Shown: positions 1 to 64,000 of the stretch, piece by piece
Layout of the letters: each line of letters starts with the position of its first letter
Position numbering within the stretch: position 1 is the stretch's first letter
From: a virus
Virus genome (UHGV): UHGV-1353888
Reading direction: 5' to 3' (one strand)
Length of the DNA: 64,000 nt
Notes under the pieces: model-generated
Database searches by the model: none
The model's input: the letters and a program-made list of their open reading frames with translations, nothing else
What the model was told of the DNA's origin: nothing
Made by a program: the position numbers and the translations under genes

Positions 1-242
1 ACACCCATTTCCTTTTTGCGTGCTTCTCCTGCTATACTCCCTTCAATCTTTCCGAAATAGACCAGACGAAACTGTGTTGCCCAATATGCGGAGACGAAGT
101 AGACTACAAGCAAGACCCTGGGGATGTCGTAGAATATAAAACCCCGCTCACATGCTTCGAGCAGGACCCTCCCATATCCACTAGGGTAACTTACCAGTGC
201 CCCCATTGCCAAGCTCCTTTATCTGAACTACCCAAACTCTAA
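1..242 (+). CDS. 3' end of a cysteine-rich (zinc-ribbon-like) protein; start lies outside the window
   Basis: Phase-3 frame is open from position 3 to the TAA at 240-242. C-terminal Cys pairs CPICGDE...CPHCQAP. Confidence 0.4.
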   Translation, partial: THFLFACFSCYTPFNLSEIDQTKLCCPICGDEVDYKQDPGDVVEYKTPLTCFEQDPPISTRVTYQCPHCQAPLSELPKL

Positions 243-263
243 CAAACCAAACAGAACAAAACA

Positions 264-563
264 ATGTTGCCAGAAATCAGCCCGCTCGAATTGCAAATCC
301 AGACGATGACTTCCGAACTGGAACGTCTCCCTCAAGACAAGTCTATTTGGTCCCTCACCCCTACAGGTAAAGGAGGACAGCTTGCTCTTGACTTGAAGCT
401 TAAAGTAAACGAGAACCAGTACCTGGATGCCAGCAGGGTATATGAGATGGACGAAATTCCCACCGCAAACGAAAGCATCAAGCGCATTGTGGATGCTTAC
501 CTACTCAATATTTCTCTCCTGGATTATCAAAAGGATTTCCTCAAATCAGCAGAAGTAGAATAG
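264..563 (+). CDS. hypothetical protein (99 aa)
   Basis: ATG-initiated ORF in the co-directional gene string upstream of the polymerase. No recognisable motif. Confidence 0.45.
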   Translation: MLPEISPLELQIQTMTSELERLPQDKSIWSLTPTGKGGQLALDLKLKVNENQYLDASRVYEMDEIPTANESIKRIVDAYLLNISLLDYQKDFLKSAEVE

Positions 564-649
564 CATGCAAGGTATTAACCTCTTCTTTTATATCCTTTGT
601 TCAATCCTCTGTTTAGTCATATTCGTTTTCGCCCTATTCATAGAACATA

Positions 650-2539
650 ATGACGACCCCTACGCCTAACACTACACCTAAGCCAACAAGGAATAGCCTG
701 ACTCCACGCAAGGTAGCCGATTGCCATGAACTTAATGGTGATACGATTGCTATTGACTTTGAAACGTATTACGACAAAGACTATAGCTTGAAGAAGACCT
801 GCTACCATCATTACTGCAATGACCCCCGGTTTGATGCGTACATTATGTCCGCGGCGACCGACGAGGAAGTATGGGTGGGACACCCGAGGGATTTCGACTG
901 GGAAGTAACGAGGGGTAAGACCGTCATCTCCCATAACGCCGCATTTGACCGGACGGTATACGAGATTGGTTTGAAAGCCCCCGGAGACTGGCCTATGCGT
1001 AGCTGGATGTGTTCGATGGCCGCGTGCAACTACTTGAACATCCGTGGCAACCTTGCACAGATTTCTTGGAAGCTCCTGAATATCTCCATGAGTAAAGAAG
1101 TTCGTGAAGCCGCACAGGGTGTAGACTTTAGCAAGATGGAAGAAATCCCGGAGGACATGATAAACTACGTGGCCTTCGATAGTATTTCCTGTCTTGCCGT
1201 CTGGTATGCCATTGAAAAGTATTGGCCCTCTGATGAAAGATACCTGTGGAGTCAGACGGTGGACATGGGCGTAAGGGGCATTCCCACCAACAAGAAATGG
1301 CTCCAGGCCGCATTGAAGCGTTTGGAGGAGAGGGTGGCCTATCACGAAAGCCAGATTCCATTACAGAAAACACAATCCAGAAACGAGCTCATTGCCTATT
1401 GCAAAGCCAACGGAATCGAACCCCCCACCACTACCGCAAAAACCAATCCCCTGTGGGAGAAGTGGCTGGATGAATGGGGCCAGAGTGTCCCCTGGATTCG
1501 GCATCTGGCTTTACAGCGTTCAGCCAATCGTGTCCGTTCTATTTTCTCCACTGCTCTGGAACGACTCTATACCGACGAGAATGGCGTAGACCGGGTTCCC
1601 TTCACCCTTCGTTATATGGGGGCTGGAACAGGAAGGTGGTGTGCGGGAGGAGATGGCCTGAACTTACAACAGTTTAACAGAGAACGAGTTGAGGGAATTA
1701 ACACCCGTCACATGATTCAAGCAGGTAAAGGATTCCGTCTTGTCGTAGCCGACTTCGCCGCCGTTGAGGTACGAGTAGTTATGTGGCTATCAGGTCAGAC
1801 GGAGATTTTCGATTACTTAAAGCAAACCCCTGACCTCTATGAAGCTTTTGCACGATTCCTTGGGCAGATGCCAGCAGGTGCCAAGACGCTAAAAGGATGG
1901 TGTGAAGAAAACCATAGTCCCCTTCGACACCAGATTAAATCTCAGGTTTTGGGGGCGGGCTTCTGCTTGGGCCATAAAGGACTTCACAAGAACAACCCCA
2001 ACATCCCTCTTGAACGGTGCAAGGAACTGATTGATGGTTTCCGTGCGAAGTGTCCCAAAGTGGTAGCTATGTGGCATAATCTAGAACGAATCATGAAGCG
2101 AGGTATTGCGTCCCCCAACCGTTGCTTTGCTTTGACTCTCCCCTCCGGGCGAAAGGTTTGGTATCGAGACATCCACCGTGAACTGATTACACCGAAGGAC
2201 AAAGATAAAAAACCTTTCACCGCATGGGTTGCAAGCACTCCTGATGATAACGGAAAACCAGGGAACGTAATCCTCTCGGTTGCCCTACTCACCAATAACA
2301 TCGTTCAGGCTACCGCCCGCGACCTCATGAAGAACGCTATTGTGAAGGCTGGGATTCAGGGGGAGAACTTCGAACTCGTTCTTCCGGTGCATGACGAACT
2401 GGTTGTACGATGCCGGAAGGAGGATGCCCCCGCTGTGGAGAAAGCCTTGTCCAAATTCATGACGGAACAACCTTCCTGGGCTTCAACCCTGGAGCTTTCT
2501 GCACCTCCTTCTACCTTCTATAACTACACAAAGGATTAA
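650..2539 (+). CDS. family-A DNA polymerase with N-terminal 3'-5' proofreading exonuclease
   Basis: Exonuclease motifs IAIDFETYY, HNAAFD, YVAFD. Polymerase motif A DFAAVEVR, motif B RHQIKSQVLGAGFCLG (R-x3-K...F-x-x-G, Taq-like F), motif C PVHDELVV. Confidence 0.85.
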   Translation: MTTPTPNTTPKPTRNSLTPRKVADCHELNGDTIAIDFETYYDKDYSLKKTCYHHYCNDPRFDAYIMSAATDEEVWVGHPRDFDWEVTRGKTVISHNAAFDRTVYEIGLKAPGDWPMRSWMCSMAACNYLNIRGNLAQISWKLLNISMSKEVREAAQGVDFSKMEEIPEDMINYVAFDSISCLAVWYAIEKYWPSDERYLWSQTVDMGVRGIPTNKKWLQAALKRLEERVAYHESQIPLQKTQSRNELIAYCKANGIEPPTTTAKTNPLWEKWLDEWGQSVPWIRHLALQRSANRVRSIFSTALERLYTDENGVDRVPFTLRYMGAGTGRWCAGGDGLNLQQFNRERVEGINTRHMIQAGKGFRLVVADFAAVEVRVVMWLSGQTEIFDYLKQTPDLYEAFARFLGQMPAGAKTLKGWCEENHSPLRHQIKSQVLGAGFCLGHKGLHKNNPNIPLERCKELIDGFRAKCPKVVAMWHNLERIMKRGIASPNRCFALTLPSGRKVWYRDIHRELITPKDKDKKPFTAWVASTPDDNGKPGNVILSVALLTNNIVQATARDLMKNAIVKAGIQGENFELVLPVHDELVVRCRKEDAPAVEKALSKFMTEQPSWASTLELSAPPSTFYNYTKD

Positions 2540-2542
2540 CCC

Positions 2543-3274
2543 ATGCAAGAAGAAATCTGGAAAAAGATTGAAGGATACCCTCACTACAGCGTCTCAAACA
2601 AAGGACGTGTTCGGAATGATACTAGAGATAAGTTACTCCAACTCGTAAGGCATCGTTGTGGTTATATAGTCGCTCGATTGAATAGAGAAGGAGTACAAAA
2701 GACCCATTATATTCATCGACTTGTGGCTATGGCTTATATTCCTAACCCCCTCAATAAATTCGAAGTTAATCACATAAATGAGGATAAGACTGATAACCGA
2801 GTAAGTAATTTAGAATGGGTAACTCGGTCTGAAAATATATTACACGGGACAAGGAATTTACGGGTTTCCCAAGCATTGACAAACCACCCCAATATTAGTA
2901 AACCAATCCTACAGTTCAACCAAAGAGGAGAATTATTAGAAGAGTATCCCAGTAGTAGGGAAGCTTCCCGAACCACCAAAATAAGCTGGAAATATATTTC
3001 ATCTTGTTGCCTCGGTAAGATAAAGACGGCAGGAGGTTACATTTGGAAATACAAAGAAGATATGGAGTTAGGGCCTCCTGAATCCGTAATTCCACCATTA
3101 ACCATTATATCCAAATACAGTAGAGATGGACAACTACTGTGGATATATTCCTCAATATATGAAGCCGCAGAGGATGTGGGAACTACAGCAACACATATCT
3201 CCGGATGTATACTCGGAAAAAGGAAATCTGCCGGAGGATACCTCTGGAAAAGAGATACAGTACAATCACTATGA
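2543..3274 (+). CDS. HNH homing endonuclease (NUMOD4-like N-terminus, HNH core, C-terminal NUMOD-like repeats)
   Basis: WKKIEGYPHYSVSNKGRVRN, then VNHINEDKTDNRVSNLEWVTRSENI. Duplicated GGYIWKYKE / GGYLWKR modules. Immediately 3' of the polymerase. Confidence 0.8.
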   Translation: MQEEIWKKIEGYPHYSVSNKGRVRNDTRDKLLQLVRHRCGYIVARLNREGVQKTHYIHRLVAMAYIPNPLNKFEVNHINEDKTDNRVSNLEWVTRSENILHGTRNLRVSQALTNHPNISKPILQFNQRGELLEEYPSSREASRTTKISWKYISSCCLGKIKTAGGYIWKYKEDMELGPPESVIPPLTIISKYSRDGQLLWIYSSIYEAAEDVGTTATHISGCILGKRKSAGGYLWKRDTVQSL

Positions 3275-3558
3275 ATCAACGAAAGAAACTTCAAAAAGAA
3301 CTTACAGCCAATAGGATTTCAATGCGCCACCTGAGACGGTTGGCGTATAGTCTTGAAGCCAAGGGAGATTTAACCGCTACGCAGTGCATCATTGTCAACA
3401 ACAAGATTCCCCTTTTCTTCAATTTCTCTCCTTCCATTCCCATCAACTTCAAACCCATCTACCCCTTCATTTACAATCACGCTTATTGGATGAAGGACAA
3501 AAAGGACTGGGCTTTGACCTGCTACGAAGACGATAGTTATGCTTACACCGTATCCTAA
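3271..3558 (+). CDS. hypothetical small protein (95 aa)
   Basis: Its ATG overlaps the HNH gene's TGA (ATGA). The track's longer ORF 3205-3558 trimmed to this start. Overlaps the helicase start by 20 nt. Confidence 0.35.
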   Translation: MNQRKKLQKELTANRISMRHLRRLAYSLEAKGDLTATQCIIVNNKIPLFFNFSPSIPINFKPIYPFIYNHAYWMKDKKDWALTCYEDDSYAYTVS

Positions 3559-4891
3559 GCAAGTTGAGGCCATCAATAAGATGGTTGAGATTATCCGTAA
3601 TCGTCGCTTCGTGTTGAATTGCAGTGGATTAGGCTCAGGTAAAACTCTCCAGGCTATCGAGACCGCACGTATCCTCAAACTTACACCCTTGGTAGTAGCA
3701 CCCAAGTCCACTCTCACTTCATGGGAACGAACCCTCGACGAGCAGGGGGTGGACTACTACGACATTCTGTCGTGGGAGAAAATGAGACGCGGGGATACGA
3801 AGTGGTATAAGAAAGTCAACCAGAAAAGTCGGAACGGAAAGTGGAACCTTCCTAAGAATGCCCTGCTGATACTTGATGAAGTGCACAAAGCAAAAGCAGG
3901 TTCTCTCTCTCAGCAAGGGAGGATGGTGATTCATGCGGCCATGCAGAACATTCCCATCCTGGCCATGTCAGGGACCCCATTCGTCAATCCCCTGGATATG
4001 GAATTCATCGCTATCGCCACCAAGCAGATACGGGATTCCTTTTCCTTCCGTCGCTGGTGCAAGCAACATGGGTGCACTCAGAACTGGTTCAACGCTTGGG
4101 AATTCAACCCCAGGACACCAGGAGGGGAGAAGGGATTGAAGGACATCAGGGAACTTCTCTACGGGAAGAGTCCCACCGCTGTTCAGATTACTCGCCAAGA
4201 CTTGAAGGAGTTCTTCACGGACTCAACGCTCTCAGAGGTCTTGGTGGACTTTGATGCCAAGGTGCTCAAGAAAATGAAGGAGCTTGAGAAGTTCGTTCTG
4301 AAACAGGACCAGCAACGAATGGAAGACTTGGAAAGGGATGAAGCCAAGGTTAGGGAGGCCCTCGCCAAAGGAAAGGAAGCGAACGTTTCTTCCACTCTAC
4401 GGGAAATCCTTCGAGTTCGACAGGAGATTGAACTCCTGAAAACCCCCGTCATGTCAGAGTATATCCAGAATCTTCTTGACGAAAACAAGAGTGTCGTGGT
4501 ATTCGTTTCATTCAAGGAAACAATCAATGCCCTGCTCGAAGCATTCAAGGAAGTTCCGAGCGTAGTAATCGACGGTTCTGTAACCGGGAAAGACAGGCAA
4601 AGGGCTATTGACCAGTTTCAGGCTGATGAAGCTCACCTTGCCTTCGTTAACTTCCAGGCGGGAGGTGCAGGTATTTCCCTGCATGACACCCGTGGAGAAA
4701 GGCCCCGTGCTTCCGTCCTGAATACCACGTTCAGCATTACAGATACGCTCCAAGCTCTCGGACGAATTGACCGAGCCGGAGCTAAGAGCAATACCGAACA
4801 GTATGTTCTAGTTGCCGCAGGCACCTACGAAGAAGAGGTATTCAAATCAGTGAAGGATAAACATTACTCTATGACTCAAGCAGTTTTATGA
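3539..4891 (+). CDS. SNF2/Rad54-type SF2 DNA helicase/translocase
   Basis: Motif I GLGSGKT, motif II LILDEVHKAK, motif III MSGTPFVN. C-terminal domain QAGGAGISLHD and QALGRIDRAG (motif VI). Confidence 0.8.
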   Translation: MLTPYPKQVEAINKMVEIIRNRRFVLNCSGLGSGKTLQAIETARILKLTPLVVAPKSTLTSWERTLDEQGVDYYDILSWEKMRRGDTKWYKKVNQKSRNGKWNLPKNALLILDEVHKAKAGSLSQQGRMVIHAAMQNIPILAMSGTPFVNPLDMEFIAIATKQIRDSFSFRRWCKQHGCTQNWFNAWEFNPRTPGGEKGLKDIRELLYGKSPTAVQITRQDLKEFFTDSTLSEVLVDFDAKVLKKMKELEKFVLKQDQQRMEDLERDEAKVREALAKGKEANVSSTLREILRVRQEIELLKTPVMSEYIQNLLDENKSVVVFVSFKETINALLEAFKEVPSVVIDGSVTGKDRQRAIDQFQADEAHLAFVNFQAGGAGISLHDTRGERPRASVLNTTFSITDTLQALGRIDRAGAKSNTEQYVLVAAGTYEEEVFKSVKDKHYSMTQAVL

Positions 4892-6120
4892 AAGAACCAA
4901 TCGAAACAGAAGTTGACGGACACAGTAAGTACAGTCCCTCTTCCATAGCCAGTTATGCAACATGTCCAGGCTATTCCCCAAAAGAGAAGGAAGAAGTTAA
5001 TGACGAAGAACCAACTGAGATGGACCCCGCGAGCGTAGGCTCTCGAATCCACGAAGCTCTGGAAAAAGATGACCCTTCAATTCTTCTTTCCAGTCAGGAA
5101 CACTGGATGTACAACAAGTGTAAATCTGAAATGGAAGAGCTCATTATCTTGTTCTCCAAGGTGTGTGACGTTAAACCAGAAGAGATTGAGGTAATACCTG
5201 AACACAAGTTCCCCGGAGTATCTATGCCACTTGTTGGTATCCAGACCGGAACCACTGACGTTCTTCTCAGGTGTGGGGAAGCCAGCCTCATTGCTGACTA
5301 TAAGACAGGTATGATTGAAGTGGGGCATCCCAAGACTAACAGTCAAACCGCGGTCTATTCCCTGTATGAATTCAGTGAGCGTCCGGAATGTAACATGATT
5401 ATCGTCGCCACTATTCAACCCCAATCAGAGCAGTGTACGAAGGTAGCCATGATTCTCCGGAACAAGGAAGATAAAGACATCTACACTGTACCGGACATCC
5501 CGATGTATGAGAACGGGGATATGAGTGATATATCCCTGCTCTATGCTTCCACCATAGAAAGGGCTGAAAAATTAATAGCCCATACCTCTGAATACCGTGT
5601 AAGTCCTGATGTTTGCATTCATTGTAGACGACTTCCCGTTTGTCCGAATATTGCCAAGTTGACTTCTCGATTCGGAAAAGAAATTCTCCATCTTGAAGAA
5701 GACGACAAGCTTATTGTAGATATGAATGAAGCTATTGACTCTCCTGAAAACATTGGAAGGTTAATGAGCTTCTATAAAATTGCCCTTGAAAGCGAGAAAG
5801 AGATTAAGAAAATTGCACGAGGGCTCTTCAACATGAATGTGGAAATCCCCGGATGGAAAGCATCCAAGGGAGCTAGGACCATAAGTGTTGACAAGGAGAG
5901 GTTTAAAGAGTACGCCCGAAACCGATTAGAGGATTCTGAGATTGTTGAAATCCTGGGTTCCCTTCCTGTAGGAAAGATTCTCAATGCTATTATTGATAAG
6001 TTTGACTCGGACATGGAGAAGGACGAACGGAATGAAATTAAGGACACTATGATTTCCGACCTCGAAGATTCCGGAGTAGTGAGAGGAGTAAATACTGGAG
6101 TTCGAATTATTCGTTCTTGA
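4888..6120 (+). CDS. Cas4/RecB-like PD-(D/E)XK exonuclease with Fe-S cysteine cluster, plus a ~170-aa C-terminal extension
   Basis: Core D...E-x-K (DVLLRCGEASLIADYKTG). N-terminal Cys (ATCPG) plus C-x2-C-x5-C (CIHCRRLPVCP). ATGA overlap with the helicase. Confidence 0.6.
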   Translation: MKEPIETEVDGHSKYSPSSIASYATCPGYSPKEKEEVNDEEPTEMDPASVGSRIHEALEKDDPSILLSSQEHWMYNKCKSEMEELIILFSKVCDVKPEEIEVIPEHKFPGVSMPLVGIQTGTTDVLLRCGEASLIADYKTGMIEVGHPKTNSQTAVYSLYEFSERPECNMIIVATIQPQSEQCTKVAMILRNKEDKDIYTVPDIPMYENGDMSDISLLYASTIERAEKLIAHTSEYRVSPDVCIHCRRLPVCPNIAKLTSRFGKEILHLEEDDKLIVDMNEAIDSPENIGRLMSFYKIALESEKEIKKIARGLFNMNVEIPGWKASKGARTISVDKERFKEYARNRLEDSEIVEILGSLPVGKILNAIIDKFDSDMEKDERNEIKDTMISDLEDSGVVRGVNTGVRIIRS

Positions 6121-6309
6121 CATCCAGAAAAACATATAGTATAAGAATCTCACCACAGCCCCTCCACCTCTGCCCACGTAACTAATAGAAACTCGCATGT
6201 GTAAATGAGGGGCTTATTTCCCCGCTACGTCCTTTCTCGCCTCTGATTCAAGCGCATCTAGAGAGGACATCAAAACAAAAAGAACCAACCAAAAACAAAA
6301 CAGAACATT

Positions 6310-7053
6310 ATGGCTAAGATTGAAGAACCCGAAATTGTTGATACCGAAGTCAATTGCGAACTGACCCCTGAACCCTGCGAACTTGCCACCACGGGCACCG
6401 ACACCAAGCTCCCTGCTTTTGAAGGGGAGATTACCGCCCAGGACGTTCGTCTTGAAAAACTGAAACTGTTCCATCCTCTCAGCGGTGAAGCTGGCCAGGG
6501 TATCGGCAAGATGGGTCAGGCCCTTTTCTCCAACGTTGTCGTTGCTGATGAAAATACCCCGGTATCTACCATCATTCTTTCTTTTGTAAAGACCTACGTA
6601 GAACGCCTCCCCTATGGTGTCGAAGAACGTCCTCGCATCTACAAGACTCAGAAGGACTATGTGGCTGATGGCCTCACCTTCAAGGATGTTGACGAGACCG
6701 CTAAAATGAGTGTTCTTATCCGTAAGCCTGAGAAACCTCTCGACCAGACTTCCGAAGATGACATGGACTTCCTGTTCAACATCGACCTCGCTGGTGAGAA
6801 GTGGGCATTGGGATACATGTACGTCCGAGGCGTGGCCTTCAAGGAAGCCATCACGCCGATTACTTCCTTCATTGCCCATAAGGGTTTTGAGAATGGGTTC
6901 CGTCCGTACCGTGTTAACTGGACTCCCGTAATTTGCTCAAGAAAGGCTAGTCCCAATACGAAGTACGCGAAGTGGAAAACCTCCATTACCCGCGGCAGTG
7001 AAGGTCAACTTGATGAAGTCCTGGCACTTCCTTTTGCTGATGCTCTCGCTTAA
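6310..7053 (+). CDS. hypothetical protein (247 aa). Its position between nuclease and resolvase suggests an ssDNA-binding or annealing role, but this is context only
   Basis: Clean ATG ORF with an acidic N-terminus. No diagnostic motif recognised. Confidence 0.5.
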   Translation: MAKIEEPEIVDTEVNCELTPEPCELATTGTDTKLPAFEGEITAQDVRLEKLKLFHPLSGEAGQGIGKMGQALFSNVVVADENTPVSTIILSFVKTYVERLPYGVEERPRIYKTQKDYVADGLTFKDVDETAKMSVLIRKPEKPLDQTSEDDMDFLFNIDLAGEKWALGYMYVRGVAFKEAITPITSFIAHKGFENGFRPYRVNWTPVICSRKASPNTKYAKWKTSITRGSEGQLDEVLALPFADALA

Positions 7054-7074
7054 AATCCTTGACTAACCGAGGTC

Positions 7075-7112
7075 TCTAACTGTAAACTGTGAACACGATT
7101 AAGAACGTGTTC
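7075..7112 (+). terminator. hairpin: 13-bp perfect stem AACTGTGAACACG/CGTGTTCACAGTT, 8-nt loop, weak T tract. Could also be a palindromic operator
   Basis: Inverted repeat read directly at 7075-7087 and 7096-7108, followed by TTTTACTTTAT. Confidence 0.5.
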
Positions 7113-7132
7113 ACAGTTTTACTTTATACCCC

Positions 7133-7693
7133 ATGACAAAAAAACTTACTAAAAGAATCGTCGCATGCGACCCCGGTAAAAGCGGAGGTCTCGTTCTCCT
7201 TTCCCCCAGCAATACGACGGTTTACTATGCCGCGATGCCAGAAGACTTGAACCATGTACTCAAGTTTTTTAACATCGTGGATAAACCAAAGAATGCGGTA
7301 TATTGGTATGAATACCTTACTTTCGCCCAACAGGCCAGGGGCAAGGATGGAGAAGTACTCAGGTTCTCTAATCCCCGTGCCATGGGTATACTCGGTAAGA
7401 ATTCTGGTCACATTGAAGGTATCGCAAAGGCAAAGGGTTTTGATGTTAAGTCCGTTGTACCTCAACGATGGATGGCCGAGATTGGAGCGCACGAAGCGGG
7501 CATTACGTACTTAGAGAAAACTAAGTGGAAGAATAATCTCAAATCAATTGCACAGCGCGAATTCCCCAAGGCTAAGGTAACGCTCAAGATTGCTGACGCT
7601 TTGCTGATTGCTCTCTACGCTTGCCGAACGGAACTTAATGACCCAACATATAGTCTTACCGATTGGGAATGTGTTAAAGTAATTTTCGATTAA
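7133..7693 (+). CDS. RuvC-like Holliday junction resolvase
   Basis: N-terminal IVACDPGKSGGLVLL (catalytic Asp). C-terminal IADALLIALYA (RuvC DAADAL-like). Confidence 0.7.
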   Translation: MTKKLTKRIVACDPGKSGGLVLLSPSNTTVYYAAMPEDLNHVLKFFNIVDKPKNAVYWYEYLTFAQQARGKDGEVLRFSNPRAMGILGKNSGHIEGIAKAKGFDVKSVVPQRWMAEIGAHEAGITYLEKTKWKNNLKSIAQREFPKAKVTLKIADALLIALYACRTELNDPTYSLTDWECVKVIFD

Positions 7694-7695
7694 TC

Positions 7696-9519
7696 ATGGC
7701 TCGCACATTCACCAAGTATGGTCTCTCCTGGCCTATTGGAACGAGTGCAGTAGATATTGAACTGTACTGTTTCAAGTACGACCACCCCACGGAAAAGGGA
7801 GGACTCAACCGATATGGCCACGCAAAGAATGCGATTGACCTGCTCTGGAATTACCAGGACTCCCCTACTCCAATCATATGGAACCCTTGGCTTGAGATGG
7901 GCCTAGAGGCATGTTGTAAAAACGATGTGTGCATCATGGGGGGTGGTTCCTCCTGTGGGAAGAGCATGATGATGGCTATTATGGCCCTATTGTTCTACCT
8001 TGCGGACCCAGTAAATACCTTATGCCTCGTTACCTCCACAACCATTGATGGCGCGAAACAGCGTATCTTCAAGGATATTAAACGATTTTGGAGAACATCC
8101 TTTCCAGGCAAGCTGGTAGATGGCAGGGGACAGATTAAAGGCATCAACGAAGAAGGTCTTCTGGACGATTCCCGCGGTATCAAGATTGTCCCCTGCGCGA
8201 ACATTGGCGACCCGAGCTCCAGGTTCATTGGTATCAAGGCAAAGAACATGCACGTATTTTATGACGAGCTTTCCGAACTTCCGATTGAACTTGTAGATGT
8301 CTGGCGAAGCAACCTTCGAACCAACGCCGTTGATACTCCCCCGACTCTTATGGCCGCCTCCAACCCGAAGAGCAAGATGGACGCTTTTGGCCTTCTGGCA
8401 AAACCACGACTTGGGTGGAACAGCTTAGACATCACGGAGGTAGATACGTGGGAAACTACTGATGGCATTTATGTCAGGTTTGATAACACTAAGAACCCCC
8501 GTATTTCTCTTGGACGTGAAGACTGGTCTTGGTTTACAGATTACCAAACTATTCAGGATGCAATTGATACCTACGGGGAGAACTCTCCCCAGGTTCTCCG
8601 ATTCTACAAAGCGACCTTTTCGGACGATGTGGAAGAAGGGTGCCTAATCTCCGAGAATGAGATTATCGCCGCGGCATGCGACACTCGCCCCATTTGGGGT
8701 TCGGAAGAGCCTGTGAAGATTGCGGCTATGGACCCTGCCTACACCAACGGCGGGGACTTGACTGTTCTTAAAACAGCCTTCGTTGGTCTCACGATTGAGG
8801 GGAATCTCGCCCTCTGCCAGGACAGAACGGTCGTACTCAAGGCTCCGAGCGCAAAGTCCTCTACGATGAACAAGAAGGACCGGAGCTTTGTAATCGCAAG
8901 ACAGGTAAAGGAAATCCTGGAAGAAGAAGGTATCCCTGCTGAGAACTTCATTGTGGACATTACTGGTGGGGTTAGCTTCGGGGACGTGCTCAGTTCTTTC
9001 ATTGATTCGGATTTCATCTCTCTATCCTATGCTGGCAAGGCTTCGACCGCGGCCATATCAGCGAAGGATTCCGCAAGGGCCTGTGACGTTTACCACAACA
9101 AGGTATCCGAACTTTGGGGTTCCATGCAACAGGCTATCAAGGCGCGTCAGCTTTTTGGTCTTGACCCAACTACCATCAACGAGATTAAATCTCGAAAGTA
9201 CACCCTCGTTGGTAACAGGATTAAGATGGAAGAGAAGGCTGATATGAGAAAGAGGCTTCGAAAGAGTCCGGATAACGCTGATACGGTAGCCATGCTTTGC
9301 ATGCTTGCCCGCCGTAAGTTCCCAGCACTATTCGGGAAGATTGCAAGGAGGAGCTACACCCCTACGCCTACGGTGGAAAGCCAAGTTGAAGTGAATAGCA
9401 ATGGGGTTAAAGTAATCCGAGGACCCTATCTCAAAGCCTACCTAAAAGATGTAGAGGTAGTTCCGGATAAAAGAGACTGGCGGGATGAAGCCCTACGTTT
9501 AAGAAATTTAAAACTCTAA
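7696..9519 (+). CDS. terminase large subunit
   Basis: 607 aa. Walker A GGGSSCGKSMM, Walker B HVFYDELSE. First gene of the morphogenesis string. Confidence 0.8.
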   Translation: MARTFTKYGLSWPIGTSAVDIELYCFKYDHPTEKGGLNRYGHAKNAIDLLWNYQDSPTPIIWNPWLEMGLEACCKNDVCIMGGGSSCGKSMMMAIMALLFYLADPVNTLCLVTSTTIDGAKQRIFKDIKRFWRTSFPGKLVDGRGQIKGINEEGLLDDSRGIKIVPCANIGDPSSRFIGIKAKNMHVFYDELSELPIELVDVWRSNLRTNAVDTPPTLMAASNPKSKMDAFGLLAKPRLGWNSLDITEVDTWETTDGIYVRFDNTKNPRISLGREDWSWFTDYQTIQDAIDTYGENSPQVLRFYKATFSDDVEEGCLISENEIIAAACDTRPIWGSEEPVKIAAMDPAYTNGGDLTVLKTAFVGLTIEGNLALCQDRTVVLKAPSAKSSTMNKKDRSFVIARQVKEILEEEGIPAENFIVDITGGVSFGDVLSSFIDSDFISLSYAGKASTAAISAKDSARACDVYHNKVSELWGSMQQAIKARQLFGLDPTTINEIKSRKYTLVGNRIKMEEKADMRKRLRKSPDNADTVAMLCMLARRKFPALFGKIARRSYTPTPTVESQVEVNSNGVKVIRGPYLKAYLKDVEVVPDKRDWRDEALRLRNLKL

Positions 9520-9521
9520 TC

Positions 9522-10181
9522 ATGAACATACAAGACGCAAAGAACACGACTACTCTTCAATCAGAAAGGACCAGCAAAATGGAAAGGCTGGCTCAGAAGG
9601 CGGTAGCTTTCTACAGGAATGGTGCCCCCATGGATGTCATCGAAAAGGTGACTGGCCTTAAAGGGAAAGACCTTGACAATATCCTTTCGGAAGTTGAGCT
9701 TACTCCTGATGAACTGAGGGTGAGAGACGAGCTGGCCATGGCCTATCTCTCTAACACCACCAGCAGGATTCAGAAAAGGAGGGACGAAATCTCAAAGGAG
9801 AAGTCCCGAATTCTGGAAGCAATCTCCGGGAAGGCATCCAACCTTTTGACGAGCGGTGTGTCCAAGCTACTGAACTTTGTAGAGGATGTTGAACTCTTCG
9901 ATATGAAGGATGCCGAGAAGCTTATACATGTCCTCGAAAAGGTGAATGGACTGACAGATAAGCTCCATGAAGGACTTATCAGAGCGGACCAGAATATCCT
10001 CAGTGACATTGTTGAGAGTATCCGAATTGAACAGACGGATACCACACGCCAGATGATTCTGGACGATACTGATGAAGATGGAAGGGTTCTGCTTGATGGA
10101 GATGGCAGGAGGAAAAAGACCCGCGTCGTAGAAGAAGAAAGTGTTCAACGAGTGGTCGGCGTAAACGTTAAACCACTTTAA
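9522..10181 (+). CDS. hypothetical coiled-coil protein (219 aa)
   Basis: ATG 2 nt after the terminase stop. Charged, helical composition. Confidence 0.55.
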   Translation: MNIQDAKNTTTLQSERTSKMERLAQKAVAFYRNGAPMDVIEKVTGLKGKDLDNILSEVELTPDELRVRDELAMAYLSNTTSRIQKRRDEISKEKSRILEAISGKASNLLTSGVSKLLNFVEDVELFDMKDAEKLIHVLEKVNGLTDKLHEGLIRADQNILSDIVESIRIEQTDTTRQMILDDTDEDGRVLLDGDGRRKKTRVVEEESVQRVVGVNVKPL

Positions 10182-10190
10182 CAGGAGAAG

Positions 10191-10220
10191 CCCCGTCTAG
10201 TAGGCGGGGTTTCTTTTTTG
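10191..10220 (+). terminator. rho-independent terminator
   Basis: GCCCCG ... CGGGGT stem followed by TTTCTTTTTT. Confidence 0.55.
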
Positions 10221-10265
10221 TATGACACAACACAATATTGATAGAATCTATTTCTATGGTATAAC
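10220..10265 (+). promoter_or_regulatory. promoter: GTATGACACAAC box, -35-like TTGATA (10238-10243), 16-nt spacer, -10-like TATAAC (10260-10265)
   Basis: Same architecture as eight other sites in the window. The CTATGGTATAAC block is identical to the promoter at 56775. Confidence 0.45.
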
Positions 10266-10275
10266 TCAACAAGAC

Positions 10276-11121
10276 ATGGCCATTTCAAAAGCTGAACAAC
10301 GAAAGAAAGAACGGATAGCCAAGAGCAAGGCCCGAAGGAACCGTGGCATAAAAAAACATGATGTAGACAAGAGTGACCTTCGACCCCGGAATTTTCAGGA
10401 GCTTATGTACAAGTGGCTCCCCGCTACCCTTGAATTTAATTACAGGGGAGAAGACTTTGATGTATATGATTACTACGCCGCAGGAACAAGCGGAGGTGGA
10501 CAGAACCACCTTGCTATCGGTTCTACAAATGGGGCATTAGAAATCATTGGGTACACCAAGTTCCCAAGTACCCCCTATGCAGTAAGATGTGTATGTGGTC
10601 GAGTAATGAAGCTGAATATTAAGGACTTCAACGAACACCCCCACTGTGGGTGTTTTTTCCGTGCTGTCCGAACAGCCTACCTGATTCGCACCCGCATTGA
10701 AGCAGTTCGCTCCTGGCTGAATAATGTGGGAGACTGGTTACTTGACCTTGAAGTTATCGAGGATTATATGGTAGACTTCATTGATAAGTCCCGAGGTCTG
10801 GACCAAAGGAAAACCCCCTATGTGAGAAAGTCCCCCGCTGAACCATTCATCAATTTACTTCACGGGAAAACTGACCCAATGCCGCAGGAATTTCTTGATT
10901 TCTTCCTGCTCATTTCTACGACGAAAAGCTATAAAAAGCTCCTTACAGAACTCGTTGATAAGAACAGCGAATACCCTTTGTGGGAAGCTATTCCTCTTAG
11001 CGACATGTCCGAGTATGAGAGGGTGAGCAATTCCCTCCCGGAGTTTGATGCGGCAACCTTTATTAATCTTATCCACCATCTCAATGAAACAGAAGCTTCC
11101 AAGTTTACGGAGGGTAGTTAA
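10276..11121 (+). CDS. hypothetical protein with a basic N-terminus and a Cys/His cluster (CVCGRVMK...HPHCGC)
   Basis: The track ORF starts at 10222, inside the promoter box. The ATG at 10276 sits 10 nt after the -10, so 10276 is the preferred start. Confidence 0.55.
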   Translation: MAISKAEQRKKERIAKSKARRNRGIKKHDVDKSDLRPRNFQELMYKWLPATLEFNYRGEDFDVYDYYAAGTSGGGQNHLAIGSTNGALEIIGYTKFPSTPYAVRCVCGRVMKLNIKDFNEHPHCGCFFRAVRTAYLIRTRIEAVRSWLNNVGDWLLDLEVIEDYMVDFIDKSRGLDQRKTPYVRKSPAEPFINLLHGKTDPMPQEFLDFFLLISTTKSYKKLLTELVDKNSEYPLWEAIPLSDMSEYERVSNSLPEFDAATFINLIHHLNETEASKFTEGS

Positions 11122-11188
11122 CTCCGATAAGACTTCCAAGAACAAAGACCTTACAGCCAATGGGTGGAGAACCAAGACTGGAAAGTGT

Positions 11189-11620
11189 ATGGATGCCGGA
11201 ACATGGGGAGATGCCTATAGATTCCAGAAGGTCTTCTTTACCTTCGTAAAATCCAATCAGAAGATGCAACCTCTTCTAGGTGAGAGTGCTCCACATTACA
11301 GTCCGTATTCCCCTACGTGTCCCGTCACCATAGCTCGTGGAACGAAGGTCGAGGTAGTTGATGCTTTTCGAATAAATATTTTCAGTAGTGAACGGAACCA
11401 TCCTCCGTTTGAATTAAAACCCAATAACCTAACCACCAACCAATTCTTTCCCCTGCTTTACCACCCCTTCATTGAGGCCCAGCTTTATTATAGTTGGTAT
11501 CCTATGATGCGCTTAATGTGTCAAGATAGAGCATTTTTATTGACACCACTGGGGTGTGTAACGTATGGTAAGAACCAACCAACTACGGTTAACACAGAAC
11601 AACGTAATCAAATTATCTAA
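11189..11620 (+). CDS. hypothetical protein
   Basis: Track ORF 11045-11620 overlaps the upstream gene by 77 nt. An internal ATG at 11189 is more plausible. Its TAA overlaps the next ATG (TAATG). Confidence 0.35.
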   Translation: MDAGTWGDAYRFQKVFFTFVKSNQKMQPLLGESAPHYSPYSPTCPVTIARGTKVEVVDAFRINIFSSERNHPPFELKPNNLTTNQFFPLLYHPFIEAQLYYSWYPMMRLMCQDRAFLLTPLGCVTYGKNQPTTVNTEQRNQII

Positions 11621-12570
11621 TGTCTACGACACTAATCATCCCCTGCGAACCGAGAGTAGTAGCTAATGCTGATGCCATTATCCAGTCTATTCTGGATTCC
11701 CACGAAGAAGAACAGTTGAAGAGGCACAACCTCGTTATCATTTCTCCATATCTTGGTGAATACAAAGCAGAGAAGTTCCTGGAAGAACTTACTCCTGTGT
11801 TCGGCAATACCTACCATCATGTTCTTAAGACCCCCTGCGCTGAACCCTTCGGCTTTATCAATGCCGCCTTCTCCGATACCCTCGCCTATCTTGACCTCAA
11901 TTATTCCAAGGATTCTATCTCCCCTGTTATTTGGTATGACGAGAAAGGCCAGGACCGTTTTCAGAAAGATGCGCTCGACATCATCGAAGCGGTCTACTAC
12001 AAGAAGAGTTCTTTCCAGCTTTACGGACCCGAAAATAAGACCATCGCAAAGAAGGGCACTCCCGGTACAATGTCCGCGGGAACCCCTGAGAAAAAGTTCC
12101 CGGACCATTCATTTGTGTTCAGTTCCGACTTTATCAGCCGTTACCCTCACACCGCCCCATATGTCCGCTCCTTGTCAAGCAACTCCCACTTTAGGCCCTT
12201 CCTCGCCGAAGCCTTGATTAATGACAAGTCTGAAAAACTGAACTCCTGGGACTCTATTTTCCAGGTAGATGCGAATCCTGCGGTTCCGGAAGAAGTTACC
12301 GTAAGTTCTGTTCAGGTTGCCTCAACCCCGTCTAATACTCCTGTAGCCAACTTCTCCCGAACCAACCCCCCTGTTGTTTCCGGAGCCTCCCCCATCCCCG
12401 TTAACGAGCCTATGACCAGCACCATACCCGAAGGAAAGGCAGACGAACTCCGTTCATTCCTGCTTGGTAAAGGACAGACCTCCGATACTGAGAAACAGGA
12501 ATCTCCCGACCCCAAAACCAGCGGTAAAAAAAAGAAGGCTACTGGGGAAGATAAGGAATCCTCAATTTAA
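11620..12570 (+). CDS. hypothetical protein with a Pro/Ser/Thr-rich, lysine-rich C-terminus
   Basis: 316-aa ATG ORF. Low-complexity tail SGKKKKATGEDKESSI. Confidence 0.6.
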   Translation: MSTTLIIPCEPRVVANADAIIQSILDSHEEEQLKRHNLVIISPYLGEYKAEKFLEELTPVFGNTYHHVLKTPCAEPFGFINAAFSDTLAYLDLNYSKDSISPVIWYDEKGQDRFQKDALDIIEAVYYKKSSFQLYGPENKTIAKKGTPGTMSAGTPEKKFPDHSFVFSSDFISRYPHTAPYVRSLSSNSHFRPFLAEALINDKSEKLNSWDSIFQVDANPAVPEEVTVSSVQVASTPSNTPVANFSRTNPPVVSGASPIPVNEPMTSTIPEGKADELRSFLLGKGQTSDTEKQESPDPKTSGKKKKATGEDKESSI

Positions 12571-12579
12571 TAAACCCTG

Positions 12580-14865
12580 ATGCAATACTCCACGTCTCCC
12601 GATAATCCCAGTTATGGGACAGCCATGGTCTCTGTAATTGACCAGCAAGGAAACTTCCTAAAGCTTCGTGTTCCTAATGCTGTGATTGCACGAGGATTAT
12701 ACATGAATGCGTTGAGAGCCGATTTGGAGTCCCGGAGCAACCGCAACACCGCCCAGGAAGAACTGGACGGTGTTGCCCCCTTCGACGATGCCACTCTACA
12801 GGCATTAGGACAGTCTAACCGTACCAACAATAACTTTAGGTACATGAGGCTATTCCACAGTAAGGTAATGGCGGCTCTGAACGACACCATTGAATCGACT
12901 CCCTATCTTCTCTCCGTGAGAACGAAGGCTGGAAACAAGCAAGCCCAGGTAAGATATTCCGAGAGGCTTTCCTTCCACCTTACCAAACTCATTAGGAACA
13001 TGGAAGGATACCATAGCATCATGAACTACCTGCTTCACAATTTCGCGTATCACGGGTTTGCCGCCGCTTACTTCGATGATAAGGATACGTGGTATTGGAA
13101 TGCGGGGGGACTTGATGACTTCGCTTTTGAACGAAAGACTAAGCCAGACCCCAAGACGATTGAAATCGTTTTTGCCAGCCGGACCCTTCGGGTTCACGAA
13201 CTCTTGGATTTTATCCGAGATAAAGAAACGGCCAAGATGGCAGGGTGGAATCCGGAAGTAGTCGAACAGGTTTGCAAGACAGCCTCTTATTCTCTTCCGA
13301 ACTATCTCAAGAGTGAAACAACTATTGAGACAATGGAGAAGAATGGAGACCTTACTATGGCTGACATGACTGGGACGAGCATTCCCATTGTTCACGCATG
13401 GATTAAGGAATTTGATGGAACTGTTACCCATGCTGTGTTTTATGAAATGAACCAGCAAACCCCCAACTCTTCTCAAGATTCTTCTTTTGAAGTGAAGGAG
13501 GATATTGTAAATGAGTTCCTCTACATGAAAGAGAAGGCATATGACAGCATGGAACAGGCATTCGTTATGTTCCCCTATGGGACCAGCACGAACGGGTTTA
13601 TTCACAGCCTCCGAGGATTTGGTAATGACATTCTCCCTCAGACTAAGGTAGCTAACAAGCTGACCTGCGTAGGTGTGGATGCCGCTATGCAGAACCTTTC
13701 CATCACTCTCCAAGCAACCAATGAAGCCGCAAGGCTGGATGCCGCGGTGAACCCTATTGGGAACTACACCATCATTGATGGCAACTTTCAAATATCCAAC
13801 TCCGCCAATGTAGATATTCCCAAAGGTATGGGCGGAATCATGGACATGATGCAGTCCTCCATCCGGGATTATCTCGGTGAGATTGACACCCAGGCCGATG
13901 GAAGTATGGGTAAGACCCAGTTTGAAACAGAAGTCATGTTGGGTAACGCTACCCGCCTTGCTCACCGGGTTCAAGCTCGCTTGATGGAGTGCCTCACTAA
14001 ATTGTTCCGCGAGATTGTGAGACGAGTAATTTCCCCCGAACTTGACGAGCACGTAAAAGGATATGAAGAAGTCAAGGCTATGATTGAAGACCTGGACTAC
14101 GAAGGGGTCCCCATCGAAGCTCTACGTGCCATTGACCCGCGGTACACCATTGCTACTCCTGCCATTGGGGATGGTTCCCCTGTACGACGAAAGCTGATGT
14201 TGAATGACATGTTCAAATACATGCAGTTTCTTCCCAAGTCTGGTCAGGACAACCTCATGCGAATGATAACGGTTGAGAACATGACTCCCTTCCTGGGCGA
14301 CCTAGTTTATCCTGAACCCGGTTCTGAGTTTGGTCAACCGAACGTCGAGGCTATTGCCGCCATGCAGAACAATCAAATGATTCAAGGGATGGAAGTTCCC
14401 GTATTACCCAACGAAGACCACAGGGTACACGCGGATGTTCACGCCAACGAAATCCTTGTACTCATTCCTGAACAGGAACTTACCAAGGAACAGATGGCGG
14501 AACTCGCCCCCACTCTTGAAATCCTCGCATCACACTTGCAGGAACATATGCAGTATCTTGCTGTGAAGAAGGAAATCATTCCTGAATACGCACAGTATGA
14601 AAGGCTTCTGCGTAGATGTAATGAAATCATTACTAACGGAATGCGAGCCTTAGAAGCTATGGAGCGGGATGAAGGGGGTGCCCCAGGTGAACAACAGCCG
14701 GGTGAACCTACCGAAGACCAGATTGCCATGATGAAAGCACAAGCCGAAGAAGAAAGAAAGAATGCGGCTTTTCAGGCAGAACAGGGTAGACTCGACAGGG
14801 AATCTACAGCGGAGATAGCTCGAAAGAGCGCGGAAGCGGCAGAAAAAATTATCTCTGGACTATAA
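12580..14865 (+). CDS. probable portal protein
   Basis: 761 aa. Position between terminase and the scaffold/capsid pair. A long antisense ORF artefact indicates strong codon bias. Confidence 0.55.
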   Translation: MQYSTSPDNPSYGTAMVSVIDQQGNFLKLRVPNAVIARGLYMNALRADLESRSNRNTAQEELDGVAPFDDATLQALGQSNRTNNNFRYMRLFHSKVMAALNDTIESTPYLLSVRTKAGNKQAQVRYSERLSFHLTKLIRNMEGYHSIMNYLLHNFAYHGFAAAYFDDKDTWYWNAGGLDDFAFERKTKPDPKTIEIVFASRTLRVHELLDFIRDKETAKMAGWNPEVVEQVCKTASYSLPNYLKSETTIETMEKNGDLTMADMTGTSIPIVHAWIKEFDGTVTHAVFYEMNQQTPNSSQDSSFEVKEDIVNEFLYMKEKAYDSMEQAFVMFPYGTSTNGFIHSLRGFGNDILPQTKVANKLTCVGVDAAMQNLSITLQATNEAARLDAAVNPIGNYTIIDGNFQISNSANVDIPKGMGGIMDMMQSSIRDYLGEIDTQADGSMGKTQFETEVMLGNATRLAHRVQARLMECLTKLFREIVRRVISPELDEHVKGYEEVKAMIEDLDYEGVPIEALRAIDPRYTIATPAIGDGSPVRRKLMLNDMFKYMQFLPKSGQDNLMRMITVENMTPFLGDLVYPEPGSEFGQPNVEAIAAMQNNQMIQGMEVPVLPNEDHRVHADVHANEILVLIPEQELTKEQMAELAPTLEILASHLQEHMQYLAVKKEIIPEYAQYERLLRRCNEIITNGMRALEAMERDEGGAPGEQQPGEPTEDQIAMMKAQAEEERKNAAFQAEQGRLDRESTAEIARKSAEAAEKIISGL

Positions 14866-14868
14866 TAA

Positions 14869-15192
14869 ATGAGAAGACCATTAGAAAGAAAAGAAGACTT
14901 CCGTAGAGACGAGGTGAAGGTCAATGAATTACATCGACTTTTACAGAGCCCCGTCATGAGAGAAGCCATCGACCTAATCCATGATTTGGCCTGCCCCACT
15001 ACGGTGGCAGGTTCCATGGAAGTAGCGGCACTCCAAGGAAGTTATTATGCAGGATGCAATTTTGCAATAAATACCTTGCTTGAGTTAACAAGTTTGGATA
15101 TGCTATCCAATACCTCAACCACCAAAACCCCTATACAAGACCCTCTCTTAGATAAGATTGAGAGGATTAGAGCATTCAATTCTAGACCTTAA
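14869..15192 (+). CDS. hypothetical protein (107 aa)
   Basis: ATG ORF between the portal and scaffold candidates. Confidence 0.5.
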   Translation: MRRPLERKEDFRRDEVKVNELHRLLQSPVMREAIDLIHDLACPTTVAGSMEVAALQGSYYAGCNFAINTLLELTSLDMLSNTSTTKTPIQDPLLDKIERIRAFNSRP

Positions 15193-15197
15193 TTCAC

Positions 15198-16358
15198 ATG
15201 AGCGACGTAGTAATCATTCCCTCCAACGAAGTACCTATCCCCACCAATGGTGGAAGCGATAACCTCCTCTCCAACCTGATGGAACAGGCCGCAGGGACCG
15301 TGGTATCAGACCCCACGCCTTCACCTCAGTCAACTCCAGCCCCAGCTCCGGCCCCACAGGATTCTCCAGAACCAGCTCCTGTTGAAACTATTGAGGACAA
15401 CACTCTTCCCGAAGACGAAGAGAATCCTTCCCCTGAAAACGAACCAACGGAACCTAAGGTAGAAGAGGATAAGCCTCGTGGACAACATCAGAGTGCCGCG
15501 GCGGGGAAAAGGTTCGCTGAGATGCGTGTTCAACTTCGTGAGCAGACGAAGACCATATCTGAACTGACATCCAAGCTCGAAGCACTTAAAGAGAACCCCC
15601 CTGCTTCCGAAGACGTAACTAATCTGAAAAAGGAAGTAGAAACCTACAAGGGGGTCCTCAATGCGTTTGCCTATCAAACTTCGGACCAGTATAAAACCGA
15701 AGTGTCCCAACCGTTCGAAAAAGCCTCAACGGCTATATCGTCCCTTGCCCCCTCAGTCACCCAGGATGCCTTGAATGAGGTAGCCCTGAATGGGGACCTG
15801 GATGACTTTGACCGGGAGAATGCCTATGAAGAGATTGCTACCGAAGCGGGCTTACAGGCCAATGAGATTAGCAAGTTCGTCAGGCTCGCCAAGGTACGTG
15901 ATGCCGCTATCGCTAAGGCTACCGAGTTCAAAGAGAAAGCTGATACCTTCCGTGAGAAATTCCTTTCCGAGATTAAGGGAGACGGAAAGTACGAAGTGGA
16001 CTTAACGAACTATACGAACGATGCGTTCAAAGCGGAAGCTGAAAGCTTTGGTCTCAAACTGGACGACGAGGGTTTGTCAGAAATCGTGAAACAAGGTAGG
16101 CACCTTGCTCATAAAATTGACAACGCTTCCTTTATGAAAGCGGCCATCCTTCCGAAGGTTGTGGACGCATTGGAAGATGCCCGTTCAGAGATTGCAGAAC
16201 TCAACAAAAAGATTGCAAAGCTCAGAGCATCAAATCCTTCTGCTACAAAGGGGGTCTCCTCTAATACGGCCCCTGCTCCAGCGAAGGCACCTGAGAGCAA
16301 GAGTCCTAGAAGTGTTGAAGACCTATTTGGTGAAGCAATGAAAATGTCGGGGTTTTAA
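15198..16358 (+). CDS. scaffolding protein candidate
   Basis: Pro/Glu-rich N-terminus, coiled-coil core, directly upstream of the capsid gene, followed by a strong terminator. Confidence 0.5.
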   Translation: MSDVVIIPSNEVPIPTNGGSDNLLSNLMEQAAGTVVSDPTPSPQSTPAPAPAPQDSPEPAPVETIEDNTLPEDEENPSPENEPTEPKVEEDKPRGQHQSAAAGKRFAEMRVQLREQTKTISELTSKLEALKENPPASEDVTNLKKEVETYKGVLNAFAYQTSDQYKTEVSQPFEKASTAISSLAPSVTQDALNEVALNGDLDDFDRENAYEEIATEAGLQANEISKFVRLAKVRDAAIAKATEFKEKADTFREKFLSEIKGDGKYEVDLTNYTNDAFKAEAESFGLKLDDEGLSEIVKQGRHLAHKIDNASFMKAAILPKVVDALEDARSEIAELNKKIAKLRASNPSATKGVSSNTAPAPAKAPESKSPRSVEDLFGEAMKMSGF

Positions 16359-16390
16359 AATAGCTTGACATAATCAACCTAAAAAGTGTA

Positions 16391-16431
16391 AAGAAGGTAC
16401 ATCAATTAACGATGTACCTTCTTTTGCTTTT
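16391..16431 (+). terminator. rho-independent terminator: 13-bp perfect stem AAGAAGGTACATC/GATGTACCTTCTT, 7-nt loop, TTGCTTTTC tail
   Basis: Read directly from the sequence. Confidence 0.7.
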
Positions 16432-16568
16432 CATCGTTGGCAAAACTTTTATCTAGTAGGAGCACCCGGTTTCCCTACGGCCACCAGACAGACAACATTA
16501 AGTAGTTAAATCTACCCTGGCCTTGACAAAGCCAGACAAAACAAACCTTATTTTTTCTATCTATTTTT

Positions 16569-17843
16569 ATGGCTACTCCTACTAACCCCTCCGAAATCGC
16601 CGCAGGGGATACCATCATGGTAAATATGAGCAACCTCCTGAAAAAGGAGATGTTCAAAACTCAAGTCCGTATTTCTCCCTGGAACAGTCAGATGGTCCAG
16701 CAGATTGCGTGGGAAGACGGCGTGGGTGATACGGGCCGAGTCAACGTGTTCGGTGCGTCCTTCCTCCCGGCTCAGTGGAATCCGGTAACTCTCCAGTCCA
16801 CCTCCTACGACCCTGGTCTCCAGGTGAACGAAGTTGGTTCTACGGAATACTCCTTCTCCCGCGACATCACGATGCTGGCCTCTCAGAAGATTGACGTGAC
16901 TCGTCTCCGTCAGTCCTGGCAAGCTCGTCAACAGGCTGTTGCCATCGCGGAAGGTCTTGCCTCCATGGTGGGTTACAACTGGTCTGTGCGTTACCGCGAC
17001 AACTATTCCTCCTGCGCTACCTACAAGCTGGTGCTGACCGCTAACGGCATTGTTGGCCTGGACGCTATTACGTCCGATATTACCTCCTTCCCGGAAGTCC
17101 AGCCCGAAGCGGCCCTGAACTCCGCGGTCATGGACATGGTTTACAACGATGTTCTCCAATTTGAAGGCGCGTTTGAATCTGCTGATGGTATGACCAATGG
17201 TGCTCCGGTGTTCACGGTTATGGCCTCTCGTAACACGATTGACTTCATTACCCGTGGCTCCGACGTTTCCCATAACGACTGGCGATGGGCTGAGGCAACC
17301 TACGGCGAAAAGTCCTTCCTCATGAACCAGCTTGGTGCAAAGAAGGCTTACAAGAACTTCATGTATGTTCTTGACTCTCTCGCCCCGCGTTACACCTTTG
17401 ATGCCACGAAGCCCGCTGGCCAGAAGTGGATTCGCGTTGAACCCTATATCCTGGTCCCCACCACGAACGGCACCCGTGCTATTCAGAACCCGGCTTACCG
17501 TGACGCTCCCTTCGAAGACACCATCGTGTTCGTGAAGGACGTGTTCAAGTCCATGGTGGTCAACCCGTACACGGGCGATGACCGAGCCACGTTCAATCCG
17601 CAGACCTTCTCCGGTGAACTGGAATGGGTAAACAACCGAGACATGGATAAGAACTACCTTGGCACTCAGGGCCTGTTCATTGCTTCCCTGTCCAATGGTG
17701 TGATGCCCGTCAAGCCCCGTCATGGCGTTGTGATTCGTCACGTTCGCGCCCTGGCTAACGCTGAACTGGTGGACGCTAACGGCAATCCGATTGGCTCCCT
17801 GGCTTCCACGCCCGCTGTTGCTCTGACCGCTAACGGCCTGTAA
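16569..17843 (+). CDS. probable major capsid protein
   Basis: 424 aa. Follows the scaffold candidate. Extreme codon bias produces a 436-aa antisense shadow ORF. A TTGACA-containing untranslated region lies upstream. Confidence 0.6.
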   Translation: MATPTNPSEIAAGDTIMVNMSNLLKKEMFKTQVRISPWNSQMVQQIAWEDGVGDTGRVNVFGASFLPAQWNPVTLQSTSYDPGLQVNEVGSTEYSFSRDITMLASQKIDVTRLRQSWQARQQAVAIAEGLASMVGYNWSVRYRDNYSSCATYKLVLTANGIVGLDAITSDITSFPEVQPEAALNSAVMDMVYNDVLQFEGAFESADGMTNGAPVFTVMASRNTIDFITRGSDVSHNDWRWAEATYGEKSFLMNQLGAKKAYKNFMYVLDSLAPRYTFDATKPAGQKWIRVEPYILVPTTNGTRAIQNPAYRDAPFEDTIVFVKDVFKSMVVNPYTGDDRATFNPQTFSGELEWVNNRDMDKNYLGTQGLFIASLSNGVMPVKPRHGVVIRHVRALANAELVDANGNPIGSLASTPAVALTANGL

Positions 17844-17903
17844 TCTAACCGGGGGTAGGGAATACACTTAGTATCCCTACCCCCATTCTCTTTTAAGAAC
17901 ACA

Positions 17904-18170
17904 ATGAAGATTCCTTTTAATGTAGACAGCTTCCCGGATGCAAAGCCGGGTGACATCGTTGACCTCGTAGCCTCTGGTGTTGTGAGCGACGACGGGAAGG
18001 TCATCAAGATTACCTCCATTGAAGATACGGAGATTGACGAGGATGACGATGAAGAAGATGACGAGGAAGGCAAGGGCAAAGAAACCGAAGAAGTAACGGA
18101 AGAAACCGAAACGACTGGCTCCCCTGCTGACCTCTCTATGGCTATGGAACAATTCGCAAAACAGGCTTAA
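17904..18170 (+). CDS. highly acidic small protein (88 aa)
   Basis: EIDEDDDEEDDEEGKGKETEEVTEETETTG. Confidence 0.5.
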   Translation: MKIPFNVDSFPDAKPGDIVDLVASGVVSDDGKVIKITSIEDTEIDEDDDEEDDEEGKGKETEEVTEETETTGSPADLSMAMEQFAKQA

Positions 18171-18174
18171 CACC

Positions 18175-18783
18175 ATGTCAAATCAAGTTGTACCCCCTTA
18201 TCCCAGTGAAGTAACAACCGTTACTCTCGCTCAAGCTCAGGCTGGAATTCAGATTGCGGTTAATCAACCTGTTTCTATTACCGGGTTGACCGCCAATACC
18301 CGGTATCGAGTCACCTGTATTACCGACAAACACAGTACTATCAAAGTAGCTACCGATGGGTCCACTGTAGCCGATGGACAGATTAGCGGCATTCCCGCTT
18401 ACATTTCTCCCGCCGCAACTACGGCCACCATTACTGTAACCACGTTCGCTACTACGGTCGCCACGTTAACGGTGGAAGCCGCTCCTATTGCCGCCCCAAC
18501 AGACGTAACCCTCCCCTCCCTTCTTACCCCCAATGTAAGGTATAAAGTCACTGGTGCCCCCGGTGCCAACGTTCCTTTCATACTTTCTTTGAAGGCACCC
18601 ACCATTGTCTCCCTTTTTGTGTCATACCTTTCCTCTGATGGGAGTGTGGTATTCAGGGATGTTGTCATTGGTATGAATGAGTTACGAAATTTAACGAACC
18701 TCGGCAAGGGGGACATCCTCCTCTATGTTGATGGAGACAGTCAGGCCGAAGTGAATTTTTCCTTTACACCTGCCGCTCCGTAA
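18175..18783 (+). CDS. Thr/Ala-rich structural protein with two Ig/FN3-like repeats
   Basis: ITGLTANTRYRVT and LLTPNVRYKVT repeats. Paralogous to the next gene. Confidence 0.5.
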   Translation: MSNQVVPPYPSEVTTVTLAQAQAGIQIAVNQPVSITGLTANTRYRVTCITDKHSTIKVATDGSTVADGQISGIPAYISPAATTATITVTTFATTVATLTVEAAPIAAPTDVTLPSLLTPNVRYKVTGAPGANVPFILSLKAPTIVSLFVSYLSSDGSVVFRDVVIGMNELRNLTNLGKGDILLYVDGDSQAEVNFSFTPAAP

Positions 18784-18814
18784 TATACTATAACATCAAT
18801 TCTTTTACTGAAAA

Positions 18815-19762
18815 ATGACTGCCATTCCTATTCCAGCTACTGACGTTACCCTCCAGGCGGGGGTAACGTATCAGCTTACAGGTCTTACGGCCTCCACAAA
18901 GTACACCCTAACAGTATCTTCGGACAAGTTCTGCGAAGTCCTGGTAACTACCGACGTTAACGAGAATCCTACCGTTCTTGCTCAGGGCCAGCTCTACAAC
19001 GCTCCGTTTACTTTCACCGAACCTGCGGCTCAGACAACCGCTCGTATCACGGTATATGCCCCCACTGGTGCCAACCTGAAACTTACGGGCGCGGCCACCC
19101 CGGCAACTCCCGCCGCAGTTGAGCTGGTTTCCCCCGCTCTCCCTAATACGGCTTACAAGAAGACGGGACTCACCGTAGGTAAAACCTACGTCGTACAGAT
19201 TAGCGGGAACACCCCTAGCTGTGTTGGTCTTGGTTGGGAGGGAGGTACGGAACTCGAACCGCTCATTGCTACCAATGGCAAGGCTATTATTGTGGCCGAA
19301 GCTACCCAGCTAAATCTTTGGCTGGACAGTGCGGAATCTGCCACCATTACTGTAACGGAAGCCACGTCTCTTCCCCCGTGTTATATCCCAACCGTAACCG
19401 TTGATTTAGCTGAGGCCACCAAGGTAGTATCCCTGCCCGCTGGCTCCCCTGCTGGATTATACAGGGTGGATATTTCTGTGGATGATAAATCCGCAACGGC
19501 TCATGACTCCACCATTACCGCAACTCCTACAAATTCTATCTTATTGAATTCTGTATTGGGCTATGCTGACGCAGGGGACTACATGGCTCCTTCCACTCTT
19601 GCCGCTGGAGTAATTTCTGGAGTGAGCGACATGAAGGGTAGCCTCGTTATTACCTCTCCGTATCAAGCCCAGGCAACTACGGTACTCACCTATAAGCCTG
19701 CAACGGGTGCAACAGGTTGGAGTGGCAAGGCGGTTCTCTCGTACCTCGGTCCGATTTCCTAA
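18815..19762 (+). CDS. Thr/Ala-rich structural protein, paralogue of 18175-18783
   Basis: LTGLTASTKYTLT and ALPNTAYKKT repeats. Confidence 0.55.
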   Translation: MTAIPIPATDVTLQAGVTYQLTGLTASTKYTLTVSSDKFCEVLVTTDVNENPTVLAQGQLYNAPFTFTEPAAQTTARITVYAPTGANLKLTGAATPATPAAVELVSPALPNTAYKKTGLTVGKTYVVQISGNTPSCVGLGWEGGTELEPLIATNGKAIIVAEATQLNLWLDSAESATITVTEATSLPPCYIPTVTVDLAEATKVVSLPAGSPAGLYRVDISVDDKSATAHDSTITATPTNSILLNSVLGYADAGDYMAPSTLAAGVISGVSDMKGSLVITSPYQAQATTVLTYKPATGATGWSGKAVLSYLGPIS

Positions 19763-19818
19763 AACAAAAAAAAGGGTAGGAGCTAACCCCTCCTACCCTA
19801 AACCTTTCTCAAAAATCT

Positions 19819-21708
19819 ATGGCATTTACGATTCAACCTTACACCCTAGGGAGTTCTATTACGCCGAATACGACATATAGCCTCCCCTCGCTGACACATT
19901 CTGCCGCGGCCCTAACTTCTACATATCCGAAGGTAGTCCTTGAAGTGGTTACAAAGGCCCCCGCTGACGAAGCGTGGAGCAACATTCTACCTGCTGATTA
20001 TCTCGTTCAGGGAGAAGTCATCCGTACTATGCTCGACTTCACCGCAGGTACTTCTCAAATGTTATATTTCCGAGTCCCCGTTACTGACCCTGCTGTTAAG
20101 TACGCCACCACAAAGCTCGATACGCTCGGCTTCAACTATCCGAACGTAGGGGAAATTAAGACCTATGTGGACGCTTCGGGCGCAACGAGCGGGTACTGGG
20201 ATATTACCTCCCTCGTAGAAAAGGGAAGCGTTCATACTCTCAGCGTGGTACAGGCCAACCTCGGCGTATCAGACCCAAACATTACCCAACCTGTCATCAA
20301 TATCCTCGGTGTAGGTTCTGACTCGAATGTCCGTTCAGTAATGAGAGAGGGTCAGCAAGGCCCCGCTCAGTTTCCCTTCCTCCCTGATAGCCTGAGAACG
20401 GTGGTTCATCTATCTGCTCCGGAGGGATTTACTTATAAGTTTACTGTTCAGAAGGTAAATTTTGGTGGAGCATCTGGCGGTAGCTTCGACCCCACGCAAG
20501 ATGCTGATATTACTGGGACTTGGAGTTTCAGTAACGTATCGGGGTTGACTATGAAGGATGAAGCGCAGATTCTTCTTGGACAAGGAGAAAATGCTCTTAA
20601 AATCCACGGCACAGGTGCAGGCAAGGCAGTAATCGAAGGTGGTAATGCAACTAATCTGGATGTAGCTATACCTACTAATTTTCAGTATGCTATAACCGCA
20701 CACGAGACAGTTACCTTTGATAGTCATACGATTTCTACGCATAAAGATATTCTAAATTTTGTTGGGCCTAGCCTGACAATGAGAGTAGCTCAAAGCGCAG
20801 ATGGGAATATTCACATCGGTCCAAACACTGGGGGAGGTTTAAGTATCGGCTCTGGTGGTGCTTGTGCTTTTTCCAACCACGTCTATTTTGCAGGCTCTTC
20901 GTTTAGTAGTGCTGTAACCATGGCACGCACGCTCACTGTTGCAGATTTGTCTACCTTTAATAAAGGTGTAGCTATTCCTTCTACAGGGCTTGCTTACTTC
21001 GGAACTAGAGTAAACCTCTCTGGCACAGAAGAGGGTGATTTCGTAATCAATGGTGAACCCGGAAGGGAGTTCGTTACAAATCTTGTTTTTACCAAGAGAG
21101 TCTCTCCAGACCAAGTTACGAAGATTTTCGATATTACCCACACGACAGTAGATAGATATGGGTGTTATCTACAGTATACCAGCAACAATGGTTATCTTCA
21201 GTTCTACAATAAGTATAACTTAGGAAGTGTTCCCGATAACCTTGTATTTACTATGGAACCGTTAGGCCAGCTTACTTTCAAAAAGCAAATTACCTTTGCT
21301 GGCCCCACCTCTTTCACTAATGCTGTCACCTTTGGTAACACCATTACTGTTGCTGGGCTGGCTACGCTTAGTGGTCATGTAAAAATCAAAGGTCACATTG
21401 GTTTGGGAGCTACAGATGGTTCTCCAGAAATCAATATCACCCCTAAATCTCCGAACCAACTTACTCTATTAGGGGACCAAGGGGCACATATTGACATCTA
21501 TACTCCTCCTGAATCCAGTGGCGGTGCTCCCCTGATGGCTAAGGATAAACTTCTTACCCAGGGGGAGTGTGACGCTAGATATGTCTTGTTCGTTCAGACT
21601 ACTCAAGCAGACTATGATGGACTTGCTGTGAAGAACCCCGGCACCATCTACCACACTCAGGACACTGGGATATTCTACATTGGAGACAAACAACTTACCA
21701 CCGCTTAA
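19819..21708 (+). CDS. fibre/appendage-like protein (629 aa)
   Basis: Gly/Thr/Ser-rich beta-type composition with short repeats. Lies in the structural operon. Confidence 0.5.
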   Translation: MAFTIQPYTLGSSITPNTTYSLPSLTHSAAALTSTYPKVVLEVVTKAPADEAWSNILPADYLVQGEVIRTMLDFTAGTSQMLYFRVPVTDPAVKYATTKLDTLGFNYPNVGEIKTYVDASGATSGYWDITSLVEKGSVHTLSVVQANLGVSDPNITQPVINILGVGSDSNVRSVMREGQQGPAQFPFLPDSLRTVVHLSAPEGFTYKFTVQKVNFGGASGGSFDPTQDADITGTWSFSNVSGLTMKDEAQILLGQGENALKIHGTGAGKAVIEGGNATNLDVAIPTNFQYAITAHETVTFDSHTISTHKDILNFVGPSLTMRVAQSADGNIHIGPNTGGGLSIGSGGACAFSNHVYFAGSSFSSAVTMARTLTVADLSTFNKGVAIPSTGLAYFGTRVNLSGTEEGDFVINGEPGREFVTNLVFTKRVSPDQVTKIFDITHTTVDRYGCYLQYTSNNGYLQFYNKYNLGSVPDNLVFTMEPLGQLTFKKQITFAGPTSFTNAVTFGNTITVAGLATLSGHVKIKGHIGLGATDGSPEINITPKSPNQLTLLGDQGAHIDIYTPPESSGGAPLMAKDKLLTQGECDARYVLFVQTTQADYDGLAVKNPGTIYHTQDTGIFYIGDKQLTTA

Positions 21709-21718
21709 TTAACACGCC

Positions 21719-22093
21719 ATGTTTATTCACATCGTTTACAACAACACCGTAAAGGAAGAATTCAAGCCCTTCGAAGGGACCATCTCTTTTATCGGCCCCA
21801 AGGCTGATGAATGGACTTATCCCTCCACAATGAAACTGGATGAACTCCCGGAACCGCAGAAGTCCGTATATACCGGGATTGCTCAGGCCATTCAGGGCGA
21901 CAAGCAACCTTGGGTGGCTTCCCAAATTCACGCTTTCCCCGCTAAGAAGGATGGCAAGAATGCGGTGAGGCTACATCTTGAAGCCATTCACGATGAAACG
22001 AAAGCTATCCGTACTTTCACGGATGAAGATAATCCCGACCTGCTTATTGTAGGTGATGAAGCTTTCGCGTTCTTTGACTACTTCAAAAAGTAA
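21719..22093 (+). CDS. hypothetical protein (124 aa)
   Basis: ATG ORF. Confidence 0.5.
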   Translation: MFIHIVYNNTVKEEFKPFEGTISFIGPKADEWTYPSTMKLDELPEPQKSVYTGIAQAIQGDKQPWVASQIHAFPAKKDGKNAVRLHLEAIHDETKAIRTFTDEDNPDLLIVGDEAFAFFDYFKK

Positions 22094-22098
22094 AGGCT

Positions 22099-22152
22099 AT
22101 GAAGAAAGGTAAAGGAAAAGGTAAAGGAAAAGGTAAGGGTTGCGGTAAGTAA
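22099..22152 (+). CDS. 17-codon mini-ORF MKKGKGKGKGKGKGCGK, built on 3.5 copies of the 12-bp unit GGTAAAGGAAAA
   Basis: ATG 5 nt after the previous stop. TAA at 22150-22152, directly before the terminator. Confidence 0.25.
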   Translation: MKKGKGKGKGKGKGCGK

Positions 22153-22172
22153 TCCGACCTTATAAAAATTCA

Positions 22173-22212
22173 GCAACCCCGCTTTGTATGACACAGAGCG
22201 GGGTTGCTTTTT
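22173..22212 (+). terminator. rho-independent terminator: 11-bp stem GCAACCCCGCT/AGCGGGGTTGC. The 13-nt loop is the GTATGACACAG promoter box, and the T tract runs into the -35
   Basis: Read directly. TTTTT at 22208-22212. Confidence 0.7.
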
Positions 22213-22231
22213 ATCTATATTGCATTATCCT
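22185..22231 (+). promoter_or_regulatory. promoter: TGTATGACACAG box, -35-like TTGCTT (22204-22209), 16-nt spacer, -10-like TATCCT (22226-22231)
   Basis: Same box, spacing and distance to the ATG as the other copies. Confidence 0.4.
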
Positions 22232-22237
22232 CAAACC

Positions 22238-22879
22238 ATGTCCGAACTAATTGATGTAATCGAACAAAGTGTAGAAATGTGGACTCCACCCCCTCTGCTT
22301 GAACAGCAACTTGAGTTAGCCGCAAGGGCTGGACGAGTATGTTACCAAAGTGAAGGTAAAACCCCCAAGGAAGAATTTTTACGCCGCATTATTAAGATGG
22401 GACATGAGAGCGTACTTGAACACGCTTCCGTCACTTTCTCTATCATCACGAACAGGGCAGTAACTCACCAGCTTGTTCGCCATCGTATCGGAGTAGCGTA
22501 TAGCCAGGAAAGCCAGCGTTACTGCAACTACCAAGGAAAGCTACAGATTATTCGTCCCGCTGAATACATGGACAAGAATGCCTATATGGATTGGGAATAT
22601 TCCATGAAGACGTGCGCTCAAACCTATAATTGGCTGGTATGCAAGGACAATGAGTTCCGAGTTAAGCCGGAGGTAGCCCGCGGTGTTCTCCCCAACGATA
22701 CCAAAACACAGATTGTCGTGACCTTCAACATCCGTTCACTTCGTCACTTCCTAACTCTCCGTCTGGATACTCATGCCCAGCACGCCATCCGGGACATCGC
22801 CAGTAAAATCTACAAGCTAATAGACTTGCATGGCTTTGGTTATCTGCTCGAAGGAATTAACACCAAGGGATTAATCTAA
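22238..22879 (+). CDS. thyX: flavin-dependent thymidylate synthase ThyX
   Basis: HESVLEHAS and RHRIGVAYSQESQRY signatures. The track start 22184 is a TTG inside the terminator loop, so the ATG at 22238 is preferred. Confidence 0.85.
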   Translation: MSELIDVIEQSVEMWTPPPLLEQQLELAARAGRVCYQSEGKTPKEEFLRRIIKMGHESVLEHASVTFSIITNRAVTHQLVRHRIGVAYSQESQRYCNYQGKLQIIRPAEYMDKNAYMDWEYSMKTCAQTYNWLVCKDNEFRVKPEVARGVLPNDTKTQIVVTFNIRSLRHFLTLRLDTHAQHAIRDIASKIYKLIDLHGFGYLLEGINTKGLI

Positions 22880-23601
22880 TGAAGAAAGAACAACACACAG
22901 TAAAGCTCGTCGCCGAACTACAGAAGGCATACGATTACTTTAATGAACACCTTTTCAAGGACGAACTCCCTGATTGCATCATGGGGTTGTGCAATGCAAA
23001 TAAAAGAACCTTGGGGTATTACCACCGTAGTCAATACCTGACTACGGAAGGAGCTATCAAAGTAGATAAGATTTCCCTAAACCCATCATACTTTGTATCC
23101 CAAGGTGTTAAAAAAGTCATGGGGACTCTCGTCCATGAGATGTGCCACCTTTGGCGTGAACGAATGTGTGACAAGCCATCTCGTGGTGGGTATCATGACC
23201 GTAAGTGGGGAAGCAAGATGAAAGAGGTGGGGTTGTACCCTTCCAATACCGGGGAAGAAGGTGGAAAAGAAACAGGGAATCAGATGACCCACTACATTAT
23301 TGTGGATGGACCATTCGATAAATTCTTCAAGAAGCTTAAGGAAGAGCACAATATAACTCTTCCCTATATTCATAAGACCCAACTGGGGTTTCTAGGAGGA
23401 GTCAACAATCCCATGCTCAAAGAGAATCCTGAACTTCTGGAAGCTATTGAAAGGGAAAATCCTTTTGGAAGCATCTCCAAGAACCGTTCCAACCGGGTCA
23501 AGTACATTTGCCCTGTATGCAACTCCAAAGTATGGGGAAAGAAAGAGCTCTATATTGTATGTGGGGCCTGCAAAGTAACTATGGACCCGGATGATAATTA
23601 G
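22879..23601 (+). CDS. SprT-like zinc metallopeptidase with C-terminal zinc ribbon
   Basis: TLVHEMCHLW (HExxH). CPVCNSKVW...CGACK. TAATG overlap with thyX. Confidence 0.7.
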   Translation: MKKEQHTVKLVAELQKAYDYFNEHLFKDELPDCIMGLCNANKRTLGYYHRSQYLTTEGAIKVDKISLNPSYFVSQGVKKVMGTLVHEMCHLWRERMCDKPSRGGYHDRKWGSKMKEVGLYPSNTGEEGGKETGNQMTHYIIVDGPFDKFFKKLKEEHNITLPYIHKTQLGFLGGVNNPMLKENPELLEAIERENPFGSISKNRSNRVKYICPVCNSKVWGKKELYIVCGACKVTMDPDDN

Positions 23602-23638
23602 CATTGACACGCACATAACCATATACTAAACTACATAG

Positions 23639-24016
23639 ATGGAAAACGAAAATCAAAAGAGCCTTGCCGAAACTCTGTATTACGCCGCTGGCAACACCTC
23701 TCCCTATGATAAAGCAACCTATGAACAACAGCGTCCCTTCATTCATCAAGCTACCTATATTCATGCCCATAAGGATGAAATTGCCGCAGAAGTTCTCGGT
23801 GAAACTATCTCCCGATTTGGAGCCAACAACAAAGTAGTTGAAGTGGTAAAGGGCATTATCATTGCTGGGCTTGGTGTAGCCGCGGCTCTCGGATTACAGG
23901 GTTGCACTACTACCTCTTTTTCCTATGATGCTGATACCGGACTTTTCTCTGTGTATGGCTCTAGCCAGGAAGTAGAACAGACGGATGTTCCTCCGGCTGT
24001 CCAGGAATCCCATTAA
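23639..24016 (+). CDS. hypothetical protein with an internal hydrophobic, lipobox-like segment
   Basis: GIIIAGLGVAAALGLQGC at residues 62-79. Confidence 0.5.
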   Translation: MENENQKSLAETLYYAAGNTSPYDKATYEQQRPFIHQATYIHAHKDEIAAEVLGETISRFGANNKVVEVVKGIIIAGLGVAAALGLQGCTTTSFSYDADTGLFSVYGSSQEVEQTDVPPAVQESH

Positions 24017-24017
24017 C

Positions 24018-25049
24018 ATGTTAGAGGACAAACAACCACTTAGCGAGAGGACGGGGGAAGTTATTCCCCCTCCTCTTCCTGCCCTCCCACCTCTTCCTGA
24101 ATTAAATACAGAGGGGATAAATTGGCCTGGAATTCAATCCCCGTTCTACGGGAATGAAGGAATCCAGACCGAACCCCCTTTTATTGATTCTTACATTCCA
24201 TCCCTCCGTAATAATCCGGGGCATTACTTCCAGGTATTTTATGACCCCGAGGAAGATGGAACATGGCCCCAACTTCGTTTTACTCAGGGACTTATCATTG
24301 ATGGGAACGAAAAATTCACCATAGGTTCTCAGCCATATAGTAGCCCCAGGGGGAACCCTGTAACAGGAAGATCTTCTGGTTCAAACCCTTCCAATAAAAA
24401 AGTTTGGCTAAACGTACTAAGTGACCGAAGTGCTTCTACTGTAAGTCTGGACGAAGACACAAGCTCCGACTATAGCTTTGAGATTGCAAGGATTGATGAC
24501 AACGGAAATATCCAACAGCTTCATGATGGTGCTCTCGTTATTGGCGGTGGCGGTGGTTCTTTCCCATTCCGAGTAACTACCCGCCGCCAGCAGAATCCCG
24601 TCACTCAGGCTTGGGAAACATTTGCTGTAGTAGATAAGGGGGGATTCCGGGATACTAAGAGGACTACTGTTCCGCTCACCCAGTTTGGGACTACGGGGAA
24701 GGTAGAAATACCTATCGTTACTACCGGAACTTTACCTGTCCAACTGGAATGGAATTACACATGGCCCTATGCTCCCATTACGGGCGCAACGGTCGTTGTG
24801 GACGATTCGCCCTGGGATGGCAAAACGGTCGTTACGCCCATTACGAGCGGTACGATAACCGGGAAAAGCAAATGTGTTCTGGCCCTGCTCGAAGTAACCG
24901 CTAACCCGCAAGGTGGATTTGATGCCACTGTTAAATCCCAGCTCGTAACCACGGGCCTCAGAGCGATGTGGTATTCTGCTTACGTGGATGACATCTCTGG
25001 CCAGATGGGACAGTATGCAGAAGCTTCAATAACTAATCCAGATGCCTAG
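24018..25049 (+). CDS. hypothetical structural protein (343 aa)
   Basis: ATG at 24018, 1 nt after the upstream stop. The track's 23985 start overlaps the upstream gene. Confidence 0.5.
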   Translation: MLEDKQPLSERTGEVIPPPLPALPPLPELNTEGINWPGIQSPFYGNEGIQTEPPFIDSYIPSLRNNPGHYFQVFYDPEEDGTWPQLRFTQGLIIDGNEKFTIGSQPYSSPRGNPVTGRSSGSNPSNKKVWLNVLSDRSASTVSLDEDTSSDYSFEIARIDDNGNIQQLHDGALVIGGGGGSFPFRVTTRRQQNPVTQAWETFAVVDKGGFRDTKRTTVPLTQFGTTGKVEIPIVTTGTLPVQLEWNYTWPYAPITGATVVVDDSPWDGKTVVTPITSGTITGKSKCVLALLEVTANPQGGFDATVKSQLVTTGLRAMWYSAYVDDISGQMGQYAEASITNPDA

Positions 25050-25857
25050 TCTATTAACCTTTCCTGAACCCATTGAGGGAAACTCTGGCAATGGGATTCT
25101 TTCCAAATGGTATAATCAGTATGCCTCTCCCCTAACCCCCGACAACTGGCTATGGTATAATACTGGTGGTCCTACGCTTGAAGGAATGCCTACCCCAGGG
25201 GGGATGGCTTGCTCAATTCAGCAAGGAGCCATGTATAGGCCGGGTGTGAGGTGTTCCAACATAGTAGATGCTTGGAAGATATACAACGCTTTGGGGAATA
25301 TTAACACACCTGCTCTCGCCGCATCTACTGGTTCTACAGGATGGAAGACCAATATTAACGCGGAGAAAAGACAAAGAATTTTTAATCCTCGTGTTTGGAG
25401 TGTGTGGAATCCCGGCTCTCCCCAGCACGTCATGGCAGGATACGAAATCCCCACTTGGCCTGTTGGGTTTCCCCCGGGTGTAACAGGGGACCTAGCCGCT
25501 ACTCTTGAATCAGACCAGACAGTCGTGCGCTACAACCTGCTTGGCCCCTGGTACATTGAGAAAGATACAGGTGCAGTATATCTTGATTTTACCATATCCC
25601 TTGGGGGAACCTATGTTCGAAGCATTGGAGGACAACGTCAAACCCTTCTCATTAAGGCCAAGATGGGAAAGACACAATATGTCAGGTCCGGAACAAACCC
25701 ATCTGCCGTAAGGAATATTACATGGAGTACTACCATAGCTGGTATTCCAGTAGATTGCCTCGCTACATATTGGTGTTGGAGCCCTATTACTGTCCCAGTA
25801 CCCTTACTCACTGTTGTTGAGAATTGGTTTAAAGGTATTCAATTCGATTCATTATGA
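25042..25857 (+). CDS. hypothetical protein (271 aa)
   Basis: ATG ORF, 8-nt overlap with the upstream gene. Confidence 0.5.
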   Translation: MPSLLTFPEPIEGNSGNGILSKWYNQYASPLTPDNWLWYNTGGPTLEGMPTPGGMACSIQQGAMYRPGVRCSNIVDAWKIYNALGNINTPALAASTGSTGWKTNINAEKRQRIFNPRVWSVWNPGSPQHVMAGYEIPTWPVGFPPGVTGDLAATLESDQTVVRYNLLGPWYIEKDTGAVYLDFTISLGGTYVRSIGGQRQTLLIKAKMGKTQYVRSGTNPSAVRNITWSTTIAGIPVDCLATYWCWSPITVPVPLLTVVENWFKGIQFDSL

Positions 25858-26585
25858 CACAACCTGCTCTTGTAAATCCAGACGAAACAGATACAGTAAA
25901 ACGCATGGAAACGAAAAGCACCGAGGATTGGCTCGATGGAGACTTCAAAGTATTTGTCCTCGTGGAGTCTTACATAACACCGCTCTACCCCTCAAGGGAC
26001 GTGGACCTGCTCCACCTCAGTATTAACTATCTTAGGAATATTGGTGTAAAGCAGGAGGATATTGTTATTGTTGGGGACGAACCACAAGCCCTCGCATATG
26101 GTGAGCAGTATGGAATGAAGACCTATAATACTTTGGAATATGATAGGACCAAGCGTAATTTGGAACCTATGGAACGAGCCTATGCGAAGCATGGGGAAGG
26201 GAAGAACCTTATTCTCCTCGCTAGGCCTTCCATATGTCCCTACCGGGAACATAACTTTCTTCGTCAGTTCCAGAATGAAGTATTAGCTAATCCGGATAGC
26301 CAGTGCGTCTCCTTCGTGATGGACCCCTATCGTAAGAAAGATACCTACACGGGAGTTATGGGGTTCAATAAGAAGATGTTGAAGGAGTACTCTCTGGACA
26401 ATCTTCTGATGGGAATCATCCCTGAAAGAAATGTATACCATAACCTGTTCTGCTCATACCGTATTATAACCCCTGACCAGCTTGGGAATGAAGATGTCAT
26501 CAGAGCCATGACCAATCACGCCTACAATCTTAACATCTATGAATCTCCAGTACCCCTTAACTATTCTTACAGCATTCCTCTCTAA
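25854..26585 (+). CDS. hypothetical protein (243 aa)
   Basis: ATGA overlap with the upstream gene. Confidence 0.5.
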   Translation: MTQPALVNPDETDTVKRMETKSTEDWLDGDFKVFVLVESYITPLYPSRDVDLLHLSINYLRNIGVKQEDIVIVGDEPQALAYGEQYGMKTYNTLEYDRTKRNLEPMERAYAKHGEGKNLILLARPSICPYREHNFLRQFQNEVLANPDSQCVSFVMDPYRKKDTYTGVMGFNKKMLKEYSLDNLLMGIIPERNVYHNLFCSYRIITPDQLGNEDVIRAMTNHAYNLNIYESPVPLNYSYSIPL

Positions 26586-26698
26586 GGACATATTGGATGT
26601 AGCAGAAAATCTGAGAGAGTATATTCAAAACCAACCCACTAGAAGTTATTCCTATTACCGGGAACAGTGGGAGGAAAGTATCAAACAAAAGGAAAACT

Positions 26699-26929
26699 AT
26701 GAATACTAAAGACCCAACGCGGGAGAAACGGTTCGTACATATCTTGGATGAATTCGTTGAAGTAGACCCCTACATTACTATCCGTTTAAACGTAGGTCCT
26801 CATAAAGGAGAACTAAGATATGTCCCTAATCCAGATTATTTCCATGCTGAATATATCCAGGAGGGTAGGGAATACAAGAAGAGAAAGAAATACTTACCTA
26901 GACAAACCTCTAACCCAAAAACGCTATAA
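26699..26929 (+). CDS. small basic protein, copy 1 (76 aa)
   Basis: MNTKDPTREKRF...KTL. Identical copy 280 bp downstream. Confidence 0.5.
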   Translation: MNTKDPTREKRFVHILDEFVEVDPYITIRLNVGPHKGELRYVPNPDYFHAEYIQEGREYKKRKKYLPRQTSNPKTL

Positions 26930-26978
26930 CCTCTTAGAACTTATTAGAACCATGGAAAAAGAAAACAAAAGGAAAACT

Positions 26979-27209
26979 ATGAATACTAAAGACCCAACGC
27001 GGGAGAAACGGTTCGTACATATCTTGGATGAATTCGTTGAAGTAGACCCCTACATTACTATCCGTTTAAACGTAGGTCCTCATAAAGGAGAACTAAGATA
27101 TGTCCCTAATCCAGATTATTTCCATGCTGAATATATCCAGGAGGGTAGGGAATACAAGAAGAGAAAGAAATACTTACCTAGACAAACCTCTAACCCAAAA
27201 ACGCTATAA
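26979..27209 (+). CDS. small basic protein, copy 2. Fused in frame to the duplicated MEKENKRKT start at 26952
   Basis: Identical to copy 1. 280 is not a multiple of 3, so the two copies sit in different phases. Confidence 0.45.
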   Translation: MNTKDPTREKRFVHILDEFVEVDPYITIRLNVGPHKGELRYVPNPDYFHAEYIQEGREYKKRKKYLPRQTSNPKTL

Positions 27210-27231
27210 CCTCTTAGAACTTATTAGAACC

Positions 27232-27687
27232 ATGGAAAAAGAAAACAAACAATATGTCGAAGCCATCACGAAAGAAATCCGTTATCCCTACGGTCCCGGT
27301 ATCCAGAAACTCGACGACGGGTCGTTCAAAATCACTGTATGTCGTTCTGAATGTAGGGCTGTTGCTAAGGCTGATAACCTTGAAGTGGCTAAGGCCATCC
27401 AAGACAAACTGAAAACTGATTCAGGATATTTCCTTTCTTGCGTATCTAGTATTCTCCACAAGGAGGTTACGAAGATTCGGAACCAGGATATTGAATCCAA
27501 GTCAGCCTCCATTATACGATTGGTCAATGAGATTATGGGACTTGTGGAAGAAGGGAGGATGCTATTTCAACAAGCTGTGTCCCAAGGCATTGAGGGAGAC
27601 GTTCTCACCCGAGCCTATTCGGGGCTTGCTGAGTTATATCCCGGGAATCCGGAAGTACCCCTTCTCCATCTAATCTCTGAGGATTAA
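27232..27687 (+). CDS. hypothetical protein (151 aa)
   Basis: MEKENKQYVEAITKE... The track ORF 27100-27687 extends upstream only through the duplicated segment. Confidence 0.5.
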   Translation: MEKENKQYVEAITKEIRYPYGPGIQKLDDGSFKITVCRSECRAVAKADNLEVAKAIQDKLKTDSGYFLSCVSSILHKEVTKIRNQDIESKSASIIRLVNEIMGLVEEGRMLFQQAVSQGIEGDVLTRAYSGLAELYPGNPEVPLLHLISED

Positions 27688-27724
27688 TCTTGTCATACCG
27701 TACTAAACGTACTACACTTTCGAT

Positions 27725-28201
27725 ATGGACTGGAACAACCTATATTATGATGCAGGACGGAACTCGTGGATTACCCAGCAACAAGCTAGCTGGCCTTCCG
27801 TCTCCGTCCCTCCTCCGGCTGTAGTAGCCGATGCAAGCCTAATCCTTTCTTCCCCGGACGTTACTCAAGCTTTAACCATCACTGTTAAGAATGTTCCTAC
27901 AGGTGGGAGTGTGTCAACCCATGCTGTCTTCGATATAGCCATGGTGAGTAAAAATGGAGAGGTAGTTTATAATAGTCAGAAACCCTTTAAAGTAGATATG
28001 AGCGGAAATACTTATACTGTTTCAGGAGCTTTCTCACTTATTGATTCTTACCCCACTATCATCTCCATTCTTGAAGATTACCCCTACATTGATGTAGACA
28101 TGACCTTAAAGGATACCACCAACTTTAAATTCATAACCTCCCCTGTTCGTGTACGAATCTACAATGAACTCTCTAATGTAAAGAAGCCCTATGGAAACTA
28201 A
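27725..28201 (+). CDS. hypothetical protein (158 aa)
   Basis: ATG ORF. Confidence 0.5.
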   Translation: MDWNNLYYDAGRNSWITQQQASWPSVSVPPPAVVADASLILSSPDVTQALTITVKNVPTGGSVSTHAVFDIAMVSKNGEVVYNSQKPFKVDMSGNTYTVSGAFSLIDSYPTIISILEDYPYIDVDMTLKDTTNFKFITSPVRVRIYNELSNVKKPYGN

Positions 28202-28202
28202 T

Positions 28203-28619
28203 ATGGAAACAGATTTATTTGATACCTATTTCTCTGGAAAGACCCTCAATCTTCGTGCCCTATATGAAGTGAGGAATGCTATTCGGCTTTCCCATTATGG
28301 AACCAAATCGGGATTCCATCACCTCAAGTACGACAAGGTAACGAAGATTGTTGATGATTACCTGGACAAGTATGTTGAGGCCACCATCGGTCTCGATGGG
28401 ACCACTGCGAACTTGGTGTACGAAGACCTGGATACAAACCCATTTGGTACGATAAGTCCGAATAGTACGGAAAGAGCTAAGGAACAATTCGAAAACGCAA
28501 TCACCTTCTTCAAGAAAACTCTGGAAGAACACAGTTCCCACCGTGTCCAGCGAACTATCATTGAGAGCTTTGAAGAGGATATGGAACCATACATTGGTGT
28601 AACTGACCAGTATGTCTAA
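28203..28619 (+). CDS. hypothetical protein
   Basis: ATGGAAAC occurs twice, at 28191 and 28203. 28203 follows the upstream stop and is preferred. Confidence 0.5.
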   Translation: METDLFDTYFSGKTLNLRALYEVRNAIRLSHYGTKSGFHHLKYDKVTKIVDDYLDKYVEATIGLDGTTANLVYEDLDTNPFGTISPNSTERAKEQFENAITFFKKTLEEHSSHRVQRTIIESFEEDMEPYIGVTDQYV

Positions 28620-29115
28620 TATTGTCTATCCCCCTGCTAATGGAATTGGCATCTGCTCCAATACCCCTTCTCTAACTAAAAGCATCTTGAGGCATCCTGT
28701 TCCCCAGCTAACCAAGAAAGCCAACAAGGAAGAGGATGCTTGGTTCTACATGTGGTACTACCGGGAAGGTCTTTACCTTCCTTTCGGCATTGCTCTTGAA
28801 TCCATGAGGATTGGGATGGCCGCAAGGTTTGGTGGCATGGAACCAGGGTGGCTTGTCGTAACCACTGAAAAAGACGAAGATGAAGACGAGCCGGAAGCAT
28901 GGGAAGGAAAGGAAGCTACGGGAGGAAAGGGAGACGACTGGTGTTTCCGCTATATGATTCCCTGTGAGAATCCCCCTGCGGATACTCCAAGCTTCATAAT
29001 CCAGGGCTTGAGGTATATCATCGAAGAGGAATCTGAATTTTTCCCCGACTACAAACACCTCATGGATTTAAAATGGGAGATTGCTGAATGCACTCCCTAC
29101 AACCAAACACAATAA
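28612..29115 (+). CDS. hypothetical acidic protein (167 aa)
   Basis: ATG ORF with an EKDEDEDEPE stretch. Confidence 0.5.
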   Translation: MSNIVYPPANGIGICSNTPSLTKSILRHPVPQLTKKANKEEDAWFYMWYYREGLYLPFGIALESMRIGMAARFGGMEPGWLVVTTEKDEDEDEPEAWEGKEATGGKGDDWCFRYMIPCENPPADTPSFIIQGLRYIIEEESEFFPDYKHLMDLKWEIAECTPYNQTQ

Positions 29116-29919
29116 ATGACCTTATCTGAACTAACAAAGCTTATTCAAAAGCACGTAGGCGTAACTGCTGATGGCATTTACGGGAAGAACACCGCCTCCG
29201 CTGTTATCCAGTCCCTTGGGATTGAGCAGGAGGAGCCCAAGGAAGAAGCTAAGGAATACCCTTCTGCGTATAGTCTTGAGCCAAAAGACATGAAGGATGA
29301 TTGGGAACTACTGACCCAGTGCATGATTCTCAATATCGTCAATTTGGAAGACCCCAAGTGCGTCAACCCGGAGACCATCCGAGTGACCAAGCTCCCTGCG
29401 GCGGACCGCGGTGGAGATTGGGAAGTAGCTGGATTGAGCGATGGGTTTGAGCCGGGTATCGTAAACAACATCAGAAATCTTATCAACAAGGGAAACAAGA
29501 TACAGGCATGGCATGAAATGATTCGGGCCATTGATGGCAAGTCCCTATCCCCCAAAGTGGCTGATGTTATGAGGGCCCTGGATATTCCTGCTATCGAATA
29601 CCGTTGCCGTTCCTTTGGATTTAATGCTGGATTGAGTGCGGCTATTAAGTGCCTACAGCGAGCCCTTGTATTTGTTTCAGGAATATCCATGGTGATTGAT
29701 GGGAAGTGGGGACCGGACACACGTCAGTTCCTTGTCTCGTACACCACCCTGGATTCCGAGAAGAAAAGACTCCTTGCACAATACAATCTTGAAATCCAGA
29801 AATATTATAAGTCTCTCAAGCAATACAAGGATGGGACCTTCGCTAAGGGTTGGACCCGGAGGTGGACAGAAGACGAGAGAGTTGCTAATAAATTTCTTGA
29901 CTTAGGGCCTATTAAATAA
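29116..29919 (+). CDS. protein with two peptidoglycan-binding-like motifs; possible cell-wall hydrolase (endolysin)
   Basis: N-terminal VGVTADGIYGKNTASAVIQSLGI and C-terminal VIDGKWGPDTRQFLV (PG_binding_1-like). Central ~150 aa unassigned. Confidence 0.5.
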   Translation: MTLSELTKLIQKHVGVTADGIYGKNTASAVIQSLGIEQEEPKEEAKEYPSAYSLEPKDMKDDWELLTQCMILNIVNLEDPKCVNPETIRVTKLPAADRGGDWEVAGLSDGFEPGIVNNIRNLINKGNKIQAWHEMIRAIDGKSLSPKVADVMRALDIPAIEYRCRSFGFNAGLSAAIKCLQRALVFVSGISMVIDGKWGPDTRQFLVSYTTLDSEKKRLLAQYNLEIQKYYKSLKQYKDGTFAKGWTRRWTEDERVANKFLDLGPIK

Positions 29920-30016
29920 TATATTGAGGGTAGCCAATTTCCCCTCCTTTCTCTAAAACTATGAGGGCGTACTCTAAACACTGGGTACGCCCTCATTTTG
30001 TTTACTCTTCTATGTT

Positions 30017-30313
30017 ATGTGTCAGTTCAATCTATACACCCTAGCTCAGGCTAGTCCACAGGGTCTTTCCCTGTATGACAAAATACTTTCCGAGGCCACC
30101 CCGTTCGCGGCGGTTGTCCTCGTCGCTGTCGTATTAGGTATCCGATTAGCATACAAGTATTTGTCTCAGCGTATGCAACAGACACTAAAGAAGGATGAAC
30201 AGTTTATTGAATTGACAAAAGAATCTCTCAATGCTATACACGAAGTAGGGGAGGGCCTCAACAACCTTAATCGGAAACTGGATTACCTGCTCCGTTCCAA
30301 GCGTGAAAATTAA
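30017..30313 (+). CDS. holin-like small membrane protein (98 aa)
   Basis: Single TM AAVVLVAVVLGIRLAY with a charged C-terminus. Adjacent to the peptidoglycan-binding protein. Confidence 0.4.
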   Translation: MCQFNLYTLAQASPQGLSLYDKILSEATPFAAVVLVAVVLGIRLAYKYLSQRMQQTLKKDEQFIELTKESLNAIHEVGEGLNNLNRKLDYLLRSKREN

Positions 30314-30324
30314 CTCGACTCATT

Positions 30325-30813
30325 ATGAAATCACTAATCTCCAAGGTTTTAAAACGCGAAAACGCTTTAACAGAAGCGGCTAGTAGCCTCGTTAGAAAAT
30401 ACAGAGAGGAGACCCATCAGATTCGGAATCGAGCAAGAACTTTTTGTGTCATCCCTTTTTGGAACATGCACAATCACATGGATATGCTAACCGAATTACC
30501 CCAAGGGGAATGGGTTACTGACAACTATGACATTTCCATGTTCTATGTTGGAAGAGATAATCAGTCCACCAAGATTTTAATTAGGGCGGATGGAGACCTC
30601 CCACCTGTGTATACCGACAAACACACCCGAACTATATGGGTGGTCGAAGGGATTCTTATCGACACCGAGACAAAAAAGAAATACTGTCACAAAGATGTGT
30701 TGACCATTGGCAAGGGAGATGCTAAAAGATTAACCCTACACGGAACCATTGCTGTAATTTTTGTACCACCTGTAGAAACCAAGACACGAGAAACAAATGG
30801 CCATACCATTTAA
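30325..30813 (+). CDS. hypothetical protein (162 aa)
   Basis: ATG ORF. Confidence 0.5.
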   Translation: MKSLISKVLKRENALTEAASSLVRKYREETHQIRNRARTFCVIPFWNMHNHMDMLTELPQGEWVTDNYDISMFYVGRDNQSTKILIRADGDLPPVYTDKHTRTIWVVEGILIDTETKKKYCHKDVLTIGKGDAKRLTLHGTIAVIFVPPVETKTRETNGHTI

Positions 30814-33646
30814 CACCCCTGCTGTGAGACCCGGAGTTCCGTCTATTCCCATTAGCGCAACTGACCGGACTGCCCAGCCTTTCCAACACGAGACATCCCT
30901 TGGACTAGAACCAATTCTGTCTTTCCCTTATCCTATTCTCAAGAACTTAATGTTCTATGTGGACGAGATGGTCGAACCTAACTCTCTCCCCAAGAAGGAG
31001 ATTGGAAGTCGATTTGTTCCCAAATCCGGTATTGGCGCAGGTCTTACCGATGGTATGAGGGCCGCTATTCTGACACATATTGAACCCGTAAAGACTTCCG
31101 ACACGAAGATGATTTACAGGTTCTTCTATGTTGTTCCCCCTTCTGAACAGCACCTCTATAACATCCTGAGCATTAAGAAGGACAAGGATGGATTTACATT
31201 GAACTCCACAGCGAGTACGGGCAAGTTCTTTGATGGGACCCAGGACGAGAACGAGCTCAAGACTTTCTATGAAATCCAGCGCACCTTTGTGTATCTCCGG
31301 AACGAAGTTCCCCCTGCTCCGGTAATTGGTAGTTTCGACCCGAGCAATGAAAGCACGGACCCCTCTGTTGCTGACTTTAGCCAGGACCATGCGTATCAAT
31401 ACTATGATGCCCAATTAGTCCATGAAGAACAGGTTCAGTTTGAAGAAGAATATCTGAACAAAGTTTTTGTACGTGTTGTTCGGATTTACAAAACCCTCCC
31501 CGGTCCCGTCGTAAAGGAACTCATTCCTATCTCGAACTGGACTTTGGGACAGACGGTATTTGAACAAGGCGGACCTGGAACTACTGGGGAATGGAAGGCT
31601 CAGAATGCCCAGCGTTGGAGCCGTGAAGTGTGGGCTTACCCCGAAGATAGCACCGCCCCTCGGACTGCTTTCATTCCTCACATGCCTCCAGAAAGTCTGA
31701 CTGCAAACCCCTCCAATGATGGGTGGGATAAGGGCTCTTTCCCTGCTACGCAGATGTACACCTTGACGGGAATGATAAAGCAGTACAGTAATCTGGTTCT
31801 GAGTTCCGCTTCGGAAAATGAATCCGGAGACTGTTGCAATCCTCCTTCCCAGTTCATTCGTTGCACTAATACCTCCAAGTCCTCTTCCCAAACGATTGAC
31901 TGGACGGCTAATGGAGACCTGCCCCCCGTGAATCCTCCCGGAAGTCAGTGTAGTAAATGGTCCACCTCTTCCGAGGTTATGGTTCGTGAATCCCATAGCA
32001 ACAAGGAGACTGCTACTACGTGCGTGACCTATGATACGGTTGGGCAACTGTGGGAGAGCCAAGTAGACCAGCTTACCGGAAACGTGTTCCCGGTCCCACG
32101 GACCCTTGTTCCCAATCCCACTACGGATTTCTATGCCAACTACGAACAGGAGGGATACACCAAGGAGGTGGATGCTATAGGGAATACGTACTACGTGCGT
32201 AGGCCCAAAATGAGTATTGTCCAGTCTCCCTATACTGTTCCGGATGATGTGTGGTCCAGCATCCCTTTCTCGGTAAATGATTTTACTGTTGAGCAGGATG
32301 GTGCATCCAGACCCGATTGGGCTATCCTTGGGAGCACTTCGATTCTTCAATCTCCGGACCCGCATGCGGGATATATGGGGGTGGACGTGTCCTATACTAC
32401 TTCTCTTCCTTCTCAGGATACAAGATATTTTGTAGCCACCCTCAAGTACAATAACACGCGCCTGTGGGGAATGAGTTTTGCGAATGCCTATCCTGACTCT
32501 GCTCATGCTCCTGGAACTATTAATCTTACGTGGCAGTACACTGCACCGAACCCTACTGGTCCGTGGTTTTCTCAAGATGGAAACTATAAGCTGGTTGGGG
32601 AAATGTCCGCTATTACTACGCTGTGGGCGGAGGGTGCATCCTCAGGATGGAAGTTCCCAGTGGGTGTTGTGGAAAACATATACCAGAAGGTCCCCACTAG
32701 GTCTGAGGTGAATTTTACAACAAGCAATGCCCCCACAAATGTAAAGGTATTTCTTGATGTAAATACTCAAAATTTGAACTTCACCGTATGGCTCTCAGAC
32801 CCAACTGGATGTTCTACGACTGGTGGAACTTTTGAGTTACGTGTTAATGGTCAAGTAATTAAGACCATCTCTATCGTACTTAAAAAAACTTCTGGTGTTG
32901 TTCCTACCATGAGAATAACCCAGGGGAGTTATCAGGAGTACACTGTAGGTTCATACGTTGTCAAGGGAACTCTTCCTGATTCTATTGAGTTGGAATATGA
33001 TAACGAAGTGTATAGATACATTCAGCTTTCCAGTATTCTACTTCCTCTCAAAGATAACGTGTTCAAGGTAGAGCAGACGGCGGACGTACCCACTCTGGTA
33101 GTCCGTCAGTATGTAAATCCTTGCTTTGCTGTGGACTCCTACATGCAGATTCCCGGAGAGGGGTACTACAGGAAGTACACTTCCGTCGAGAACTTTTCCT
33201 TCCCAGGAGTATTGGGGGGATTCCAGATTTACCCCTGGAATACTCGCCCTGCTCTTAACGGACAACAGGGAGGGAAGTATTTCGTAAATTCAGCCATGTC
33301 CAAGAATGGATATAGTGGGCCCTGCACAGCTATCATCGAAGAGTTGTTTAGCCCCAATGGGGTTCTTCCGGCATCCTGGAGTACAGGGGTTGATGTCCAG
33401 TATATCACCAACAGCGGGAGTTTTCAATCTCCCCTTGTAACTTGTAACTTCCCCTCGTGTCTGCACCCCTCCATTACGGTTCAGGTAAGCGTTGGCAATA
33501 ATGATGCTACATGGCTTCCTGGTGTAACCTCTTACACATGGCCGAGAACTAATCACACTACCTGGAAACCAGTGACCATGGTTTATGTTCAACCTAGAGG
33601 CGTTGGCATTATCGCCCGTCGAGTAACTATTCAACCCCCCGCTTAA
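30797..33646 (+). CDS. large structural (tail/receptor-binding-type) protein (949 aa)
   Basis: Long beta-type sequence with many Trp/Tyr/Asn/Thr. Antisense shadow ORFs indicate biased codons. Confidence 0.55.
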   Translation: MAIPFNTPAVRPGVPSIPISATDRTAQPFQHETSLGLEPILSFPYPILKNLMFYVDEMVEPNSLPKKEIGSRFVPKSGIGAGLTDGMRAAILTHIEPVKTSDTKMIYRFFYVVPPSEQHLYNILSIKKDKDGFTLNSTASTGKFFDGTQDENELKTFYEIQRTFVYLRNEVPPAPVIGSFDPSNESTDPSVADFSQDHAYQYYDAQLVHEEQVQFEEEYLNKVFVRVVRIYKTLPGPVVKELIPISNWTLGQTVFEQGGPGTTGEWKAQNAQRWSREVWAYPEDSTAPRTAFIPHMPPESLTANPSNDGWDKGSFPATQMYTLTGMIKQYSNLVLSSASENESGDCCNPPSQFIRCTNTSKSSSQTIDWTANGDLPPVNPPGSQCSKWSTSSEVMVRESHSNKETATTCVTYDTVGQLWESQVDQLTGNVFPVPRTLVPNPTTDFYANYEQEGYTKEVDAIGNTYYVRRPKMSIVQSPYTVPDDVWSSIPFSVNDFTVEQDGASRPDWAILGSTSILQSPDPHAGYMGVDVSYTTSLPSQDTRYFVATLKYNNTRLWGMSFANAYPDSAHAPGTINLTWQYTAPNPTGPWFSQDGNYKLVGEMSAITTLWAEGASSGWKFPVGVVENIYQKVPTRSEVNFTTSNAPTNVKVFLDVNTQNLNFTVWLSDPTGCSTTGGTFELRVNGQVIKTISIVLKKTSGVVPTMRITQGSYQEYTVGSYVVKGTLPDSIELEYDNEVYRYIQLSSILLPLKDNVFKVEQTADVPTLVVRQYVNPCFAVDSYMQIPGEGYYRKYTSVENFSFPGVLGGFQIYPWNTRPALNGQQGGKYFVNSAMSKNGYSGPCTAIIEELFSPNGVLPASWSTGVDVQYITNSGSFQSPLVTCNFPSCLHPSITVQVSVGNNDATWLPGVTSYTWPRTNHTTWKPVTMVYVQPRGVGIIARRVTIQPPA

Positions 33647-34384
33647 ATGGCAATCGCATCCTACATTAACCTCAAGTATGGGAACCTCCGTGACGAGCTA
33701 ATGAAGCTCGTCATGGGGGACATCCCCACTGGTGCGGAATATGTTTTCCGCAGAATGTTGAAAGAGGCTCAGAACCTTCTTATCAACGAAGCAACCGTAG
33801 CCCCTGACTCAATCTCTCAAAGAACAGTAACTGTAGAGAAGTCAGGAGAGACATTCTCTCTATCAAATGGTGAACAATCTGTAGTCCAAGCAAGGACAGG
33901 TTCCGGGAGAACCTACACCATCGTGGACGTGTTCTCTTATACTTCTGTAACAAGCCGAAGCTCAGTAGGTTATCCCATACCATTACTTGTGGACCTGGGG
34001 TCTAATGAAAATGGTCTTCGTTCCTACAGGGTATTGAACGGGGAACACGCTCGGCAAGTACCGGGAGGGCCCGGAGTGGCATCGGAAAACATAACCCTCT
34101 ATTTACAAATTGCACAGGCTCCTCTCTCCGGAAATATTTTTGATGACAATTATTGGACGAACGACCTTGTTGTTATCCCGAATTGCTATCCTGCTTTTAA
34201 ATCTATGCTTCTGTATGTTAGGTTCATGGAGCTTGGAAATACCGCTCAAGCATTGGATTATTACAACATGGCAGTCAAAACGCTGAATGACCATCTCCGG
34301 AAGAACCGACAGGGAACTCTGATTACTCCCAAGATTGTAAATAACTTGGGGCCTGGGCAAGCAAACCCCTTTATTCCTATGTAA
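33647..34384 (+). CDS. hypothetical protein (245 aa)
   Basis: ATG 1 nt after the upstream stop. Confidence 0.5.
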   Translation: MAIASYINLKYGNLRDELMKLVMGDIPTGAEYVFRRMLKEAQNLLINEATVAPDSISQRTVTVEKSGETFSLSNGEQSVVQARTGSGRTYTIVDVFSYTSVTSRSSVGYPIPLLVDLGSNENGLRSYRVLNGEHARQVPGGPGVASENITLYLQIAQAPLSGNIFDDNYWTNDLVVIPNCYPAFKSMLLYVRFMELGNTAQALDYYNMAVKTLNDHLRKNRQGTLITPKIVNNLGPGQANPFIPM

Positions 34385-34392
34385 TATAAGAC

Positions 34393-35721
34393 ATGGCTAC
34401 TGAAAACATTACAAAGAAAGAAGACCCCGCCGCCGCGGCAAACGTGGCTACAGGAAAAAGAAATCGTGAGGCTGTGTTGAAGGACATCGCACCCGCTACC
34501 AATCCTAATGTCCCCATCCGACCCACGACAAACAATGACCCAGGAAAACCCCTGTCTCCGGAACAGCAAGCTCCTATCGCTCAATCTAATTCTAACATGG
34601 GGATTCGTCAAGGTCTATCCCCTGCTCCTACTGTTCCTACTCGGCCAGCGGGTTCCCCCAGCAGAGAACCTCTCAACCAAGCAAGCCAAGGAATAACTCC
34701 TGCTCCTGGGACAGCACCAGAAGATGAAGGAGACAGGGACGTAATCATGACTATGGATAGAGCCACCCTGAATGAGTACCGAAGAAACACCAAACTCACC
34801 GAAGCTCAGAAAGCTATTGCCGATGAAGCCGCCTTCAAGTTCATGGAAGGGTCTCACCCCCTCCAAAGCCAGCAGGATAAAGAACTTCTTTCCAGTGCTG
34901 TCAATCCTAATACTCCTGAATACGCGAGGCAACAGCAACTTACATACCAGCAGGGTATTCAAAGGGCGGCCAGGGAGGGGTTGAGGCCAGGAGAAGTGGA
35001 AGCTCTTACCGGGTTTGACCAAGTAGTAACTCGCCAGAAGCCTTCCCCTCTCCCCACCATTCCTGGAACTTCTCCTATTACAGATACGATTCCGCCCCCG
35101 AGTACGGGACTTCCCAGCGACGAAGTGTTGCTAAGTGACCTAAGCGAACTAGTCAAAAAACAGGGGAAGGATATTGCTACCCTCAGCGAAGGGGCAAGGA
35201 ATGAGCTGTTTGCACAATACAAAGCTATGAGGAATCGTCAGGCTCAGGCCGTTGAGAGGGGGAGGGGCACTACGCCCGCTACGCCCGCTACGCCCGCTAC
35301 GCAACCTGTCGTACCTACCGTTCCCCAGGTTCCTACGAGAGGTAGGACGGGCCCGGTTCAGAGAGACTATGACTACTTCCAAAAAGTATTCAACGATAGC
35401 GATGCTAGTGCAGAGGACCAGGAGATGGCAAAGGGCTACCTGCTGGTGGACCAGATTAAAAATAACCCCAATCTCTCTGCTCGGTATGGCCGAATGTTGG
35501 AAAGGGACATCAGAACTTTTGAAAGGTCGCTTCGTTCCCAAGCAAGAACCGAGAAGGCGCAAGCCCCCCATATCCGTAAGGCCCGAGGTCTTGCAGGAAC
35601 TCAAGCTGAGAGCATGAGGAATTTGAAGAAAACAAATCCGAAAGCTTATCAACTTGCGGTATGGAGAGAAGTTCTGAAACAACCTCAGTATCAAGGGCTA
35701 ACTCTACAGCTTGGTTTTTAG
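34393..35721 (+). CDS. Pro-rich hypothetical protein (442 aa) with an internal TTPATPATPATQP repeat
   Basis: Tandem ACGCCCGCT x 3.5 at 35273-35303. Terminator follows. Confidence 0.5.
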   Translation: MATENITKKEDPAAAANVATGKRNREAVLKDIAPATNPNVPIRPTTNNDPGKPLSPEQQAPIAQSNSNMGIRQGLSPAPTVPTRPAGSPSREPLNQASQGITPAPGTAPEDEGDRDVIMTMDRATLNEYRRNTKLTEAQKAIADEAAFKFMEGSHPLQSQQDKELLSSAVNPNTPEYARQQQLTYQQGIQRAAREGLRPGEVEALTGFDQVVTRQKPSPLPTIPGTSPITDTIPPPSTGLPSDEVLLSDLSELVKKQGKDIATLSEGARNELFAQYKAMRNRQAQAVERGRGTTPATPATPATQPVVPTVPQVPTRGRTGPVQRDYDYFQKVFNDSDASAEDQEMAKGYLLVDQIKNNPNLSARYGRMLERDIRTFERSLRSQARTEKAQAPHIRKARGLAGTQAESMRNLKKTNPKAYQLAVWREVLKQPQYQGLTLQLGF

Positions 35722-35763
35722 GACATATTTTCTTCTTGCAATAGTAAATATTCATGGTACAAA

Positions 35764-35801
35764 AAGGGCACAGTCTTTACGGGCTGTGTCCTTTTCTCTT
35801 T
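35764..35801 (+). terminator. rho-independent terminator: 12-bp stem with two G-U pairs, TTTAC loop, TTCTCTTT tail
   Basis: AAGGGCACAGTC TTTAC GGGCTGTGTCCTT. Confidence 0.5.
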
Positions 35802-35837
35802 ACAAGAGAGGGATTAACCAACATACTATACGCATCT

Positions 35838-38800
35838 ATGCCAAATGACACTAACCAAGAACCCTTGACTTATAGGAGTTTCGGACCCAAGAATCCGCAA
35901 ACTGAATACTATAAGCAGTTGAGGCGAGAACAAAGCCAGACTAGATGGCAGGAAGGAAGACAGGAGAGAGCGCAGGAAGCCCAGCAGACTCCTCTTTCGG
36001 AGGAAGCCAAGTTTCTTGATACACTCAACAAGATCTTCAAACAGGAAGAGGAGGCCAGCTATACTCAGGAACAGCGAGCCTATACTCAGGAACAAAGGGC
36101 TATCTCTGCTGAGGATAGAGGAATCCGTAAGAAAGAAAAGGAGGATTCCAAGAAAGAGAAACAGGCTTCGAAGCGAGACAAGCAAATCAGAGACTGGCTT
36201 TCTGGTATCAATACCCGTACACCTGGAAAGTCTTTGGGCTTTTCTACAGAGGCGGAGTATGAAGACTACCTCACCAAAACTAAGCCTGAAACCCTCGTAG
36301 ACATTACCAAGTTCAAGGCCAACGACCCCGAAGAAATCAGGCGCGCCCGCTCTGCTGTTGAAGAGATGGGAGCCTCCCTTGTTCTTAGTGGGGAACATCC
36401 TCAAGTGGCCGAAGGTTCTTTCCGTAGTCTGGAACCGCAGGATAAAGCCAACAGGCTTCTTTCCAAATCCAAGTACGGACTCACCAAAACCGAAGATGGT
36501 TCTTATGTGGTAGACGAACGCTTCCTTGCTAGAGTTAATGACCCCTCCACCGCTGGCATGAGGAACGAGAATATCGCTCGTGCCATTGTAAACAATCTTA
36601 AATCCATTATTTCCAAGGAAGATGAAAGAGGCCGCAGTGATTACCTTATCCCCGACGTTGAAGAAGTTACCAACCTCGTCAGAAACGCACGAGCAAAGAA
36701 CAGGGAAACCTACCAAGAGTACGAAAAAATCAGGGAGAGATTCGCAGTACCAAAGGGTGAAGAAGAACAAAAGGCTGTAGCCCCTGAAAAGGTGGGGGAG
36801 CAAAATGGTGGAGACTCTTCTAGGACTCAACCTACTCTGGTGCAACATGTGCTGAGTGAGGTTGACAGGTTCTTCACCGTCAACCCGGAAGCTATGGAGT
36901 ACCTCAACACTCTTGGTGCCAAGACGGATGAGGAAATTCCCGGAGCTATCGAAGACCAAAAGTTTAGAGAGCAAGCCCGTAGGGGTATTGAACTCAAGGA
37001 CCAACTGGCTCGTGCTATCTCCGAAGCCAACCCCGCCATCGACCTGAGAACCGTTCGAAATGAACTAGACGACGATGCGCTCCTGTACAGGGAAGCGGTC
37101 AGCCAGTTCTATGGTGGAGAGATTCCCGAAGAAGTTTCCTCTGCTATCCTCAATCGAACCACACAACTCGCCCAGCAGAGGCAAGCCCTTGTGGCCAGCG
37201 ACTATGCCAAGGCCGAGAAGGATGCTATCGCTGAACACCTCAAGTCTCTTGGCTTGGATGAAGGGGTAGCCCTTAGCATGGGTATATCTGGATTAACCAA
37301 TCGCCATATCGCTGAGAGTGATACGGGGATGGGTACGATGCGTAGTGCCGTGAACGAAGCACTTCAACAGTATCAGTCAGGTGCGGGACAGCTTGCCGCA
37401 TCCATGAGCTTCGGTGAACAGAAAGGCTATCGAGACCCCCTCTCCCACATGCAGTGGGTGAACATCGGGGATGGCAAGATGGCTTATGCTTTCGTTGACC
37501 CCGGCACAAATGAACGTGTCGGGAATGGGTTCATTGTAGACTTTGGTAACGTAGACCAGCAAGCCAAGGCTCTTGGTGTTAGTAGGGAAGCCTACCTTGA
37601 CAACCTCGCTCTTCCCTTCAAGATGGGCAACCTGAACGCAACGGACGAAGCGAACTCCTTGTTCGCTTGGGACAAGTTGAACGGTAAGCTCGTTGAGAAC
37701 GCTACGGCGGAAAGCACAGGGGGTCTTGCCTACTACGACAATGACCTTATTGAACGAAGTGTCCTTCGTGCAGTTGAAGCTGGGGCCCCTGCTGAGGTGG
37801 TAGATAAGTACCGGGAGAACCTTCTCCAACTCCAGAAGCAGAATGCCAAGGATATGATTGACCAGATGCTCGGGCAGTATGAAGCTGTAGCTAATCTTGT
37901 GGCTTCTGATAGCAAGACTCTGGACACTCTGTTCCCCGGAATCCGTCTCGCAATGAAGGCAATGCACAATGACTTCCGGGATTACTATGCAGAGAACAAG
38001 GGAAAGATGACCAACGAGGAAATCATTTCTTCCTTCCTTGCTGACGAGCAGAACCGACAGGGCTTCCTTGCCATCACTATGGCGGGAGCTAAGACCGTAG
38101 CCCGTTACAAGGCCGCGGCTATTGGTGCTTCCCAGTTCGTGAGTGAAGGCTCTCGTATCATAGGCCTTGGAACCGGAGACCCCGCTAAGTACAACAACAT
38201 GTGGGAGAACCTTCACAAGGAGGAGCAGGCCATTAACACCATCACTACCCGTGCTGGTGGGGTTGCTGAATGGGGTGCTGAAATTGGGAACGTCCTGTTG
38301 CAGACTGCAGAGACCACAACCACTGGTGGTATCGGTGGGGTTAGCGGAAGAGTTGGTACTATGACTGGTAGGCTTGCCAAATTATTTGGTGAAGCTGTTG
38401 CCCTCAAGGCCGCTACTCCCGGAACCATGCGTCTCGGTCAGGTAATCACGAAGCTCGGTGGCGGGGTTGAACGTCTGGTCTCCGGACCCGGCAAGTCCGC
38501 CCTCACTCAGGCTTCCTCCCGTGGTTCCAGTCTGGCTATCTCTGCCAAGCTCTTCACGGATGCCGCGGCTCCTACCTTCGGGGAAGTGTCCAACGCAACC
38601 TACAATGAAGAGATGGCACGGCTCGCCAAGGACCCGGAAACATCGGGTCTTTCCGAAGCCATCCGTATGGAGATGGCACAGAACGTCGCCACCACCAAGG
38701 GAAGTATTGCGGGTATCGGATATGGTATCTTCTCTACTATCCTCAACAACCGCGCTGGTTTCAACCGCATGATTCGTAAGGCCACGGGTGCTACCACCAA

Positions 38801-41800
38801 GGCCCCCGGTGTTTTCGGAAAGCTGGAAAGCTCTCTTGAAGGACCCGGCATCTTCAACCTCAAGGGTCTTCCTGGGAAGGAAAAGGCTATCTCCATTGCT
38901 AAACAAGTTGGTCGTCTCTCCGCCTCCGCCGTTGAAGGTGGCACGGAAGAACTGGCTGATGAAGCTTTGCAGTGGGCATGGCAGACCCTTACTCAGCATG
39001 GAGAAATCCGTGAAGAAGATATTGCCAGCGAGCGGGATGTATGGAATGCCGCCAGCAAGATTTTCATCCTCGGTGCAATCGGGGGTGAAGTCGGCCACGG
39101 GATTCAGGCCATGACTGCCCTGCCTCCGGAAGCTTCCAACCGAAGAGACCAAGCCATCCAGGCTCAGACTCTCTACGGAGAAGCCATGAGGAATGCCCTG
39201 GATAGCGACGTGGAAGGTGCCAACACTACTCTGATTGAAGCATTGAAGGAAGGTCTTGACAAGAGTTCTGCCCTTGCTGATGCCGCCATCACGAGTAAGG
39301 AAGCCGCCATGTCGGTCGCCCGTAACGGGAACATCCAAGCTGACGAGAATGTCATCAACGAATGGTCCTCCATGATTAGCCAGTTGCCGGACGGCACTAG
39401 TGTTCAACTCAATAACTTCTCTGCTGAATACAGCAGGTTGAATAGGATTGGGGATGAAGCAGGTGCGGCTTCCCTGCATCAGGCTTTTGTTGAGGACATC
39501 GCGGCGAGCGATACCCTTACGGACACCCAGCGTCAGATTGCGGGGGAACTTATCCTACAGCTTACGCAGGGTACTCCCACCGCTGAGTTCGTGGAAGATG
39601 TTTCTACTCAGGTAGTTCTTCCAGAAGGCATTGAAGAGTTGGCCGCAGTTGAAGTAGAAGAAGCCCCCGCCCCGGTAACGGAAGAACTGAAGCCAGAGGG
39701 AGACCTTGTTGAGCAGGAGGTTGAGGAAGAAGTTGTTCAGATTGGGGAACGCGACTACGGGTATAATGCCCCGAACCCGGTTCCCTTTGTTCAGATGCTT
39801 TCCGATTGGTATACCAGTGAGACTCCCATTACCCCTGAGATTCGTGGGGAAATGAACGCCCTGCTTACTGACCTTGAGCTTGAAGACCCGGACATCTATG
39901 ACTTCATCACTGATGGTAAGGAAGATGTGGACCGTGCCACGGTTCGCCGACTTCTCACCGTGGCTAACATGACGGGACCCGATGGCCCCCTCGCTGTTGA
40001 TATGAAGGGGAACACTGAAATTCAGAAGGGGAATGCCCTGCTGACGGACAAGACGGTATGGAGCAAGTATGACAAGGATGTCGAGATACAGGATTCCAAC
40101 TGGGCCGCAGATGTGTTTAATATGGTGGGCGAAGGAATGCAACCTATTCAAAACGTGCTCGACGATGTTCTCAATACTGTTCAGGATGAAAGAACCCGGA
40201 ACAATATTAAAGACATTGTAGAGTTCCTTGAGGAACGTGGAGTTCCGGTGAGCGTGGCTACCATTCAGGGGGACAGCAACATTGCTGGTCTCACGATGAT
40301 GGACCCGTCCTCTCCAGAACAGCATATCGCTCTGAACTTTAGCGCGAAGAATGTAAAATCCTCCCCTGCTGATGTCCTGCTCCACGAACTAACTCACGTT
40401 CTGGACAACCATCTGAGGGAGACAGACCCCCTGTATGCAGAACGCGTAGCAAGCATCGAAGAAATTGTCCGCTCCAACTGGGCCAACATCCAGAAGGAAG
40501 CGGAACGGGTGGCTCGCACTGCTGTAACTGAGGAGGAGCAGGCTGAGATTGACCAGTTCATTGCTGAGATGGAACAGGCTTTGTTCAATAAGCAGACTGA
40601 GTTCGAGGGTGGACGTGAGTTCCTTCCTAATGTAATTACCAACCCCATCATGGGAGAGGTGATTGCACAAGGCAATCTCCCGTTTGACCAAGCTCTCGAC
40701 CAGTGGGCCTCCCCCAACAACCTTGCTCGAATCTCTCAGATTGGCAGAGGCAAGGTGAGCAGGATTGTTCATAACCTCATTAATGCTGTGTCCTCCATCC
40801 TCAAGGGTGCCCAGGTTGTTGAAGGGAAAGTTAATCCCAACGCCGCGGTTATTCGTGTGGAAGAAGGAACCCTGGCTGACCCGACAAGGATGAAGATTGT
40901 TTCTCCGAAGCTGGCTGAATACAAGCCGGGAGTTGAAGACGAGAACGTATTCATTACGGACCGCGGCGTTGATGCCGCCCTCTTCTCGTCCTCTGAGAAC
41001 TTTGTCGGAGCAGGGAAGAGACTATTCCGGACGGCGAATGTCAAGGGTGGATTCACCGCTGACAAACGTACTGGGAAAAAGGTTAAGGAATTCGCTGGTA
41101 ACTTCCAGACTTACGTTAATGAACTTGTCGCACGAAACGAACGAACCAAGCGATATGTAACTCAGCAAACGAAGGGAATGGAAGACTCCGAACGGGCTAC
41201 CGTCATCAACTCCATCGTGAACTACACGGGCGATTTGGGCAACACGCTCGACCCGAAGGTTACTCGCCGTATCTTTGCGGAGACTAACAACAAGGTCGAA
41301 CAAGCCAGGGTGGCCAGGGAGGCTGAGGTGGACGCGGCGAACAATGAGTACGCCAAGTTCATTGCGGACCGGAGGAAGGCTATCATCCAGGCGGAGGCCA
41401 GGGTGAACGCCCTTGCCGGGACTCAAGCATTGCAGAATGTTGGAGTAGCTATTACCCAAGCTGTTCAGGTAGCTAAGGAAGTCCCCCAGGTGGACGAGAA
41501 GAACCCGATGGCTGTAGCCGCGGCTCGTTTCAGGAAGGCTCAGGAAGAACTCAACCCCGTGATGAAAGAGATTTACAGCACGTTGGACGAGGATGCTAAG
41601 GCCGAAATGAACGAAGCGTATGATAAGACCATGAAGGCCATTGCGGAAGACTTGGCTCAGGACTTCGACAACCCTGCTGAAATCGTACCGGGCCTTCTCA
41701 GTATCGGTGGGCTTCAAAACGTTCCCAGTGTGGACGACTTGTCCGCAATGTTCACTTCGGTCATCAAGGCCAACAGGCTTGGATGGTTGAAGAAGGATGC

Positions 41801-44800
41801 CGATGCTGTGCGTGCCGCCAAGGATATAACCATAGCCCAGCAAGCCCGTAGAGAGCGCATAGCCCAAGCCGAAAAGAACTACCAGACGAAGGTAGGACGA
41901 GGAGGCATGAAGAATGGGGTATGGACTTCTCCTGGAACGGTATGGCTTGAGCGTGATGCGGCATTGACTGCGGAGAAGAACCGGATGGAAACGGTATACG
42001 CCATGAAGAGAAATGAAGCCCGTAAGGAACTTCTCAAATATCCTTTTGGTGCCCGCCTGCTCAATGTGCTGGATGACAACCGAAGAGCTATTGCTACCAT
42101 GGAAGCTAACCTGATGCACCGCCGCGGAGCCATTGGCCTCGGAACAAAGGTGAGGGACTTTACCTACCTTTCCCGAACGTTTGCCGCGGTAGGCAAGGAG
42201 TCCATCAACTTCCGTAAGGCTATGATGGAACTACTGGACAGCAACGGCGAAGTGAAGCCGGAGTTTACCCACCTTGTAGGTATCCTAAACAATGCAATCC
42301 AAAGCTACATGAGAGAAAACATCTCCCGTTACAACCAGGGTATTTCAGAAACCCTCGACAACATGCTTGCTATGAGCAAGGTGGCTGATGAACTTGGTCT
42401 GGACGGTAGTGAATACCTTGGCTTCAAGGGGAAGGACGTATGGAAGAATGTAAGTGAATACCTGACGAAGGACCCGGCCCTGGCTGAGAGTGCTCTGAAC
42501 ACAATCAACAATGGTCACTGGAACGAGATTGCCAAGATGAAGGATGGCTCGGTTGAACTCCGTCTCATTATCAACAAGGCGAGCCAGCTAGATAACCTGC
42601 TCGCCTCTGCTGATGGTGGGGAGAAGAGCCGACTCCGTAGCAAGATGCGTAAGGCGAAGGCAGACCTGATGAACAAGGCGGCGGAAGACTATGTGCTTTC
42701 CAGTATGGGAGTAACCGATACTGACCTCCGCTCCTTCCTCCTCGGTCTAAATTCTCCGGAACAAATCACGGAAGCATTCAAATCAACTCCTTACCTGGAC
42801 TCAAGCGTAATCTCCAACCTGATGGGAACGGACGAAAACCTCCGAACCCGCATCAGCAACACCTTGGATTATGTGAGAAAGTCCACCGCTATTGAAATGC
42901 AGAAGCAGGGGGTAAACCTGACCGCTAACCAGCGGGACATGTCCCTTCTTGCTGATGGTGAAGTAGCGGATGCCCTGATAGCTACCGCTCGGAATGTGTT
43001 CAAGGAGACCCTATCCAAGGAGCGTAACGAAGAAAACATCTTCGCCAATCGTAAGAACCTGATGGATAGTGAACTTCAAATTCTTGGAGTTCGCGGATTC
43101 AGCAATCTCACGGATGCCTTCGGTGTTATTCAAAACACCCTGTCCTCCCAGGGCAGAGCCTATGTCAACCAAGTAATTACGCATGACGTAGCAAGGAGCC
43201 TTGAGAGGCACGGGGTTGTTACCGGGGAGAGGACGAAGGAGAATACTCACCTTCTGGAATTCCAGAACAAGGCCAACCCGCTGAACGGAATGTACGCAGA
43301 AAGGGACATCGCCCTTGTCCTCTACCAAGCCATGCGACCTGACGAAGCAATTATGCGGGGTAAGGAATTTGGGAAGAAGTTACAGAGCCATTGGGGTAAC
43401 AACTGGGGAATGCTGAGAAGCATCGGTGGATTTGTTTCCATGCTGACCCTGGTCCGTACTCCCTCCGCTACCCTCCGTAACATGGCGGGGACCGTGGGGC
43501 AAAGCCTGAACGCAGGTGCTCTCCCGTTTGACAAGGGGGTTATCAAGGGATATGGAGAAGTGTACCAGCTTGCCCAGGACTTCGTTGTTGCGAACATCCT
43601 AAGTTCCGCGGGTTCCGTTGGTGTGAGAGGTGCAGTGAACAGTGAGATTATGGCGAACGCTGAGAAGCGATTCAACCAGTCCATGCAGAGGTATCGTGAC
43701 CTGGGCCTGCTCGACGCGGGCGCGGCGAACTTCATGAAGGAACAGTGGAAGCAGGGGCTTAATGAAATGAGCCAGAAAGAGGGCAGTGAAATCAGCTTGC
43801 CCGACGAGGACGCAATGTTCTCTTCGCTCGTATCGGAACTAGGAGACCGGAGCACTGCAAAGAAAGCGATGGACCTCGCCAAGCGCATTGCGTATGGTAC
43901 GTTCGTTTCGCCTATGAGCGTTGCCGCTTCTGCTTACTCCGTCCCTGACGTTATCGCCAAGATAATCCTCTTCAATGGGGAGAGCCACAAGGTAAGCAAG
44001 GTAGTGAAAGCTGAGCTCGCACAAGCTGAGAAGCTGAGTAGAGCAGGGAAGGAAGACAAGCTGACAAGCTACATGAAGGACGCTTTGGCCGCTAAGAAGG
44101 AGGGGACTCTTACTTCCTACATTGAACGTAGGGCGGCGGACAGGACGAAGAACCTTCTTCCCACGGGTGCAAGAACTCCTGACTGGGTGAATAAGGTAAG
44201 CATCTTTGGGATGCCCTTCTTCTCCTTCATGTACCACACTTGGCAGAGTGTCCCTTACAGCATTGGCTATGGGATGGAAGAACTTCGCGCCGCAAGGTTT
44301 GCAACCAATACGGCAGATAAAGTCTCCCTCTACATGGATGCCACCCAAAAGTTTGGGGGGGCTATCCTGGGCCAGTATGCTATGATGGAACTGATGCGGT
44401 TTGCCCTTCCGATTGTTACTCAAGCAATCATGGGTATGGTCACGGGTGATGACGAAGAAGACAAGATGCAGATGCTCGAAGCAAGTTCGTTTACCCGTTG
44501 GCTTGCACGGAATGCTGGACTCTCCGCGGACTACGACCAGAACGGAGAACTCTTTTTCTGGTTTGACAAGGATAATGAAACCTTCATAGTCCAGGATGGT
44601 CAGTACCTTCTGCCCTATAAGAGCCTTGGTGAAACCCTGGGTGCTATTATCAACCTTGCTGGATTGAATCCTTTCTCTGACAAGAGTGAGGCTAACCAAT
44701 TCGAGGATGACTACACCGCCCAGCTTCTGGATTATGTTCAGAGCACGGCTGGCTCTCCCTCCATGTGGATTCAAATGCTCATTGATATGGGTTCAAAGGA

Positions 44801-45608
44801 ACCCCGTCAAAGCGCAGACCTGAAACAACTGGGTGGGGTATCAGCAATCCCGGAAGCCTTTGGGAATGCCCTGCTCATGAGCTTAGGACTCCGCCCTTCT
44901 GCTGAACTTGCGGGCGGTAGGACGCTCGACTGGATGGAAAGGATAGCCACGACTGTAAAGGATAACCTCCCCCTATGGCCTACTCTGGTTCAGGGGGTGC
45001 AGACCTGGACAGGAATGAACCCGGATAGTGAAAAGGCAGGGTGGTTGTTGAAGAACCTTGGCTTCGGTGTTCGTCGCCCCAAGAATATTAATGATGTCCT
45101 CCGGGACAGTCTTGCTAAAGGTAACAAGGACCTCTCCAATTCGTTGAAGAACCAGCGCATCATGGATACCAACCTTTACACGGCTGACCTTAGCGATGCA
45201 GAGTATGACAAGATTATCGAGGCTGATAAGGCTATGGTAATTGAGCAGAGTATTTCCCTCGCTAATAGGTTCCTGGCGTTGAAGGGGTTCCTCAAGGGGA
45301 TGGGAGTCAAGGACGTTGACACGGTTCTTGAAGCATCTGCTCAGGAAGCGGGCATATCGTTGAAGGCTATGGATGACCTTATCTCTGGCCGGGCCAAAGA
45401 CTTCATCTCTAACCAGAGGTTTGACAAGATTGAAGAGACGAGAGACCGCTTGCTTAACAGGCCCGGTATCACTCCGGAAGCTAAGAAAGCCATCCTCCGC
45501 CAGTTCCAACAAGCTGAGAAGGTGTATGACATCGACGCAGTAGATATTACTTCCAGCTTGATTGAGCCGGATAATGTGGAGCAGGAGGTGAAGAGCCAGA
45601 AGAGATAG
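35838..45608 (+). CDS. giant virion-type protein (3,256 aa). Possible T7-RNAP/Pol-A-like palm motifs in the C-terminal third, a possible N4-like virion RNA polymerase
   Basis: Preferred start is the ATG at 35838, after the terminator; the track start 35754 lies inside it. Motifs at 43.1-44.5 kb: SSQGRAYV, ALPFDKG, RSTAKKAMDLAKRIAYG. HELTH at 40381. Confidence 0.7.
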   Translation: MPNDTNQEPLTYRSFGPKNPQTEYYKQLRREQSQTRWQEGRQERAQEAQQTPLSEEAKFLDTLNKIFKQEEEASYTQEQRAYTQEQRAISAEDRGIRKKEKEDSKKEKQASKRDKQIRDWLSGINTRTPGKSLGFSTEAEYEDYLTKTKPETLVDITKFKANDPEEIRRARSAVEEMGASLVLSGEHPQVAEGSFRSLEPQDKANRLLSKSKYGLTKTEDGSYVVDERFLARVNDPSTAGMRNENIARAIVNNLKSIISKEDERGRSDYLIPDVEEVTNLVRNARAKNRETYQEYEKIRERFAVPKGEEEQKAVAPEKVGEQNGGDSSRTQPTLVQHVLSEVDRFFTVNPEAMEYLNTLGAKTDEEIPGAIEDQKFREQARRGIELKDQLARAISEANPAIDLRTVRNELDDDALLYREAVSQFYGGEIPEEVSSAILNRTTQLAQQRQALVASDYAKAEKDAIAEHLKSLGLDEGVALSMGISGLTNRHIAESDTGMGTMRSAVNEALQQYQSGAGQLAASMSFGEQKGYRDPLSHMQWVNIGDGKMAYAFVDPGTNERVGNGFIVDFGNVDQQAKALGVSREAYLDNLALPFKMGNLNATDEANSLFAWDKLNGKLVENATAESTGGLAYYDNDLIERSVLRAVEAGAPAEVVDKYRENLLQLQKQNAKDMIDQMLGQYEAVANLVASDSKTLDTLFPGIRLAMKAMHNDFRDYYAENKGKMTNEEIISSFLADEQNRQGFLAITMAGAKTVARYKAAAIGASQFVSEGSRIIGLGTGDPAKYNNMWENLHKEEQAINTITTRAGGVAEWGAEIGNVLLQTAETTTTGGIGGVSGRVGTMTGRLAKLFGEAVALKAATPGTMRLGQVITKLGGGVERLVSGPGKSALTQASSRGSSLAISAKLFTDAAAPTFGEVSNATYNEEMARLAKDPETSGLSEAIRMEMAQNVATTKGSIAGIGYGIFSTILNNRAGFNRMIRKATGATTKAPGVFGKLESSLEGPGIFNLKGLPGKEKAISIAKQVGRLSASAVEGGTEELADEALQWAWQTLTQHGEIREEDIASERDVWNAASKIFILGAIGGEVGHGIQAMTALPPEASNRRDQAIQAQTLYGEAMRNALDSDVEGANTTLIEALKEGLDKSSALADAAITSKEAAMSVARNGNIQADENVINEWSSMISQLPDGTSVQLNNFSAEYSRLNRIGDEAGAASLHQAFVEDIAASDTLTDTQRQIAGELILQLTQGTPTAEFVEDVSTQVVLPEGIEELAAVEVEEAPAPVTEELKPEGDLVEQEVEEEVVQIGERDYGYNAPNPVPFVQMLSDWYTSETPITPEIRGEMNALLTDLELEDPDIYDFITDGKEDVDRATVRRLLTVANMTGPDGPLAVDMKGNTEIQKGNALLTDKTVWSKYDKDVEIQDSNWAADVFNMVGEGMQPIQNVLDDVLNTVQDERTRNNIKDIVEFLEERGVPVSVATIQGDSNIAGLTMMDPSSPEQHIALNFSAKNVKSSPADVLLHELTHVLDNHLRETDPLYAERVASIEEIVRSNWANIQKEAERVARTAVTEEEQAEIDQFIAEMEQALFNKQTEFEGGREFLPNVITNPIMGEVIAQGNLPFDQALDQWASPNNLARISQIGRGKVSRIVHNLINAVSSILKGAQVVEGKVNPNAAVIRVEEGTLADPTRMKIVSPKLAEYKPGVEDENVFITDRGVDAALFSSSENFVGAGKRLFRTANVKGGFTADKRTGKKVKEFAGNFQTYVNELVARNERTKRYVTQQTKGMEDSERATVINSIVNYTGDLGNTLDPKVTRRIFAETNNKVEQARVAREAEVDAANNEYAKFIADRRKAIIQAEARVNALAGTQALQNVGVAITQAVQVAKEVPQVDEKNPMAVAAARFRKAQEELNPVMKEIYSTLDEDAKAEMNEAYDKTMKAIAEDLAQDFDNPAEIVPGLLSIGGLQNVPSVDDLSAMFTSVIKANRLGWLKKDADAVRAAKDITIAQQARRERIAQAEKNYQTKVGRGGMKNGVWTSPGTVWLERDAALTAEKNRMETVYAMKRNEARKELLKYPFGARLLNVLDDNRRAIATMEANLMHRRGAIGLGTKVRDFTYLSRTFAAVGKESINFRKAMMELLDSNGEVKPEFTHLVGILNNAIQSYMRENISRYNQGISETLDNMLAMSKVADELGLDGSEYLGFKGKDVWKNVSEYLTKDPALAESALNTINNGHWNEIAKMKDGSVELRLIINKASQLDNLLASADGGEKSRLRSKMRKAKADLMNKAAEDYVLSSMGVTDTDLRSFLLGLNSPEQITEAFKSTPYLDSSVISNLMGTDENLRTRISNTLDYVRKSTAIEMQKQGVNLTANQRDMSLLADGEVADALIATARNVFKETLSKERNEENIFANRKNLMDSELQILGVRGFSNLTDAFGVIQNTLSSQGRAYVNQVITHDVARSLERHGVVTGERTKENTHLLEFQNKANPLNGMYAERDIALVLYQAMRPDEAIMRGKEFGKKLQSHWGNNWGMLRSIGGFVSMLTLVRTPSATLRNMAGTVGQSLNAGALPFDKGVIKGYGEVYQLAQDFVVANILSSAGSVGVRGAVNSEIMANAEKRFNQSMQRYRDLGLLDAGAANFMKEQWKQGLNEMSQKEGSEISLPDEDAMFSSLVSELGDRSTAKKAMDLAKRIAYGTFVSPMSVAASAYSVPDVIAKIILFNGESHKVSKVVKAELAQAEKLSRAGKEDKLTSYMKDALAAKKEGTLTSYIERRAADRTKNLLPTGARTPDWVNKVSIFGMPFFSFMYHTWQSVPYSIGYGMEELRAARFATNTADKVSLYMDATQKFGGAILGQYAMMELMRFALPIVTQAIMGMVTGDDEEDKMQMLEASSFTRWLARNAGLSADYDQNGELFFWFDKDNETFIVQDGQYLLPYKSLGETLGAIINLAGLNPFSDKSEANQFEDDYTAQLLDYVQSTAGSPSMWIQMLIDMGSKEPRQSADLKQLGGVSAIPEAFGNALLMSLGLRPSAELAGGRTLDWMERIATTVKDNLPLWPTLVQGVQTWTGMNPDSEKAGWLLKNLGFGVRRPKNINDVLRDSLAKGNKDLSNSLKNQRIMDTNLYTADLSDAEYDKIIEADKAMVIEQSISLANRFLALKGFLKGMGVKDVDTVLEASAQEAGISLKAMDDLISGRAKDFISNQRFDKIEETRDRLLNRPGITPEAKKAILRQFQQAEKVYDIDAVDITSSLIEPDNVEQEVKSQKR

Positions 45609-45634
45609 TAAATAAAACACAGGCATAGAACAGA

Positions 45635-45676
45635 ATACCCCCTTGACCTTCGCGGGTTAAGGGGGTATATTTTATC
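45635..45676 (+). terminator. rho-independent terminator: 10-bp stem ATACCCCCTT/AAGGGGGTAT, 14-nt loop, ATTTTAT tail
   Basis: Read directly. Confidence 0.55.
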
Positions 45677-45677
45677 C

Positions 45678-46283
45678 ATGAAGAAACTCAAACAACACTA
45701 CGGCACTATCCCCCCTGGGGGTTGGTCATTCACCATACCGCTCGAAATGAGCGAAGTGCTCGTAGGGACCAAGATGATTGCTCCGACCTTGTGGCAGTTG
45801 AAGGACGAATTGAACAAGCTGTTCATCCGTAATCAGGAAAGCTTTAATGAAACCCTGTTTGAACAGTTCATGTGCAGGGATTTGCCGGAGGACTGGTGTG
45901 AAACGTGTGGAGATGAAGGGGACCCGTGGATGGAAGAGAGACCCTTCGATGCGAAGAAGATTGCCGCCTTCTTTATTACCCTGCTCAGATGGCTACGCAA
46001 TGGGAAGAAGTTTGTGAGCAAGGAGGAAGCCCAGCGGAGGTATTCGAAGTGCCTGTCCTGTCCGTTTAGTACACGGGATGTCCCACCGAGTCTTCGCCTG
46101 GAAGGGTGCAAGAGTTGCGAGGTGGAGAAGGCCGCGAGGGGAACCATCCTGGAAGCGACGAAGAAGTATGGTTCCGTGGACGAGGGAGAGGAGGAACAGG
46201 GATTGTCTCCCCTCTATTGCAAGGTATGTGGATGCGAGTTAAGAGCCAAAGTCTGGTTTGATATACAGACCAAGTGTTGGTAA
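45678..46283 (+). CDS. Cys-rich (multi zinc-ribbon) protein (201 aa)
   Basis: CETCGDEGD, CLSCPFS, CKSCE, CKVCGCE. Confidence 0.55.
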   Translation: MKKLKQHYGTIPPGGWSFTIPLEMSEVLVGTKMIAPTLWQLKDELNKLFIRNQESFNETLFEQFMCRDLPEDWCETCGDEGDPWMEERPFDAKKIAAFFITLLRWLRNGKKFVSKEEAQRRYSKCLSCPFSTRDVPPSLRLEGCKSCEVEKAARGTILEATKKYGSVDEGEEEQGLSPLYCKVCGCELRAKVWFDIQTKCW

Positions 46284-46293
46284 GAACAAATAC

Positions 46294-46337
46294 AAAAAGC
46301 CCCGAAGAGAACTGGAAAAACTCTTCGGGGCTTTTTG
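46294..46337. terminator. bidirectional rho-independent terminator: 12-bp stem AGCCCCGAAGAG/CTCTTCGGGGCT, with A-run before and T-run after
   Basis: Lies between convergent plus-strand and minus-strand gene blocks. Confidence 0.7.
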
Positions 46338-46401
46338 ATTGACAACAATAAGTGAGGGGGCGTAACCCTCTTGACATGTTGAATATACTATATAGGGAGG
46401 A

Positions 46402-46881
46402 TTATGTCAAGGACAAAATTCCGTAGATAGGTAGACGGTGAAAGAGTTGCAGGGTGAATGGCAATCCTCTTCCTCTATCATCTATCTCAAAGATGATACC
46501 ATTCTTATAAGCGAAAAGGAAGAGGCAGGTGTCGAGAGCTTCTGATAGTTTCCTTGGTCGTGGAATGCCCTGGGGATTTTCCCTGAATAAGAGAACCATC
46601 CCCCCTTCATTCATTTCCTCCATAGCTCTGGCAAGGGAATTTTCCCACACGATAGTTGCTTCTACTTCTTCAAGCTGGGTGAGTGCAGGGATAGTATGTG
46701 TAAGGTGTTGTATATGGTTGTCCCTTAAATCCCAATCAAACATGAGGAACATAGCTGGGTGGAATTCTTTCCGGGGACATACCAGCACAGTCCCCTCCTT
46801 GCTCAGGAAAATAAAGTTTGATTCATCGTCTTTGAAACGATAGATGGTCTTAGGTGAGAGGGATAAGTGGATGTTGTTCAT
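46402..46881 (-). CDS. hypothetical protein (160 aa), paralogue of 47092-47574
   Basis: Shared CPRKEFHPAMF motif and a shared 17-nt GAACATAGCTGGGTGGA. The track start 46971 is TTG; the ATG at 46881 is preferred. Confidence 0.5.
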   Translation of the reverse strand: MNNIHLSLSPKTIYRFKDDESNFIFLSKEGTVLVCPRKEFHPAMFLMFDWDLRDNHIQHLTHTIPALTQLEEVEATIVWENSLARAMEEMNEGGMVLLFRENPQGIPRPRKLSEALDTCLFLFAYKNGIIFEIDDRGRGLPFTLQLFHRLPIYGILSLT

Positions 46882-46882
46882 A

Positions 46883-47092
46883 TTATTTCCATTCAAATTT
46901 TCCAAAGTAAAGAGAGGTGTGTAGTCCCATCGGAACAACCTGTTCTTCTGTTCTGATGAAGAAGGAATCAACGCCTCCGCCGTAGAAGATAGGGTTGCTC
47001 AAGGGTTCCTGTCTGTTGCTTGGGGTGAAGAGAATGAGTCTTCCCCAATTGTTCTGGTCCTTTAGTTCGATGATTAGTTCGTGATAGTTCAT
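46883..47092 (-). CDS. hypothetical small protein (69 aa)
   Basis: ATG ORF packed between the two paralogues. Confidence 0.35.
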   Translation of the reverse strand: MNYHELIIELKDQNNWGRLILFTPSNRQEPLSNPIFYGGGVDSFFIRTEEQVVPMGLHTSLYFGKFEWK

Positions 47093-47574
47093 TACTTTGA
47101 GGTGGGTAGAATTACTACTTTGAAAAGTTGAAGGTAGTGATGATAGGTGAAAAGGATTATGTCCATCCAGTCGTCATCCTCCTTGTTGTACAGGGTAATC
47201 CTACCATCAGGCTCAACCCGTATCACATCCAAGGTGTTCCCGCAAAGCTCCAGGGTTGGGGAAGGAACATTTTCGTATGTGCAAAACATAGACTTTGCGA
47301 ACCCGATGTCGAGTAAGGCCAGTCCCTCGTCGAAAGAAAGGGGAAGAGAAAGGATGGGGTCAATCGTCGTGCTGTGAATGTACCCATTAATATTTTCACT
47401 GCATCCCTCCTGGAGAAGTTTTTTCCTGCTAGAAAAGAACATAGCTGGGTGGAAGGACTTCCGTTCACAGGAGAATATCTTCTCGTGGTGGTTCTTGAAA
47501 ACCAGCTTGCTTGAATCCGTGGTCTCATACAAGGTGTATGGCTTGAGGATTGTTTCGATAATTGTGTCGCTCAT
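47092..47574 (-). CDS. hypothetical protein (160 aa), paralogue of 46402-46881
   Basis: CERKSFHPAMF. The track start 47679 lies inside the upstream terminator/promoter, so the ATG at 47574 is preferred (9 nt after the -10). Confidence 0.5.
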   Translation of the reverse strand: MSDTIIETILKPYTLYETTDSSKLVFKNHHEKIFSCERKSFHPAMFFSSRKKLLQEGCSENINGYIHSTTIDPILSLPLSFDEGLALLDIGFAKSMFCTYENVPSPTLELCGNTLDVIRVEPDGRITLYNKEDDDWMDIILFTYHHYLQLFKVVILPTSK

Positions 47575-47583
47575 TGTTACTGG

Positions 47584-47666
47584 ACTATAGCAGGGGAGAT
47601 TAAAATGTAAGGGGTCTCTTGTGTCATACAAAATAAAACCCCAGGAACGCGCCAACGTTCCTGGGG
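47584..47666 (-). promoter_or_regulatory. terminator hairpin (47639-47666, 11-bp stem), T tract, then promoter: box 47618-47629, -35 TTACAT (47605-47610), -10 TATAGT (47584-47589)
   Basis: Minus-strand reading: CCCCAGGAACG...CGTTCCTGGGG TTTTATTTT GTATGACACAAG AGACCCC TTACAT n15 TATAGT. Confidence 0.5.
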
Positions 47667-47823
47667 TAGGTGTATTCATGTATTAGCCGCAAAAATTTTA
47701 GTGTAACAATTCGTCAACTAGTTCGTAGCAATAGGGGGTATAAAGATGGTTGAACTCAGGTGAGGTGTTGAGTAAGTGCAGAGGGAAAGGGTTGGGTGGA
47801 GCCGATGGATTCAAGAAACTGTT

Positions 47824-48318
47824 TCATGATACTAAATGGAATAAGGTTTTTGTATGTTTGGCCACGGGGAAAGCATTTGCTTCATCATGCACGGGTTCGA
47901 GTACACCTACTTCATTTACAGTCAGGTCCCTCACTTCCCAAAGGAAGCCATCTCTACCCACGTAAACAAAACGATAACGAATATCCTTATAGTCTGGTGG
48001 CTTAGGTACAGAGTTGGATTCCGGAGAATAGGTATCGTATGCAAAGATTCCTTTATTGGAATTAATGACATCATTCAAGGTCTTGTTAAAATCCCAGGAA
48101 GGTTTCTGTGTGCGGTATTCAATATTCCCTTGAAGGATAGACCAATAGATATACCCTGTGAAAGTGTCATGTGGTTTCCCAGCTATGACTTTAATTACAT
48201 TCTTTTCCATATCATACTGATATACTACGCTGGGGTCGCCAGTGATATGGAAGGGACCCAGGCTTGCATAAAGCAATTGAAGGGCACGAGCTATTTTCTT
48301 AGGGTCTTCTCTAGACAT
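47824..48318 (-). CDS. hypothetical protein (164 aa)
   Basis: ATG ORF. Confidence 0.5.
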   Translation of the reverse strand: MSREDPKKIARALQLLYASLGPFHITGDPSVVYQYDMEKNVIKVIAGKPHDTFTGYIYWSILQGNIEYRTQKPSWDFNKTLNDVINSNKGIFAYDTYSPESNSVPKPPDYKDIRYRFVYVGRDGFLWEVRDLTVNEVGVLEPVHDEANAFPVAKHTKTLFHLVS

Positions 48319-48829
48319 TGTGGCTGGAATAAATTTGAGTTGAAGCGGGCGAAGCGTTCGTATCGTCCTCCATCAGTTTGATTTTATTTACTAGAGCGGT
48401 GAGGTCACGTCGTACATTTCGGAATTCCTGGCTGATATTAATCGTGTCACTCTCCATATCGAGATACATGGCGTGAACCATGCGAATAATAATCAGGTCC
48501 TCCGCTCGCTTGTCAATAGAAGGGGAAGCCATTGAGCGGAGGAACCGAGCCATGTTCATCATGAACTTTGAATTGCTCTTGATTCCCTGCCAGTGGTTCA
48601 TGAAATCGTTCAGGTAGAATAGGGCCTTGCTCACATCTTCCCTACGCTTACGTTGTCCACCCTTGAGTCCACTCCGCCAGAGATACTTGATGCAGTTGCC
48701 CATATCAAAGGGAAGGTAACGGGTAAGCTCAATACATTCCATGCCCGAGGGGTGGGAAGTGTAGTGGCTGGGATGGTTAACGATAGACTGGTTGTCAAGG
48801 ATAGATTCGATTACGTCTTTTTGATTCAT
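48311..48829 (-). CDS. conserved phage protein, DUF3310-like by motif recall
   Basis: HPSHY...GMECIE...IKYLWRSGLKGG...EDVSKALFYL pattern. Confidence 0.45.
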   Translation of the reverse strand: MNQKDVIESILDNQSIVNHPSHYTSHPSGMECIELTRYLPFDMGNCIKYLWRSGLKGGQRKRREDVSKALFYLNDFMNHWQGIKSNSKFMMNMARFLRSMASPSIDKRAEDLIIIRMVHAMYLDMESDTINISQEFRNVRRDLTALVNKIKLMEDDTNASPASTQIYSSHNV

Positions 48830-48860
48830 GTATTATTGTTTGGTTGAGTAGGGGAAAGTA

Positions 48861-49022
48861 TTAGTCGTGAATTCCGAGGGCTTCTCCGATTAGGCAGGAG
48901 CAGGTCCCCATGAATAAAAGGAGACAGAAGGCCGTCTGATTATAGGGGAGGTCTCCCGAACGGGCATCCATTAATGTTAGGGATACGCCCGTTAAGAGAA
49001 GGATATGCAGGGTTTTAGCCAT
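48861..49022 (-). CDS. small membrane protein (53 aa from the ATG at 49022)
   Basis: Hydrophobic LHILLLTGVSLTL...CLLLFMGTCSCLIG. The track's longer ORF overlaps the upstream gene. Confidence 0.35.
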   Translation of the reverse strand: MAKTLHILLLTGVSLTLMDARSGDLPYNQTAFCLLLFMGTCSCLIGEALGIHD

Positions 49023-49323
49023 TAACGTAGTTGTCAATATCTTCCTGGATAGCCCAGGCTTCCTCATAATAACGGATTTGAATATTGCAAAGCTTCTTGA
49101 ACGCGAAGAACGTTAAGACCAAATAGAGCGCATAGGCCGAGACGAACGTTACGTAAGAGATGAAGTTCTTAGGGGTCATAACGAGTATAAGAAACACTAC
49201 GATGAAGATGGTAACATCCAGGAGAGCCAGCATGGACATCCAGTCTCCAATTTTACGTGCTCTCATTTCGTGTTGTTCCTTGAGCTTTACTTTGTTGTCA
49301 ATGATTGATTGGTTGGTTGTCAT
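49015..49323 (-). CDS. two-TM membrane protein (102 aa)
   Basis: WMSMLALLDVTIFIVVFLILV and VTFVSAYALYLVLTFFAF. Confidence 0.5.
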   Translation of the reverse strand: MTTNQSIIDNKVKLKEQHEMRARKIGDWMSMLALLDVTIFIVVFLILVMTPKNFISYVTFVSAYALYLVLTFFAFKKLCNIQIRYYEEAWAIQEDIDNYVNG

Positions 49324-49378
49324 TTCGAGGTAACTTTATCAGATGGATTTAATATTGCAAGACTTTTCTTTGTCAATT

Positions 49379-49636
49379 TTATAACTTACTAAGATTTAAT
49401 TGGAAGGATAATATTCCCAGGCGAGGGAGAAATAGTCTCACCCCATTGCACCTATCTAAAATAGGATTGAGCAGATGAATCTTTGTGAGGGCCTTATTAA
49501 TTGAAAGGGTTGTTATTGACCACCCTATTCTATACATGGCTTCATCAATTTTTTCAATGTGGTCTGGCTGAGGGAATCCTATTCCCGTTAATGAGTTGGT
49601 AATCTTTTTTGTTGCTTTCTCTTTATCGGTATTCAT
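49379..49636 (-). CDS. hypothetical protein (85 aa)
   Basis: ATG ORF. Confidence 0.4.
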   Translation of the reverse strand: MNTDKEKATKKITNSLTGIGFPQPDHIEKIDEAMYRIGWSITTLSINKALTKIHLLNPILDRCNGVRLFLPRLGILSFQLNLSKL

Positions 49637-49659
49637 AGAACCTCTATTCTACCACAGTT

Positions 49660-50019
49660 CTAATCATCATTCAATTCTTTTGTTATGATGTCAATGCTTG
49701 TTTTGCAGTCAGACAATAATACTTTCTTTTCATCAGCCATTTCCTTGGGAACCTGCGTACCCCGGACCTTGGCTTCGAGACTAGTAACCCTGTCGAGTAT
49801 GGAACGAAGGGATTTGATTGCCGCAGGAGTGTCCAGGTTGGCCTTCCACATTTGCTCAGTCTCTGCTATCTTAATGACATAGATGAACAGGTCAGACCGG
49901 AGGGTGTAGAAATACCGGGCTTGGTTGGCTTGGGATATTACTTCTTCAAGATGGTCCGCATGAAGGGGGCCAGAAAGAAGAATGGCTATAGCTGATATTA
50001 GTGGGGTTGGTTTCTTCAT
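49660..50019 (-). CDS. secreted/periplasmic protein (119 aa) with N-terminal signal peptide
   Basis: MKKPTPLISAIAILLSGPLHA. ATGA overlap with the upstream gene. Confidence 0.5.
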   Translation of the reverse strand: MKKPTPLISAIAILLSGPLHADHLEEVISQANQARYFYTLRSDLFIYVIKIAETEQMWKANLDTPAAIKSLRSILDRVTSLEAKVRGTQVPKEMADEKKVLLSDCKTSIDIITKELNDD

Positions 50020-50468
50020 TTTCGGTGTGCTTGTAAAATGGCTAGTTCGTGGGATTCAAAGTATGAGGTATTTACGTGGGAACATATTTCTCCATCAGTG
50101 ATTTCAGTCCATGCCAACTCATAACCGCGGGCCTTGTCGAGAGCTTCTTCCATTGCTTCTTTGTCTTCCCCAAACTCACTGGGTTTATCTATGTATTCCT
50201 TTGAGTTTCGTATTATCTCAATGGCAGTCCATAAGGAATCAGTGATGGTAAAGTAACGAAGTTCCTGGTCGAAATCCATCTTTCCAAATCCGCTATAGAG
50301 AGCAACTACGTAGTTTCCTGGAAGTCCCGCGGCTCTGGTCAACAGGAAAGTAATCTTCGGTTCGCCTGGAATGGGGGCCTCTTCTACTTCCTGCTCCAGG
50401 CTGGGCTTAAACTGAATGTCTAGTTCAATCATCTTTGAGCAGTGGGGACACGGTATTTGATTTGTCAT
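50016..50468 (-). CDS. paralogue-family member with an N-terminal CPHC zinc-ribbon extension
   Basis: KITFLLTR...NYVVALY...FTITDSLWTAIEIIRN aligns to the family core. Confidence 0.5.
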   Translation of the reverse strand: MTNQIPCPHCSKMIELDIQFKPSLEQEVEEAPIPGEPKITFLLTRAAGLPGNYVVALYSGFGKMDFDQELRYFTITDSLWTAIEIIRNSKEYIDKPSEFGEDKEAMEEALDKARGYELAWTEITDGEICSHVNTSYFESHELAILQAHRK

Positions 50469-50827
50469 TGTGCTTCCTCCTTTTGTTTGAGTTCTTCCAG
50501 GAGAACCTCCTCATTGCCCACCTGTATATTTTGAGTGTTCAGGTTGATAATCTTCCTATGCCCATCACCTGTGTAATTTAGTTCAGCCAGATAGATGTCA
50601 TGTTCGAATAATTGCCATGCTCTTTTCCTCTTTTCATAGGTTCCAAAGATGTCACTAGGCCAGTTGCCTACATTCTCTCGGTCTTCAACAAGAGAGATAG
50701 CTTCCTCCAATGTATTCACAACCGTCAGGTATTCTAGTTTAATAATGCGGCCTACCTCTTTGTAGATGACTACACGGAAATAATTACCTGGGGTACGATA
50801 GATTGAAAATGTAAGTTGTGGGTTCAT
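50465..50827 (-). CDS. paralogue-family protein 1 (120 aa)
   Basis: LTFSIYRT..NYFRVVIYKE...VNTLEEAISLVEDR. ATGA coupling on both sides. Confidence 0.6.
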   Translation of the reverse strand: MNPQLTFSIYRTPGNYFRVVIYKEVGRIIKLEYLTVVNTLEEAISLVEDRENVGNWPSDIFGTYEKRKRAWQLFEHDIYLAELNYTGDGHRKIINLNTQNIQVGNEEVLLEELKQKEEAQ

Positions 50828-51183
50828 TTCTTGCTCAGTTCTCTCTTTTTGAATTCCATGAGAAGGTCAAACTCTTTTTCATCCATAAGGTTTACGGCGA
50901 TGTTATAGACTACTCCCCGGCCAGCGTAGATGCAAGCTTCCATGAGAAGTGCCGCGTCATCATTAGGTACATTCTTAAAGAAAATCCATCTGTCTTCATC
51001 ATCATCAAACCCATCGTCTGGTCGTTTCTTGTAGTTATTCCTGTCTTCCGCTACCTGGATAGCTTCCTCCAGTGTATCAACTACTTCAATATGTTTAGTA
51101 AGGAAAACCAGGGTGTCTTCTTTGAAAATACTTACCCTGAACTTGTTCTTTTTGGTTCGGTGAATTGAAAAAGTTAATATCAT
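50824..51183 (-). CDS. paralogue-family protein 2 (119 aa)
   Basis: LTFSIHRT..NKFRVSIFKED...HIEVVDTLEEAIQVAEDR...DGFDDDEDR. Confidence 0.6.
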   Translation of the reverse strand: MILTFSIHRTKKNKFRVSIFKEDTLVFLTKHIEVVDTLEEAIQVAEDRNNYKKRPDDGFDDDEDRWIFFKNVPNDDAALLMEACIYAGRGVVYNIAVNLMDEKEFDLLMEFKKRELSKK

Positions 51184-51536
51184 TTATTCTCTCCTTCCAT
51201 TTCGGCTTGACATTTCATAAGTAGGGAAAGCTCTTTCCGGTTTACATGGCTCTCGTATAGAGCGTATTGTATTTCTTTGTTGTGGTCTACATAGCATTCC
51301 AAGAGAGCACGGTCATACTCAGTGCGTCTCCAGAATTCACGTCTATCTTCATCCGTTTCAAAGCCGTCACTCAGTCGGTTCTTATAATGCTTCCTGTCCT
51401 TGGCCAAGGCGATAGCTTCCTCTAGCGTATCAACCACCTCAATGTGTTTGATGGCGAACGAGAGAGCGTCTTCTTTGAAAACAATGACCTTGAATTTATT
51501 ATCGTTGGTCCTATAGATTGTAAAAGTTAATTTCAT
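51180..51536 (-). CDS. paralogue-family protein 3 (118 aa)
   Basis: LTFTIYRT..NKFKVIVFKED...HIEVVDTLEEAIALAKDR...DGFETDEDR. Confidence 0.6.
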   Translation of the reverse strand: MKLTFTIYRTNDNKFKVIVFKEDALSFAIKHIEVVDTLEEAIALAKDRKHYKNRLSDGFETDEDRREFWRRTEYDRALLECYVDHNKEIQYALYESHVNRKELSLLMKCQAEMEGENK

Positions 51537-51868
51537 TTGTCTAGTAGGGTTTTAAGGAGGGAGTATTCATTAGAGTCAAGAAGGTAGTCACCGTAGATTT
51601 TATATTCTAAATCCCCTTCGTCATTAATCCAGGTTACTATTAGGGGTGGGTCTGTATTTGTCATCCAGAAACTATTTCGAGCAGGGTCCGTTTTGAATTT
51701 ATCATCAGGTTTCTTCTCCAAGCTATCCCATTCTTTCACCAGTTGAACAGCCTGTTTCAAGGTATCAAATTCATCAATGTATAGGGGGTAGGACTGATAC
51801 CTGTCTTCTTCGAAAATAATTACTCGGAAGTTGCCTTCATCAGTTCGTAATATATCGTAGGTTTTCAT
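51533..51868 (-). CDS. paralogue-family protein 4 (111 aa)
   Basis: YDILRT..GNFRVIIFEED...FDTLKQAVQLVKE. Confidence 0.55.
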   Translation of the reverse strand: MKTYDILRTDEGNFRVIIFEEDRYQSYPLYIDEFDTLKQAVQLVKEWDSLEKKPDDKFKTDPARNSFWMTNTDPPLIVTWINDEGDLEYKIYGDYLLDSNEYSLLKTLLDK

Positions 51869-52215
51869 TGGGGTAATTCTTTCTCTATAAATTCAATAAG
51901 CTTGGTAAGTTCGTCAGGGTCTACTCTAGACTGATACAGGTTACATGCAATTTGGTTGTCCGTATTCACATAAAATTCCAGAAGCTCCACATCTCTGAGT
52001 AAACTTCTCCATATGTCTTCCCTTTCATCATCAGATTCATAGCCATCATCCAGCAGGTCCCGATAATCTTCCCTGTGTCTGGCTATCCATAATGCTTCAT
52101 CCAAGGTATAGGTTGTTGCCATGTGCTTGACATAGAAGTTCCTACTATCTTCTTTGAAAATAAAAACCCGGAACCTATTGTTAGGGGTTCTATAAAGGGT
52201 GAATGTAATTTTCAT
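51865..52215 (-). CDS. paralogue-family protein 5 (116 aa)
   Basis: ITFTLYRT..NRFRVFIFKED...YTLDEALWIARHRE...DGYESDDER. Confidence 0.6.
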   Translation of the reverse strand: MKITFTLYRTPNNRFRVFIFKEDSRNFYVKHMATTYTLDEALWIARHREDYRDLLDDGYESDDEREDIWRSLLRDVELLEFYVNTDNQIACNLYQSRVDPDELTKLIEFIEKELPQ

Positions 52216-52550
52216 TTTAAAAAGGCATCTGCAATTTGTTTTCTTTGAGTGAGCTTAACCTCCCGAATAGTGAAGCCAAGTCTTTCCTTAAACGTATATA
52301 CCGTGGAATAGGCCATCTTGTTTTTGCAGGGATAATAAGTAAGAAGCGTTCCCATTCTTGAGACATTATCAAAGCCGTCACTCGGCCACTCCTTGTAAGT
52401 ATCCCTACCCTTAATGAGCGAGATGGCCTCCTCGAACGAATCCATATACTGGACGAGATGGACACAGTTTCGATGGGTAGCCGTCTCTTCGAACAAGAAA
52501 ATACTATAGTACGAATCGTCCATTTCGTACAGTTCAAACGTTATGTGCAT
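52212..52550 (-). CDS. paralogue-family protein 6 (112 aa), most divergent
   Basis: ITFELYEMDDSYYSIFLFEE...MDSFEEAISLIKGR...DGFD. Confidence 0.55.
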   Translation of the reverse strand: MHITFELYEMDDSYYSIFLFEETATHRNCVHLVQYMDSFEEAISLIKGRDTYKEWPSDGFDNVSRMGTLLTYYPCKNKMAYSTVYTFKERLGFTIREVKLTQRKQIADAFLK

Positions 52551-52554
52551 TAGA

Positions 52555-52859
52555 TTAAAGAAGGGGTTTAAGGGATTTATAAATACTGGAATTAACCGCG
52601 GCGGGATAAATATGTTTGACTATTTTGGTAAATCCCATTGCTGGTTTAACGCTAGTCTGAACAAGAAACTTTGTACTTCTCCTGGAGTATAACCTCTGCA
52701 CATTAGCAGGATAGATTACATCGGGGAGGGTAGTGTTTACGTCAAAGGTAGAGTATAGATTCTTAATGTACGTAATGGCCTCTTCGAGCGAATAGGTCTA
52801 TAGCCATCCTTAGCCGTCAAGAGCAAATCGTAGGTTAAGTATTTTTCTTCTTCGTTCAT
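52555..52859 (-). pseudogene. frameshifted, N-terminally truncated remnant of the paralogue family
   Basis: ATG at 52859 gives MNEEEKYLTYDLLLTAKDGY then a stop. The adjacent frame reads SLEEAITYIKN...KFLVQTS through to the TAA at 52555. Confidence 0.4.
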
Positions 52860-52906
52860 ATGTCTTACTATAGTATGTGATTTTTAAATGTCGAGATTAT
52901 TTTTTG

Positions 52907-53704
52907 TCATTCTCTTTCAAGAAACTTAATCTCGTCGTATTTTGATTTGACTTTTTCAAGGAAGGATTTGAGCATAGTTCTTTCTAATTTGGTAGCCGTC
53001 CTTGGGAGCCTAAAGTGATTCAGGGTTTGTCCTGTATGTCCTTTCTTTCCAGAGTTCTCATTAACAAGAGATACCATAACAGGAATACGGGAGGTGTTGC
53101 TTACCCTGAAATAGGTGTGTTGGTCAGGTGTCCCGTTAATATCTACAAAATTTATATCCTCAATCCTTTTCATAACTTCCTCCAATGTTTTGAAGATACT
53201 ACTCTCGATAGCTTGGGAAGATGTGGTCGTTTCCCTGTAGAAAGTGAGAGCATACTTGTCTTCTAGCTGTAGATAATGCACGGAGAAGGTTACATGGATT
53301 CCATTATCCTTACGGTTTTCCCTCTCAATAAAAGCCTTGGTTTCATCATATAGTTCGGTTACTTTCAGCCATTCGTCAAGAGAAGGAGGGCCCTCCTGGT
53401 ATTCACCTATGAATACTTCGAGTTGTCCTATGTCGCTAAGACAAAGCTCAACCAGAACATGAAGATTCTTAAAACGAAGGAATTCTTTGGTGGCTTCTAT
53501 CTCGCTTCCATATGTACAAAAAGTAATGAGGTTCCTGCTCTTGCAAAACTTAATGACATAATCCAGTTTCTTATGGCTTATAATCCCCAAAACTTTGAAG
53601 GAATACATGGCGGAAGAAGTCGTCTCTTCGGTTGCTACCCCCACATACTTTTTTGATTGGGGGTGATAGTACAGGCCAAAGGTAATGTGTTTCAAGTTCT
53701 TCAT
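52907..53704 (-). CDS. protein with two tandem copies of the paralogue-family domain (265 aa from the ATG at 53704)
   Basis: HITFGLYYHPQSKKYVGVATEE and HVTFSVHYLQLEDKYALTFYRE...FKTLEEVMKRIED. The track start 53818 overlaps the upstream gene by 109 nt. Confidence 0.5.
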   Translation of the reverse strand: MKNLKHITFGLYYHPQSKKYVGVATEETTSSAMYSFKVLGIISHKKLDYVIKFCKSRNLITFCTYGSEIEATKEFLRFKNLHVLVELCLSDIGQLEVFIGEYQEGPPSLDEWLKVTELYDETKAFIERENRKDNGIHVTFSVHYLQLEDKYALTFYRETTTSSQAIESSIFKTLEEVMKRIEDINFVDINGTPDQHTYFRVSNTSRIPVMVSLVNENSGKKGHTGQTLNHFRLPRTATKLERTMLKSFLEKVKSKYDEIKFLERE

Positions 53705-53709
53705 TTTAA

Positions 53710-54291
53710 TTATAGGGGCATTCTTGAAACGATGGTGAGTTCCTTGGAAAGAATAACGGAGGCCCATGAGAGGCGCATATACTTTGCAAGTTCCGTCAGG
53801 AGGTTGAGGCTCAAACAAGCGGTATTTCCAAGCCGTCTTTCGGGCTCTACTCCGTTCTTGTCCAGACTGATACTAAGGTGAAGAGCAAGGAAAGCCAGGG
53901 CCAGCTTTGGAAGATTCTCACATTCCTTTAGAAGGCTTGCCACCTGCTTTTTGTCCAACGTTGAATAAGAACTCCTGTTCTCCATGTCAATACCATGGCC
54001 GTGAATCTTGGCAAGGTTTTTATTGTAGCAATGCAAGGCGCGGGTGAATGAAGAGTTGAATACATGGTTCAAGTCCTTCCGGTGTTCACTACAGAACTCA
54101 ATGGGGTTCTCAACCCGGCACAAAGTAATAGCATCCTGAATCAGAAATGCCTTAGAAGTTGCGGGAACCATAAGGCCAAACAATACATTTTCAGGCGTTG
54201 TTTTTTCAGTATAGGCCCGTTCAATAAGAGCCTTGCTGGTTCCTTCTTCGGTAAAGGTGAATTCGTTTTCGGAAATATTATCGTTCATCAT
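53710..54291 (-). CDS. hypothetical protein (193 aa)
   Basis: ATG-ATG start, no motif recognised. Confidence 0.5.
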   Translation of the reverse strand: MMNDNISENEFTFTEEGTSKALIERAYTEKTTPENVLFGLMVPATSKAFLIQDAITLCRVENPIEFCSEHRKDLNHVFNSSFTRALHCYNKNLAKIHGHGIDMENRSSYSTLDKKQVASLLKECENLPKLALAFLALHLSISLDKNGVEPERRLGNTACLSLNLLTELAKYMRLSWASVILSKELTIVSRMPL

Positions 54292-54450
54292 TTTTGTATA
54301 GGTTATTAAGTAGGTTAATGTTGCTTTTAGGATTCTGTAGTTGCAGGATGGATTTTCTAAAAAATAGAATGAGGGCTAGGCTAGCTGGAATCAATACCGC
54401 CAGAATGGACATGAATGCTATTAACAGTAGAACCAAGAAAAGAATCTTCA

Positions 54451-55029
54451 TCATAGAGTTATCTTGCTTGTGTCAAGTTTGTTCTTCAAATAATCCAGTT
54501 CACGGGGGGTTAACTTGTTAAATTGGAACACCTTAATTCTTTGTTCGTCAAGCATAAGAGGCTCTTTATCATTAACAATAAGCCTTCTCTCCTTGTTGAG
54601 GGGTTTCCGGGTTATGGTGTTGATTTGTGAAAGAGTCCGCATAGCCACCCCGAAAGATTGCGCTTGAAAATGCCTGATTATTTTGTAAGTTGTACTATTA
54701 TAAATCTGGACATACAATTTAGAGTCAGGCAAGCGGTGAATGCTGAAACTCTTTTCCGGAGACATAGGCGTAATTTGGTAGTCAATAATTAGGGAATCCC
54801 CTTCACGGACTACAAAGCCGTCAGTCAAATTCTCCAGCATTAAGTGCGCCATGGAGATAATGCAAGGTACTGGATTGGCAAACCACACTTTCATTTTGTA
54901 ATGGCAATTATATTCAGTCTTCATCTGCGTGCAACTAGGACCATATACCCTCACATCCTTACTACTGAAATAACAGAGGGTTAGAAGTTGAGACTGCCAT
55001 GCACGAAGGCAGTTCATTTTATTTGTCAT
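54451..55029 (-). CDS. protein with an N-terminal Cys/His-rich extension and a C-terminal paralogue-family domain
   Basis: KSFSIHRLPDSKLYVQIYNS matches LTFSIHRTKKNKFRVSIFKE. Confidence 0.5.
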   Translation of the reverse strand: MTNKMNCLRAWQSQLLTLCYFSSKDVRVYGPSCTQMKTEYNCHYKMKVWFANPVPCIISMAHLMLENLTDGFVVREGDSLIIDYQITPMSPEKSFSIHRLPDSKLYVQIYNSTTYKIIRHFQAQSFGVAMRTLSQINTITRKPLNKERRLIVNDKEPLMLDEQRIKVFQFNKLTPRELDYLKNKLDTSKITL

Positions 55030-55312
55030 AATTTTTATTGAGTAGGCTATAAAGTTCTGTCCAGGTTTTTACTTCGTTGATAAGTTCCTTTTTGAAGAAG
55101 GCAACCCTTGCATAGGTTGGAGTGGCGATTAAGACCGCCATGCGGTGAGGTGAATGAAAAAGCCGTCTCTGAAATGTGGGGAAGAGTTCTTCCCTGTTAA
55201 TGTGATAAAGCTCCACATAGACCACGGGAAAGGCATTGGAGATTTGTTTTTCTCTGCTCTCCTTCTTCCGGAACCCTATGCTTTCAAGCTCTAAAATGTA
55301 GCCGTCAATCAT
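55019..55312 (-). CDS. hypothetical protein (97 aa)
   Basis: ATG ORF. Confidence 0.45.
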   Translation of the reverse strand: MIDGYILELESIGFRKKESREKQISNAFPVVYVELYHINREELFPTFQRRLFHSPHRMAVLIATPTYARVAFFKKELINEVKTWTELYSLLNKNYDK

Positions 55313-55986
55313 TTTGCAAAGAAGTTAGACGTTGACCGGATATAGGGGCGGGTATAGTGCAGTCTCATGCTAGGGTAAACTTCCTTTTCCAATACGTCTT
55401 CCAACTCATAAGAGCTTTTCAAAACTTTCTGAATAAGGACTTTGGCTTTTTCTACCGCTTTAGAATGGTTCTTGAAAGCTTCTTCAATCTTGACAAGCTC
55501 ACTATTCACGAAGTTTATGCACTTGTCCAGTTCCGTTTTAAAGTTAGGGTTAAGCCGTCCATTTTGAGAAGTGGTAATACCCTCCAGAACATACCGTTCA
55601 TAACGGGAACTCCATGTGTCTTCCCCGTAAATATCCTTAACTCCGGTAGGGAGCATGACGCGCAGGGAAATAGCGGGGAAGAAGGTGCGTGAAGAATAGT
55701 TGTCTACGCTTCCCGGAGCAAGGACGCTTGCCCCTCTAACATAATCATCTCCTCGGAAGTGCCTATTGAGAATATGACTAACATTACTCCAATCCTTTTC
55801 CCTCATAACCTTAAATTCGCCTGACTTTGTTTTAAAATCTGGACTGTCAAAAACGACTTTGAGATATTCAAGTGCATCCTTAAGCCGTTCATAGAAATAT
55901 TGAAGTCCTTTCAAGTCACGCATGGCATTATCATCTTCTTCAACGAATTTCCGAATAAAGTAGTTCATCATATCATTATTATTCAT
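55309..55986 (-). CDS. hypothetical protein (225 aa)
   Basis: ATG ORF with the conserved leader ATAGAAAGACAAAAAGAAATG. Confidence 0.5.
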   Translation of the reverse strand: MNNNDMMNYFIRKFVEEDDNAMRDLKGLQYFYERLKDALEYLKVVFDSPDFKTKSGEFKVMREKDWSNVSHILNRHFRGDDYVRGASVLAPGSVDNYSSRTFFPAISLRVMLPTGVKDIYGEDTWSSRYERYVLEGITTSQNGRLNPNFKTELDKCINFVNSELVKIEEAFKNHSKAVEKAKVLIQKVLKSSYELEDVLEKEVYPSMRLHYTRPYIRSTSNFFAK

Positions 55987-56018
55987 TTCTTTTTGTCTTT
56001 CTATTTTTGTTTGTAGTT

Positions 56019-56711
56019 TTAGAGATTGTAGAATTTAATATATTCTTCCCTGCTTTTAAATGTCCTCACCTTCCCCCCGTGACCGTTGTATACGATTGTT
56101 TCAATTCCTTCGCCATTCGAACGGTTGTCATAAACATGAATAGTAGAGCCGTCTTTTAAAGTAAAAGCCGTAGCAATTCCCTTATACTTAGGGTTTTTAC
56201 GGGAGACTACACTGCGTGCGAGGTTGTAATTAGTATACACACGCCCCATTTTTTGAGGCCACGGGTATGGGGTGCTATCCAGGCTCATAAACACAAGGTC
56301 CATGCCGTTAGGATAGGAAAAGAAGTCCCATTTTTCCGGAGCTAGTTCGGCATCCCATTTGACTAGGTGAGTTAGCGAAAATTGGAACTGTGCATAGAAC
56401 GGAACCAAATCCTCAAAGGCGAAAAGGAAACGTGCTCCCTGCTCAATAGCGTACTTAACCATTTTTTTACCAAATCCTTTCCCCCGGAATAGGTGAGAGA
56501 CTATGAGGGAAACAAGTTCCCCCTCCGCGGTTATCGAAAATACTCCGACGATGGAGCCGTCATTTACTAGCCTGAAACACTTGCATCCATTATCCCTGTA
56601 CCAGTCACCGGGGTAAACGTCAACATGTGCTTTCTCCATGTCTGACAGATAATGGCGCAGTTCCCCTGCAAGGCTCTCCATTGCATAAGGATTTATCTTT
56701 TCAATATACAT
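56019..56711 (-). CDS. GNAT-family N-acetyltransferase domain fused to a ~120-aa C-terminal domain of unknown function
   Basis: GNAT motif A VGVFSITAEGELVSLIVSHLFRGKGFGKKMVKYA. Conserved leader AAATAGAAAGACAAAAGAAAATG. Confidence 0.6.
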   Translation of the reverse strand: MYIEKINPYAMESLAGELRHYLSDMEKAHVDVYPGDWYRDNGCKCFRLVNDGSIVGVFSITAEGELVSLIVSHLFRGKGFGKKMVKYAIEQGARFLFAFEDLVPFYAQFQFSLTHLVKWDAELAPEKWDFFSYPNGMDLVFMSLDSTPYPWPQKMGRVYTNYNLARSVVSRKNPKYKGIATAFTLKDGSTIHVYDNRSNGEGIETIVYNGHGGKVRTFKSREEYIKFYNL

Positions 56712-56774
56712 TTTCTTTTGTCTTTCTATTTGTTGTGCCGGACGTTTTGGCCTCCGGCTCGCCTTACATGAACA

Positions 56775-56830
56775 GTTATACCATAGGAGCGGGGAAAAAC
56801 AAGACTAATCTTTTTTGTCTTGTGTCATAC
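56775..56830 (-). promoter_or_regulatory. promoter: box 56819-56830, -35 TTGTTT (56797-56802), 16-nt spacer, -10 TATAAC (56775-56780)
   Basis: Minus-strand reading: GTATGACACAAG n16 TTGTTT n16 TATAAC. The leader carries a GCCGGAGGCC...GGCACAAC hairpin. Confidence 0.45.
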
Positions 56831-57644
56831 ACCAATTAAACGCCGCTTTACCTTGTTCAGAAATGGCCCATGGACTAAAAGAACGGTGGACAATACGGGG
56901 GCGGGTAACCACTTCTGCTAGAATACATCCATCTTCTTCCGTGCTTTTATCACAATTGCATGGCATAGGGGTTCCCTTGCATTCTCCTCCCCTGTTTTTA
57001 CGAATATGGCTCTCATAATCCATTGTTAGTAGCAATTCCTTTAACTCTTTCATGGCCTTATAATTATGGAAAGGGTAAGCCATTCGCAAAGAGGTAGAGC
57101 TAAAATTCTCTGACTCTAAATAGATTGTGAGATAAAACTCCTTATTCTCCGTGTTTTCCGTAACGTGTGCAGTATACACGGCTTCCTCACCCTCCAAAAT
57201 GTTCACAACGTCAGCCTCATACTCAATATATTGAGTTTCATGGAGTTCTTCCGTTTTTGCAGGTTGTTTCGGAGCGTCCTTAACGGGCGTAGCGTACACA
57301 TCAACCGTTGCACAGGGGAGGCCAAAACAGGGATATTGATTAAAAGAATCCTCCGTTCCCTCAATTTCGACAATTACCTTCCATTCAGCGCGGAAATCGT
57401 CAAGTTCAGCGCGGTCTTCCTCGCTAAGTTCGCCTTCATCATCTCCATACCCCATTAAATAAGGGAATGCCCATTGAGGAACGCCCTCAACCCTTTCGTA
57501 ACTGTCTGACGTTTCGTCCATTTCGGTCAATACAAGATAGGTACTTCCGCAATGGGGGCATAGTCCGTTTAGAGGCGTAACGCTTCGGTTATCGCATTCC
57601 ATGCAGTCATATTTTTCGTTTTCGTCGATAATAACAGTGCTCAT
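56805..57644 (-). CDS. acidic Cys-rich protein (279 aa)
   Basis: CMECDN...CPHCGS N-terminus and PCNCDKS C-terminus. Conserved leader. Confidence 0.5.
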   Translation of the reverse strand: MSTVIIDENEKYDCMECDNRSVTPLNGLCPHCGSTYLVLTEMDETSDSYERVEGVPQWAFPYLMGYGDDEGELSEEDRAELDDFRAEWKVIVEIEGTEDSFNQYPCFGLPCATVDVYATPVKDAPKQPAKTEELHETQYIEYEADVVNILEGEEAVYTAHVTENTENKEFYLTIYLESENFSSTSLRMAYPFHNYKAMKELKELLLTMDYESHIRKNRGGECKGTPMPCNCDKSTEEDGCILAEVVTRPRIVHRSFSPWAISEQGKAAFNWCMTQDKKD

Positions 57645-57804
57645 TTTTCTATGTTTTCTATTTTAGTTTGTTGGTTGGTTGCGGGGTTGTGTTCCCCTTA
57701 CGCAATCCTTTATATTATATTAGAGGGGAAACGCAAGGGAAATGTTCATGCCTTGTGTCATACTTAACTGTTAAGGAGTTATGAAAATGTTCCACGTGGA
57801 ACAT
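57645..57804 (-). promoter_or_regulatory. repeat element A: promoter (box 57752-57763, -35 TTGCGT, -10 TATAAA 57709-57714), CTTAACTGTTAAG palindrome, 20-nt palindrome AATGTTCCACGTGGAACATT
   Basis: About 85% identical to elements B, C and D. Confidence 0.5.
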
Positions 57805-57805
57805 T

Positions 57806-58375
57806 TCAGGCGATTACAGTCTTTTTGACGGATAAGGTCAAATGATAGCAGGGGGAAAAGGTTTCAGAACTTATGTCATAGGAGCAGGTGGCCCGCAACT
57901 CTTCATGTTCTGCTTCAACCATTTCCGCTAGTTCGTTAGGCGAACAATCCAGAACAGGGGTGTACGCCTCAATCTTGGTGAGGAAAAAATTGGCTTTAAT
58001 TTCTTTTATCTTCCCTCCATTCTTTTTAACAAGGTCTTCAACGGTGGCCAGAGCGGCGGTTAAAATTTCCTTTCGTTTGTCCTGCAAAATAGTAATGATT
58101 GCAAGGTCTTTTCCGTCAATGTTTTGGATGCGGGAACAGACAAGAAAACCTTGTTTATGCAGAGCATTAAGAGCTTTATCTCTCTTGTCCACCGGAACGG
58201 CAATGCGTCGAATGTTGTGCTCTACCTGCTTCTCCGTTGCTGATTGCAGGTCATAAACCTTACAACCTAAACCGTTTAGAGATTGCAAGATAATTTTTGA
58301 TAATAAATCTTTAGGCATCTTTTTTAATAAGCCATGTTGTTTCAGTAGTTTCCCGGTCAAATCCAATGCTTGCAT
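57806..58375 (-). CDS. hypothetical protein (189 aa; alternative ATG at 58318)
   Basis: ATG ORF. Overlaps the ORF at 58311-58544. Confidence 0.5.
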   Translation of the reverse strand: MQALDLTGKLLKQHGLLKKMPKDLLSKIILQSLNGLGCKVYDLQSATEKQVEHNIRRIAVPVDKRDKALNALHKQGFLVCSRIQNIDGKDLAIITILQDKRKEILTAALATVEDLVKKNGGKIKEIKANFFLTKIEAYTPVLDCSPNELAEMVEAEHEELRATCSYDISSETFSPCYHLTLSVKKTVIA

Positions 58376-58544
58376 AGGACGGCCCTACAAAGTCACTGAC
58401 TTCACGGACGATTTTAACGTCTGGACCTGCTTTAGCTAAAACCCTTAATAGCAAGTTCTTTCCGGGTTTAAAAGAGAGTTCTACTTTTTCAACCTCTTCC
58501 CGGTTGTTCAAATGACTTAATGCTTCAAATAATTTCTTGTTCAT
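58311..58544 (-). CDS. hypothetical small protein (77 aa)
   Basis: ATG ORF. Confidence 0.4.
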   Translation of the reverse strand: MNKKLFEALSHLNNREEVEKVELSFKPGKNLLLRVLAKAGPDVKIVREVSDFVGPSYASIGFDRETTETTWLIKKDA

Positions 58545-58549
58545 GTTTT

Positions 58550-58966
58550 TTATACGTTAAAGTTAAAGGATTTTTGAACATTTCTACCCTGTACAGTTAC
58601 AGAGGTGAGGGCATACATTTTATACTGCAACATGTACGTGTTTTGTTCGGATTTTAAGGCCTGAATTTTGGAATCATACTTGTTTGTATTGTCAATCGCA
58701 ATCTCTACCATGATACAATATGCAAACCACAATAGAGTTAAAGCACTTGCATAAACTCCAACAATACAAAAAAGTTCTGTTATGCTAGTCCCATTGTAAA
58801 TTTTTATTGCTAAAATAACCACAAGAATAAAGGCAAGCCATGCGGAAATTCTTTCAAAGTTCAATCCATCCAAGGCCCTATATATTCCCCTCCACCTTTT
58901 AAATGAGCGGGTGAGTTCCGAAATCTCACGGGCGTGAACAAAGCTAGCGTAAAAAGCGTATTTCAT
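58550..58966 (-). CDS. membrane protein (138 aa, 2-3 TM)
   Basis: WLAFILVVILAIKIY and LFCIVGVYASALTLLWFAYCIMV. Confidence 0.5.
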   Translation of the reverse strand: MKYAFYASFVHAREISELTRSFKRWRGIYRALDGLNFERISAWLAFILVVILAIKIYNGTSITELFCIVGVYASALTLLWFAYCIMVEIAIDNTNKYDSKIQALKSEQNTYMLQYKMYALTSVTVQGRNVQKSFNFNV

Positions 58967-58971
58967 AAATG

Positions 58972-59172
58972 TTAGAAGTTAAGGGATGATACAAAACGCT
59001 TCATTTCGGCGATTGAGGCACATTCAAAAGTTAATGCCGGGTTCCAGTTTGAGCGGAAAACATAGCCATCTTCCTTTTTCTGGACATAGGCGAACGTAGA
59101 AATTAGCTCTTCCCGGTCATTCACAAAACTATTCTTCAACCTATCTAATGCTTCCATATCTGTTTTATTCAT
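58972..59172 (-). CDS. hypothetical small protein (66 aa)
   Basis: Conserved leader AATTAGAAAGACATAAGAAAATG. Confidence 0.45.
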   Translation of the reverse strand: MNKTDMEALDRLKNSFVNDREELISTFAYVQKKEDGYVFRSNWNPALTFECASIAEMKRFVSSLNF

Positions 59173-59290
59173 TTTCTTATGTCTTTCTAATTTTTGTTGT
59201 TATTACGGGGTTGTGTCTCCCTTACGCATTTCTTTATACCATTTTTGAGAGAGGATGCAAGGAGAAATGTTGAAACCTTGTGTCATACAG
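59173..59290 (-). promoter_or_regulatory. repeat element C: promoter (box 59277-59288, -35 TTGCAT, 16-nt spacer, extended -10 TGGTATAAA)
   Basis: Conserved blocks CCCTTACGCA and CTTTATA, as in elements A, B and D. Confidence 0.5.
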
Positions 59291-59492
59291 AAGATTGTGG
59301 TTCTTTCGGAACCGTTATCATGCCATACTTTTCAGGGTTGTAAAAGTCCTGCCAAGTGAGATACTCCTTGCTTTTACAATTGGGGCAAGTCTCCTCATTA
59401 AGGGGTACAAGTCCTTTCCATCCGCAACCATTGCACACAACGCAATCACCTAAGCCGAAATAAGTTGTAAATTCCATGGTGATTAAAGACAT
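59283..59492 (-). CDS. small zinc-ribbon protein (69 aa)
   Basis: CVVCNGCGW...CPNCKS. Confidence 0.45.
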   Translation of the reverse strand: MSLITMEFTTYFGLGDCVVCNGCGWKGLVPLNEETCPNCKSKEYLTWQDFYNPEKYGMITVPKEPQSSV

Positions 59493-59749
59493 TCGATTAC
59501 ATGGTCACTTTCCGGAATGCGGAGAATGGGAACAGGGGAATCATCCAAATTTTCAATGTCATACTCTTCCAAAAAATCTTTAATGGGGTATTCTAAAAAC
59601 ATGAGTTTTATGTCCATTAGGGATAACGCTTCTCCCTGCATTTCTTCAATATATTCAAAAATAACTTTGGCCCCCATAGGGGAAAAATCACAACCCGCTT
59701 GAACTAAATAATTATGAAATGGTTGATAGCTATTTATTTTTAAATTCAT
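59483..59749 (-). CDS. hypothetical small protein (88 aa)
   Basis: ATG ORF. Confidence 0.45.
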   Translation of the reverse strand: MNLKINSYQPFHNYLVQAGCDFSPMGAKVIFEYIEEMQGEALSLMDIKLMFLEYPIKDFLEEYDIENLDDSPVPILRIPESDHVIECL

Positions 59750-59767
59750 TATTTTAGGTCTTTCTAA

Positions 59768-60097
59768 TTATTTTTTATTTTTCAGTCTCATTTTATATCC
59801 TTTCAAAACAAGCTTTTCAAGTGGTCCAGATATGATATAATAATTTCTATTTTCATCATTAATTCCGGAGTGAAAAATATAGTTCCCGGATTGGCCATTC
59901 TTCACTAGTTCTTCCTCAAAAGCTCTAAGAATTAGAAGAGTATACCTGTTTTTATCTTCGGCAATCTTCCTAGCGTTAAAACCTGTAACGGCGTTCCAAT
60001 CTTCCCACTCTACAATATGCCCTTTAAGGTATACAGGCTTTAAATTTAACTTGCTTGCACGGATAATGCCAGATGGCGTTTTTATAGTTGTTTTCAT
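59768..60097 (-). CDS. hypothetical protein (109 aa)
   Basis: Conserved leader and ATG. Confidence 0.5.
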   Translation of the reverse strand: MKTTIKTPSGIIRASKLNLKPVYLKGHIVEWEDWNAVTGFNARKIAEDKNRYTLLILRAFEEELVKNGQSGNYIFHSGINDENRNYYIISGPLEKLVLKGYKMRLKNKK

Positions 60098-60207
60098 TTT
60101 TCTATTTTATGTTGGAGAAATGCCCCTTACGCAATCCTTTATATAATATTAGAGGGATTATGCAAGGAAAATGTTCATGGCTTGTGTCATACTTAACTGT
60201 TAAGGAG
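60098..60207 (-). promoter_or_regulatory. repeat element B: promoter (box 60181-60192, -35 TTGCAT 60160-60165, -10 TATAAA 60138-60143), CTTAACTGTTAAG palindrome
   Basis: Near-identical to element A across about 100 bp. Confidence 0.5.
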
Positions 60208-60546
60208 TTATGAAGAAATATATGATTCCAGCATGCGGGGGTGCGTGGTAAATTTCAGCTCTCTCCCTTCATAAATGATAAAGCCTTTTATGGTGCTGTC
60301 CTGATTCATCCTTCTTTTTAACTCCACAACTAGCTCAAAAAGAACGGTATGCCCACATAAACACCACGCTAGCAGGGGGTGAGTTACAAAATCGCCCGCC
60401 TCATTTTGAGTAACCGGGCAGATACGTATAATATCTCTGTCATCATTTTCATCATATAAGTCCCAGAACATAAATGTGTTATCATACACAACACATTCCT
60501 GAAAAATGTCTCTCAATTCCTGCAAATATTCACTCACTTCTTTCAT
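60208..60546 (-). CDS. hypothetical protein (112 aa)
   Basis: ATG ORF. Confidence 0.5.
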   Translation of the reverse strand: MKEVSEYLQELRDIFQECVVYDNTFMFWDLYDENDDRDIIRICPVTQNEAGDFVTHPLLAWCLCGHTVLFELVVELKRRMNQDSTIKGFIIYEGRELKFTTHPRMLESYISS

Positions 60547-60560
60547 TTTCGTATTCCTTT

Positions 60561-60872
60561 CTAAGCCATAAACTTACATAATTCCCGCTCATTTACTCTC
60601 ACAACACTATAACCATAACGGGAGGCCATTAGTTCCACGCCATTTTGATGATTCCGTGTCGTCAAAGAGTATTTTTCATCGCTAAGGTATACTATTTTAG
60701 TACAGTCATCCTTGTAAGCGATTGGCGTTAGATAGCTATACAGGACGGATTCTGAAAAACTAAGGCGAATAACGGTGCCGTAAGTGTAACTGGATTCACA
60801 TTTAGGAGATTTTCCTTCCTGCTTTTCTCCGTCAAAATACTTTTTCAAAAGGTCTTCAATGTATTTTCTCAT
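60561..60872 (-). CDS. hypothetical protein (103 aa)
   Basis: ATG ORF. Confidence 0.5.
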   Translation of the reverse strand: MRKYIEDLLKKYFDGEKQEGKSPKCESSYTYGTVIRLSFSESVLYSYLTPIAYKDDCTKIVYLSDEKYSLTTRNHQNGVELMASRYGYSVVRVNERELCKFMA

Positions 60873-60924
60873 TTTTCTTTAAGATTGCGGACGGGAGAAC
60901 CATTATCTCCCGCCCTAATTGTTA

Positions 60925-61318
60925 TTAACCAAGATAAGCTTCTTTTCCAGCGGCCCCCATTTCGGAATAATTAATGTCACGCCAAAGACCATGATTAGGT
61001 TGCACGTAGGTTTCATCTATGACATTGCAAGTTCTGAACAATTTGGAGTCTTCGTAACCAATGTCCATGTTTTCTTTGTTAAACCTAAGCACGATTCCTT
61101 CCCAATTTGTAAAATCTTCCAAATCCTCAATGCAATCCTTAATATCGAAGGGTTGAACATCAAAACAAATACCCCGGATAAGCGCGGAATTTTCATCCTC
61201 CGTGTAAATCGCAATATGCAACCTCCCCCCCGCTATTATCTTCGTAAACCCTGTAGGTATATGCTCCTTTGCACAATTCATCAAGGATAATCACTTCATC
61301 ATTCATTTCTTTGTTCAT
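60925..61318 (-). CDS. gene interrupted at a G7 homopolymer (C7 on the plus strand at 61226-61232): the 61318 frame (42 codons) and the 61284 frame (119 codons) would fuse with a 1-nt slip
   Basis: The conserved leader GGCACAACAACTAATAAAAATATACAATATCATG and promoter E sit in front of 61318. Removing one G gives ...YEDNSGG-RLHIAIYTEDENS... Confidence 0.4.
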
Positions 61319-61372
61319 GATATTGTATATTTTTATTAGTTGTTGTGCCCCCTTCTTGGGAGAACAAGGTCA

Positions 61373-61426
61373 ATTTAGCATAGGGCACATGTTATGCAAG
61401 AAAAAACTTCATCATTTTTGTCATAC
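61373..61426 (-). promoter_or_regulatory. promoter E: variant box GTATGACAAAAA (61415-61426), -35 TTGCAT (61394-61399), 15-nt spacer, -10 TAAATT
   Basis: Same architecture with a degenerate box. Confidence 0.35.
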
Positions 61427-61431
61427 TAGCT

Positions 61432-61704
61432 TTAGTGTTGCACGTCCCTTACTTCGTAATAACGGGGTAAAACAATGACTTGTGAGGTTTCTTTCTTAAA
61501 GTCCATGTAACAGGGGTTCAATCTGTCTAAATTATCTCCTAAATCAATATTCTCAATGAGTTGACAGAGATTATCCCAATTTATAATACCGTGAGTAAAT
61601 CCTAAAAACGTTCTCTTTCCCTCCTTAGAGTCATAAACGGCAAGCAAAAAACTTCCTTCCGTTCTGTTTTCAAAAATTTGATACTCCTTTTCTGCTTTTT
61701 TCAT
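61432..61704 (-). CDS. hypothetical protein (90 aa)
   Basis: Leader AAATTAGAAATACATAAGAAAATG. Confidence 0.5.
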   Translation of the reverse strand: MKKAEKEYQIFENRTEGSFLLAVYDSKEGKRTFLGFTHGIINWDNLCQLIENIDLGDNLDRLNPCYMDFKKETSQVIVLPRYYEVRDVQH

Positions 61705-61741
61705 TTTCTTATGTATTTCTAATTTAATCTGTTATAAATAT

Positions 61742-61987
61742 TCAGGGCCTAATCTCTTCGTGAGTTTTATACACGGCCCGCCATGAAGATGAAGAAGCGT
61801 CATAAATCACAAACCCAGAATAGCCGGACTTGTTAAGGGTATTTCTTCTTTTCAATTCTTCCCATGCGTCCATTTTAAGGCGAGATAAAGTGTGTCGTCC
61901 ATCATCATAATAAGAGTCTGTACTTCCGCAAATAGGCATGATTCTTCCAGATAAATCTGGCTTGCAAAATGTAATTACTGGCTTCAT
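61742..61987 (-). CDS. hypothetical protein (81 aa)
   Basis: ATG ORF. Confidence 0.45.
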   Translation of the reverse strand: MKPVITFCKPDLSGRIMPICGSTDSYYDDGRHTLSRLKMDAWEELKRRNTLNKSGYSGFVIYDASSSSWRAVYKTHEEIRP

Positions 61988-62009
61988 TTTATTATTATTA
62001 TTTAAGGGT

Positions 62010-62315
62010 TTATACTAAGTCGATAGCGCGTAAAAACAAACGCTTGTCATGGTCAAAATAGGTCCACCCGTACTTTCCGGGGTTATATCCGATTACTTTC
62101 CGGTTCCCGTGTATCTGGTGAGGCATCCATTCGACACTGATATTTTCCTCCCCTACCCCGTGGATGACGGCATGAGTTCCTTCCTCCATCAATTCCCGGA
62201 GGGTTCCGAAACGGACAAAACTGCGGGCAACTTGGTAGTGTGTATGACCTTCCTTTTTGCAATACTCTTCTGCAAACTTATGCAGGCCCTTGCTTGGTTT
62301 TTGTATGATTATCAT
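62010..62315 (-). CDS. hypothetical protein (101 aa)
   Basis: The track start 62345 is TTG. The ATG at 62315 follows the leader GGAAAGACATAAAACATG. Confidence 0.5.
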   Translation of the reverse strand: MIIIQKPSKGLHKFAEEYCKKEGHTHYQVARSFVRFGTLRELMEEGTHAVIHGVGEENISVEWMPHQIHGNRKVIGYNPGKYGWTYFDHDKRLFLRAIDLV

Positions 62316-62334
62316 TGTTTTATGTCTTTCCAGT

Positions 62335-62556
62335 TTATTTTCCAAGGGATATTTTAGTAAGGGCCTCCCTCATTTTCTCCATGCTAGCGGCGTATATAAA
62401 ATGACGCACAAGGGGAGTTGCATCCGTGCGGGTTGCAAGATAACCTAACCCTGTTTTATCAATCCAATAAGGCACTGATTCCAGAGTTATCCTTGCCCCT
62501 TCTGCCCCTAATTTTTCCAGCTCCAATAGTGCTTTTAAATCGTTGGATGTTAACAT
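62335..62556 (-). CDS. hypothetical small protein (73 aa)
   Basis: The track start 62622 lies inside promoter element D. The ATG at 62556 follows the leader AATAGAAAGATACAAGAAAATG. Confidence 0.45.
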   Translation of the reverse strand: MLTSNDLKALLELEKLGAEGARITLESVPYWIDKTGLGYLATRTDATPLVRHFIYAASMEKMREALTKISLGK

Positions 62557-62700
62557 TTTCTTGTATCTTTCTATTTTAGTTCGTTGCTTGGTTGGTTGTA
62601 GGGTTGTGTTCCCCTTACGCATTCTTTATAGCATCTTTGAGCAGGGGAGCAAGCTTTTTCTTTTAGGCTTGTGTCATACAAAATTGTCCCACGTGGAACT
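62557..62700 (-). promoter_or_regulatory. repeat element D: promoter (box 62668-62679, -35 TTGCTC, 16-nt spacer, extended -10 TGCTATAAA 62625-62633) plus CCACGTGG hairpin
   Basis: Conserved blocks shared with elements A, B and C. Confidence 0.5.
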
Positions 62701-62702
62701 TT

Positions 62703-63386
62703 TTATCTCTCCGCATGTTCTTTTACCTTGTCACGTTTAACCAACGGCAAGACGGGAGGAAACACCCCGCTTGCGTAGTCCTCCCGGCTAACTCCCTGCC
62801 AAGCATAACCTTTGTATGTAGGCTGACGGCGTTTTACTACGTTGTTAATTCCAGCCGCTAACCCCTTTACCGCCCGCGCCGCTTCCCAGTAACTAGGATA
62901 TATGGTGATAGGCTCCAGGGTTTCCCGGTTTATCTGCATGACGGGCCGCGCGGATTTGTGCAATCCCTTTTCAATGTTCCCCTTCAATGTCTTTTTCCGT
63001 TTTTTCACGCAGTTACCGTAACGTATGTTTTCCCGGTGAGTACACCATTGCAGATTCTCCGCACGGTTGTTCATGGGGTTTTCATCTAAATGGTTTACAT
63101 CTAACTCGCTTATTTTGTACCCTTTAAGATGCGCGCCTAACGGCACAAACGCACCTGCAACAAGGCGATGAACATAATATTTATAGTGCCATCCTCCCTT
63201 TTCATCCAGCAAGGGAACATATTTATAACCGTTCCGGCTAGTCTGGATGCGTAAAAGCCTGTTGACAAGCTTGCTCCACACCGCGCCCATGTTACTCACA
63301 AGGTACAATTCCCTGCAACCTTTCAGTGGTACAGGTTCCCACAGTTCCCCCGGTCTGGTACATTCAGCCAGTGTCTTCTTCTTCAT
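62703..63386 (-). CDS. HNH homing endonuclease (NUMOD4-like N-terminus)
   Basis: WEPVPLKGCRELYLVSNMGAVWS, then VNHLDENPMNNRAENLQWCTHRENI. The track start is GTG; the ATG at 63386 is preferred. Confidence 0.75.
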   Translation of the reverse strand: MKKKTLAECTRPGELWEPVPLKGCRELYLVSNMGAVWSKLVNRLLRIQTSRNGYKYVPLLDEKGGWHYKYYVHRLVAGAFVPLGAHLKGYKISELDVNHLDENPMNNRAENLQWCTHRENIRYGNCVKKRKKTLKGNIEKGLHKSARPVMQINRETLEPITIYPSYWEAARAVKGLAAGINNVVKRRQPTYKGYAWQGVSREDYASGVFPPVLPLVKRDKVKEHAER

Positions 63387-63391
63387 CTTCT

Positions 63392-63580
63392 TCACTTGTC
63401 AATCCCTTTCCTGCTTTTAATCCCTTTCAATTTCTCTCCTAATTCTTTAAGCCGCGCTTCCTCTTCCGTAAGCTTTCGATTTCCCTGCTTAATCCCTCGG
63501 TTTATGCGCCTAAAATCCTCGGAGAGTTTATCCAGTTTCCGCCTCAACTCTATAAACTGTTCGGTACTGTTAATTGCCAT
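63392..63580 (-). CDS. small coiled-coil protein (62 aa)
   Basis: ATG ORF. Charged heptad-like sequence. Confidence 0.4.
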   Translation of the reverse strand: MAINSTEQFIELRRKLDKLSEDFRRINRGIKQGNRKLTEEEARLKELGEKLKGIKSRKGIDK

Positions 63581-63959
63581 GTCTCCTTTATATAGTAGGC
63601 ACGCCGTTTTTCAAGCTTTTTGTGCGCCATTTCCCCGCTTTTCAAGCTTTTTACAGTGTACCGCAATTGTTGCGTTAGCCCTAAAAACTGCACCATTACT
63701 GTTACTTCTGGCTTTCTTTGGACTTTCTCCCGAAAATCGTCGCACAGAAAGGGGCCTAAAAGGGCCTTTTGAGCAGGGAGCCTTACTATTATACCCGGCG
63801 ATTTTGCCCGCCCGTATACGCAAACCTCATGCGTTTTATTTTCGCCAATTCCGCACTTTTCGCCCTAAACGTACTAAGTGCACCTAAAATGGTACATAAA
63901 TCCTCCATTCGTAACGGAAAGAGTACTATTCACTTTTTATACAACTGTATACATTCTAG

Positions 63960-63983
63960 AAAGAATACAACGTTGTATTCTTT
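63960..63983. repeat. 24-nt perfect palindrome AAAGAATACAACGTTGTATTCTTT
   Basis: Read directly. Lies in a 420-bp non-coding stretch with direct repeats of TTTTCAAGCTTTTT (63620-63660). Confidence 0.6.
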
Positions 63984-64000
63984 TCGTACCGTTATAGGTA

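Follow-up and report, generated by a model that had tools for sequence, protein, structure and literature searches.

The stretch of DNA that we analyzed, referred to here as the window, is 64,000 nt long and contains a tightly packed operon of co-directional genes with 243, 56, 76, and 151 codons, in that order. The 76-codon gene is present twice because a 280-bp unit is repeated in tandem. The features of the locus are as follows.

25854-26585, plus strand: upstream 243-codon gene, the left conserved flank
26539-26709, plus strand: 56-codon gene; the ORF is kept in all relatives and has a third-position bias in the relative L019
26683-26962, plus strand: copy 1 of the 280-bp unit, 100% identical to 26963-27242
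26683-26689, plus strand: left AAACAAA site, in the 5' leader of the small ORF and inside the tail of the 56-codon gene
26699-26929, plus strand: copy 1 of the small gene, 76 codons (MNTKDPTREKRF...KTL); intact, with third-position bias and homologues
26952-27209, plus strand: chimeric 85-codon ORF; its translation is MEKENK plus RKT, in frame into copy 2
26963-27242, plus strand: copy 2 of the 280-bp unit, 100% identical to copy 1
26963-26969, plus strand: AAACAAA at the new unit-to-unit junction, the single heptamer left there in the sequence
26979-27209, plus strand: copy 2 of the small gene, the identical 76 codons; intact, in a different absolute frame
27232-27687, plus strand: downstream 151-codon gene, intact; 98 to 99% identical in relatives
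27243-27249, plus strand: right AAACAAA site, in codons 4/5 to 7 of the 151-codon gene

The 243- and 56-codon genes overlap by 47 nt, the 56- and 76-codon genes overlap by 11 nt, and a 22-nt spacer separates the 76- and 151-codon genes. The overlapping 56-codon gene (26539-26709) at the left breakpoint is absent from the description in an earlier note on this DNA, which was made from the sequence alone.

That note had reported an exact 280-bp repeat, and three analyses agreed with it. Direct read-out of the sequence found zero mismatches between 26683-26962 and 26963-27242, which lie head-to-tail with no spacer and a start-to-start distance of 280 nt. Tandem Repeats Finder reported 26683-27249 with a period of 280, 2.0 copies, 100% matches, 0 indels, and a score of 1134. 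A repeat search of the 64-kb window returned the same 280-bp pair (family D1) and found no other perfect long repeats there. The identity of both copies runs on through the third AAACAAA (27243-27249), to position 27249, and the repeat totals 2 x 280 + 7 nt (567 nt). The bases immediately outside it are unlike (C26682 versus A26962 and A26970 versus C27250). Because the flanking bases differ on both sides, the repeat boundaries are exact. The duplication adds 280 bp, about 0.4% of the genome. The note was also right that the junctions fall in an AAACAAA microhomology, with one heptamer at 26963-26969 and a third at 27243-27249.

Besides the whole small gene, the unit includes the 27 nt that end the 56-codon gene. 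From the start of the 151-codon gene it includes 11 nt, which become 18 nt with the shared heptamer. The figure of 27 nt that the earlier note gave for the downstream gene is therefore wrong. The left breakpoint falls inside the last 9 codons of the 56-codon gene, which is intact in copy 1, and copy 2 restores the start and upstream sequence of the 151-codon gene. Both copies of the small gene carry identical 16-nt leaders, and no gene is interrupted by the duplication, which makes for a viable arrangement. Translation confirmed that the two small ORFs are in different reading phases and that the chimeric start is in frame, as claimed. From ATG 26952 it reads MEKENKRKT+MNTKD..., an 85-aa product in frame with copy 2. 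However, RKT is not downstream-gene sequence, as the note had it; codons 7 to 9 of the chimeric leader derive from the small ORF's own 5' leader.

Public gene calls mostly give a 195-codon ORF (27100-27687) at this locus instead of the 76-codon gene. We rejected the 195-codon ORF as a real gene because a 17-nt deletion and stop codons break its frame in three relatives (L014-L016). Despite this breakage, the 151-codon gene stays 98 to 99% identical in the same three contigs, which bears out the earlier gene model of a 76-codon gene followed by a 151-codon gene. Third codon positions take a disproportionate share of the substitutions in the 76-codon frame (19/36, 20/41, and 29/60), and the same holds for the 56-codon gene of L019, where they account for 13 of 22. 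The real genes at the locus are those of 56, 76, and 151 codons. The 195-codon ORF is spurious, and most public gene calls here are wrong in letting it displace the 76-codon gene.

Related phages carry a single copy of the unit

The window is most of an uncharacterized phage genome of about 69 kb. Its recognizable genes encode a DNA polymerase, a helicase, an exonuclease, a large terminase, ThyX (by PHROG), and an endolysin-like protein, and ORF 22879-23601 is the counterpart of a 240-aa gene of the relatives that has a precomputed SprT-like Pfam tag. A 3284-codon ORF had no family match. When the locus was searched by megablast against 50,697 deposited phages, there was no meaningful match. 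A tblastn search of the same 50,697 phages with the large terminase (TerL) and the 424-aa ORF 16569-17843, which had no family match and was guessed to encode a capsid protein, returned nothing beyond a TerL match with 14% coverage. Therefore, going by these deposited phages, there is no cultured relative. The relatives that we did find are contigs of 62 to 73 kb in IMG/VR, ENA, and Logan. ENA scaffold names suggest that they come from human gut cohorts, and the window phage is probably of human gut origin.

The earlier note had proposed looking for single-copy versions in related genomes, and we found them in all 15 related contigs (L001, L003-L008, L010, L011, L013-L017, and L019). The 15 contigs, which are records of IMG/VR, ENA, and Logan, go back to about a dozen or more independent samples. 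Since all of them have a single copy, the duplication is derived. AAACAAA is present at both ends of the single unit in the 11 contigs of the main clade (ten identified by script, plus L013), and the left and right heptamers are spaced exactly 280 nt apart. In the more distant relatives L014-L017, the pair is 263 or 274 nt apart because the small gene has deletions.

The single unit of L013 is 100% identical to the unit in the window, and most of the other relatives' units differ from it by one base, which results in N2K. Because the L013 unit is identical, we conclude that the duplication is very recent and younger than strain-level divergence. The copies are adjacent, the ancestral heptamers are paired, one heptamer is at the junction, and the relatives are single copy, which is the structure of a microhomology-mediated tandem duplication. 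These findings support the earlier suggestion that the repeat arose by a very recent event of that type. We also considered whether the alleles of two strains might have been assembled in tandem. This was rejected, because the two copies are identical whereas real alleles differ by 1 to approximately 60 substitutions.

The duplicated gene encodes a hypervariable small protein

Together with its leader, the small gene makes up a hypervariable island, with 72 to 83% identity among relatives versus 96 to 99% for the flanking genes. In the relatives, the small gene has N- and C-terminal indels and many nonsynonymous changes. Even so, five homologues of 65 to 79 aa have a common invariant core, RY.PNPDYFHAEYI. 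The earlier note had called the small ORF basic. Overall it is only mildly so (pI 9.4, with 15 K+R versus 11 D+E), and its basic residues cluster in the C-terminal tail.

Family searches with the 76-aa protein returned no PHROG match, no significant PDB profile match, and no Pfam match even at E <= 10. Apart from two true homologues, an exhaustive phmmer search gave only weak matches to repeats. One of these (E 3e-4) was between GPHKGELRYVPNPDY and Big_9/cadherin-like repeats, where it falls on the repeats of P0024, over GPHxGELxFTPNPDY. Assignment to the Big_9 or cadherin-like bacterial Ig domains (PF17963 and PF17892) was rejected, since there was no Pfam match at the gathering threshold. 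A single-sequence AF2 model of the protein is all-beta with low confidence (pLDDT 54), and it was too poor for a fold search. Neither an Rfam search over 25500-28500 nor a promoter and terminator scan gave anything significant.

We also asked if the small gene might be the target of a diversity-generating retroelement. This was rejected as well: there was no template repeat in the 64 kb of the approximately 69-kb genome, and there was no reverse-transcriptase match among the ORFs scanned. The 76-codon gene is a small orphan whose diversification far outpaces that of its neighbors, and such genes are reasonable candidates for host-range or antidefense functions.

An independent assembly breaks where the duplication predicts

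The positions of the repeat boundaries bear on its origin. Random boundaries 100 to 1000 nt apart share a 7-mer with a probability of 1.1e-4 in this genome. Therefore, boundaries that fall on a microhomology point to recombination or slippage, and not to an end-overlap or concatenation artifact. A 7-nt identity is also far below any assembler's k or overlap threshold, and so the junction probably exists in sequenced molecules. To our knowledge, neither 280 nor 287 is an assembler k value.

Further evidence came from a Logan contig, SRR5677784_668 (L009). It carries the window's private variants, CT at 26556-7 and T at 26704, and the CT is in no relative other than L009. The contig is identical to the window from 25782 onward, with 39 differing sites upstream. 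It runs to exactly 26712 and no further, so that the unit's first 30 nt (26683-26712) make up its last 30 nt. Logan contigs are built from a de Bruijn graph with k=31; no 31-mer occurs twice among them, k-mers seen once are dropped, and the graph goes through SPAdes-like cleaning (PMC12424806). Reads with A26962 followed by 26963-26992 would give the 30-mer 26683-26712 two predecessors, and therefore a contig of the left flank would have to stop there. Two or more reads with the unit-to-unit junction are enough to force this break. It follows likewise that Logan relatives whose contigs pass through the locus uninterrupted are without the junction. An assembly with unique k-mers, such as Logan, cannot hold the duplicated allele within one contig.

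The chance of an unrelated break at exactly 26712 is on the order of 1e-3 or less. The end of L009 at this position indirectly supports the presence of reads with the unit-to-unit junction, although an unseen single-nucleotide variant (SNV) at 26713 in a co-occurring strain could mimic it. The sample (SRR5677784) is heterogeneous. Its next contig begins at 27477, and other contig ends, at 27477 and 29782, match no known SNVs. Should the window also derive from this run, the Logan evidence would be independent with respect to the assembler only, and the library would be shared.

The junction was also sought elsewhere. An exact search with a junction-spanning 44-mer gave 0 matches in IMG/VR, JGI metagenomes, and GTDB genomes, and a 62-mer internal to the unit matched one IMG/VR relative only. 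The 85-aa chimeric product and the product of a 129-aa ORF (26820-27209) were absent from a collection of 15 billion proteins. Exact look-ups of the window's 76-aa protein and of its 271-aa and 354-aa alleles found none on record, which places the assembly behind the window outside these collections. Predicted partial gene products were used to look for the middle contigs of SRR5677784, and none was found; a control, the 69-aa partial product of L012, was absent too. The duplication has been seen directly in this window only.

With the Logan break also taken into account, we think it likely that the duplication is real and that an appreciable fraction of a natural phage population carries it. 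The earlier note had offered an assembly artifact as the alternative. This is weakened by the heptamer boundaries (1.1e-4) and by the Logan break at the predicted 30-mer, but it keeps a minor share of the probability.

Selection, library chimeras, and terminal repeats as possible explanations

If the duplication is real, it might have been selected. This reading refines the main explanation: a phage gene accordion, in which a higher dosage of the small protein is favored, for example to counteract a host defense or to tune a host interaction. Because tandem duplications are unstable, one that turns up in an assembly points to recency or to selection. The duplicated gene is in a hypervariable island, a pattern typical of arms-race genes, and the unit is nearly the minimal segment that would duplicate the small gene plus its leader. 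Phage T4 escapes toxIN by this route, amplifying a small uncharacterized gene (PMC9391042). However, there are two copies only, and the 76-aa protein is without a Pfam, PHROG, or PDB match. Moreover, one genome has the duplication while the related contigs examined (15/15) are without it, and zero divergence fits a neutral variant that is days to weeks old equally well. We regard selection for dosage as possible but doubtful.

A second explanation is that the junction is rare, either a chimera made by PCR or multiple displacement amplification (MDA) template switching or a variant in a rare subpopulation. The assembler would then have traversed a graph loop once, and the population consensus would be single copy. 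This would fit with every other assembly of the phage species being single copy, with the junction not being found elsewhere in the collections searched, and with the perfect identity of the copies, which is what an assembler loop would yield. In addition, library chimeras formed by PCR or MDA also arise at microhomologies. Against this explanation, an individual in vitro chimeric junction normally falls far short of the main path in abundance and is lost as a low-coverage connection. Because L009 breaks exactly at the predicted 30-mer, the junction k-mers apparently passed both abundance filtering and SPAdes-like cleaning in an independent k=31 assembly. Furthermore, all genes are intact, as filtering for viability predicts and a random chimera does not, although the same two heptamers would give the same product either way. 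We consider this explanation unlikely.

The third explanation is that the 280 bp are a circular-assembly overlap or a true direct terminal repeat (DTR), made internal by rotation, concatenation, or an untrimmed wrap. Many phages have terminal repeats a few hundred base pairs long, and the linear genomes of T7-, SP6-, and N4-like phages carry short DTRs. The repeat resembles these in being an exact direct repeat of a few hundred base pairs, and a short DTR would become tandem if the record were permuted. Also, the complete relatives are contigs of 68.8 to 72.9 kb that look circularly assembled and have their ends at different places. In contrast to short DTRs, the repeat is internal to an operon, cuts coding sequences, is bounded by microhomology, and apparently corresponds to a graph branch in an independent assembly. 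The boundaries of a terminal repeat or circular overlap are physical or contig ends, unrelated to microhomology. Here, the repeat starts at one AAACAAA and stops just before another, for which an end overlap gives no reason (P ~1.1e-4), and the contig ends of the relatives map elsewhere. An overlap of 287 nt would yield 2 x 287 (574 nt) and not 2 x 280 + 7 (567 nt), and 280 is not a usual assembler k. The unit lies inside an overlapping co-directional operon and cuts two coding sequences, which is unusual for a short DTR; that of T7-like phages is noncoding. Finally, a collapsed DTR makes no graph branch and leaves the L009 stop at 26712 unexplained, and we view this explanation as very improbable.

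Proposed origin of the duplication and its expected consequences

We conclude that the locus is probably a genuine and very recent microhomology-mediated tandem duplication in an uncultured dsDNA phage of approximately 69 kb. In the model that we propose, the single-copy ancestor would have had two AAACAAA heptamers 280 nt apart, one of them 16 nt upstream of the small-gene start codon and the other in codons 4/5 to 7 of the next gene. The downstream heptamer may have paired with the upstream one in replicating DNA, by replication slippage, template switching, or unequal sister exchange. This pairing would yield unit-AAACAAA-unit, in which the new junction keeps one heptamer. According to a check of the sequence, the reciprocal event would delete the small gene together with the start of the 151-codon gene.

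The two copies of the small gene would be translated differently. Copy 1 should still be able to couple to termination of the 56-codon gene through the ATGAATACTAA overlap. Copy 2 would have lost this coupling and gained initiation at ATG 26952. Because copy 2 continues the reading frame of the leftover 151-codon start, this copy could be translated from two initiation sites, with predicted products of 76 aa and 85 aa. On these grounds, the output of the small, fast-diversifying accessory protein would be expected to be 2- to 3-fold higher, partly as the 85-aa isoform.

Comparison with known systems

Duplication at a microhomology is an event of a well-known type, and the locus does not represent a new kind of element. 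The closest precedent is the amplification of tifA in T4, which escapes toxIN by tandem segmental amplification of dmd-tifA (Srikant, Guegler & Laub 2022; PMC9391042). The dmd-tifA repeats are bounded by microhomologies of 6 to 10 bp that flank the ancestral locus, with one copy left at each junction, and the beneficiary is a small protein of 85 aa that was previously uncharacterized (PMC9391042). The repeat described here is likewise a head-to-tail repeat in a phage. Its microhomology is 7 bp, one copy of it is left at the junction, and its cargo is a small uncharacterized protein of 76 aa. However, the T4 arrays were obtained by laboratory selection, ran to many copies, were demonstrated with coverage and PCR ladders, and made compensatory deletions necessary. 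The present repeat has two copies and is known from one metagenome-type sequence.

The poxvirus K3L genomic accordion (arrays studied in PMC6115191) is also similar, as a recombination-driven gain of copies of a small host-interaction gene in a dsDNA virus, with identical copies. K3L arrays have many copies and a demonstrated adaptive role against PKR, whereas the copy number here is 2.

Outside viruses, there is a likeness to the microhomology-mediated tandem duplications (MTDs) of S. pombe. In these, a segment between two short identical sequences is duplicated, as here, and MTDs can be subclonal and are reversible by recombination of the long repeat back to one copy (bioRxiv 10.1101/2020.03.03.972455). 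Compared with these MTDs, which are in a eukaryotic genome, the unit here is a whole gene cassette in a phage. The events in the S. pombe study are reportedly mostly shorter.

The genome of this phage also has a diverged head-to-tail array of seven paralogous genes of approximately 115 aa at 50016-52550. This array is old, and therefore tandem amplification followed by divergence has shaped the lineage before.

Laboratory examples of such events are well documented (T4, lambda, and poxviruses). In metagenomic genomes, gene amplifications are rarely seen because short-read assembly usually collapses or breaks them. If it is real, then the duplication shows gene amplification at its first step in a wild phage, with a clean microhomology junction, zero divergence, and single-copy relatives for comparison. 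More speculatively, and we think this improbable as a whole, it might be a natural gene accordion in an uncultured phage of the human gut. The hypervariable 76-aa protein would then be a host-interaction or counterdefense factor under dosage increase, and the chimeric start would provide a third route of translation or an isoform extended at the N terminus. If that were true, the locus would be a wild counterpart of the laboratory amplification of T4 tifA, and the small orphan family would be a candidate antidefense gene.

Genes and variation at the duplicated locus

Three features lie at or around the 280-bp tandem duplication.

27100-27687, plus strand: 195-codon ORF, predicted by gene callers in at least 14 public contigs
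26539-26709, plus strand: 56-codon gene, a conserved ORF with third-position-biased substitutions
26600-27225 (copy-2 coordinates): hypervariable island formed by the small gene together with the leader upstream of it, as compared with related contigs L014, L017, and L019

The 195-codon ORF is the downstream 151-codon gene extended too far by gene callers. Over its first 44 codons it runs out of frame across the 76-codon gene, and this stretch is broken in three related contigs (L014-L016). Because of this miscall, the window's allele of the 76-aa protein was not found in the protein collection, even though L013, a relative with a single repeat unit, encodes it.

The 56-codon gene shares 47 nt with the end of the upstream 243-codon gene and 11 nt with the start of the small gene. 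The left breakpoint of the duplication falls within its last 9 codons.

Within the hypervariable island, identity among relatives is 72-83%, with indels (L014, L017, and L019 compared with the window); the genes on both sides are 96-99% identical. Substitutions in the small gene show third-position bias, and therefore it is still coding.

When the window was compared with L009-L013, more strain-variable patches were found at 23300-25800 and 29000-30000, affecting the 354-codon, 271-codon, and endolysin-like genes. At these patches, the sample SRR5677784 (the source of contig L009) has an allele unlike that of the window, whereas beside the repeat it carries the window's private SNVs. This combination suggests mosaic recombination among co-circulating strains.

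Other features of the genome

35754-45608, plus strand: giant 3284-codon ORF, conserved in relatives
57663-57785, 60123-60214, 59187-59234, and 62580-62627: ~92-nt repeated intergenic element and partial copies, between small minus-strand genes
Within 55967-61735: T-rich motif of ~51 nt (...CATTTTCTTATGTCTTTCTA...), occurring five times, at the 5' ends of small minus-strand genes
50016-52550, minus strand: seven diverged paralogous genes (~111-150 aa each), arrayed head to tail

The giant ORF product is 3283-3284 aa in relatives and had neither a Pfam nor a PHROG match. In size, it is reminiscent of the virion RNA polymerases that N4-like and crAss-like phages carry.

Copies of the ~92-nt element are 92% identical, and its partial copies share GGGGTTGTGT(T/C)CCCCTTACGCA. 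They may act in regulation, as promoters, terminators, or otherwise. The T-rich motifs probably reflect conserved start regions or ribosome-binding contexts.

The seven paralogous genes are joined by 4-nt overlaps and had no Pfam match. Their products have the consensus MK.TF.IYRT..N.FRV.IFKED...DTLEEAI...PSDGF, and an adjoining ORF (49660-50019) aligns poorly to them. The array is an old tandem amplification, in a genome that also carries the 280-bp duplication.

Follow-up and report, generated by a model that had tools for sequence, protein, structure and literature searches.

A giant late protein of an uncultured phage lineage as a probable ejection protein resembling N4 gp50 without its RNA polymerase module

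The 3,256-aa protein encoded in the late region of an uncultured phage is probably an ejection protein of the 'polyvalent' kind, a counterpart of N4 gp50 which lacks the RNA polymerase module and carries a zincin-like domain. The window analysed, meaning the whole stretch of DNA under study, has a length of 64,000 nucleotides and comes from a phage with a genome of ~69 kb. On the same reading, the lineage carrying this gene would be a novel, uncultured one of tailed phages with genomes of ~63-73 kb. A first-pass annotation had described the protein as an N4-like virion RNA polymerase (vRNAP). The protein does correspond to gp50 in size and position and shares with it the non-polymerase domain C1, but the polymerase itself was not borne out. 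Little in phage infection is as poorly understood as the giant virion proteins that are injected with the DNA, of which N4 gp50 is the best-studied.

To judge from the position of the gene and the similarity to gp50, the capsid would contain a few copies of the giant protein. On infection these would be expelled through the tail together with the 245- and 442-aa gene products, and the giant protein might help to build a trans-envelope DNA conduit, or to pass it, by analogy with N4 gp50/51/52 and with the internal virion proteins of T7. In the zincin-like module (aa ~1440-1620), H1516 and H1520 would bind a metal and E1517 would serve as general base, while E1594, which is invariant and falls on a later helix, is the candidate third metal ligand. 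This domain may cut the giant protein into functional pieces, or may cut host proteins. The ~2,800 other residues are lineage-specific, with a mostly helical scaffold predicted for the 1,200 C-terminal aa that were modelled.

The giant gene and its surroundings

An uninterrupted ORF was found at 35754-45608 on the + strand, and its first ATG past the upstream hairpin, at 35838, gives a product of 3,256 aa. This start is backed by homologues with 49% identity, the N-termini of which likewise read MPN. The giant protein annotated at 35838-45608 is a real ORF which is kept in the homologues, and no larger gene is present in the window. It had been called the last gene of its operon, which does not strictly hold, because a 201-aa ORF on the + strand (45678-46283) comes next. 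The features of the region are listed in Table 1.

The hairpin that separates the 442-aa gene from the giant gene (35763-35794) is a stable one, with an RNA fold MFE of -32.3 kcal/mol (z = -5.4). A strong hairpin was observed at the equivalent position in all four of the other lineages, and its sequence was not conserved. In the relative L001, a TTTACA...ACTAT sequence similar to the promoter-like element of the giant gene comes after the hairpin.

The giant gene closes a block of five genes (162, 949, 245 and 442 aa, then the giant gene), the order and similar sizes of which were kept in every relative (L001, L002, L007-L010). This pattern of size and order resembles that of N4 gp54/53/52/51/50, in which gp50 sits after a protein of ~900 aa and two smaller ones (gp53/52/51), corresponding here to 949, 245 and 442 aa. 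None of the four genes directly upstream had a Pfam or PHROG match, and these neighbours had no detectable homologue among N4 gp51-54 or in any family. No similarity was found between the 949-aa family and N4 gp53, or between the portal and capsid candidates and N4 gp59 and gp56, so that the synteny with N4 is one of size and order only. A placement of the lineage in the Schitoviridae was dropped on the same findings. The late operon had been described as running in the order terminase, portal, capsid, giant protein, but the genes directly upstream are not recognisable as any of these, and the sole detectable large terminase lies far upstream, at 7696-9519 (phrog_2, E = 8e-15).

Full-length homologues of the giant protein (3,199-3,408 aa) occupy syntenic positions in a small clade of uncultured phages of ~63-73 kb. 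When 50,697 GenBank phages were searched by tblastn and megablast, no match was found to the C-terminal 1,256 aa or to a 21-kb region.

Table 1. Features of the giant gene, its product and its flanks (coordinates are positions in the window)
Feature	Coordinates	Strand	Residues	Basis or remark
Four upstream genes (162, 949, 245, 442 aa)	30325..35721	+		Proposed tail-tube and ejection-protein module together with the giant gene
Hairpin, 14-bp G+C-rich stem with U-rich tail (terminator- or attenuator-like)	35763..35803	+		Between the 442-aa gene and the giant gene
Promoter-like TTTACA-17-CATACT	35799..35827	+		Just 5' of the start codon; consensus scan 9/12, weak match
Giant gene	35838..45608	+	3,256 aa + stop codon	ORF list, translation, homologue N-termini
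N-terminal region	35838..39590	+	1-1251	Charged N-terminus, conserved core, Gly/Ala-rich stretch; composition and invariant columns
Acidic Pro/Val/Glu-rich low-complexity linker	39591..39737	+	~1252-1300	Sequence; indel-rich in the 7-sequence alignment
Predicted zincin-like (MPTase-type) domain core	40155..40697	+	~1440-1620	HExxHxxDxH and EF-x6-NP
C-terminal region	40935..45605	+	1700-3256	Holds all four 'polymerase motifs'; modelled part predicted almost all-helical
Conserved block (..SPSATLRNMAGTVGQSLNAGALP..)	43407..43604	+	2524-2589	Contains 'motif A'; best, weak match is to gp50 CTD-C2
Most conserved C-terminal block (LLPTGARTPDWVN..GMPFFSF.YHTWQS.PYS.GYG.EE)	44154..44282	+	2773-2815	
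Terminator-like hairpin, 15-bp stem with T-rich tail	45635..45668	+		Just 3' of the giant gene; terminator scan

The HExxH domain and its counterpart in N4 gp50

The sequence HELTH at aa 1516 (40383-40397) had been set aside as a possible chance hit. His is so rare in the giant protein (24 of 3,256 residues) that only 0.015 HExxH motifs are expected in a protein of such composition, which makes a chance occurrence unlikely, and the motif was found to be invariant in all homologues. In an alignment of seven sequences, both HExxHxxDxH (aa 1516-1525, 40383-40412) and EF-x6-NP (40617-40646) were invariant, with H1516, E1517, H1520 and E1594 among the invariant residues. Judged by sequence, HExxH is the only conserved catalytic-looking motif recognised in the protein.

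The N4-like vRNAPs also carry an invariant HExxH (H2228, E2229, H2232), followed by E2310...N2318. The spacing from this Glu to the Asn is 8 residues in both families, and the distance from the His to the Glu is 82 aa in the N4-like proteins and 78 aa in the giant protein, so that gp50 C1 (aa 2124-2375) and the domain described here have in common an HExxH with an invariant downstream E-x7-N. Comparison of the two by hhalign gave a probability of 77% and P = 2.1e-5 over 102 columns, with shallow profiles (Neff ~3). When the alignment was slid over gp50 in 23 windows, the C1 window was the unique and clear maximum; the reversed control gave P = 0.16. These alignments argue with moderate strength for homology of the HExxH domain to C1. 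A homologue search with the profile of the HExxH region returned one fragment only.

In gp50, the HExxH region has been described as the zincin-like MPTase of polyvalent proteins (PMC5512222) and as domain C1 (PMC13434306); neither PMC13434306 nor PMC5512222 contains a demonstration of zinc binding or peptidase activity for it. The Pfam models of polyvalent proteins, including that of the MPTase, did not match the giant protein, and in a comparable Pfam scan (E <= 0.01) N4 gp50 was likewise without an MPTase-family match. The AF2 topology of the HExxH region was a helix, three strands and then the HExxH helix, with H1516/E1517/H1520 and E1594 on predicted helices 211-230 and 296-302 (model numbering), respectively. 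Fold matches were weak, the recurring zincins among them being anthrax LF, CapP, PPEP-2, PPEP-3, ADAMTS5, MMP-11, SPRTN and Ste24. The zincin fold of aa ~1440-1620 is spoken of here as predicted, being only modelled.

Polyvalent proteins with a zincin-like MPTase (Iyer, Burroughs, Anand, de Souza & Aravind 2017, PMC5512222) are very large and have an HExxH domain, as does the giant protein. The giant protein is, in addition, the product of a late gene. The MPTase has a three-stranded sheet, the HExxH helix and a later helix with a conserved Glu, an arrangement which is also predicted for the giant protein. The widespread phage-type MPTase clade has an Asp three residues past HExxH (PMC5512222), which is also the case in HELTHVLD of the giant protein, whereas the His found at the end of strand 2 in that clade (PMC5512222) is not conserved in the giant-protein family.

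This relationship might indicate that the giant protein is a packaged effector for anti-defence or takeover, a polyvalent protein of the DarB type with a cytoplasmic role, such as proteolysis of host defences, and with no role in a conduit. The MPTase is the hub domain of polyvalent proteins, with a proposed part in counter-defence and in self-processing (PMC5512222), and about 85% of the giant protein is without an assigned function. However, no second recognisable effector domain of the kinds found in polyvalent proteins (ART, methylase, SNF2, lysozyme, nuclease) could be detected, nor a helicase or any other effector domain, and a structural role in ejection is favoured by the synteny with two smaller proteins, which is conserved and recalls the ejection modules of N4 and T7. 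We consider a solely cytoplasmic effector rather unlikely, the effector and ejection roles not being mutually exclusive.

Other regions of the protein and related ejection proteins

The N-terminal region had no family matches, and its comparison by hhalign with the N4 N-terminal domain and RNAP domain gave P values of at least 0.13. The Gly/Ala-rich stretch (aa ~800-1090) has weakly hydrophobic segments and contains an invariant patch, EGGxEELxDExxxW (aa 1033-1046). A Kyte-Doolittle scan of the giant protein revealed no convincing transmembrane helix (maximum 1.43), and membrane insertion is therefore not claimed. The acidic low-complexity linker that follows has a comparable counterpart past the N-terminal domain of N4 gp50 (PMC13434306).

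In the C-terminal region, the conserved block at aa 2524-2589 aligned with gp50 CTD-C2 (aa 3201-3269) at P = 3.4e-4 and a probability of 38% when full profiles were compared, and at P = 0.002-0.04 in sub-alignments. Collinearity of aa 2524-2720 with gp50 C2 is weak, not significant alone and suggestive only. The region 3' of the HExxH domain is mostly helical in gp50 and is predicted to be helical here in the part that was modelled.

Escherichia phage N4 gp50 (vRNAP, 3,500 aa, Schitoviridae) thus resembles the giant protein in its giant size, in the genome of ~70 kb that encodes it and in the features described above, but no significant similarity to it was seen in the N-terminal region or over most of the C-terminal one. 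The ~1,100-aa T7-like RNAP module of gp50 (aa 1007-2101), in which the R, D, R/K and D residues are invariant, has no detectable counterpart in the giant protein. The other virion genes of N4 are not detectably related to those of this phage, and the early promoters here look sigma-70-like, not of the hairpin type.

T7 gp16 and the IVP-D family are similar to the giant gene in that each is the last large gene of a tail/ejection block (here, a proposed one) and encodes an extensively alpha-helical protein (here, by prediction for the modelled C-terminal part). No sequence match to IVP-D family members was obtained with the tools used. The giant protein differs from them in having no lytic transglycosylase domain and in being about 2.5 times longer, T7 gp16 having 1,318 aa. 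IVP-D homologues have been shown to carry variable cargo domains, among them the N4 RNAP (Hardies et al. 2016, PMC4819975), and the domains embedded in this family include the SAM-binding domain of H66 gp60 (PMC4819975). The block at aa 2773-2815 has dense invariant columns among homologues of 24-51% identity. That the N-terminal ~1,250 aa, or conserved C-terminal blocks such as this one (LLPTGxRTPxW...YHT...Y...GY..EE), represent an enzymatic cargo of undescribed fold which replaces the polymerase is an unlikely alternative.

A giant helical protein might also be the tape measure protein of a long-tailed phage, perhaps with an embedded peptidase, and tape measure proteins can bear peptidase domains. 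The great length, the mostly helical prediction for the modelled C-terminal part, the Gly-rich, weakly hydrophobic segments and the late-region location of the gene would all agree with this. At about 1.5 Angstrom per residue, however, 3,256 aa would correspond to a calculated tail of ~490 nm, and the surroundings of the gene do not fit: no distal-tail, hub or baseplate genes lie 3' of it, where the 201-aa ORF alone precedes the opposite-strand early genes, and a tail-fibre-like gene lies ~14 kb upstream. No tape-measure PHROG or Pfam match was obtained, and the single domain that could be recognised has its match in N4 gp50, which is an ejection protein of a podovirus. A tape measure function was judged very unlikely. 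It is similarly improbable, to a high degree, that the protein is a late membrane or replication scaffold outside the virion, its HExxH being that of an oxygenase of the alpha-ketoglutarate-HExxH type and not of a peptidase: HExxH does occur in radical-SAM and alpha-KG-HExxH enzymes (PMC13434306), but the gene is on the late strand near lysis and tail-like genes, one of its domains is similar to that of a known packaged protein, and the three predicted strands, the HExxH helix and the invariant downstream Glu fit the description of zincins (PMC5512222).

Candidate polymerase motifs and early transcription

The peptides put forward for a T7-type palm (aa ~2,430-2,910) are all present in the giant protein, with coordinates within a few bases of those first given: LSSQGRAYV at aa 2435 (43140-43166), ALPFDKG at aa 2561 (43518-43538), RSTAKKAMDLAKRIAYGT ('motif B') at aa 2671 (43848-43901), GDD at aa 2870 (44445-44453) and FDKD at aa 2909 (44562-44573). 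The four motifs are in the right order, at spacings of 126, 110 and 199 residues, which are roughly those of T7 RNAP (about 116, 90 and 185). The first spacing had been estimated at ~125 residues, in agreement with this, but 'motif B' follows 'motif A' at 110 residues and not at the ~170 reported. In shuffles preserving composition, 'GR' occurred ~13.6 times, [FLIVM]D[GSK][GS] ~1.3 times and Rx3K..YG ~0.13 times; the ordered triple was seen in ~1/2,000 shuffles, a rarity to be read with patterns that were fitted after the fact. The giant protein contains no [DN]x[DN]G[DN], which confirms the reported absence of a DxDGD-type motif. A two-barrel RNAP (crAss/YonO-type) was rejected, DxDxD being absent as well. 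Resemblance to T7-like single-subunit RNAPs (PF00940), or to crAss-like or YonO-type two-barrel RNAPs, is at the level of motifs and in this one sequence only.

None of the proposed catalytic residues was conserved in the family. The QGR of the T/DxxGR motif is QSR in P0002, QKD in P0008 and QSN in P0009, and FDKGV of 'motif A', including D2565, falls in a 5-residue deletion in P0008 and P0009 (24-25% identity). In 'motif B', which lies in an indel-rich region, R2671, K2675 and Y2686/G2687 were not conserved. At the place of 'motif C', GDD is replaced in homologues by GED, by a gap and D, or by DDD, and FDKD by YDKS, FNKG or VDKD. In contrast, R1421, D1556, R1663, K1667 and D1948 were all invariant in a 6-member alignment of N4-like vRNAPs, which spans lower identities (19-47%). 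By this comparison of sequences, the vRNAP reading is largely refuted.

Profile searches for a T7/N4-type palm (aa ~2,300-3,000) were negative throughout, and no significant similarity to single-subunit polymerases was found with Pfam, PHROGs, NCBIfam, PDB profiles or hhalign against the N4 RNAP domain. Scans of the giant protein and three homologues with Pfam, PHROGs and NCBIfam gave no match, including to the vRNAP-specific Pfam models (PF21894, PF21769, PF21867 and PF21624), which are matched by N4 and weakly by LIT1. As positive controls, tblastn and these models recovered N4-like vRNAPs down to ~20% identity. When the whole protein, its family, the HExxH region or the 949-aa neighbour served as query against PDB sequences (phmmer and profiles), nothing was returned below E ~0.07. 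When 1.84 billion proteins were searched exhaustively with an HMM of aa 2250-3256, only the protein's own family was recovered. All regions compared with the N4 RNAP-domain profile by hhalign gave P values of at least 0.23, not significant.

The AF2 model of aa 2057-3256 was of low confidence (pLDDT 45, pTM 0.28). It consisted almost wholly of helices, apart from a small sheet of three strands at aa ~2897-2920. In this low-confidence model, 'motif A' and GDD lie in loops between helices, not on a beta-sheet. Foldseek with the same pLDDT-45 model matched no PDB structure at E < 0.3, and its matches included no RNAP. The large ORFs of the early region that were tested yielded no RNAP, 64 kb of the ~69-kb genome having been screened.

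An injected N4-like polymerase is thereby left extremely unlikely: the length of 3,256 aa, the ~69-kb genome, the place after putative tail/ejection genes and the one domain in common with a true vRNAP do recall gp50, but 'motifs A and B' lie in a stretch that can be aligned, if weakly, to C2, a non-polymerase part of gp50, and the catalytic residues and profile similarity expected of a polymerase are missing. Size, position and short motifs are not sufficient on their own to annotate giant podovirus proteins as vRNAPs.

As a probable ejection protein, the giant protein may belong to an RNAP-less sister family of N4 gp50, in which the scaffold (N-terminal region, linker, zincin-like domain and helical C-terminus) stands alone. 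If true, such a sister would speak directly for an origin of the N4 virion RNAP in which a T7-like polymerase was inserted into a giant ejection protein that already existed. The non-polymerase parts of gp50 had so far looked specific to the Schitoviridae, and the HExxH domain is now found, without the polymerase, in a conserved protein of equal size from an unrelated-looking clade of ~70 kb phages. On this evidence the giant scaffold with its zincin may be the older and more general ejection device, with the polymerase as an exchangeable cargo, a view of the polymerase that was proposed earlier from comparative analysis by Hardies et al. (PMC4819975) and Iyer et al. (PMC5512222). The giant-protein family offers a simpler system for studying the role of the conserved HExxH domain.

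The GTATGACACAAG boxes of the early region had been suggested as promoters recognised by the injected RNAP, a suggestion which gained no support. The boxes are without the hairpin structure of the N4 early promoters, which are of the hairpin type (PMC13434306). Five of the six copies are located 15-16 nt 5' of sigma-70-like promoters (TTGCxx-16-TATAAA). The presence of sigma-70-type hexamers 3' of the boxes suggests that the early genes are probably transcribed by the host RNA polymerase from promoters of this type.

Conservation of the proposed polymerase motifs

The giant protein had been proposed in the first-pass annotation to be an N4-like virion RNA polymerase (vRNAP). Conservation was the decisive test, because catalytic residues must survive divergence. 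The motif peptides quoted were all found, within a few bases of the positions assigned to them, but 'motif A' and 'motif B' were separated by 110 residues instead of the ~170 claimed. In the alignment with the distant homologues P0008 and P0009, LSSQGRAYV was replaced by LSYQKDTLV or LSLQSNLAV, with loss of the arginine, and both homologues lacked five residues of 'motif A' (FDKGV), among them the aspartate proposed to be catalytic. The 'motif B' stretch was rich in indels, with R, K and YG all unkept, and the GDD and FDKD candidates for 'motif C' were variable, with changes including aspartate to asparagine or glycine. As a positive control, six true virion RNAPs (N4, Zuri, Ruegeria V21, Erwinia S6, Vibrio D473 and LIT1; 19-47% identical to N4) were aligned, and R1421, D1556, R1663, K1667 and D1948 were invariant in all six. 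Single polymerase-like motifs were unremarkable in shuffles of the giant protein; their ordered combination was uncommon (about 1 in 2,000), for patterns fitted after the fact. No DxDGD-type motif of two-barrel RNAPs was present in the giant protein.

Pfam holds four vRNAP-specific models, which N4 gp50 matched at E = 1e-22 to 1e-97 and of which LIT1 matched two, weakly; none was matched by the giant protein or three relatives. Profile searches of PHROGs, NCBIfam and PDB sequences with the giant-protein family were empty, and hhalign against the N4 RNAP-domain profile gave P >= 0.23. With N4 gp50 as tblastn query, 458 phage records were found, at identities down to ~20%, and no match was obtained in the same collection with the C-terminal 1,256 aa of the giant protein. 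An AlphaFold2 model of aa 2057-3256, built from four sequences, was poor (pLDDT 45), nearly all helix apart from a single small sheet of three strands; a Foldseek search of PDB with this model yielded noise only. With its motifs not conserved and the profile searches empty, the polymerase proposal failed the tests suggested along with it, and it is very likely that the giant protein contains no T7/N4-type polymerase.

The HExxH/E module and its probable relation to N4 gp50

The polymerase motifs are not conserved in the family; the HExxH/E module is, and by profile it matches specifically C1, the HExxH domain of gp50. The HExxH had been regarded as a possible chance hit, but it is expected just 0.015 times at the composition of the giant protein and is invariant in seven sequences. 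It is kept as (L/I)HExxHxxDxHxR.T.P.Y in all seven, from at least five lineages, with an invariant EF-x6-NP ~78 residues C-terminal to it. The true vRNAPs also have an invariant HExxH (H2228, E2229, H2232), with E2310, likewise invariant, 82 residues further on and N2318 another eight residues after it (NEFMAWGLTN); the E-to-N spacing of eight residues is equal in the window family (EFLPNVITNP). When the HExxH domain alignment of the window family was compared with that of the vRNAPs by hhalign, a probability of 77% was obtained (P = 2.1e-5) over 102 columns, which take in the strand and both helices, that of the HExxH and that of the EF...N. Scanning along gp50 in 23 overlapping 300-aa windows gave a clear maximum at C1 (score 46), with scores of 11-28 elsewhere except for the overlapping neighbour of C1 (35); the reversed control gave P = 0.16.

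Iyer et al. (2017, PMC5512222) described the HExxH region of gp50 as a zincin-like 'MPTase' of the kind typical of 'polyvalent proteins' from phages and plasmids. The region corresponds to domain C1 (aa 2124-2375) in the cryo-EM structure (Bellis et al. 2026, PMC13434306), where it is followed by C2, a large, mostly helical domain without known structural relatives (PMC13434306). A weak collinear similarity to C2 was observed in the giant protein (TLRNxxGTxxQ with VxNxxxNxxQ; AYSxPDxxAKI with QYGDFxAKA), about 1,030 aa downstream of the HExxH compared with about 1,000 aa in N4, with statistics (P = 3e-4 to 0.04) that are suggestive only. The proposed 'motifs A and B' fall within this C2-like stretch. 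The upstream gene order also parallels that of N4 (gp54 299, gp53 885, gp52 150, gp51 644 and gp50 3,500 aa, against 162, 949, 245, 442 and 3,256 aa in the window), in size and order only. Searched against Pfam-A (alignment A8, loci L011-L016), N4 gp50 had no model at E <= 0.01 for its own C1/MPTase domain or for C2, and gp50-like proteins without a polymerase would therefore escape routine annotation.

Taken together, the giant protein probably travels in the virion as an ejection or polyvalent protein that lacks a polymerase module and is related to N4 gp50 through the zincin-like domain and possibly also through a C-terminal scaffold. It would be packaged and ejected, and might bind metal and act in proteolysis. 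Hardies et al. 2016 (PMC4819975) made the case that the IVP-D homologues of podoviruses carry variable domains, the N4 polymerase being one embedded cargo, and the giant-protein family fits this picture as a polymerase-less version. Any real surprise is to be expected in the ~85% of the protein to which no function is assigned.

The giant-protein family, its synteny and the giant gene

A search by word index through 5.8 billion proteins recovered seven full-length or near-full-length relatives, 98% or 49% identical to the giant protein. When 1.84 billion cluster representatives were searched exhaustively by HMMER with the aa 2250-3256 profile, only four proteins matched, all from the family itself, and nothing from a polymerase or any other family. 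Two of the four were the distant giants P0008 (3,381 aa) and P0009 (3,211 aa), which share 24-25% identity with the protein of the window. Further lineages (loci L007-L010) were reached via the 97 homologues of the 949-aa neighbour. On contigs of 63-73 kb, each of these carried an endolysin, small genes and proteins of 637-959 aa, ~245 aa and 345-398 aa (the last is 442 aa long in the window), and then a giant of 3,199-3,408 aa. As the same block recurs across lineages, a small clade of uncultured phages has the giant protein as a conserved hallmark; the genes of this clade had no close relatives among 50,697 GenBank phages. In the 949-aa neighbour, which matched nothing in Pfam, PHROG or PDB, the N-terminal (~1-460) and C-terminal (~770-949) parts were conserved, with several invariant cysteines; the central ~300 aa had no invariant columns, and the match to some relatives covered no more than about 47% of the query, a pattern suggestive of a modular protein, for the tail or for receptor binding, whose middle can be exchanged.

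The uninterrupted reading frame of the giant gene spans 35754-45608 (+). The first ATG of this frame precedes a strong hairpin, and ATG 35838, behind the hairpin and giving 3,256 aa, is therefore the start that makes biological sense; the 49%-identical homologues begin MPN... at this position. In each of the five lineages compared (the window and four others), the ~105-115 nt spacer directly before the giant gene contains a strong G+C-rich hairpin, with differing sequences, and with a terminator-like U-run in some and not in others. The hairpin may be an attenuator or RNA-stability element setting the giant-protein dose; speculatively, the hairpins may hold expression low, consistent with a low virion copy number.

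Positions of features in the window and in related loci
Feature	Position	Strand	Remark
Large terminase	7696-9519	+	phrog_2, E = 8e-15 (weak)
Likely portal (761 aa), scaffold-like (386 aa) and capsid (424 aa) genes	12580-17843	+	
ThyX, flavin-dependent thymidylate synthase	22184-22879	+	Pfam E = 4.5e-51
949-aa neighbour	30797-33646	+	
Hairpin with U-rich tail, 14 bp	35763-35803	+	z = -5.4; sets giant gene apart from upstream
Terminator-like hairpin	45635-45668	+	directly 3' of giant gene
Spacer hairpins, other lineages	L001:9926-9960; L007:14643-14686; L009:13934-13965; L010:14702-14744		upstream of giant gene
HNH endonuclease with NUMOD4 motif (homing-endonuclease type), GNAT acetyltransferase	62703-63395 and 56019-56711	-	early genes
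Zinc-ribbon/DUF6926 protein	56805-57644		early region
IS605 OrfB/TnpB (Cas12f-like), 403 aa	L001:25580-26791		
GTATGACACAAG boxes	47618-47629, 56819-56830, 57752-57763, 59277-59288, 60181-60192, 62668-62679	-	
Family A DNA polymerase, SNF2-type helicase, PD-(D/E)XK nuclease			encoded in window
Endolysin with peptidoglycan-binding domain			encoded in window

Genomic surroundings and early transcription

The window has its counterpart in IMG/VR contig UViG_3300045988_146009 (68.8 kb). The surroundings of the giant gene had been described as a terminase/portal/capsid operon, but the four genes upstream of it (162, 949, 245 and 442 aa) had no Pfam or PHROG family match, and the only recognisable large terminase in the window lies elsewhere (see table). 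The tblastn matches of this terminase, in Clostridium phages, spanned just 14% of it, and the likely portal, scaffold-like and capsid genes had no matches. The lineage as a whole lies very far from cultured phages. The ThyX gene is found midway in the late/structural strand, with a tail-fibre-like gene on one side and the block for lysis and ejection on the other.

The early region consists of small genes running leftward. In the 49%-identical relative L001 (ENA ERZ27261361, a 73 kb contig), a TnpB gene is inserted in this region; such a gene is absent from the gene table of the 98%-identical relative L002, within the part covered by the table. Six exact GTATGACACAAG boxes were found in the early region of the window, all on the minus strand. 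Downstream of five of them, at a distance of 15-16 nt, came a -35-like TTGCxx/TTGTTT (TTGCAT-like) and, ~16 nt beyond it, TATAAA or TATAAC, with a 'tgcgtaagggg'-like stretch further downstream in three or four of these; the spacing differed for the copy at 47618. The box resembles an upstream element, UP-like or for regulator binding, that belongs to sigma-70-type early promoters, and does not resemble a phage-RNAP promoter. No RNAP was found among ten large early-region ORFs tested. N4 early promoters have a hairpin form, whereas the GTATGACACAAG promoters do not, and their layout would fit early transcription by the host RNAP, on which the phage would then depend.

Follow-up and report, generated by a model that had tools for sequence, protein, structure and literature searches.

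The window, the whole 64,000-nucleotide stretch of UHGV-1353888 analyzed here, derives from an uncultivated gut phage. Its early region contains many ORFs with Cys4 zinc ribbons, and a giant ORF (3284 aa) occupies positions 35754–45608. The following boxes and predicted core promoters were located.

62668..62679, minus strand: P62668 box GTATGACACAAG, exact copy
62625..62652, minus strand: P62668 core promoter (TTGCTC, 16 nt, TG-extended TATAAA), beginning 15 nt 3' of the box
61415..61426, minus strand: P61415 box variant GTATGACAAAAA, found by sequence search
61372..61399, minus strand: P61415 core promoter (TTGCAT, 16 nt, TG-extended TAAATT)
60181..60192, minus strand: P60181 box, exact copy
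60138..60165, minus strand: P60181 core promoter (TTGCAT, 16 nt, TATAAA)
59277..59288, minus strand: P59277 box, exact copy, overlapping the upstream ORF at its TGA stop codon
59233..59260, minus strand: P59277 core promoter (TTGCAT, 16 nt, TG-extended TATAAA)
57752..57763, minus strand: P57752 box, exact copy
57709..57736, minus strand: P57752 core promoter (TTGCGT, 16 nt, TATAAA)
56819..56830, minus strand: P56819 box, exact copy, within the last codons of the 279-aa ORF 56805-57644
56775..56802, minus strand: P56819 core promoter (TTGTTT, 16 nt, TG-extended TATAAC)
47618..47629, minus strand: P47618 box of the proximal class, exact copy, 7 nt from the -35 and directly after a terminator (47638-47667)
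47584..47610, minus strand: P47618 core promoter (TTACAT, 15 nt, TG-extended TATAGT), with an ATG 9 nt further on
10220..10231, plus strand: P10220 box variant GTATGACACAAC of the proximal class, 6 nt from the -35
10238..10265, plus strand: P10220 core promoter (TTGATA, 16 nt, TG-extended TATAAC)
22186..22197, plus strand: box variant GTATGACACAGA, in the loop of a terminator hairpin
22204..22230, plus strand: ambiguous core promoter (TTGCTT-15-TTATCC), the weakest of the nine sites
18616..18627, minus strand: near-copy GTATGACACAAA with one mismatch, antisense within a plus-strand ORF

We searched the window for the box and found GTATGACACAAG unaltered six times, always on the minus strand, versus approximately 0.008 exact occurrences expected by length alone. 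With up to two mismatches, 16 matches were obtained versus a shuffle mean of 4, and this count was reached in none of 100 shuffles. These results indicate that the repetition is not coincidental, as had been concluded from the sequence-only reading. The commonest repeated 11-mer of the window was GTATGACACAA. Rather than a fixed 12-mer, the copies share an invariant 8-nt core, GTATGACA, followed by a variable A-rich tail (consensus, GTATGACA[C/A]AA[G/A]; loose form, TTTTGT-ATG-ACAAAA). The core is asymmetric with TGT-N3-ACA character, and the whole motif measures 8–12 bp. No promoter-like sequence was found downstream of the near-copy at 18616–18627, which is probably non-functional.

At six sites, the box was followed after 15–16 nt by TTGCTC, TTGCAT (three of the six), TTGCGT, or TTGTTT and, after a further 16 nt, by TATAAA, TATAAC, or TAAATT. 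At 47618 and 10220, 7 and 6 nt separated the box from TTACAT and TTGATA, respectively, with 15–16 nt to TATAGT and TATAAC. We scored the pattern TT[GA]NNN at 6–7 or 15–16 nt after the box, then TA after 15–16 nt; it fitted 9 of the 10 box sites versus 1.7% of all window positions, a difference whose significance is inflated because the box copies are partly paralogous. The claim of one architecture at nine promoters was thus reproduced, and, since many of the copies are paralogous, common descent instead of selection explains some of the fixed spacing. Six of the nine sites have an extended -10 (TGn), whereas two had been reported at first. In an alignment of ten promoters, invariant columns occurred only in the box, the CTTG of the -35, and the T..TA of the -10. 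The -35 hexamers of the boxed promoters of the phage were weak, whereas the unboxed promoters of the window were of the TTGACA type (TTGACA, TTGACT, or TTGACC). The forward box spacings in the phage lineage were 6/7, 15/16, and 25 nt; the box centers lie at about -49, -58/-59, and -68, with roughly helical-turn differences.

The boxes of P47618 and P10220 directly follow terminators, the latter a hairpin and T tract at 10190–10219, in agreement with the earlier observation. The box at 22186–22197, initially placed one base too early (22185–22196), instead lies inside a terminator (hairpin AACCCCGC/GCGGGGTT at 22175–22205; terminator span, 22175–22212), and an alternative -10, TATATT, is located 18 nt after it at 22216–22221. 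Early-type cassettes, two structural operons, and the last minus-strand operon begin at boxed promoters; in the sister strain, so does a replication-arm operon. Furthermore, several promoters of both arms lack the box, and the orthologous core promoters of relatives occur with or without it. The proposal that the box defines a temporal regulon was therefore not upheld.

We compared eight orthologous promoter pairs among the window, strain 146009, L485, and L105 to determine the conservation footprint. The box core was present in all three related genomes and was identical at 64 of 64 positions, versus 98% for the -10 region, 72–86% for the spacers, and 76% for the upstream sequence. Judged by sequence identity, the 8-nt core is conserved above every other promoter part except the -10. 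The orthologous box of P62668 was GTATGACACAAA in strain 146009 and GTATGACAAAAA in L485, and the promoter orthologous to P61415 in L105 and L111 (TerL 76% identical) carried the exact GTATGACACAAG. In regards to P10220, the homologous position in relatives held an unboxed TTGACA-17-TATAGT/TATATT promoter. These findings support the view that the box truly belongs to the promoters and is under selection.

The phage shares the box with related phages, with unrelated ones, and with further mobile elements. Distant relatives (PolA 42–44% and TerL 59–64% identical) have it 5' of early promoters with the canonical TTGACA-16-TAAAAT sequence and AT-rich UP-like tracts. In this sister lineage, the box is inverted and placed at 13, 15, and 27 nt (centers at about -52, -53, and -65) on some promoters only, and no single helical phase is common to the box centers of the two lineages. 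At least three unrelated promoter/spacer families carry the box in the phage lineage and two do so in the sister lineage, and the distance from the box to the -10 differs by up to 20 nt inside one lineage. The box center is at about -33/-34, in either orientation, in three contigs of unrelated phages (L246, L341, and L351), and a Prevotellaceae conjugative element contains three boxes in the traA/mobC intergenic region. In L466, an integrase-linked type of element, the motif exactly fills the promoter spacer upstream of a ribbon-helix-helix gene (TTGACA-t-TTTTGTATGACAAAA-a-TATAAT); this arrangement was found in five of five homologous loci (L487–L491), with one-base palindrome variants in L487 and L488/L489. 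Phage contig L251 has three boxes directly 3' of a 55-aa ribbon-helix-helix gene. The motif was absent at nine distant ribbon-helix-helix loci from IMG/VR.

Taken together, the box is probably an operator or enhancer site through which a small DNA-binding protein with sequence specificity modulates host-type RNA polymerase at the adjacent downstream promoter. The putative protein would bind the box as a double-stranded DNA site and, once bound, would act on sigma-70-like RNA polymerase at the promoter immediately downstream; the core promoters themselves are, on the evidence of their sequence, host-type. The occurrence of the motif in either orientation and at several distances points to a protein site on duplex DNA, not to a polymerase element or an RNA signal. 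A protein site was also the earlier reading, but the presence of the motif in unrelated elements argues against a phage-specific factor. In the phage, the box may be an upstream class-I-like activator site, since the boxed -35 hexamers are weak, the -10 is often TG-extended, and the unboxed promoters are of the TTGACA type. Against an activator requirement, the boxed promoters of the sister lineage are already of consensus strength. Where the box covers the -35 or fills the spacer in other elements, the same kind of site would be a repressor operator.

It is unlikely that there is no separate factor and that the box is simply the best-kept piece of a promoter cassette duplicated and shuffled by homologous recombination, with spacing and sequence inherited. 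The boxed promoters do resemble one another in their homologous spacers (ATGAAcATTTtcC), in their leader stem-loops, and in an A-rich leader. Moreover, a 2.7-kb cassette block differs between the window and the approximately 98% identical strain 146009, with breakpoints within promoter repeats, one of them at the exact 5' edge of the box at 59277–59288. L240 and L241 have one core promoter with and without the box, the upstream flank being exchanged, and T4-type cassettes provide a precedent (PMC2839356, PMC4122927). However, the core is fully conserved in orthologs in which the adjacent sequence is only 72–86% identical, it is identical in lineages with PolA identities of only 42–44%, and it occurs on non-homologous promoters, in unrelated phages, and in other mobile elements. 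Recombination does occur at the repeats, but it seems to result from them and not to account for the box.

We regard it as decidedly unlikely that the box serves as a core promoter element for a phage-encoded or virion-delivered RNA polymerase, for sigma appropriation of the MotA/AsiA kind, or for a phage sigma factor. Two hexamers within the box, ATGACA (forward) and TTGTCA (reverse), match TTGACA at five of six positions each, the box occupies the -35 position in the L246-type phages, and the giant ORF, having no detectable homologs, could in principle hide a polymerase. However, this ORF lacks a DFDxD motif and matched nothing in PDB, Pfam, or PHROGs, no RNA polymerase was recognized in the phage, and no Pfam scan gave a match to the MotA, AsiA, or sigma families. 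A properly spaced TTG-type hexamer and TA hexamer are always present, and relatives use the consensus promoter with the box optional. The flip in orientation between sister lineages and the variable distance to the -10 argue against both a phage polymerase element and a MotA-type replacement of the -35, the alternative and the analogy proposed at first.

A strand-oriented DNA-metabolism signal, such as a Chi-like hotspot or nuclease attenuator, a nicking site, or a cassette-exchange recombination site, is very unlikely. The asymmetry of the core, the co-orientation of the copies in each arm (all minus in the early arm, plus in the other; mostly one strand in relatives), the cassette breakpoints near boxes, and the two encoded HNH endonucleases are consistent with such a signal. 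However, the copies are only intergenic at fixed offsets from promoters, no enrichment was found in about 36 loci of relatives (approximately 20 kb each, covering the PolA-TerL-structural region), the motif exactly fills the spacer in L466-type elements, and L246-type phages carry both orientations at the same promoter position. A role in RNA processing, stability, or termination in read-through transcripts between cassettes is extremely improbable: several copies lie directly after or within terminator hairpins, and read-through RNA would contain the box because the arm genes are all co-oriented, but the box is fixed to the downstream promoter rather than the upstream gene end, had no match in Rfam, and is inverted in the sister lineage and present in both orientations in L246-type phages, so that the RNA sequence would differ.

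For the favored reading of a protein-binding operator or enhancer, we searched for the binder. Pfam scans revealed no DNA-binding domain in any early or small ORF of the window or of the approximately 7 kb that the window lacks, and an HMM of the motif-adjacent ribbon-helix-helix family had no match in the phage family. The protein could be phage-encoded with an unrecognized fold, host-encoded, or supplied by a co-resident mobile element.

The CRP site is 22 bp, and the marbox, bound by monomeric MarA, SoxS, or Rob, is 20 bp with an orientation that can differ with distance. Like CRP/FNR class I/II sites and the marbox, the box is a separate element that lies 5' of the -35 or overlaps it, at distances roughly a helical turn apart, and the boxed promoters of the phage have weak -35 hexamers; as with the marbox, its orientation can differ with distance. 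Unlike these sites, the motif is far shorter (8–12 bp), the two phage lineages share no phasing, the sister-lineage promoters are of consensus strength, and members of the CRP and AraC families were not detected in the phage. P2 Ogr and P4 Delta recognize TGT-N12-ACA centered near -55, and phi29 p4 activates some promoters and represses others according to position. The promoter family described here likewise has an upstream TGT/ACA dyad at about -50 to -60 and would likewise be served by one protein for activation or repression, but the dyad spacing is 3 nt instead of 12, no Ogr_Delta zinc-finger match was found in the phage, and the box occurs mainly at early-type cassettes rather than late genes and is common to unrelated elements. 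The T4 MotA box is centered at -30 and replaces the -35. Both promoter classes combine a conserved non-sigma box with a good, often extended -10; the phage box, unlike the MotA box, lies 6–16 nt upstream of a retained TTG-type hexamer, with a MotA-like position in the L246-type unrelated phages only, and the search for homologs of MotA and AsiA was negative.

The crAss-like phages have tripartite middle promoters (bioRxiv 10.1101/2020.03.07.982082), which similarly combine -35-like, -10-like, and third conserved blocks in an apparently Shine-Dalgarno-poor host. In phi14:2 P070/P075, unlike here, the third block is a TTTG directly 3' of the -10 (AAAACTTGAC...TATATTATATTTG) rather than upstream, and it has no sequence similarity to GTATGACA. 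The T4-type promoter-early stem-loop (PeSL) cassettes (PMC2839356, PMC4122927) are also repeated early promoter and stem-loop units flanking small ORFs of unknown function, with indels between close strains that break in repeats, but they have no separate invariant upstream box conserved across families and unrelated elements.

In regards to the operators of ribbon-helix-helix proteins (CopG, Arc, omega, and NikA/MobC), these are usually arrays or tetramer sites, unlike the single phage boxes, and no such gene was detectable in the phage family. Omega heptads occur in either orientation. The box shares with these operators a short pseudo-palindrome, close half-sites, and use in either orientation, and three independent elements (the L466 family, L251, and L399) have the motif within or beside the promoter of a ribbon-helix-helix gene, an association of three cases, one of them a family related by descent. 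A ribbon-helix-helix protein as the binder is a lead rather than a result.

The window contains six exact copies of GTATGACACAAG, all on the minus strand (47618, 56819, 57752, 59277, 60181 and 62668), and its most repeated 11-mer is part of this box. When up to 2 mismatches to GTATGACACAAG were allowed, 16 matches were found in the window against a mean of 4 in dinucleotide shuffles, and 16 matches were reached in 0 of 100 shuffles. The promoter-associated variants were as follows.

61415, box variant GTATGACAAAAA
10220, box variant GTATGACACAAC
22186, box variant GTATGACACAGA

Read in their own direction, six copies are followed after 15–16 nt by TTGCTC, TTGCAT, TTGCGT or TTGTTT, then by 16 nt and TATAAA, TATAAC or TAAATT. 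Boxes 47618 and 10220 are followed after 7 and 6 nt by TTACAT and TTGATA, respectively, and, after a further 15–16 nt, by TATAGT and TATAAC, respectively; the downstream promoter of box 22186 is ambiguous. An extended -10 TGn is present at 6 of the 9 boxed sites. Nine of ten box copies fit the promoter layout compared with 1.7% of all window positions, a comparison whose formal p-value is inflated by the paralogy of the copies; the tenth copy (18616) lies antisense within a coding region and has no promoter. Terminators are found immediately 5′ of boxes 47618 and 10220, and box 22186 lies within a terminator loop. These results confirm, with minor corrections, the box and promoter described in the sequence-only reading, whose coordinate for the 22186 box was off by one. 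A generic sigma-70 scan of the window was uninformative, finding 40 sites where 37 were expected; most boxed promoters escape it, since there is no final T in TATAAA.

The window belongs to an uncultivated phage with a genome of about 69–73 kb, in a family of gut phages of about 70 kb. Neither an 8-kb DNA query nor the terminase protein gave a match in INPHARED, and the terminase homologs found were metagenomic proteins only. IMG/VR yielded a strain about 98% identical (contig 3300045988_146009, strain 146009) and about 35 relatives with TerL 59–76% identical; single-protein queries for related loci returned the sister strain only. No tRNAs were found in the window, and Rfam gave no match. The genes form two divergent arms, and the repeat-rich control region between them, about 2.5 kb long, lies outside the window.

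1–46283, plus strand, genes for PolA, HNH endonuclease, SNF2 helicase, PD-(D/E)XK nuclease, TerL, structural proteins and a 3284-aa ORF
63580 down to 46402, minus strand, small ORFs with almost no family matches

The minus-strand ORFs form cassettes. Each opens with a boxed promoter and has a small stem-loop and an A-rich TAGAAAGA...ATG sequence in its leader. The stem-loop (GGGGAACACAACCCC, CCGGAGGCCAAAACGTCCGG or CUCCCAAGAAGGGGG) begins at about +1 of each boxed early promoter and is followed by an ACAAC-rich tract. Such stem-loops occur on the minus strand at 57672–57712, 59196–59236, 62589–62629, 56735–56790 and 61335–61380; their stability is modest (z -1.1 to -2.7), and relatives carry analogous leader hairpins of different sequence. 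The A-rich leader, TAGAAAGAC(A)TAAGAAAATG (e.g. 56712–56735, 59173–59196 and 62556–62580, minus strand), is also present in relatives with PolA 42–44% identical. In many 16S rRNAs the extreme 3′ end is CUUUCU, the complement of AGAAAG. A Shine-Dalgarno GGAGG is missing upstream of nearly all called window genes, with exceptions around 27100, 50016, 50824 and 63392. Judged by these sequences, the A-rich leaders and rare GGAGG suggest a Shine-Dalgarno-poor, perhaps Bacteroidota-like, host or an unusual initiation signal.

We compared orthologous boxes within the same lineage, using strain 146009, L485 (83–90% DNA identity) and L105/L111 (TerL 76%, PolA 62–65%). The boxes differ only at positions 9 (C/A) and 12 (G/A). 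In eight anchored orthologous promoter pairs, the GTATGACA core was identical at 64 of 64 positions, and identity outside the core was 98% in the -10 region, 81% in the tail, 72–86% in the spacers and 76% in the upstream flank. In a ten-promoter alignment, the invariant columns were confined to the box, CTTG of the -35 and T..TA of the -10. Strain 146009 and L485 have an extra boxed replication-arm promoter outside the window, GTATGACAAAAA-15-TTGAAA-17-TAGGGT. The box is a module of its own on duplex DNA and is more tightly constrained than the -35, as is characteristic of sites bound by sequence-specific proteins. The box is thus probably an operator or enhancer for a small DNA-binding protein that acts on host-polymerase promoters.

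The same core occurs 3–10 times in early regions of a sister lineage of distant relatives with TerL 59–64% and PolA 42–44% identical (L158/L243, L238, L240, L241 and L295); L240 has it only three times, one of them without a recognisable promoter. It was not enriched in the PolA-TerL-structural loci of relatives. The sister-lineage consensus is TTGTATGACAAAA[T/G], and the box is inverted relative to early transcription, the layout in the direction of transcription being CTTTTGTCATAC, 27 nt of AT-rich sequence, TTGACA, 16 nt and TAAAAT. In a second promoter family of this lineage the box stands at 13–15 nt. The sister-lineage boxed promoters are of consensus strength, with inverted boxes whose centres fall near -52, -53 and -65. 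Relatives have a separate AT-rich tract between the box and the -35. Some of their early promoters are unboxed, the position homologous to P10220 (the promoter of box 10220) is occupied by an unboxed TTGACA-17-TATAGT promoter, and one core promoter in L240 and L241 occurs both with and without the box. At one core promoter the upstream flanks of L240 and L241 are exchanged.

In regards to the window lineage, the box lies 28, 37–38 or 47 nt from the -10 and is centred at about -49 and -58/-59, and also at -68 in L105. The earlier remark that the spacing classes differ by one helical turn holds within this lineage and does not extend to the sister lineage. As at a class I-like upstream site, the box is a conserved block set apart from the -35 by variable sequence; it is found at promoters that are not homologous, and orthologous core promoters may have it or lack it. 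The boxed window promoters have weak -35 hexamers (2–5 of 6 matches to TTGACA, often offset by TGn), whereas the unboxed promoters at 6117, 7054, 11585, 16366 and 45642 have TTGACA, TTGACT or TTGACC, a difference that fits an upstream activator site. In the window phage the box would be a class-I-like activator site near -49 and -58/-59 (-68 in L105), and we lean towards activation as its role there. The activator reading is not general, because the boxed promoters of the sister lineage are of consensus strength and their phasing differs.

We scanned IMG/VR with the string TTTGTATGACAAAA, which was also found in contigs that have no protein in common with the window phage family. L246, L341 and L351 (GC 39%, HK97-type terminase) have 6, 6 and 5 copies, respectively. 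Every copy lies between genes with its centre at about -33/-34 relative to a TATAAT or TAAAAT hexamer, and both orientations occur. The sites in L246 lie at 4385–4473, 7770–7822, 9846–9989 and 9105; this group, which includes L341, L351 and L307, is siphovirus-like and apparently Shine-Dalgarno-poor, with a conserved GGTTAG 3–4 nt before the -10. Contig L251 has three copies directly after a 55-aa ribbon-helix-helix gene. A scan of genome contigs with the 15-mer gave mostly chance, taxonomically scattered matches with two exceptions. In one, a conjugative element of Prevotellaceae, three copies lie in the traA/mobC intergenic region. The other is L466, where a gene for a 62-aa ribbon-helix-helix protein is preceded by a perfect TTGACA/TATAAT promoter that has TTTTTGTATGACAAAAA as its 17-nt spacer. 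The L466-type promoter, TTGACA-t-TTTTGTATGACAAAA-a-TATAAT (L466 1600–1660; L487–L491 about 2940–3000), was present in 5 of 5 homologous loci fetched, with one-base palindrome variants in 3 of 5, and by its sequence would be a textbook autoregulation layout. The ribbon-helix-helix proteins of this type are 57–62 aa long and start with MAKAGRPKADVTKEK; one member is NikA-like, and the gene in L487, one of the fetched loci, adjoins a tyrosine integrase. In elements of the L246 and L466 types the site either overlaps the -35 or occupies the spacer, where repressors classically bind.

No helix-turn-helix, ribbon-helix-helix, HU/IHF, zinc-finger-activator, MotA/AsiA, sigma or polymerase family was detected in the window phage (Pfam, about 65 ORFs; PHROG, 17 of them). 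An HMM of the motif-adjacent ribbon-helix-helix family found nothing in the window, L154, L236, L485 or relatives; a ribbon-helix-helix gene stands beside the motif only in L466-type elements, L251 and L399, and the motif was not found at nine distant ribbon-helix-helix loci in IMG/VR. With half-sites arranged as TGT-N3-ACA, the box would be a better fit for a monomer or a beta-ribbon binder than for a helix-turn-helix dimer. It is unlikely that one host-specific factor is responsible, because the motif spans Shine-Dalgarno users (L251 and L466 type), non-users (the window family and L246 type) and the Prevotellaceae element. That leaves three ways in which the motif could have come to be shared: a regulator family that is itself mobile, a host protein with very wide conservation, or independent convergence on a simple palindrome. 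It is conceivable, though unlikely, that TTTTGTATGACAAAA is a shared operator word read by one small DNA-binding protein family, possibly ribbon-helix-helix, of hosts or resident mobile elements, which would wire unrelated gut phages, a Bacteroidales conjugative element and integrase-linked elements into a common signal. A lytic phage without such a protein would then keep the early-promoter site to sense or obey a factor of the host or a co-resident element.

Pure descent with recombination of promoter cassettes, as in PeSL-like modules, is an improbable explanation of the box. Recombination at the repeats is real, as strain 146009 differs by a 2.7-kb cassette with breakpoints in promoter repeats, but this process leaves unexplained both the phylogenetic footprint and the presence of the box in unrelated elements. 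The strain lacks about 2.7 kb of early cassettes found at window 59289–62000 (compared with L153 7698–8065 and L112); the breakpoints fall inside repeated promoter units, one of them exactly at the 5′ edge of box 59288.

We consider it very improbable that the box is an element of a phage polymerase, a sigma factor or a MotA-type protein. A fixed core-promoter element is contradicted by the flip in orientation between sister lineages, by at least three distances to the -10 within one lineage and by the optional presence of the box on a given core promoter, and the core promoters are of the host sigma-70 type. The suggestion of a phage RNA polymerase element fails on the same variation in orientation and distance (28, 37–38 and 47 nt to the -10; inverted in the sister lineage), and none of the ORFs scanned matched a recognisable RNA polymerase, the 3284-aa ORF being judged by sequence only. 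A Chi-like, nicking or recombination signal deserves very little credence, and a signal acting at the RNA level, which is ruled out by the orientation flips, next to none.

The 3284-aa ORF (35754–45608, plus strand) ends the structural arm in a stretch of higher GC (50–55%). Pfam, PHROG and PDB-sequence searches gave no match for it, it lacks a DFDxD motif, and the N4-like or crAss-like affiliation that it had suggested was dropped; a giant virion protein or ejection protein is a possible identity. Where the arms converge, a perfect 17-bp inverted repeat, CAAAAAGCCCCGAAGAG/CTCTTCGGGGCTTTTTG (46293–46337), is probably a bidirectional terminator. Some late-arm promoters have the -10 just 6–8 nt 5′ of ATG (window 45640–45680, plus strand, TTGACC-17-TATATT-6-ATG; relatives L002–L037, around 12490–12560, TTGACA-17-TATAGT-8-ATG), a distance that implies mRNAs that are leaderless or nearly so. 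At 50016–52550 (minus strand), seven overlapping paralogous genes of about 110–150 aa form a tandem array with ATGA start/stop overlaps and internal direct repeats spaced about 350 nt. Two free-standing HNH/NUMOD4 (I-HmuI-like) endonuclease genes lie directly upstream of box 62668 (62703–63395, minus strand) and directly after PolA (2543–3274, plus strand), and relatives with TerL 76% identical have two different HNH-like genes heading the early arm. The palindrome GTTCCACGTGGAAC stands just upstream of two boxes (57788–57802 and 62686–62700). In relatives, the divergent arms are separated by about 2.5 kb of non-coding control sequence, which carries tandem 9-bp iterons, GGTTCCGTG and GGGTGCAAT, and DnaA-box-like TGTGGAAA repeats. 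By their sequence, the control-region repeats are probably an origin or initiator-binding region separate from the 12-mer box.

L158 2632–2670 and 5044–5070, iteron, DnaA-box-like or palindrome repeats
L105 600–1000, repeats of these kinds
L155 12–70, repeats of these kinds

The sole small early protein conserved in both phage lineages is a 103-aa DUF8033 (PF26096) protein (60561–60872, minus strand), and nothing was found that ties it to the box. A Zn-ribbon/DUF6926 protein (56805–57644) and a GNAT acetyltransferase (56019–56711) are also common to both lineages. The window also encodes a basic coiled-coil protein of 62 aa (63392–63580). Small Cys4 (CxxC...PCxxC) zinc-ribbon proteins are numerous in the early and control regions, and one type is common to the window phage family and the unrelated contig L251.

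L105 8013–8327, DUF8033 homolog
L238 1993–2313, DUF8033 homolog
L241 1484–1813, DUF8033 homolog
Window 59283–59492 and 56805–57644 (N-terminus), Cys4 zinc-ribbon proteins
L154 7758–7928, 8182–8433 and 9339–9593, Cys4 zinc-ribbon proteins
L251 1165–1446, Cys4 zinc-ribbon protein

The window family has no cultured or annotated relative, and its promoter grammar is the only handle on its gene regulation. The box is a precise marker of transcription units in this family and, as TTTTGTATGACACAAG, a bait sequence for finding the regulator. It also hints that unrelated mobile elements of one habitat use the same operator. A binder encoded by the host or another mobile element would mean cross-talk between a lytic phage and its cellular context, and a phage-encoded binder would mean a new DNA-binding fold. 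The motif string was absent from the searchable literature, in which a string search gave only primers and unrelated matches. The phage family is undescribed, yet a conserved regulator box on phage promoters is a well-known kind of element, and the result as it stands is solid but of an ordinary type.

We compared the box with known systems. The T4 MotA box takes the place of the -35, with its centre at about -30, whereas the window box ends 6–16 nt upstream of a retained TTG-type hexamer and is centred at about -49 and -58/-59, so the proposed MotA analogy does not hold. No recognisable MotA or AsiA family (Pfam/PHROG) was present among about 65 ORFs, a search that very divergent analogs could escape. 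A UP element, the alpha-CTD site, was rejected: it consists of A/T-rich sequence from -40 to -60 and has no invariant core with G or C in it, whereas the invariant core GTATGACA has both. The crAss tripartite promoter was likewise set aside, its third block in phi14:2 being a downstream TTTG and not an upstream box, and NtcA, CRP, PhoB (TGTCATA half-site), IHF and DnaA-box sites, compared by eye, gave no fit beyond 5–7 nt. With PeSL cassettes (PMC2839356, PMC4122927) the early region shares a repeated early promoter and stem-loop flanking small ORFs (repeats D5, D9–D11 and D14) and a strain insertion/deletion (146009) bounded by promoter repeats; the cassette difference resembles PeSL-like modular shuffling. 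With ribbon-helix-helix operators the box shares a short (pseudo)palindrome, a TGT-ATG-ACA core with T-rich and A-rich flanks whose full form, TTTTTGTATGACAAAAA, stands in L466-type promoters, but no cognate ribbon-helix-helix gene was found in the window phage family. By analogy, the closest functional counterparts of the box would be class I/II activator sites, the marbox, the P2 Ogr and phi29 p4 sites and ribbon-helix-helix operators.
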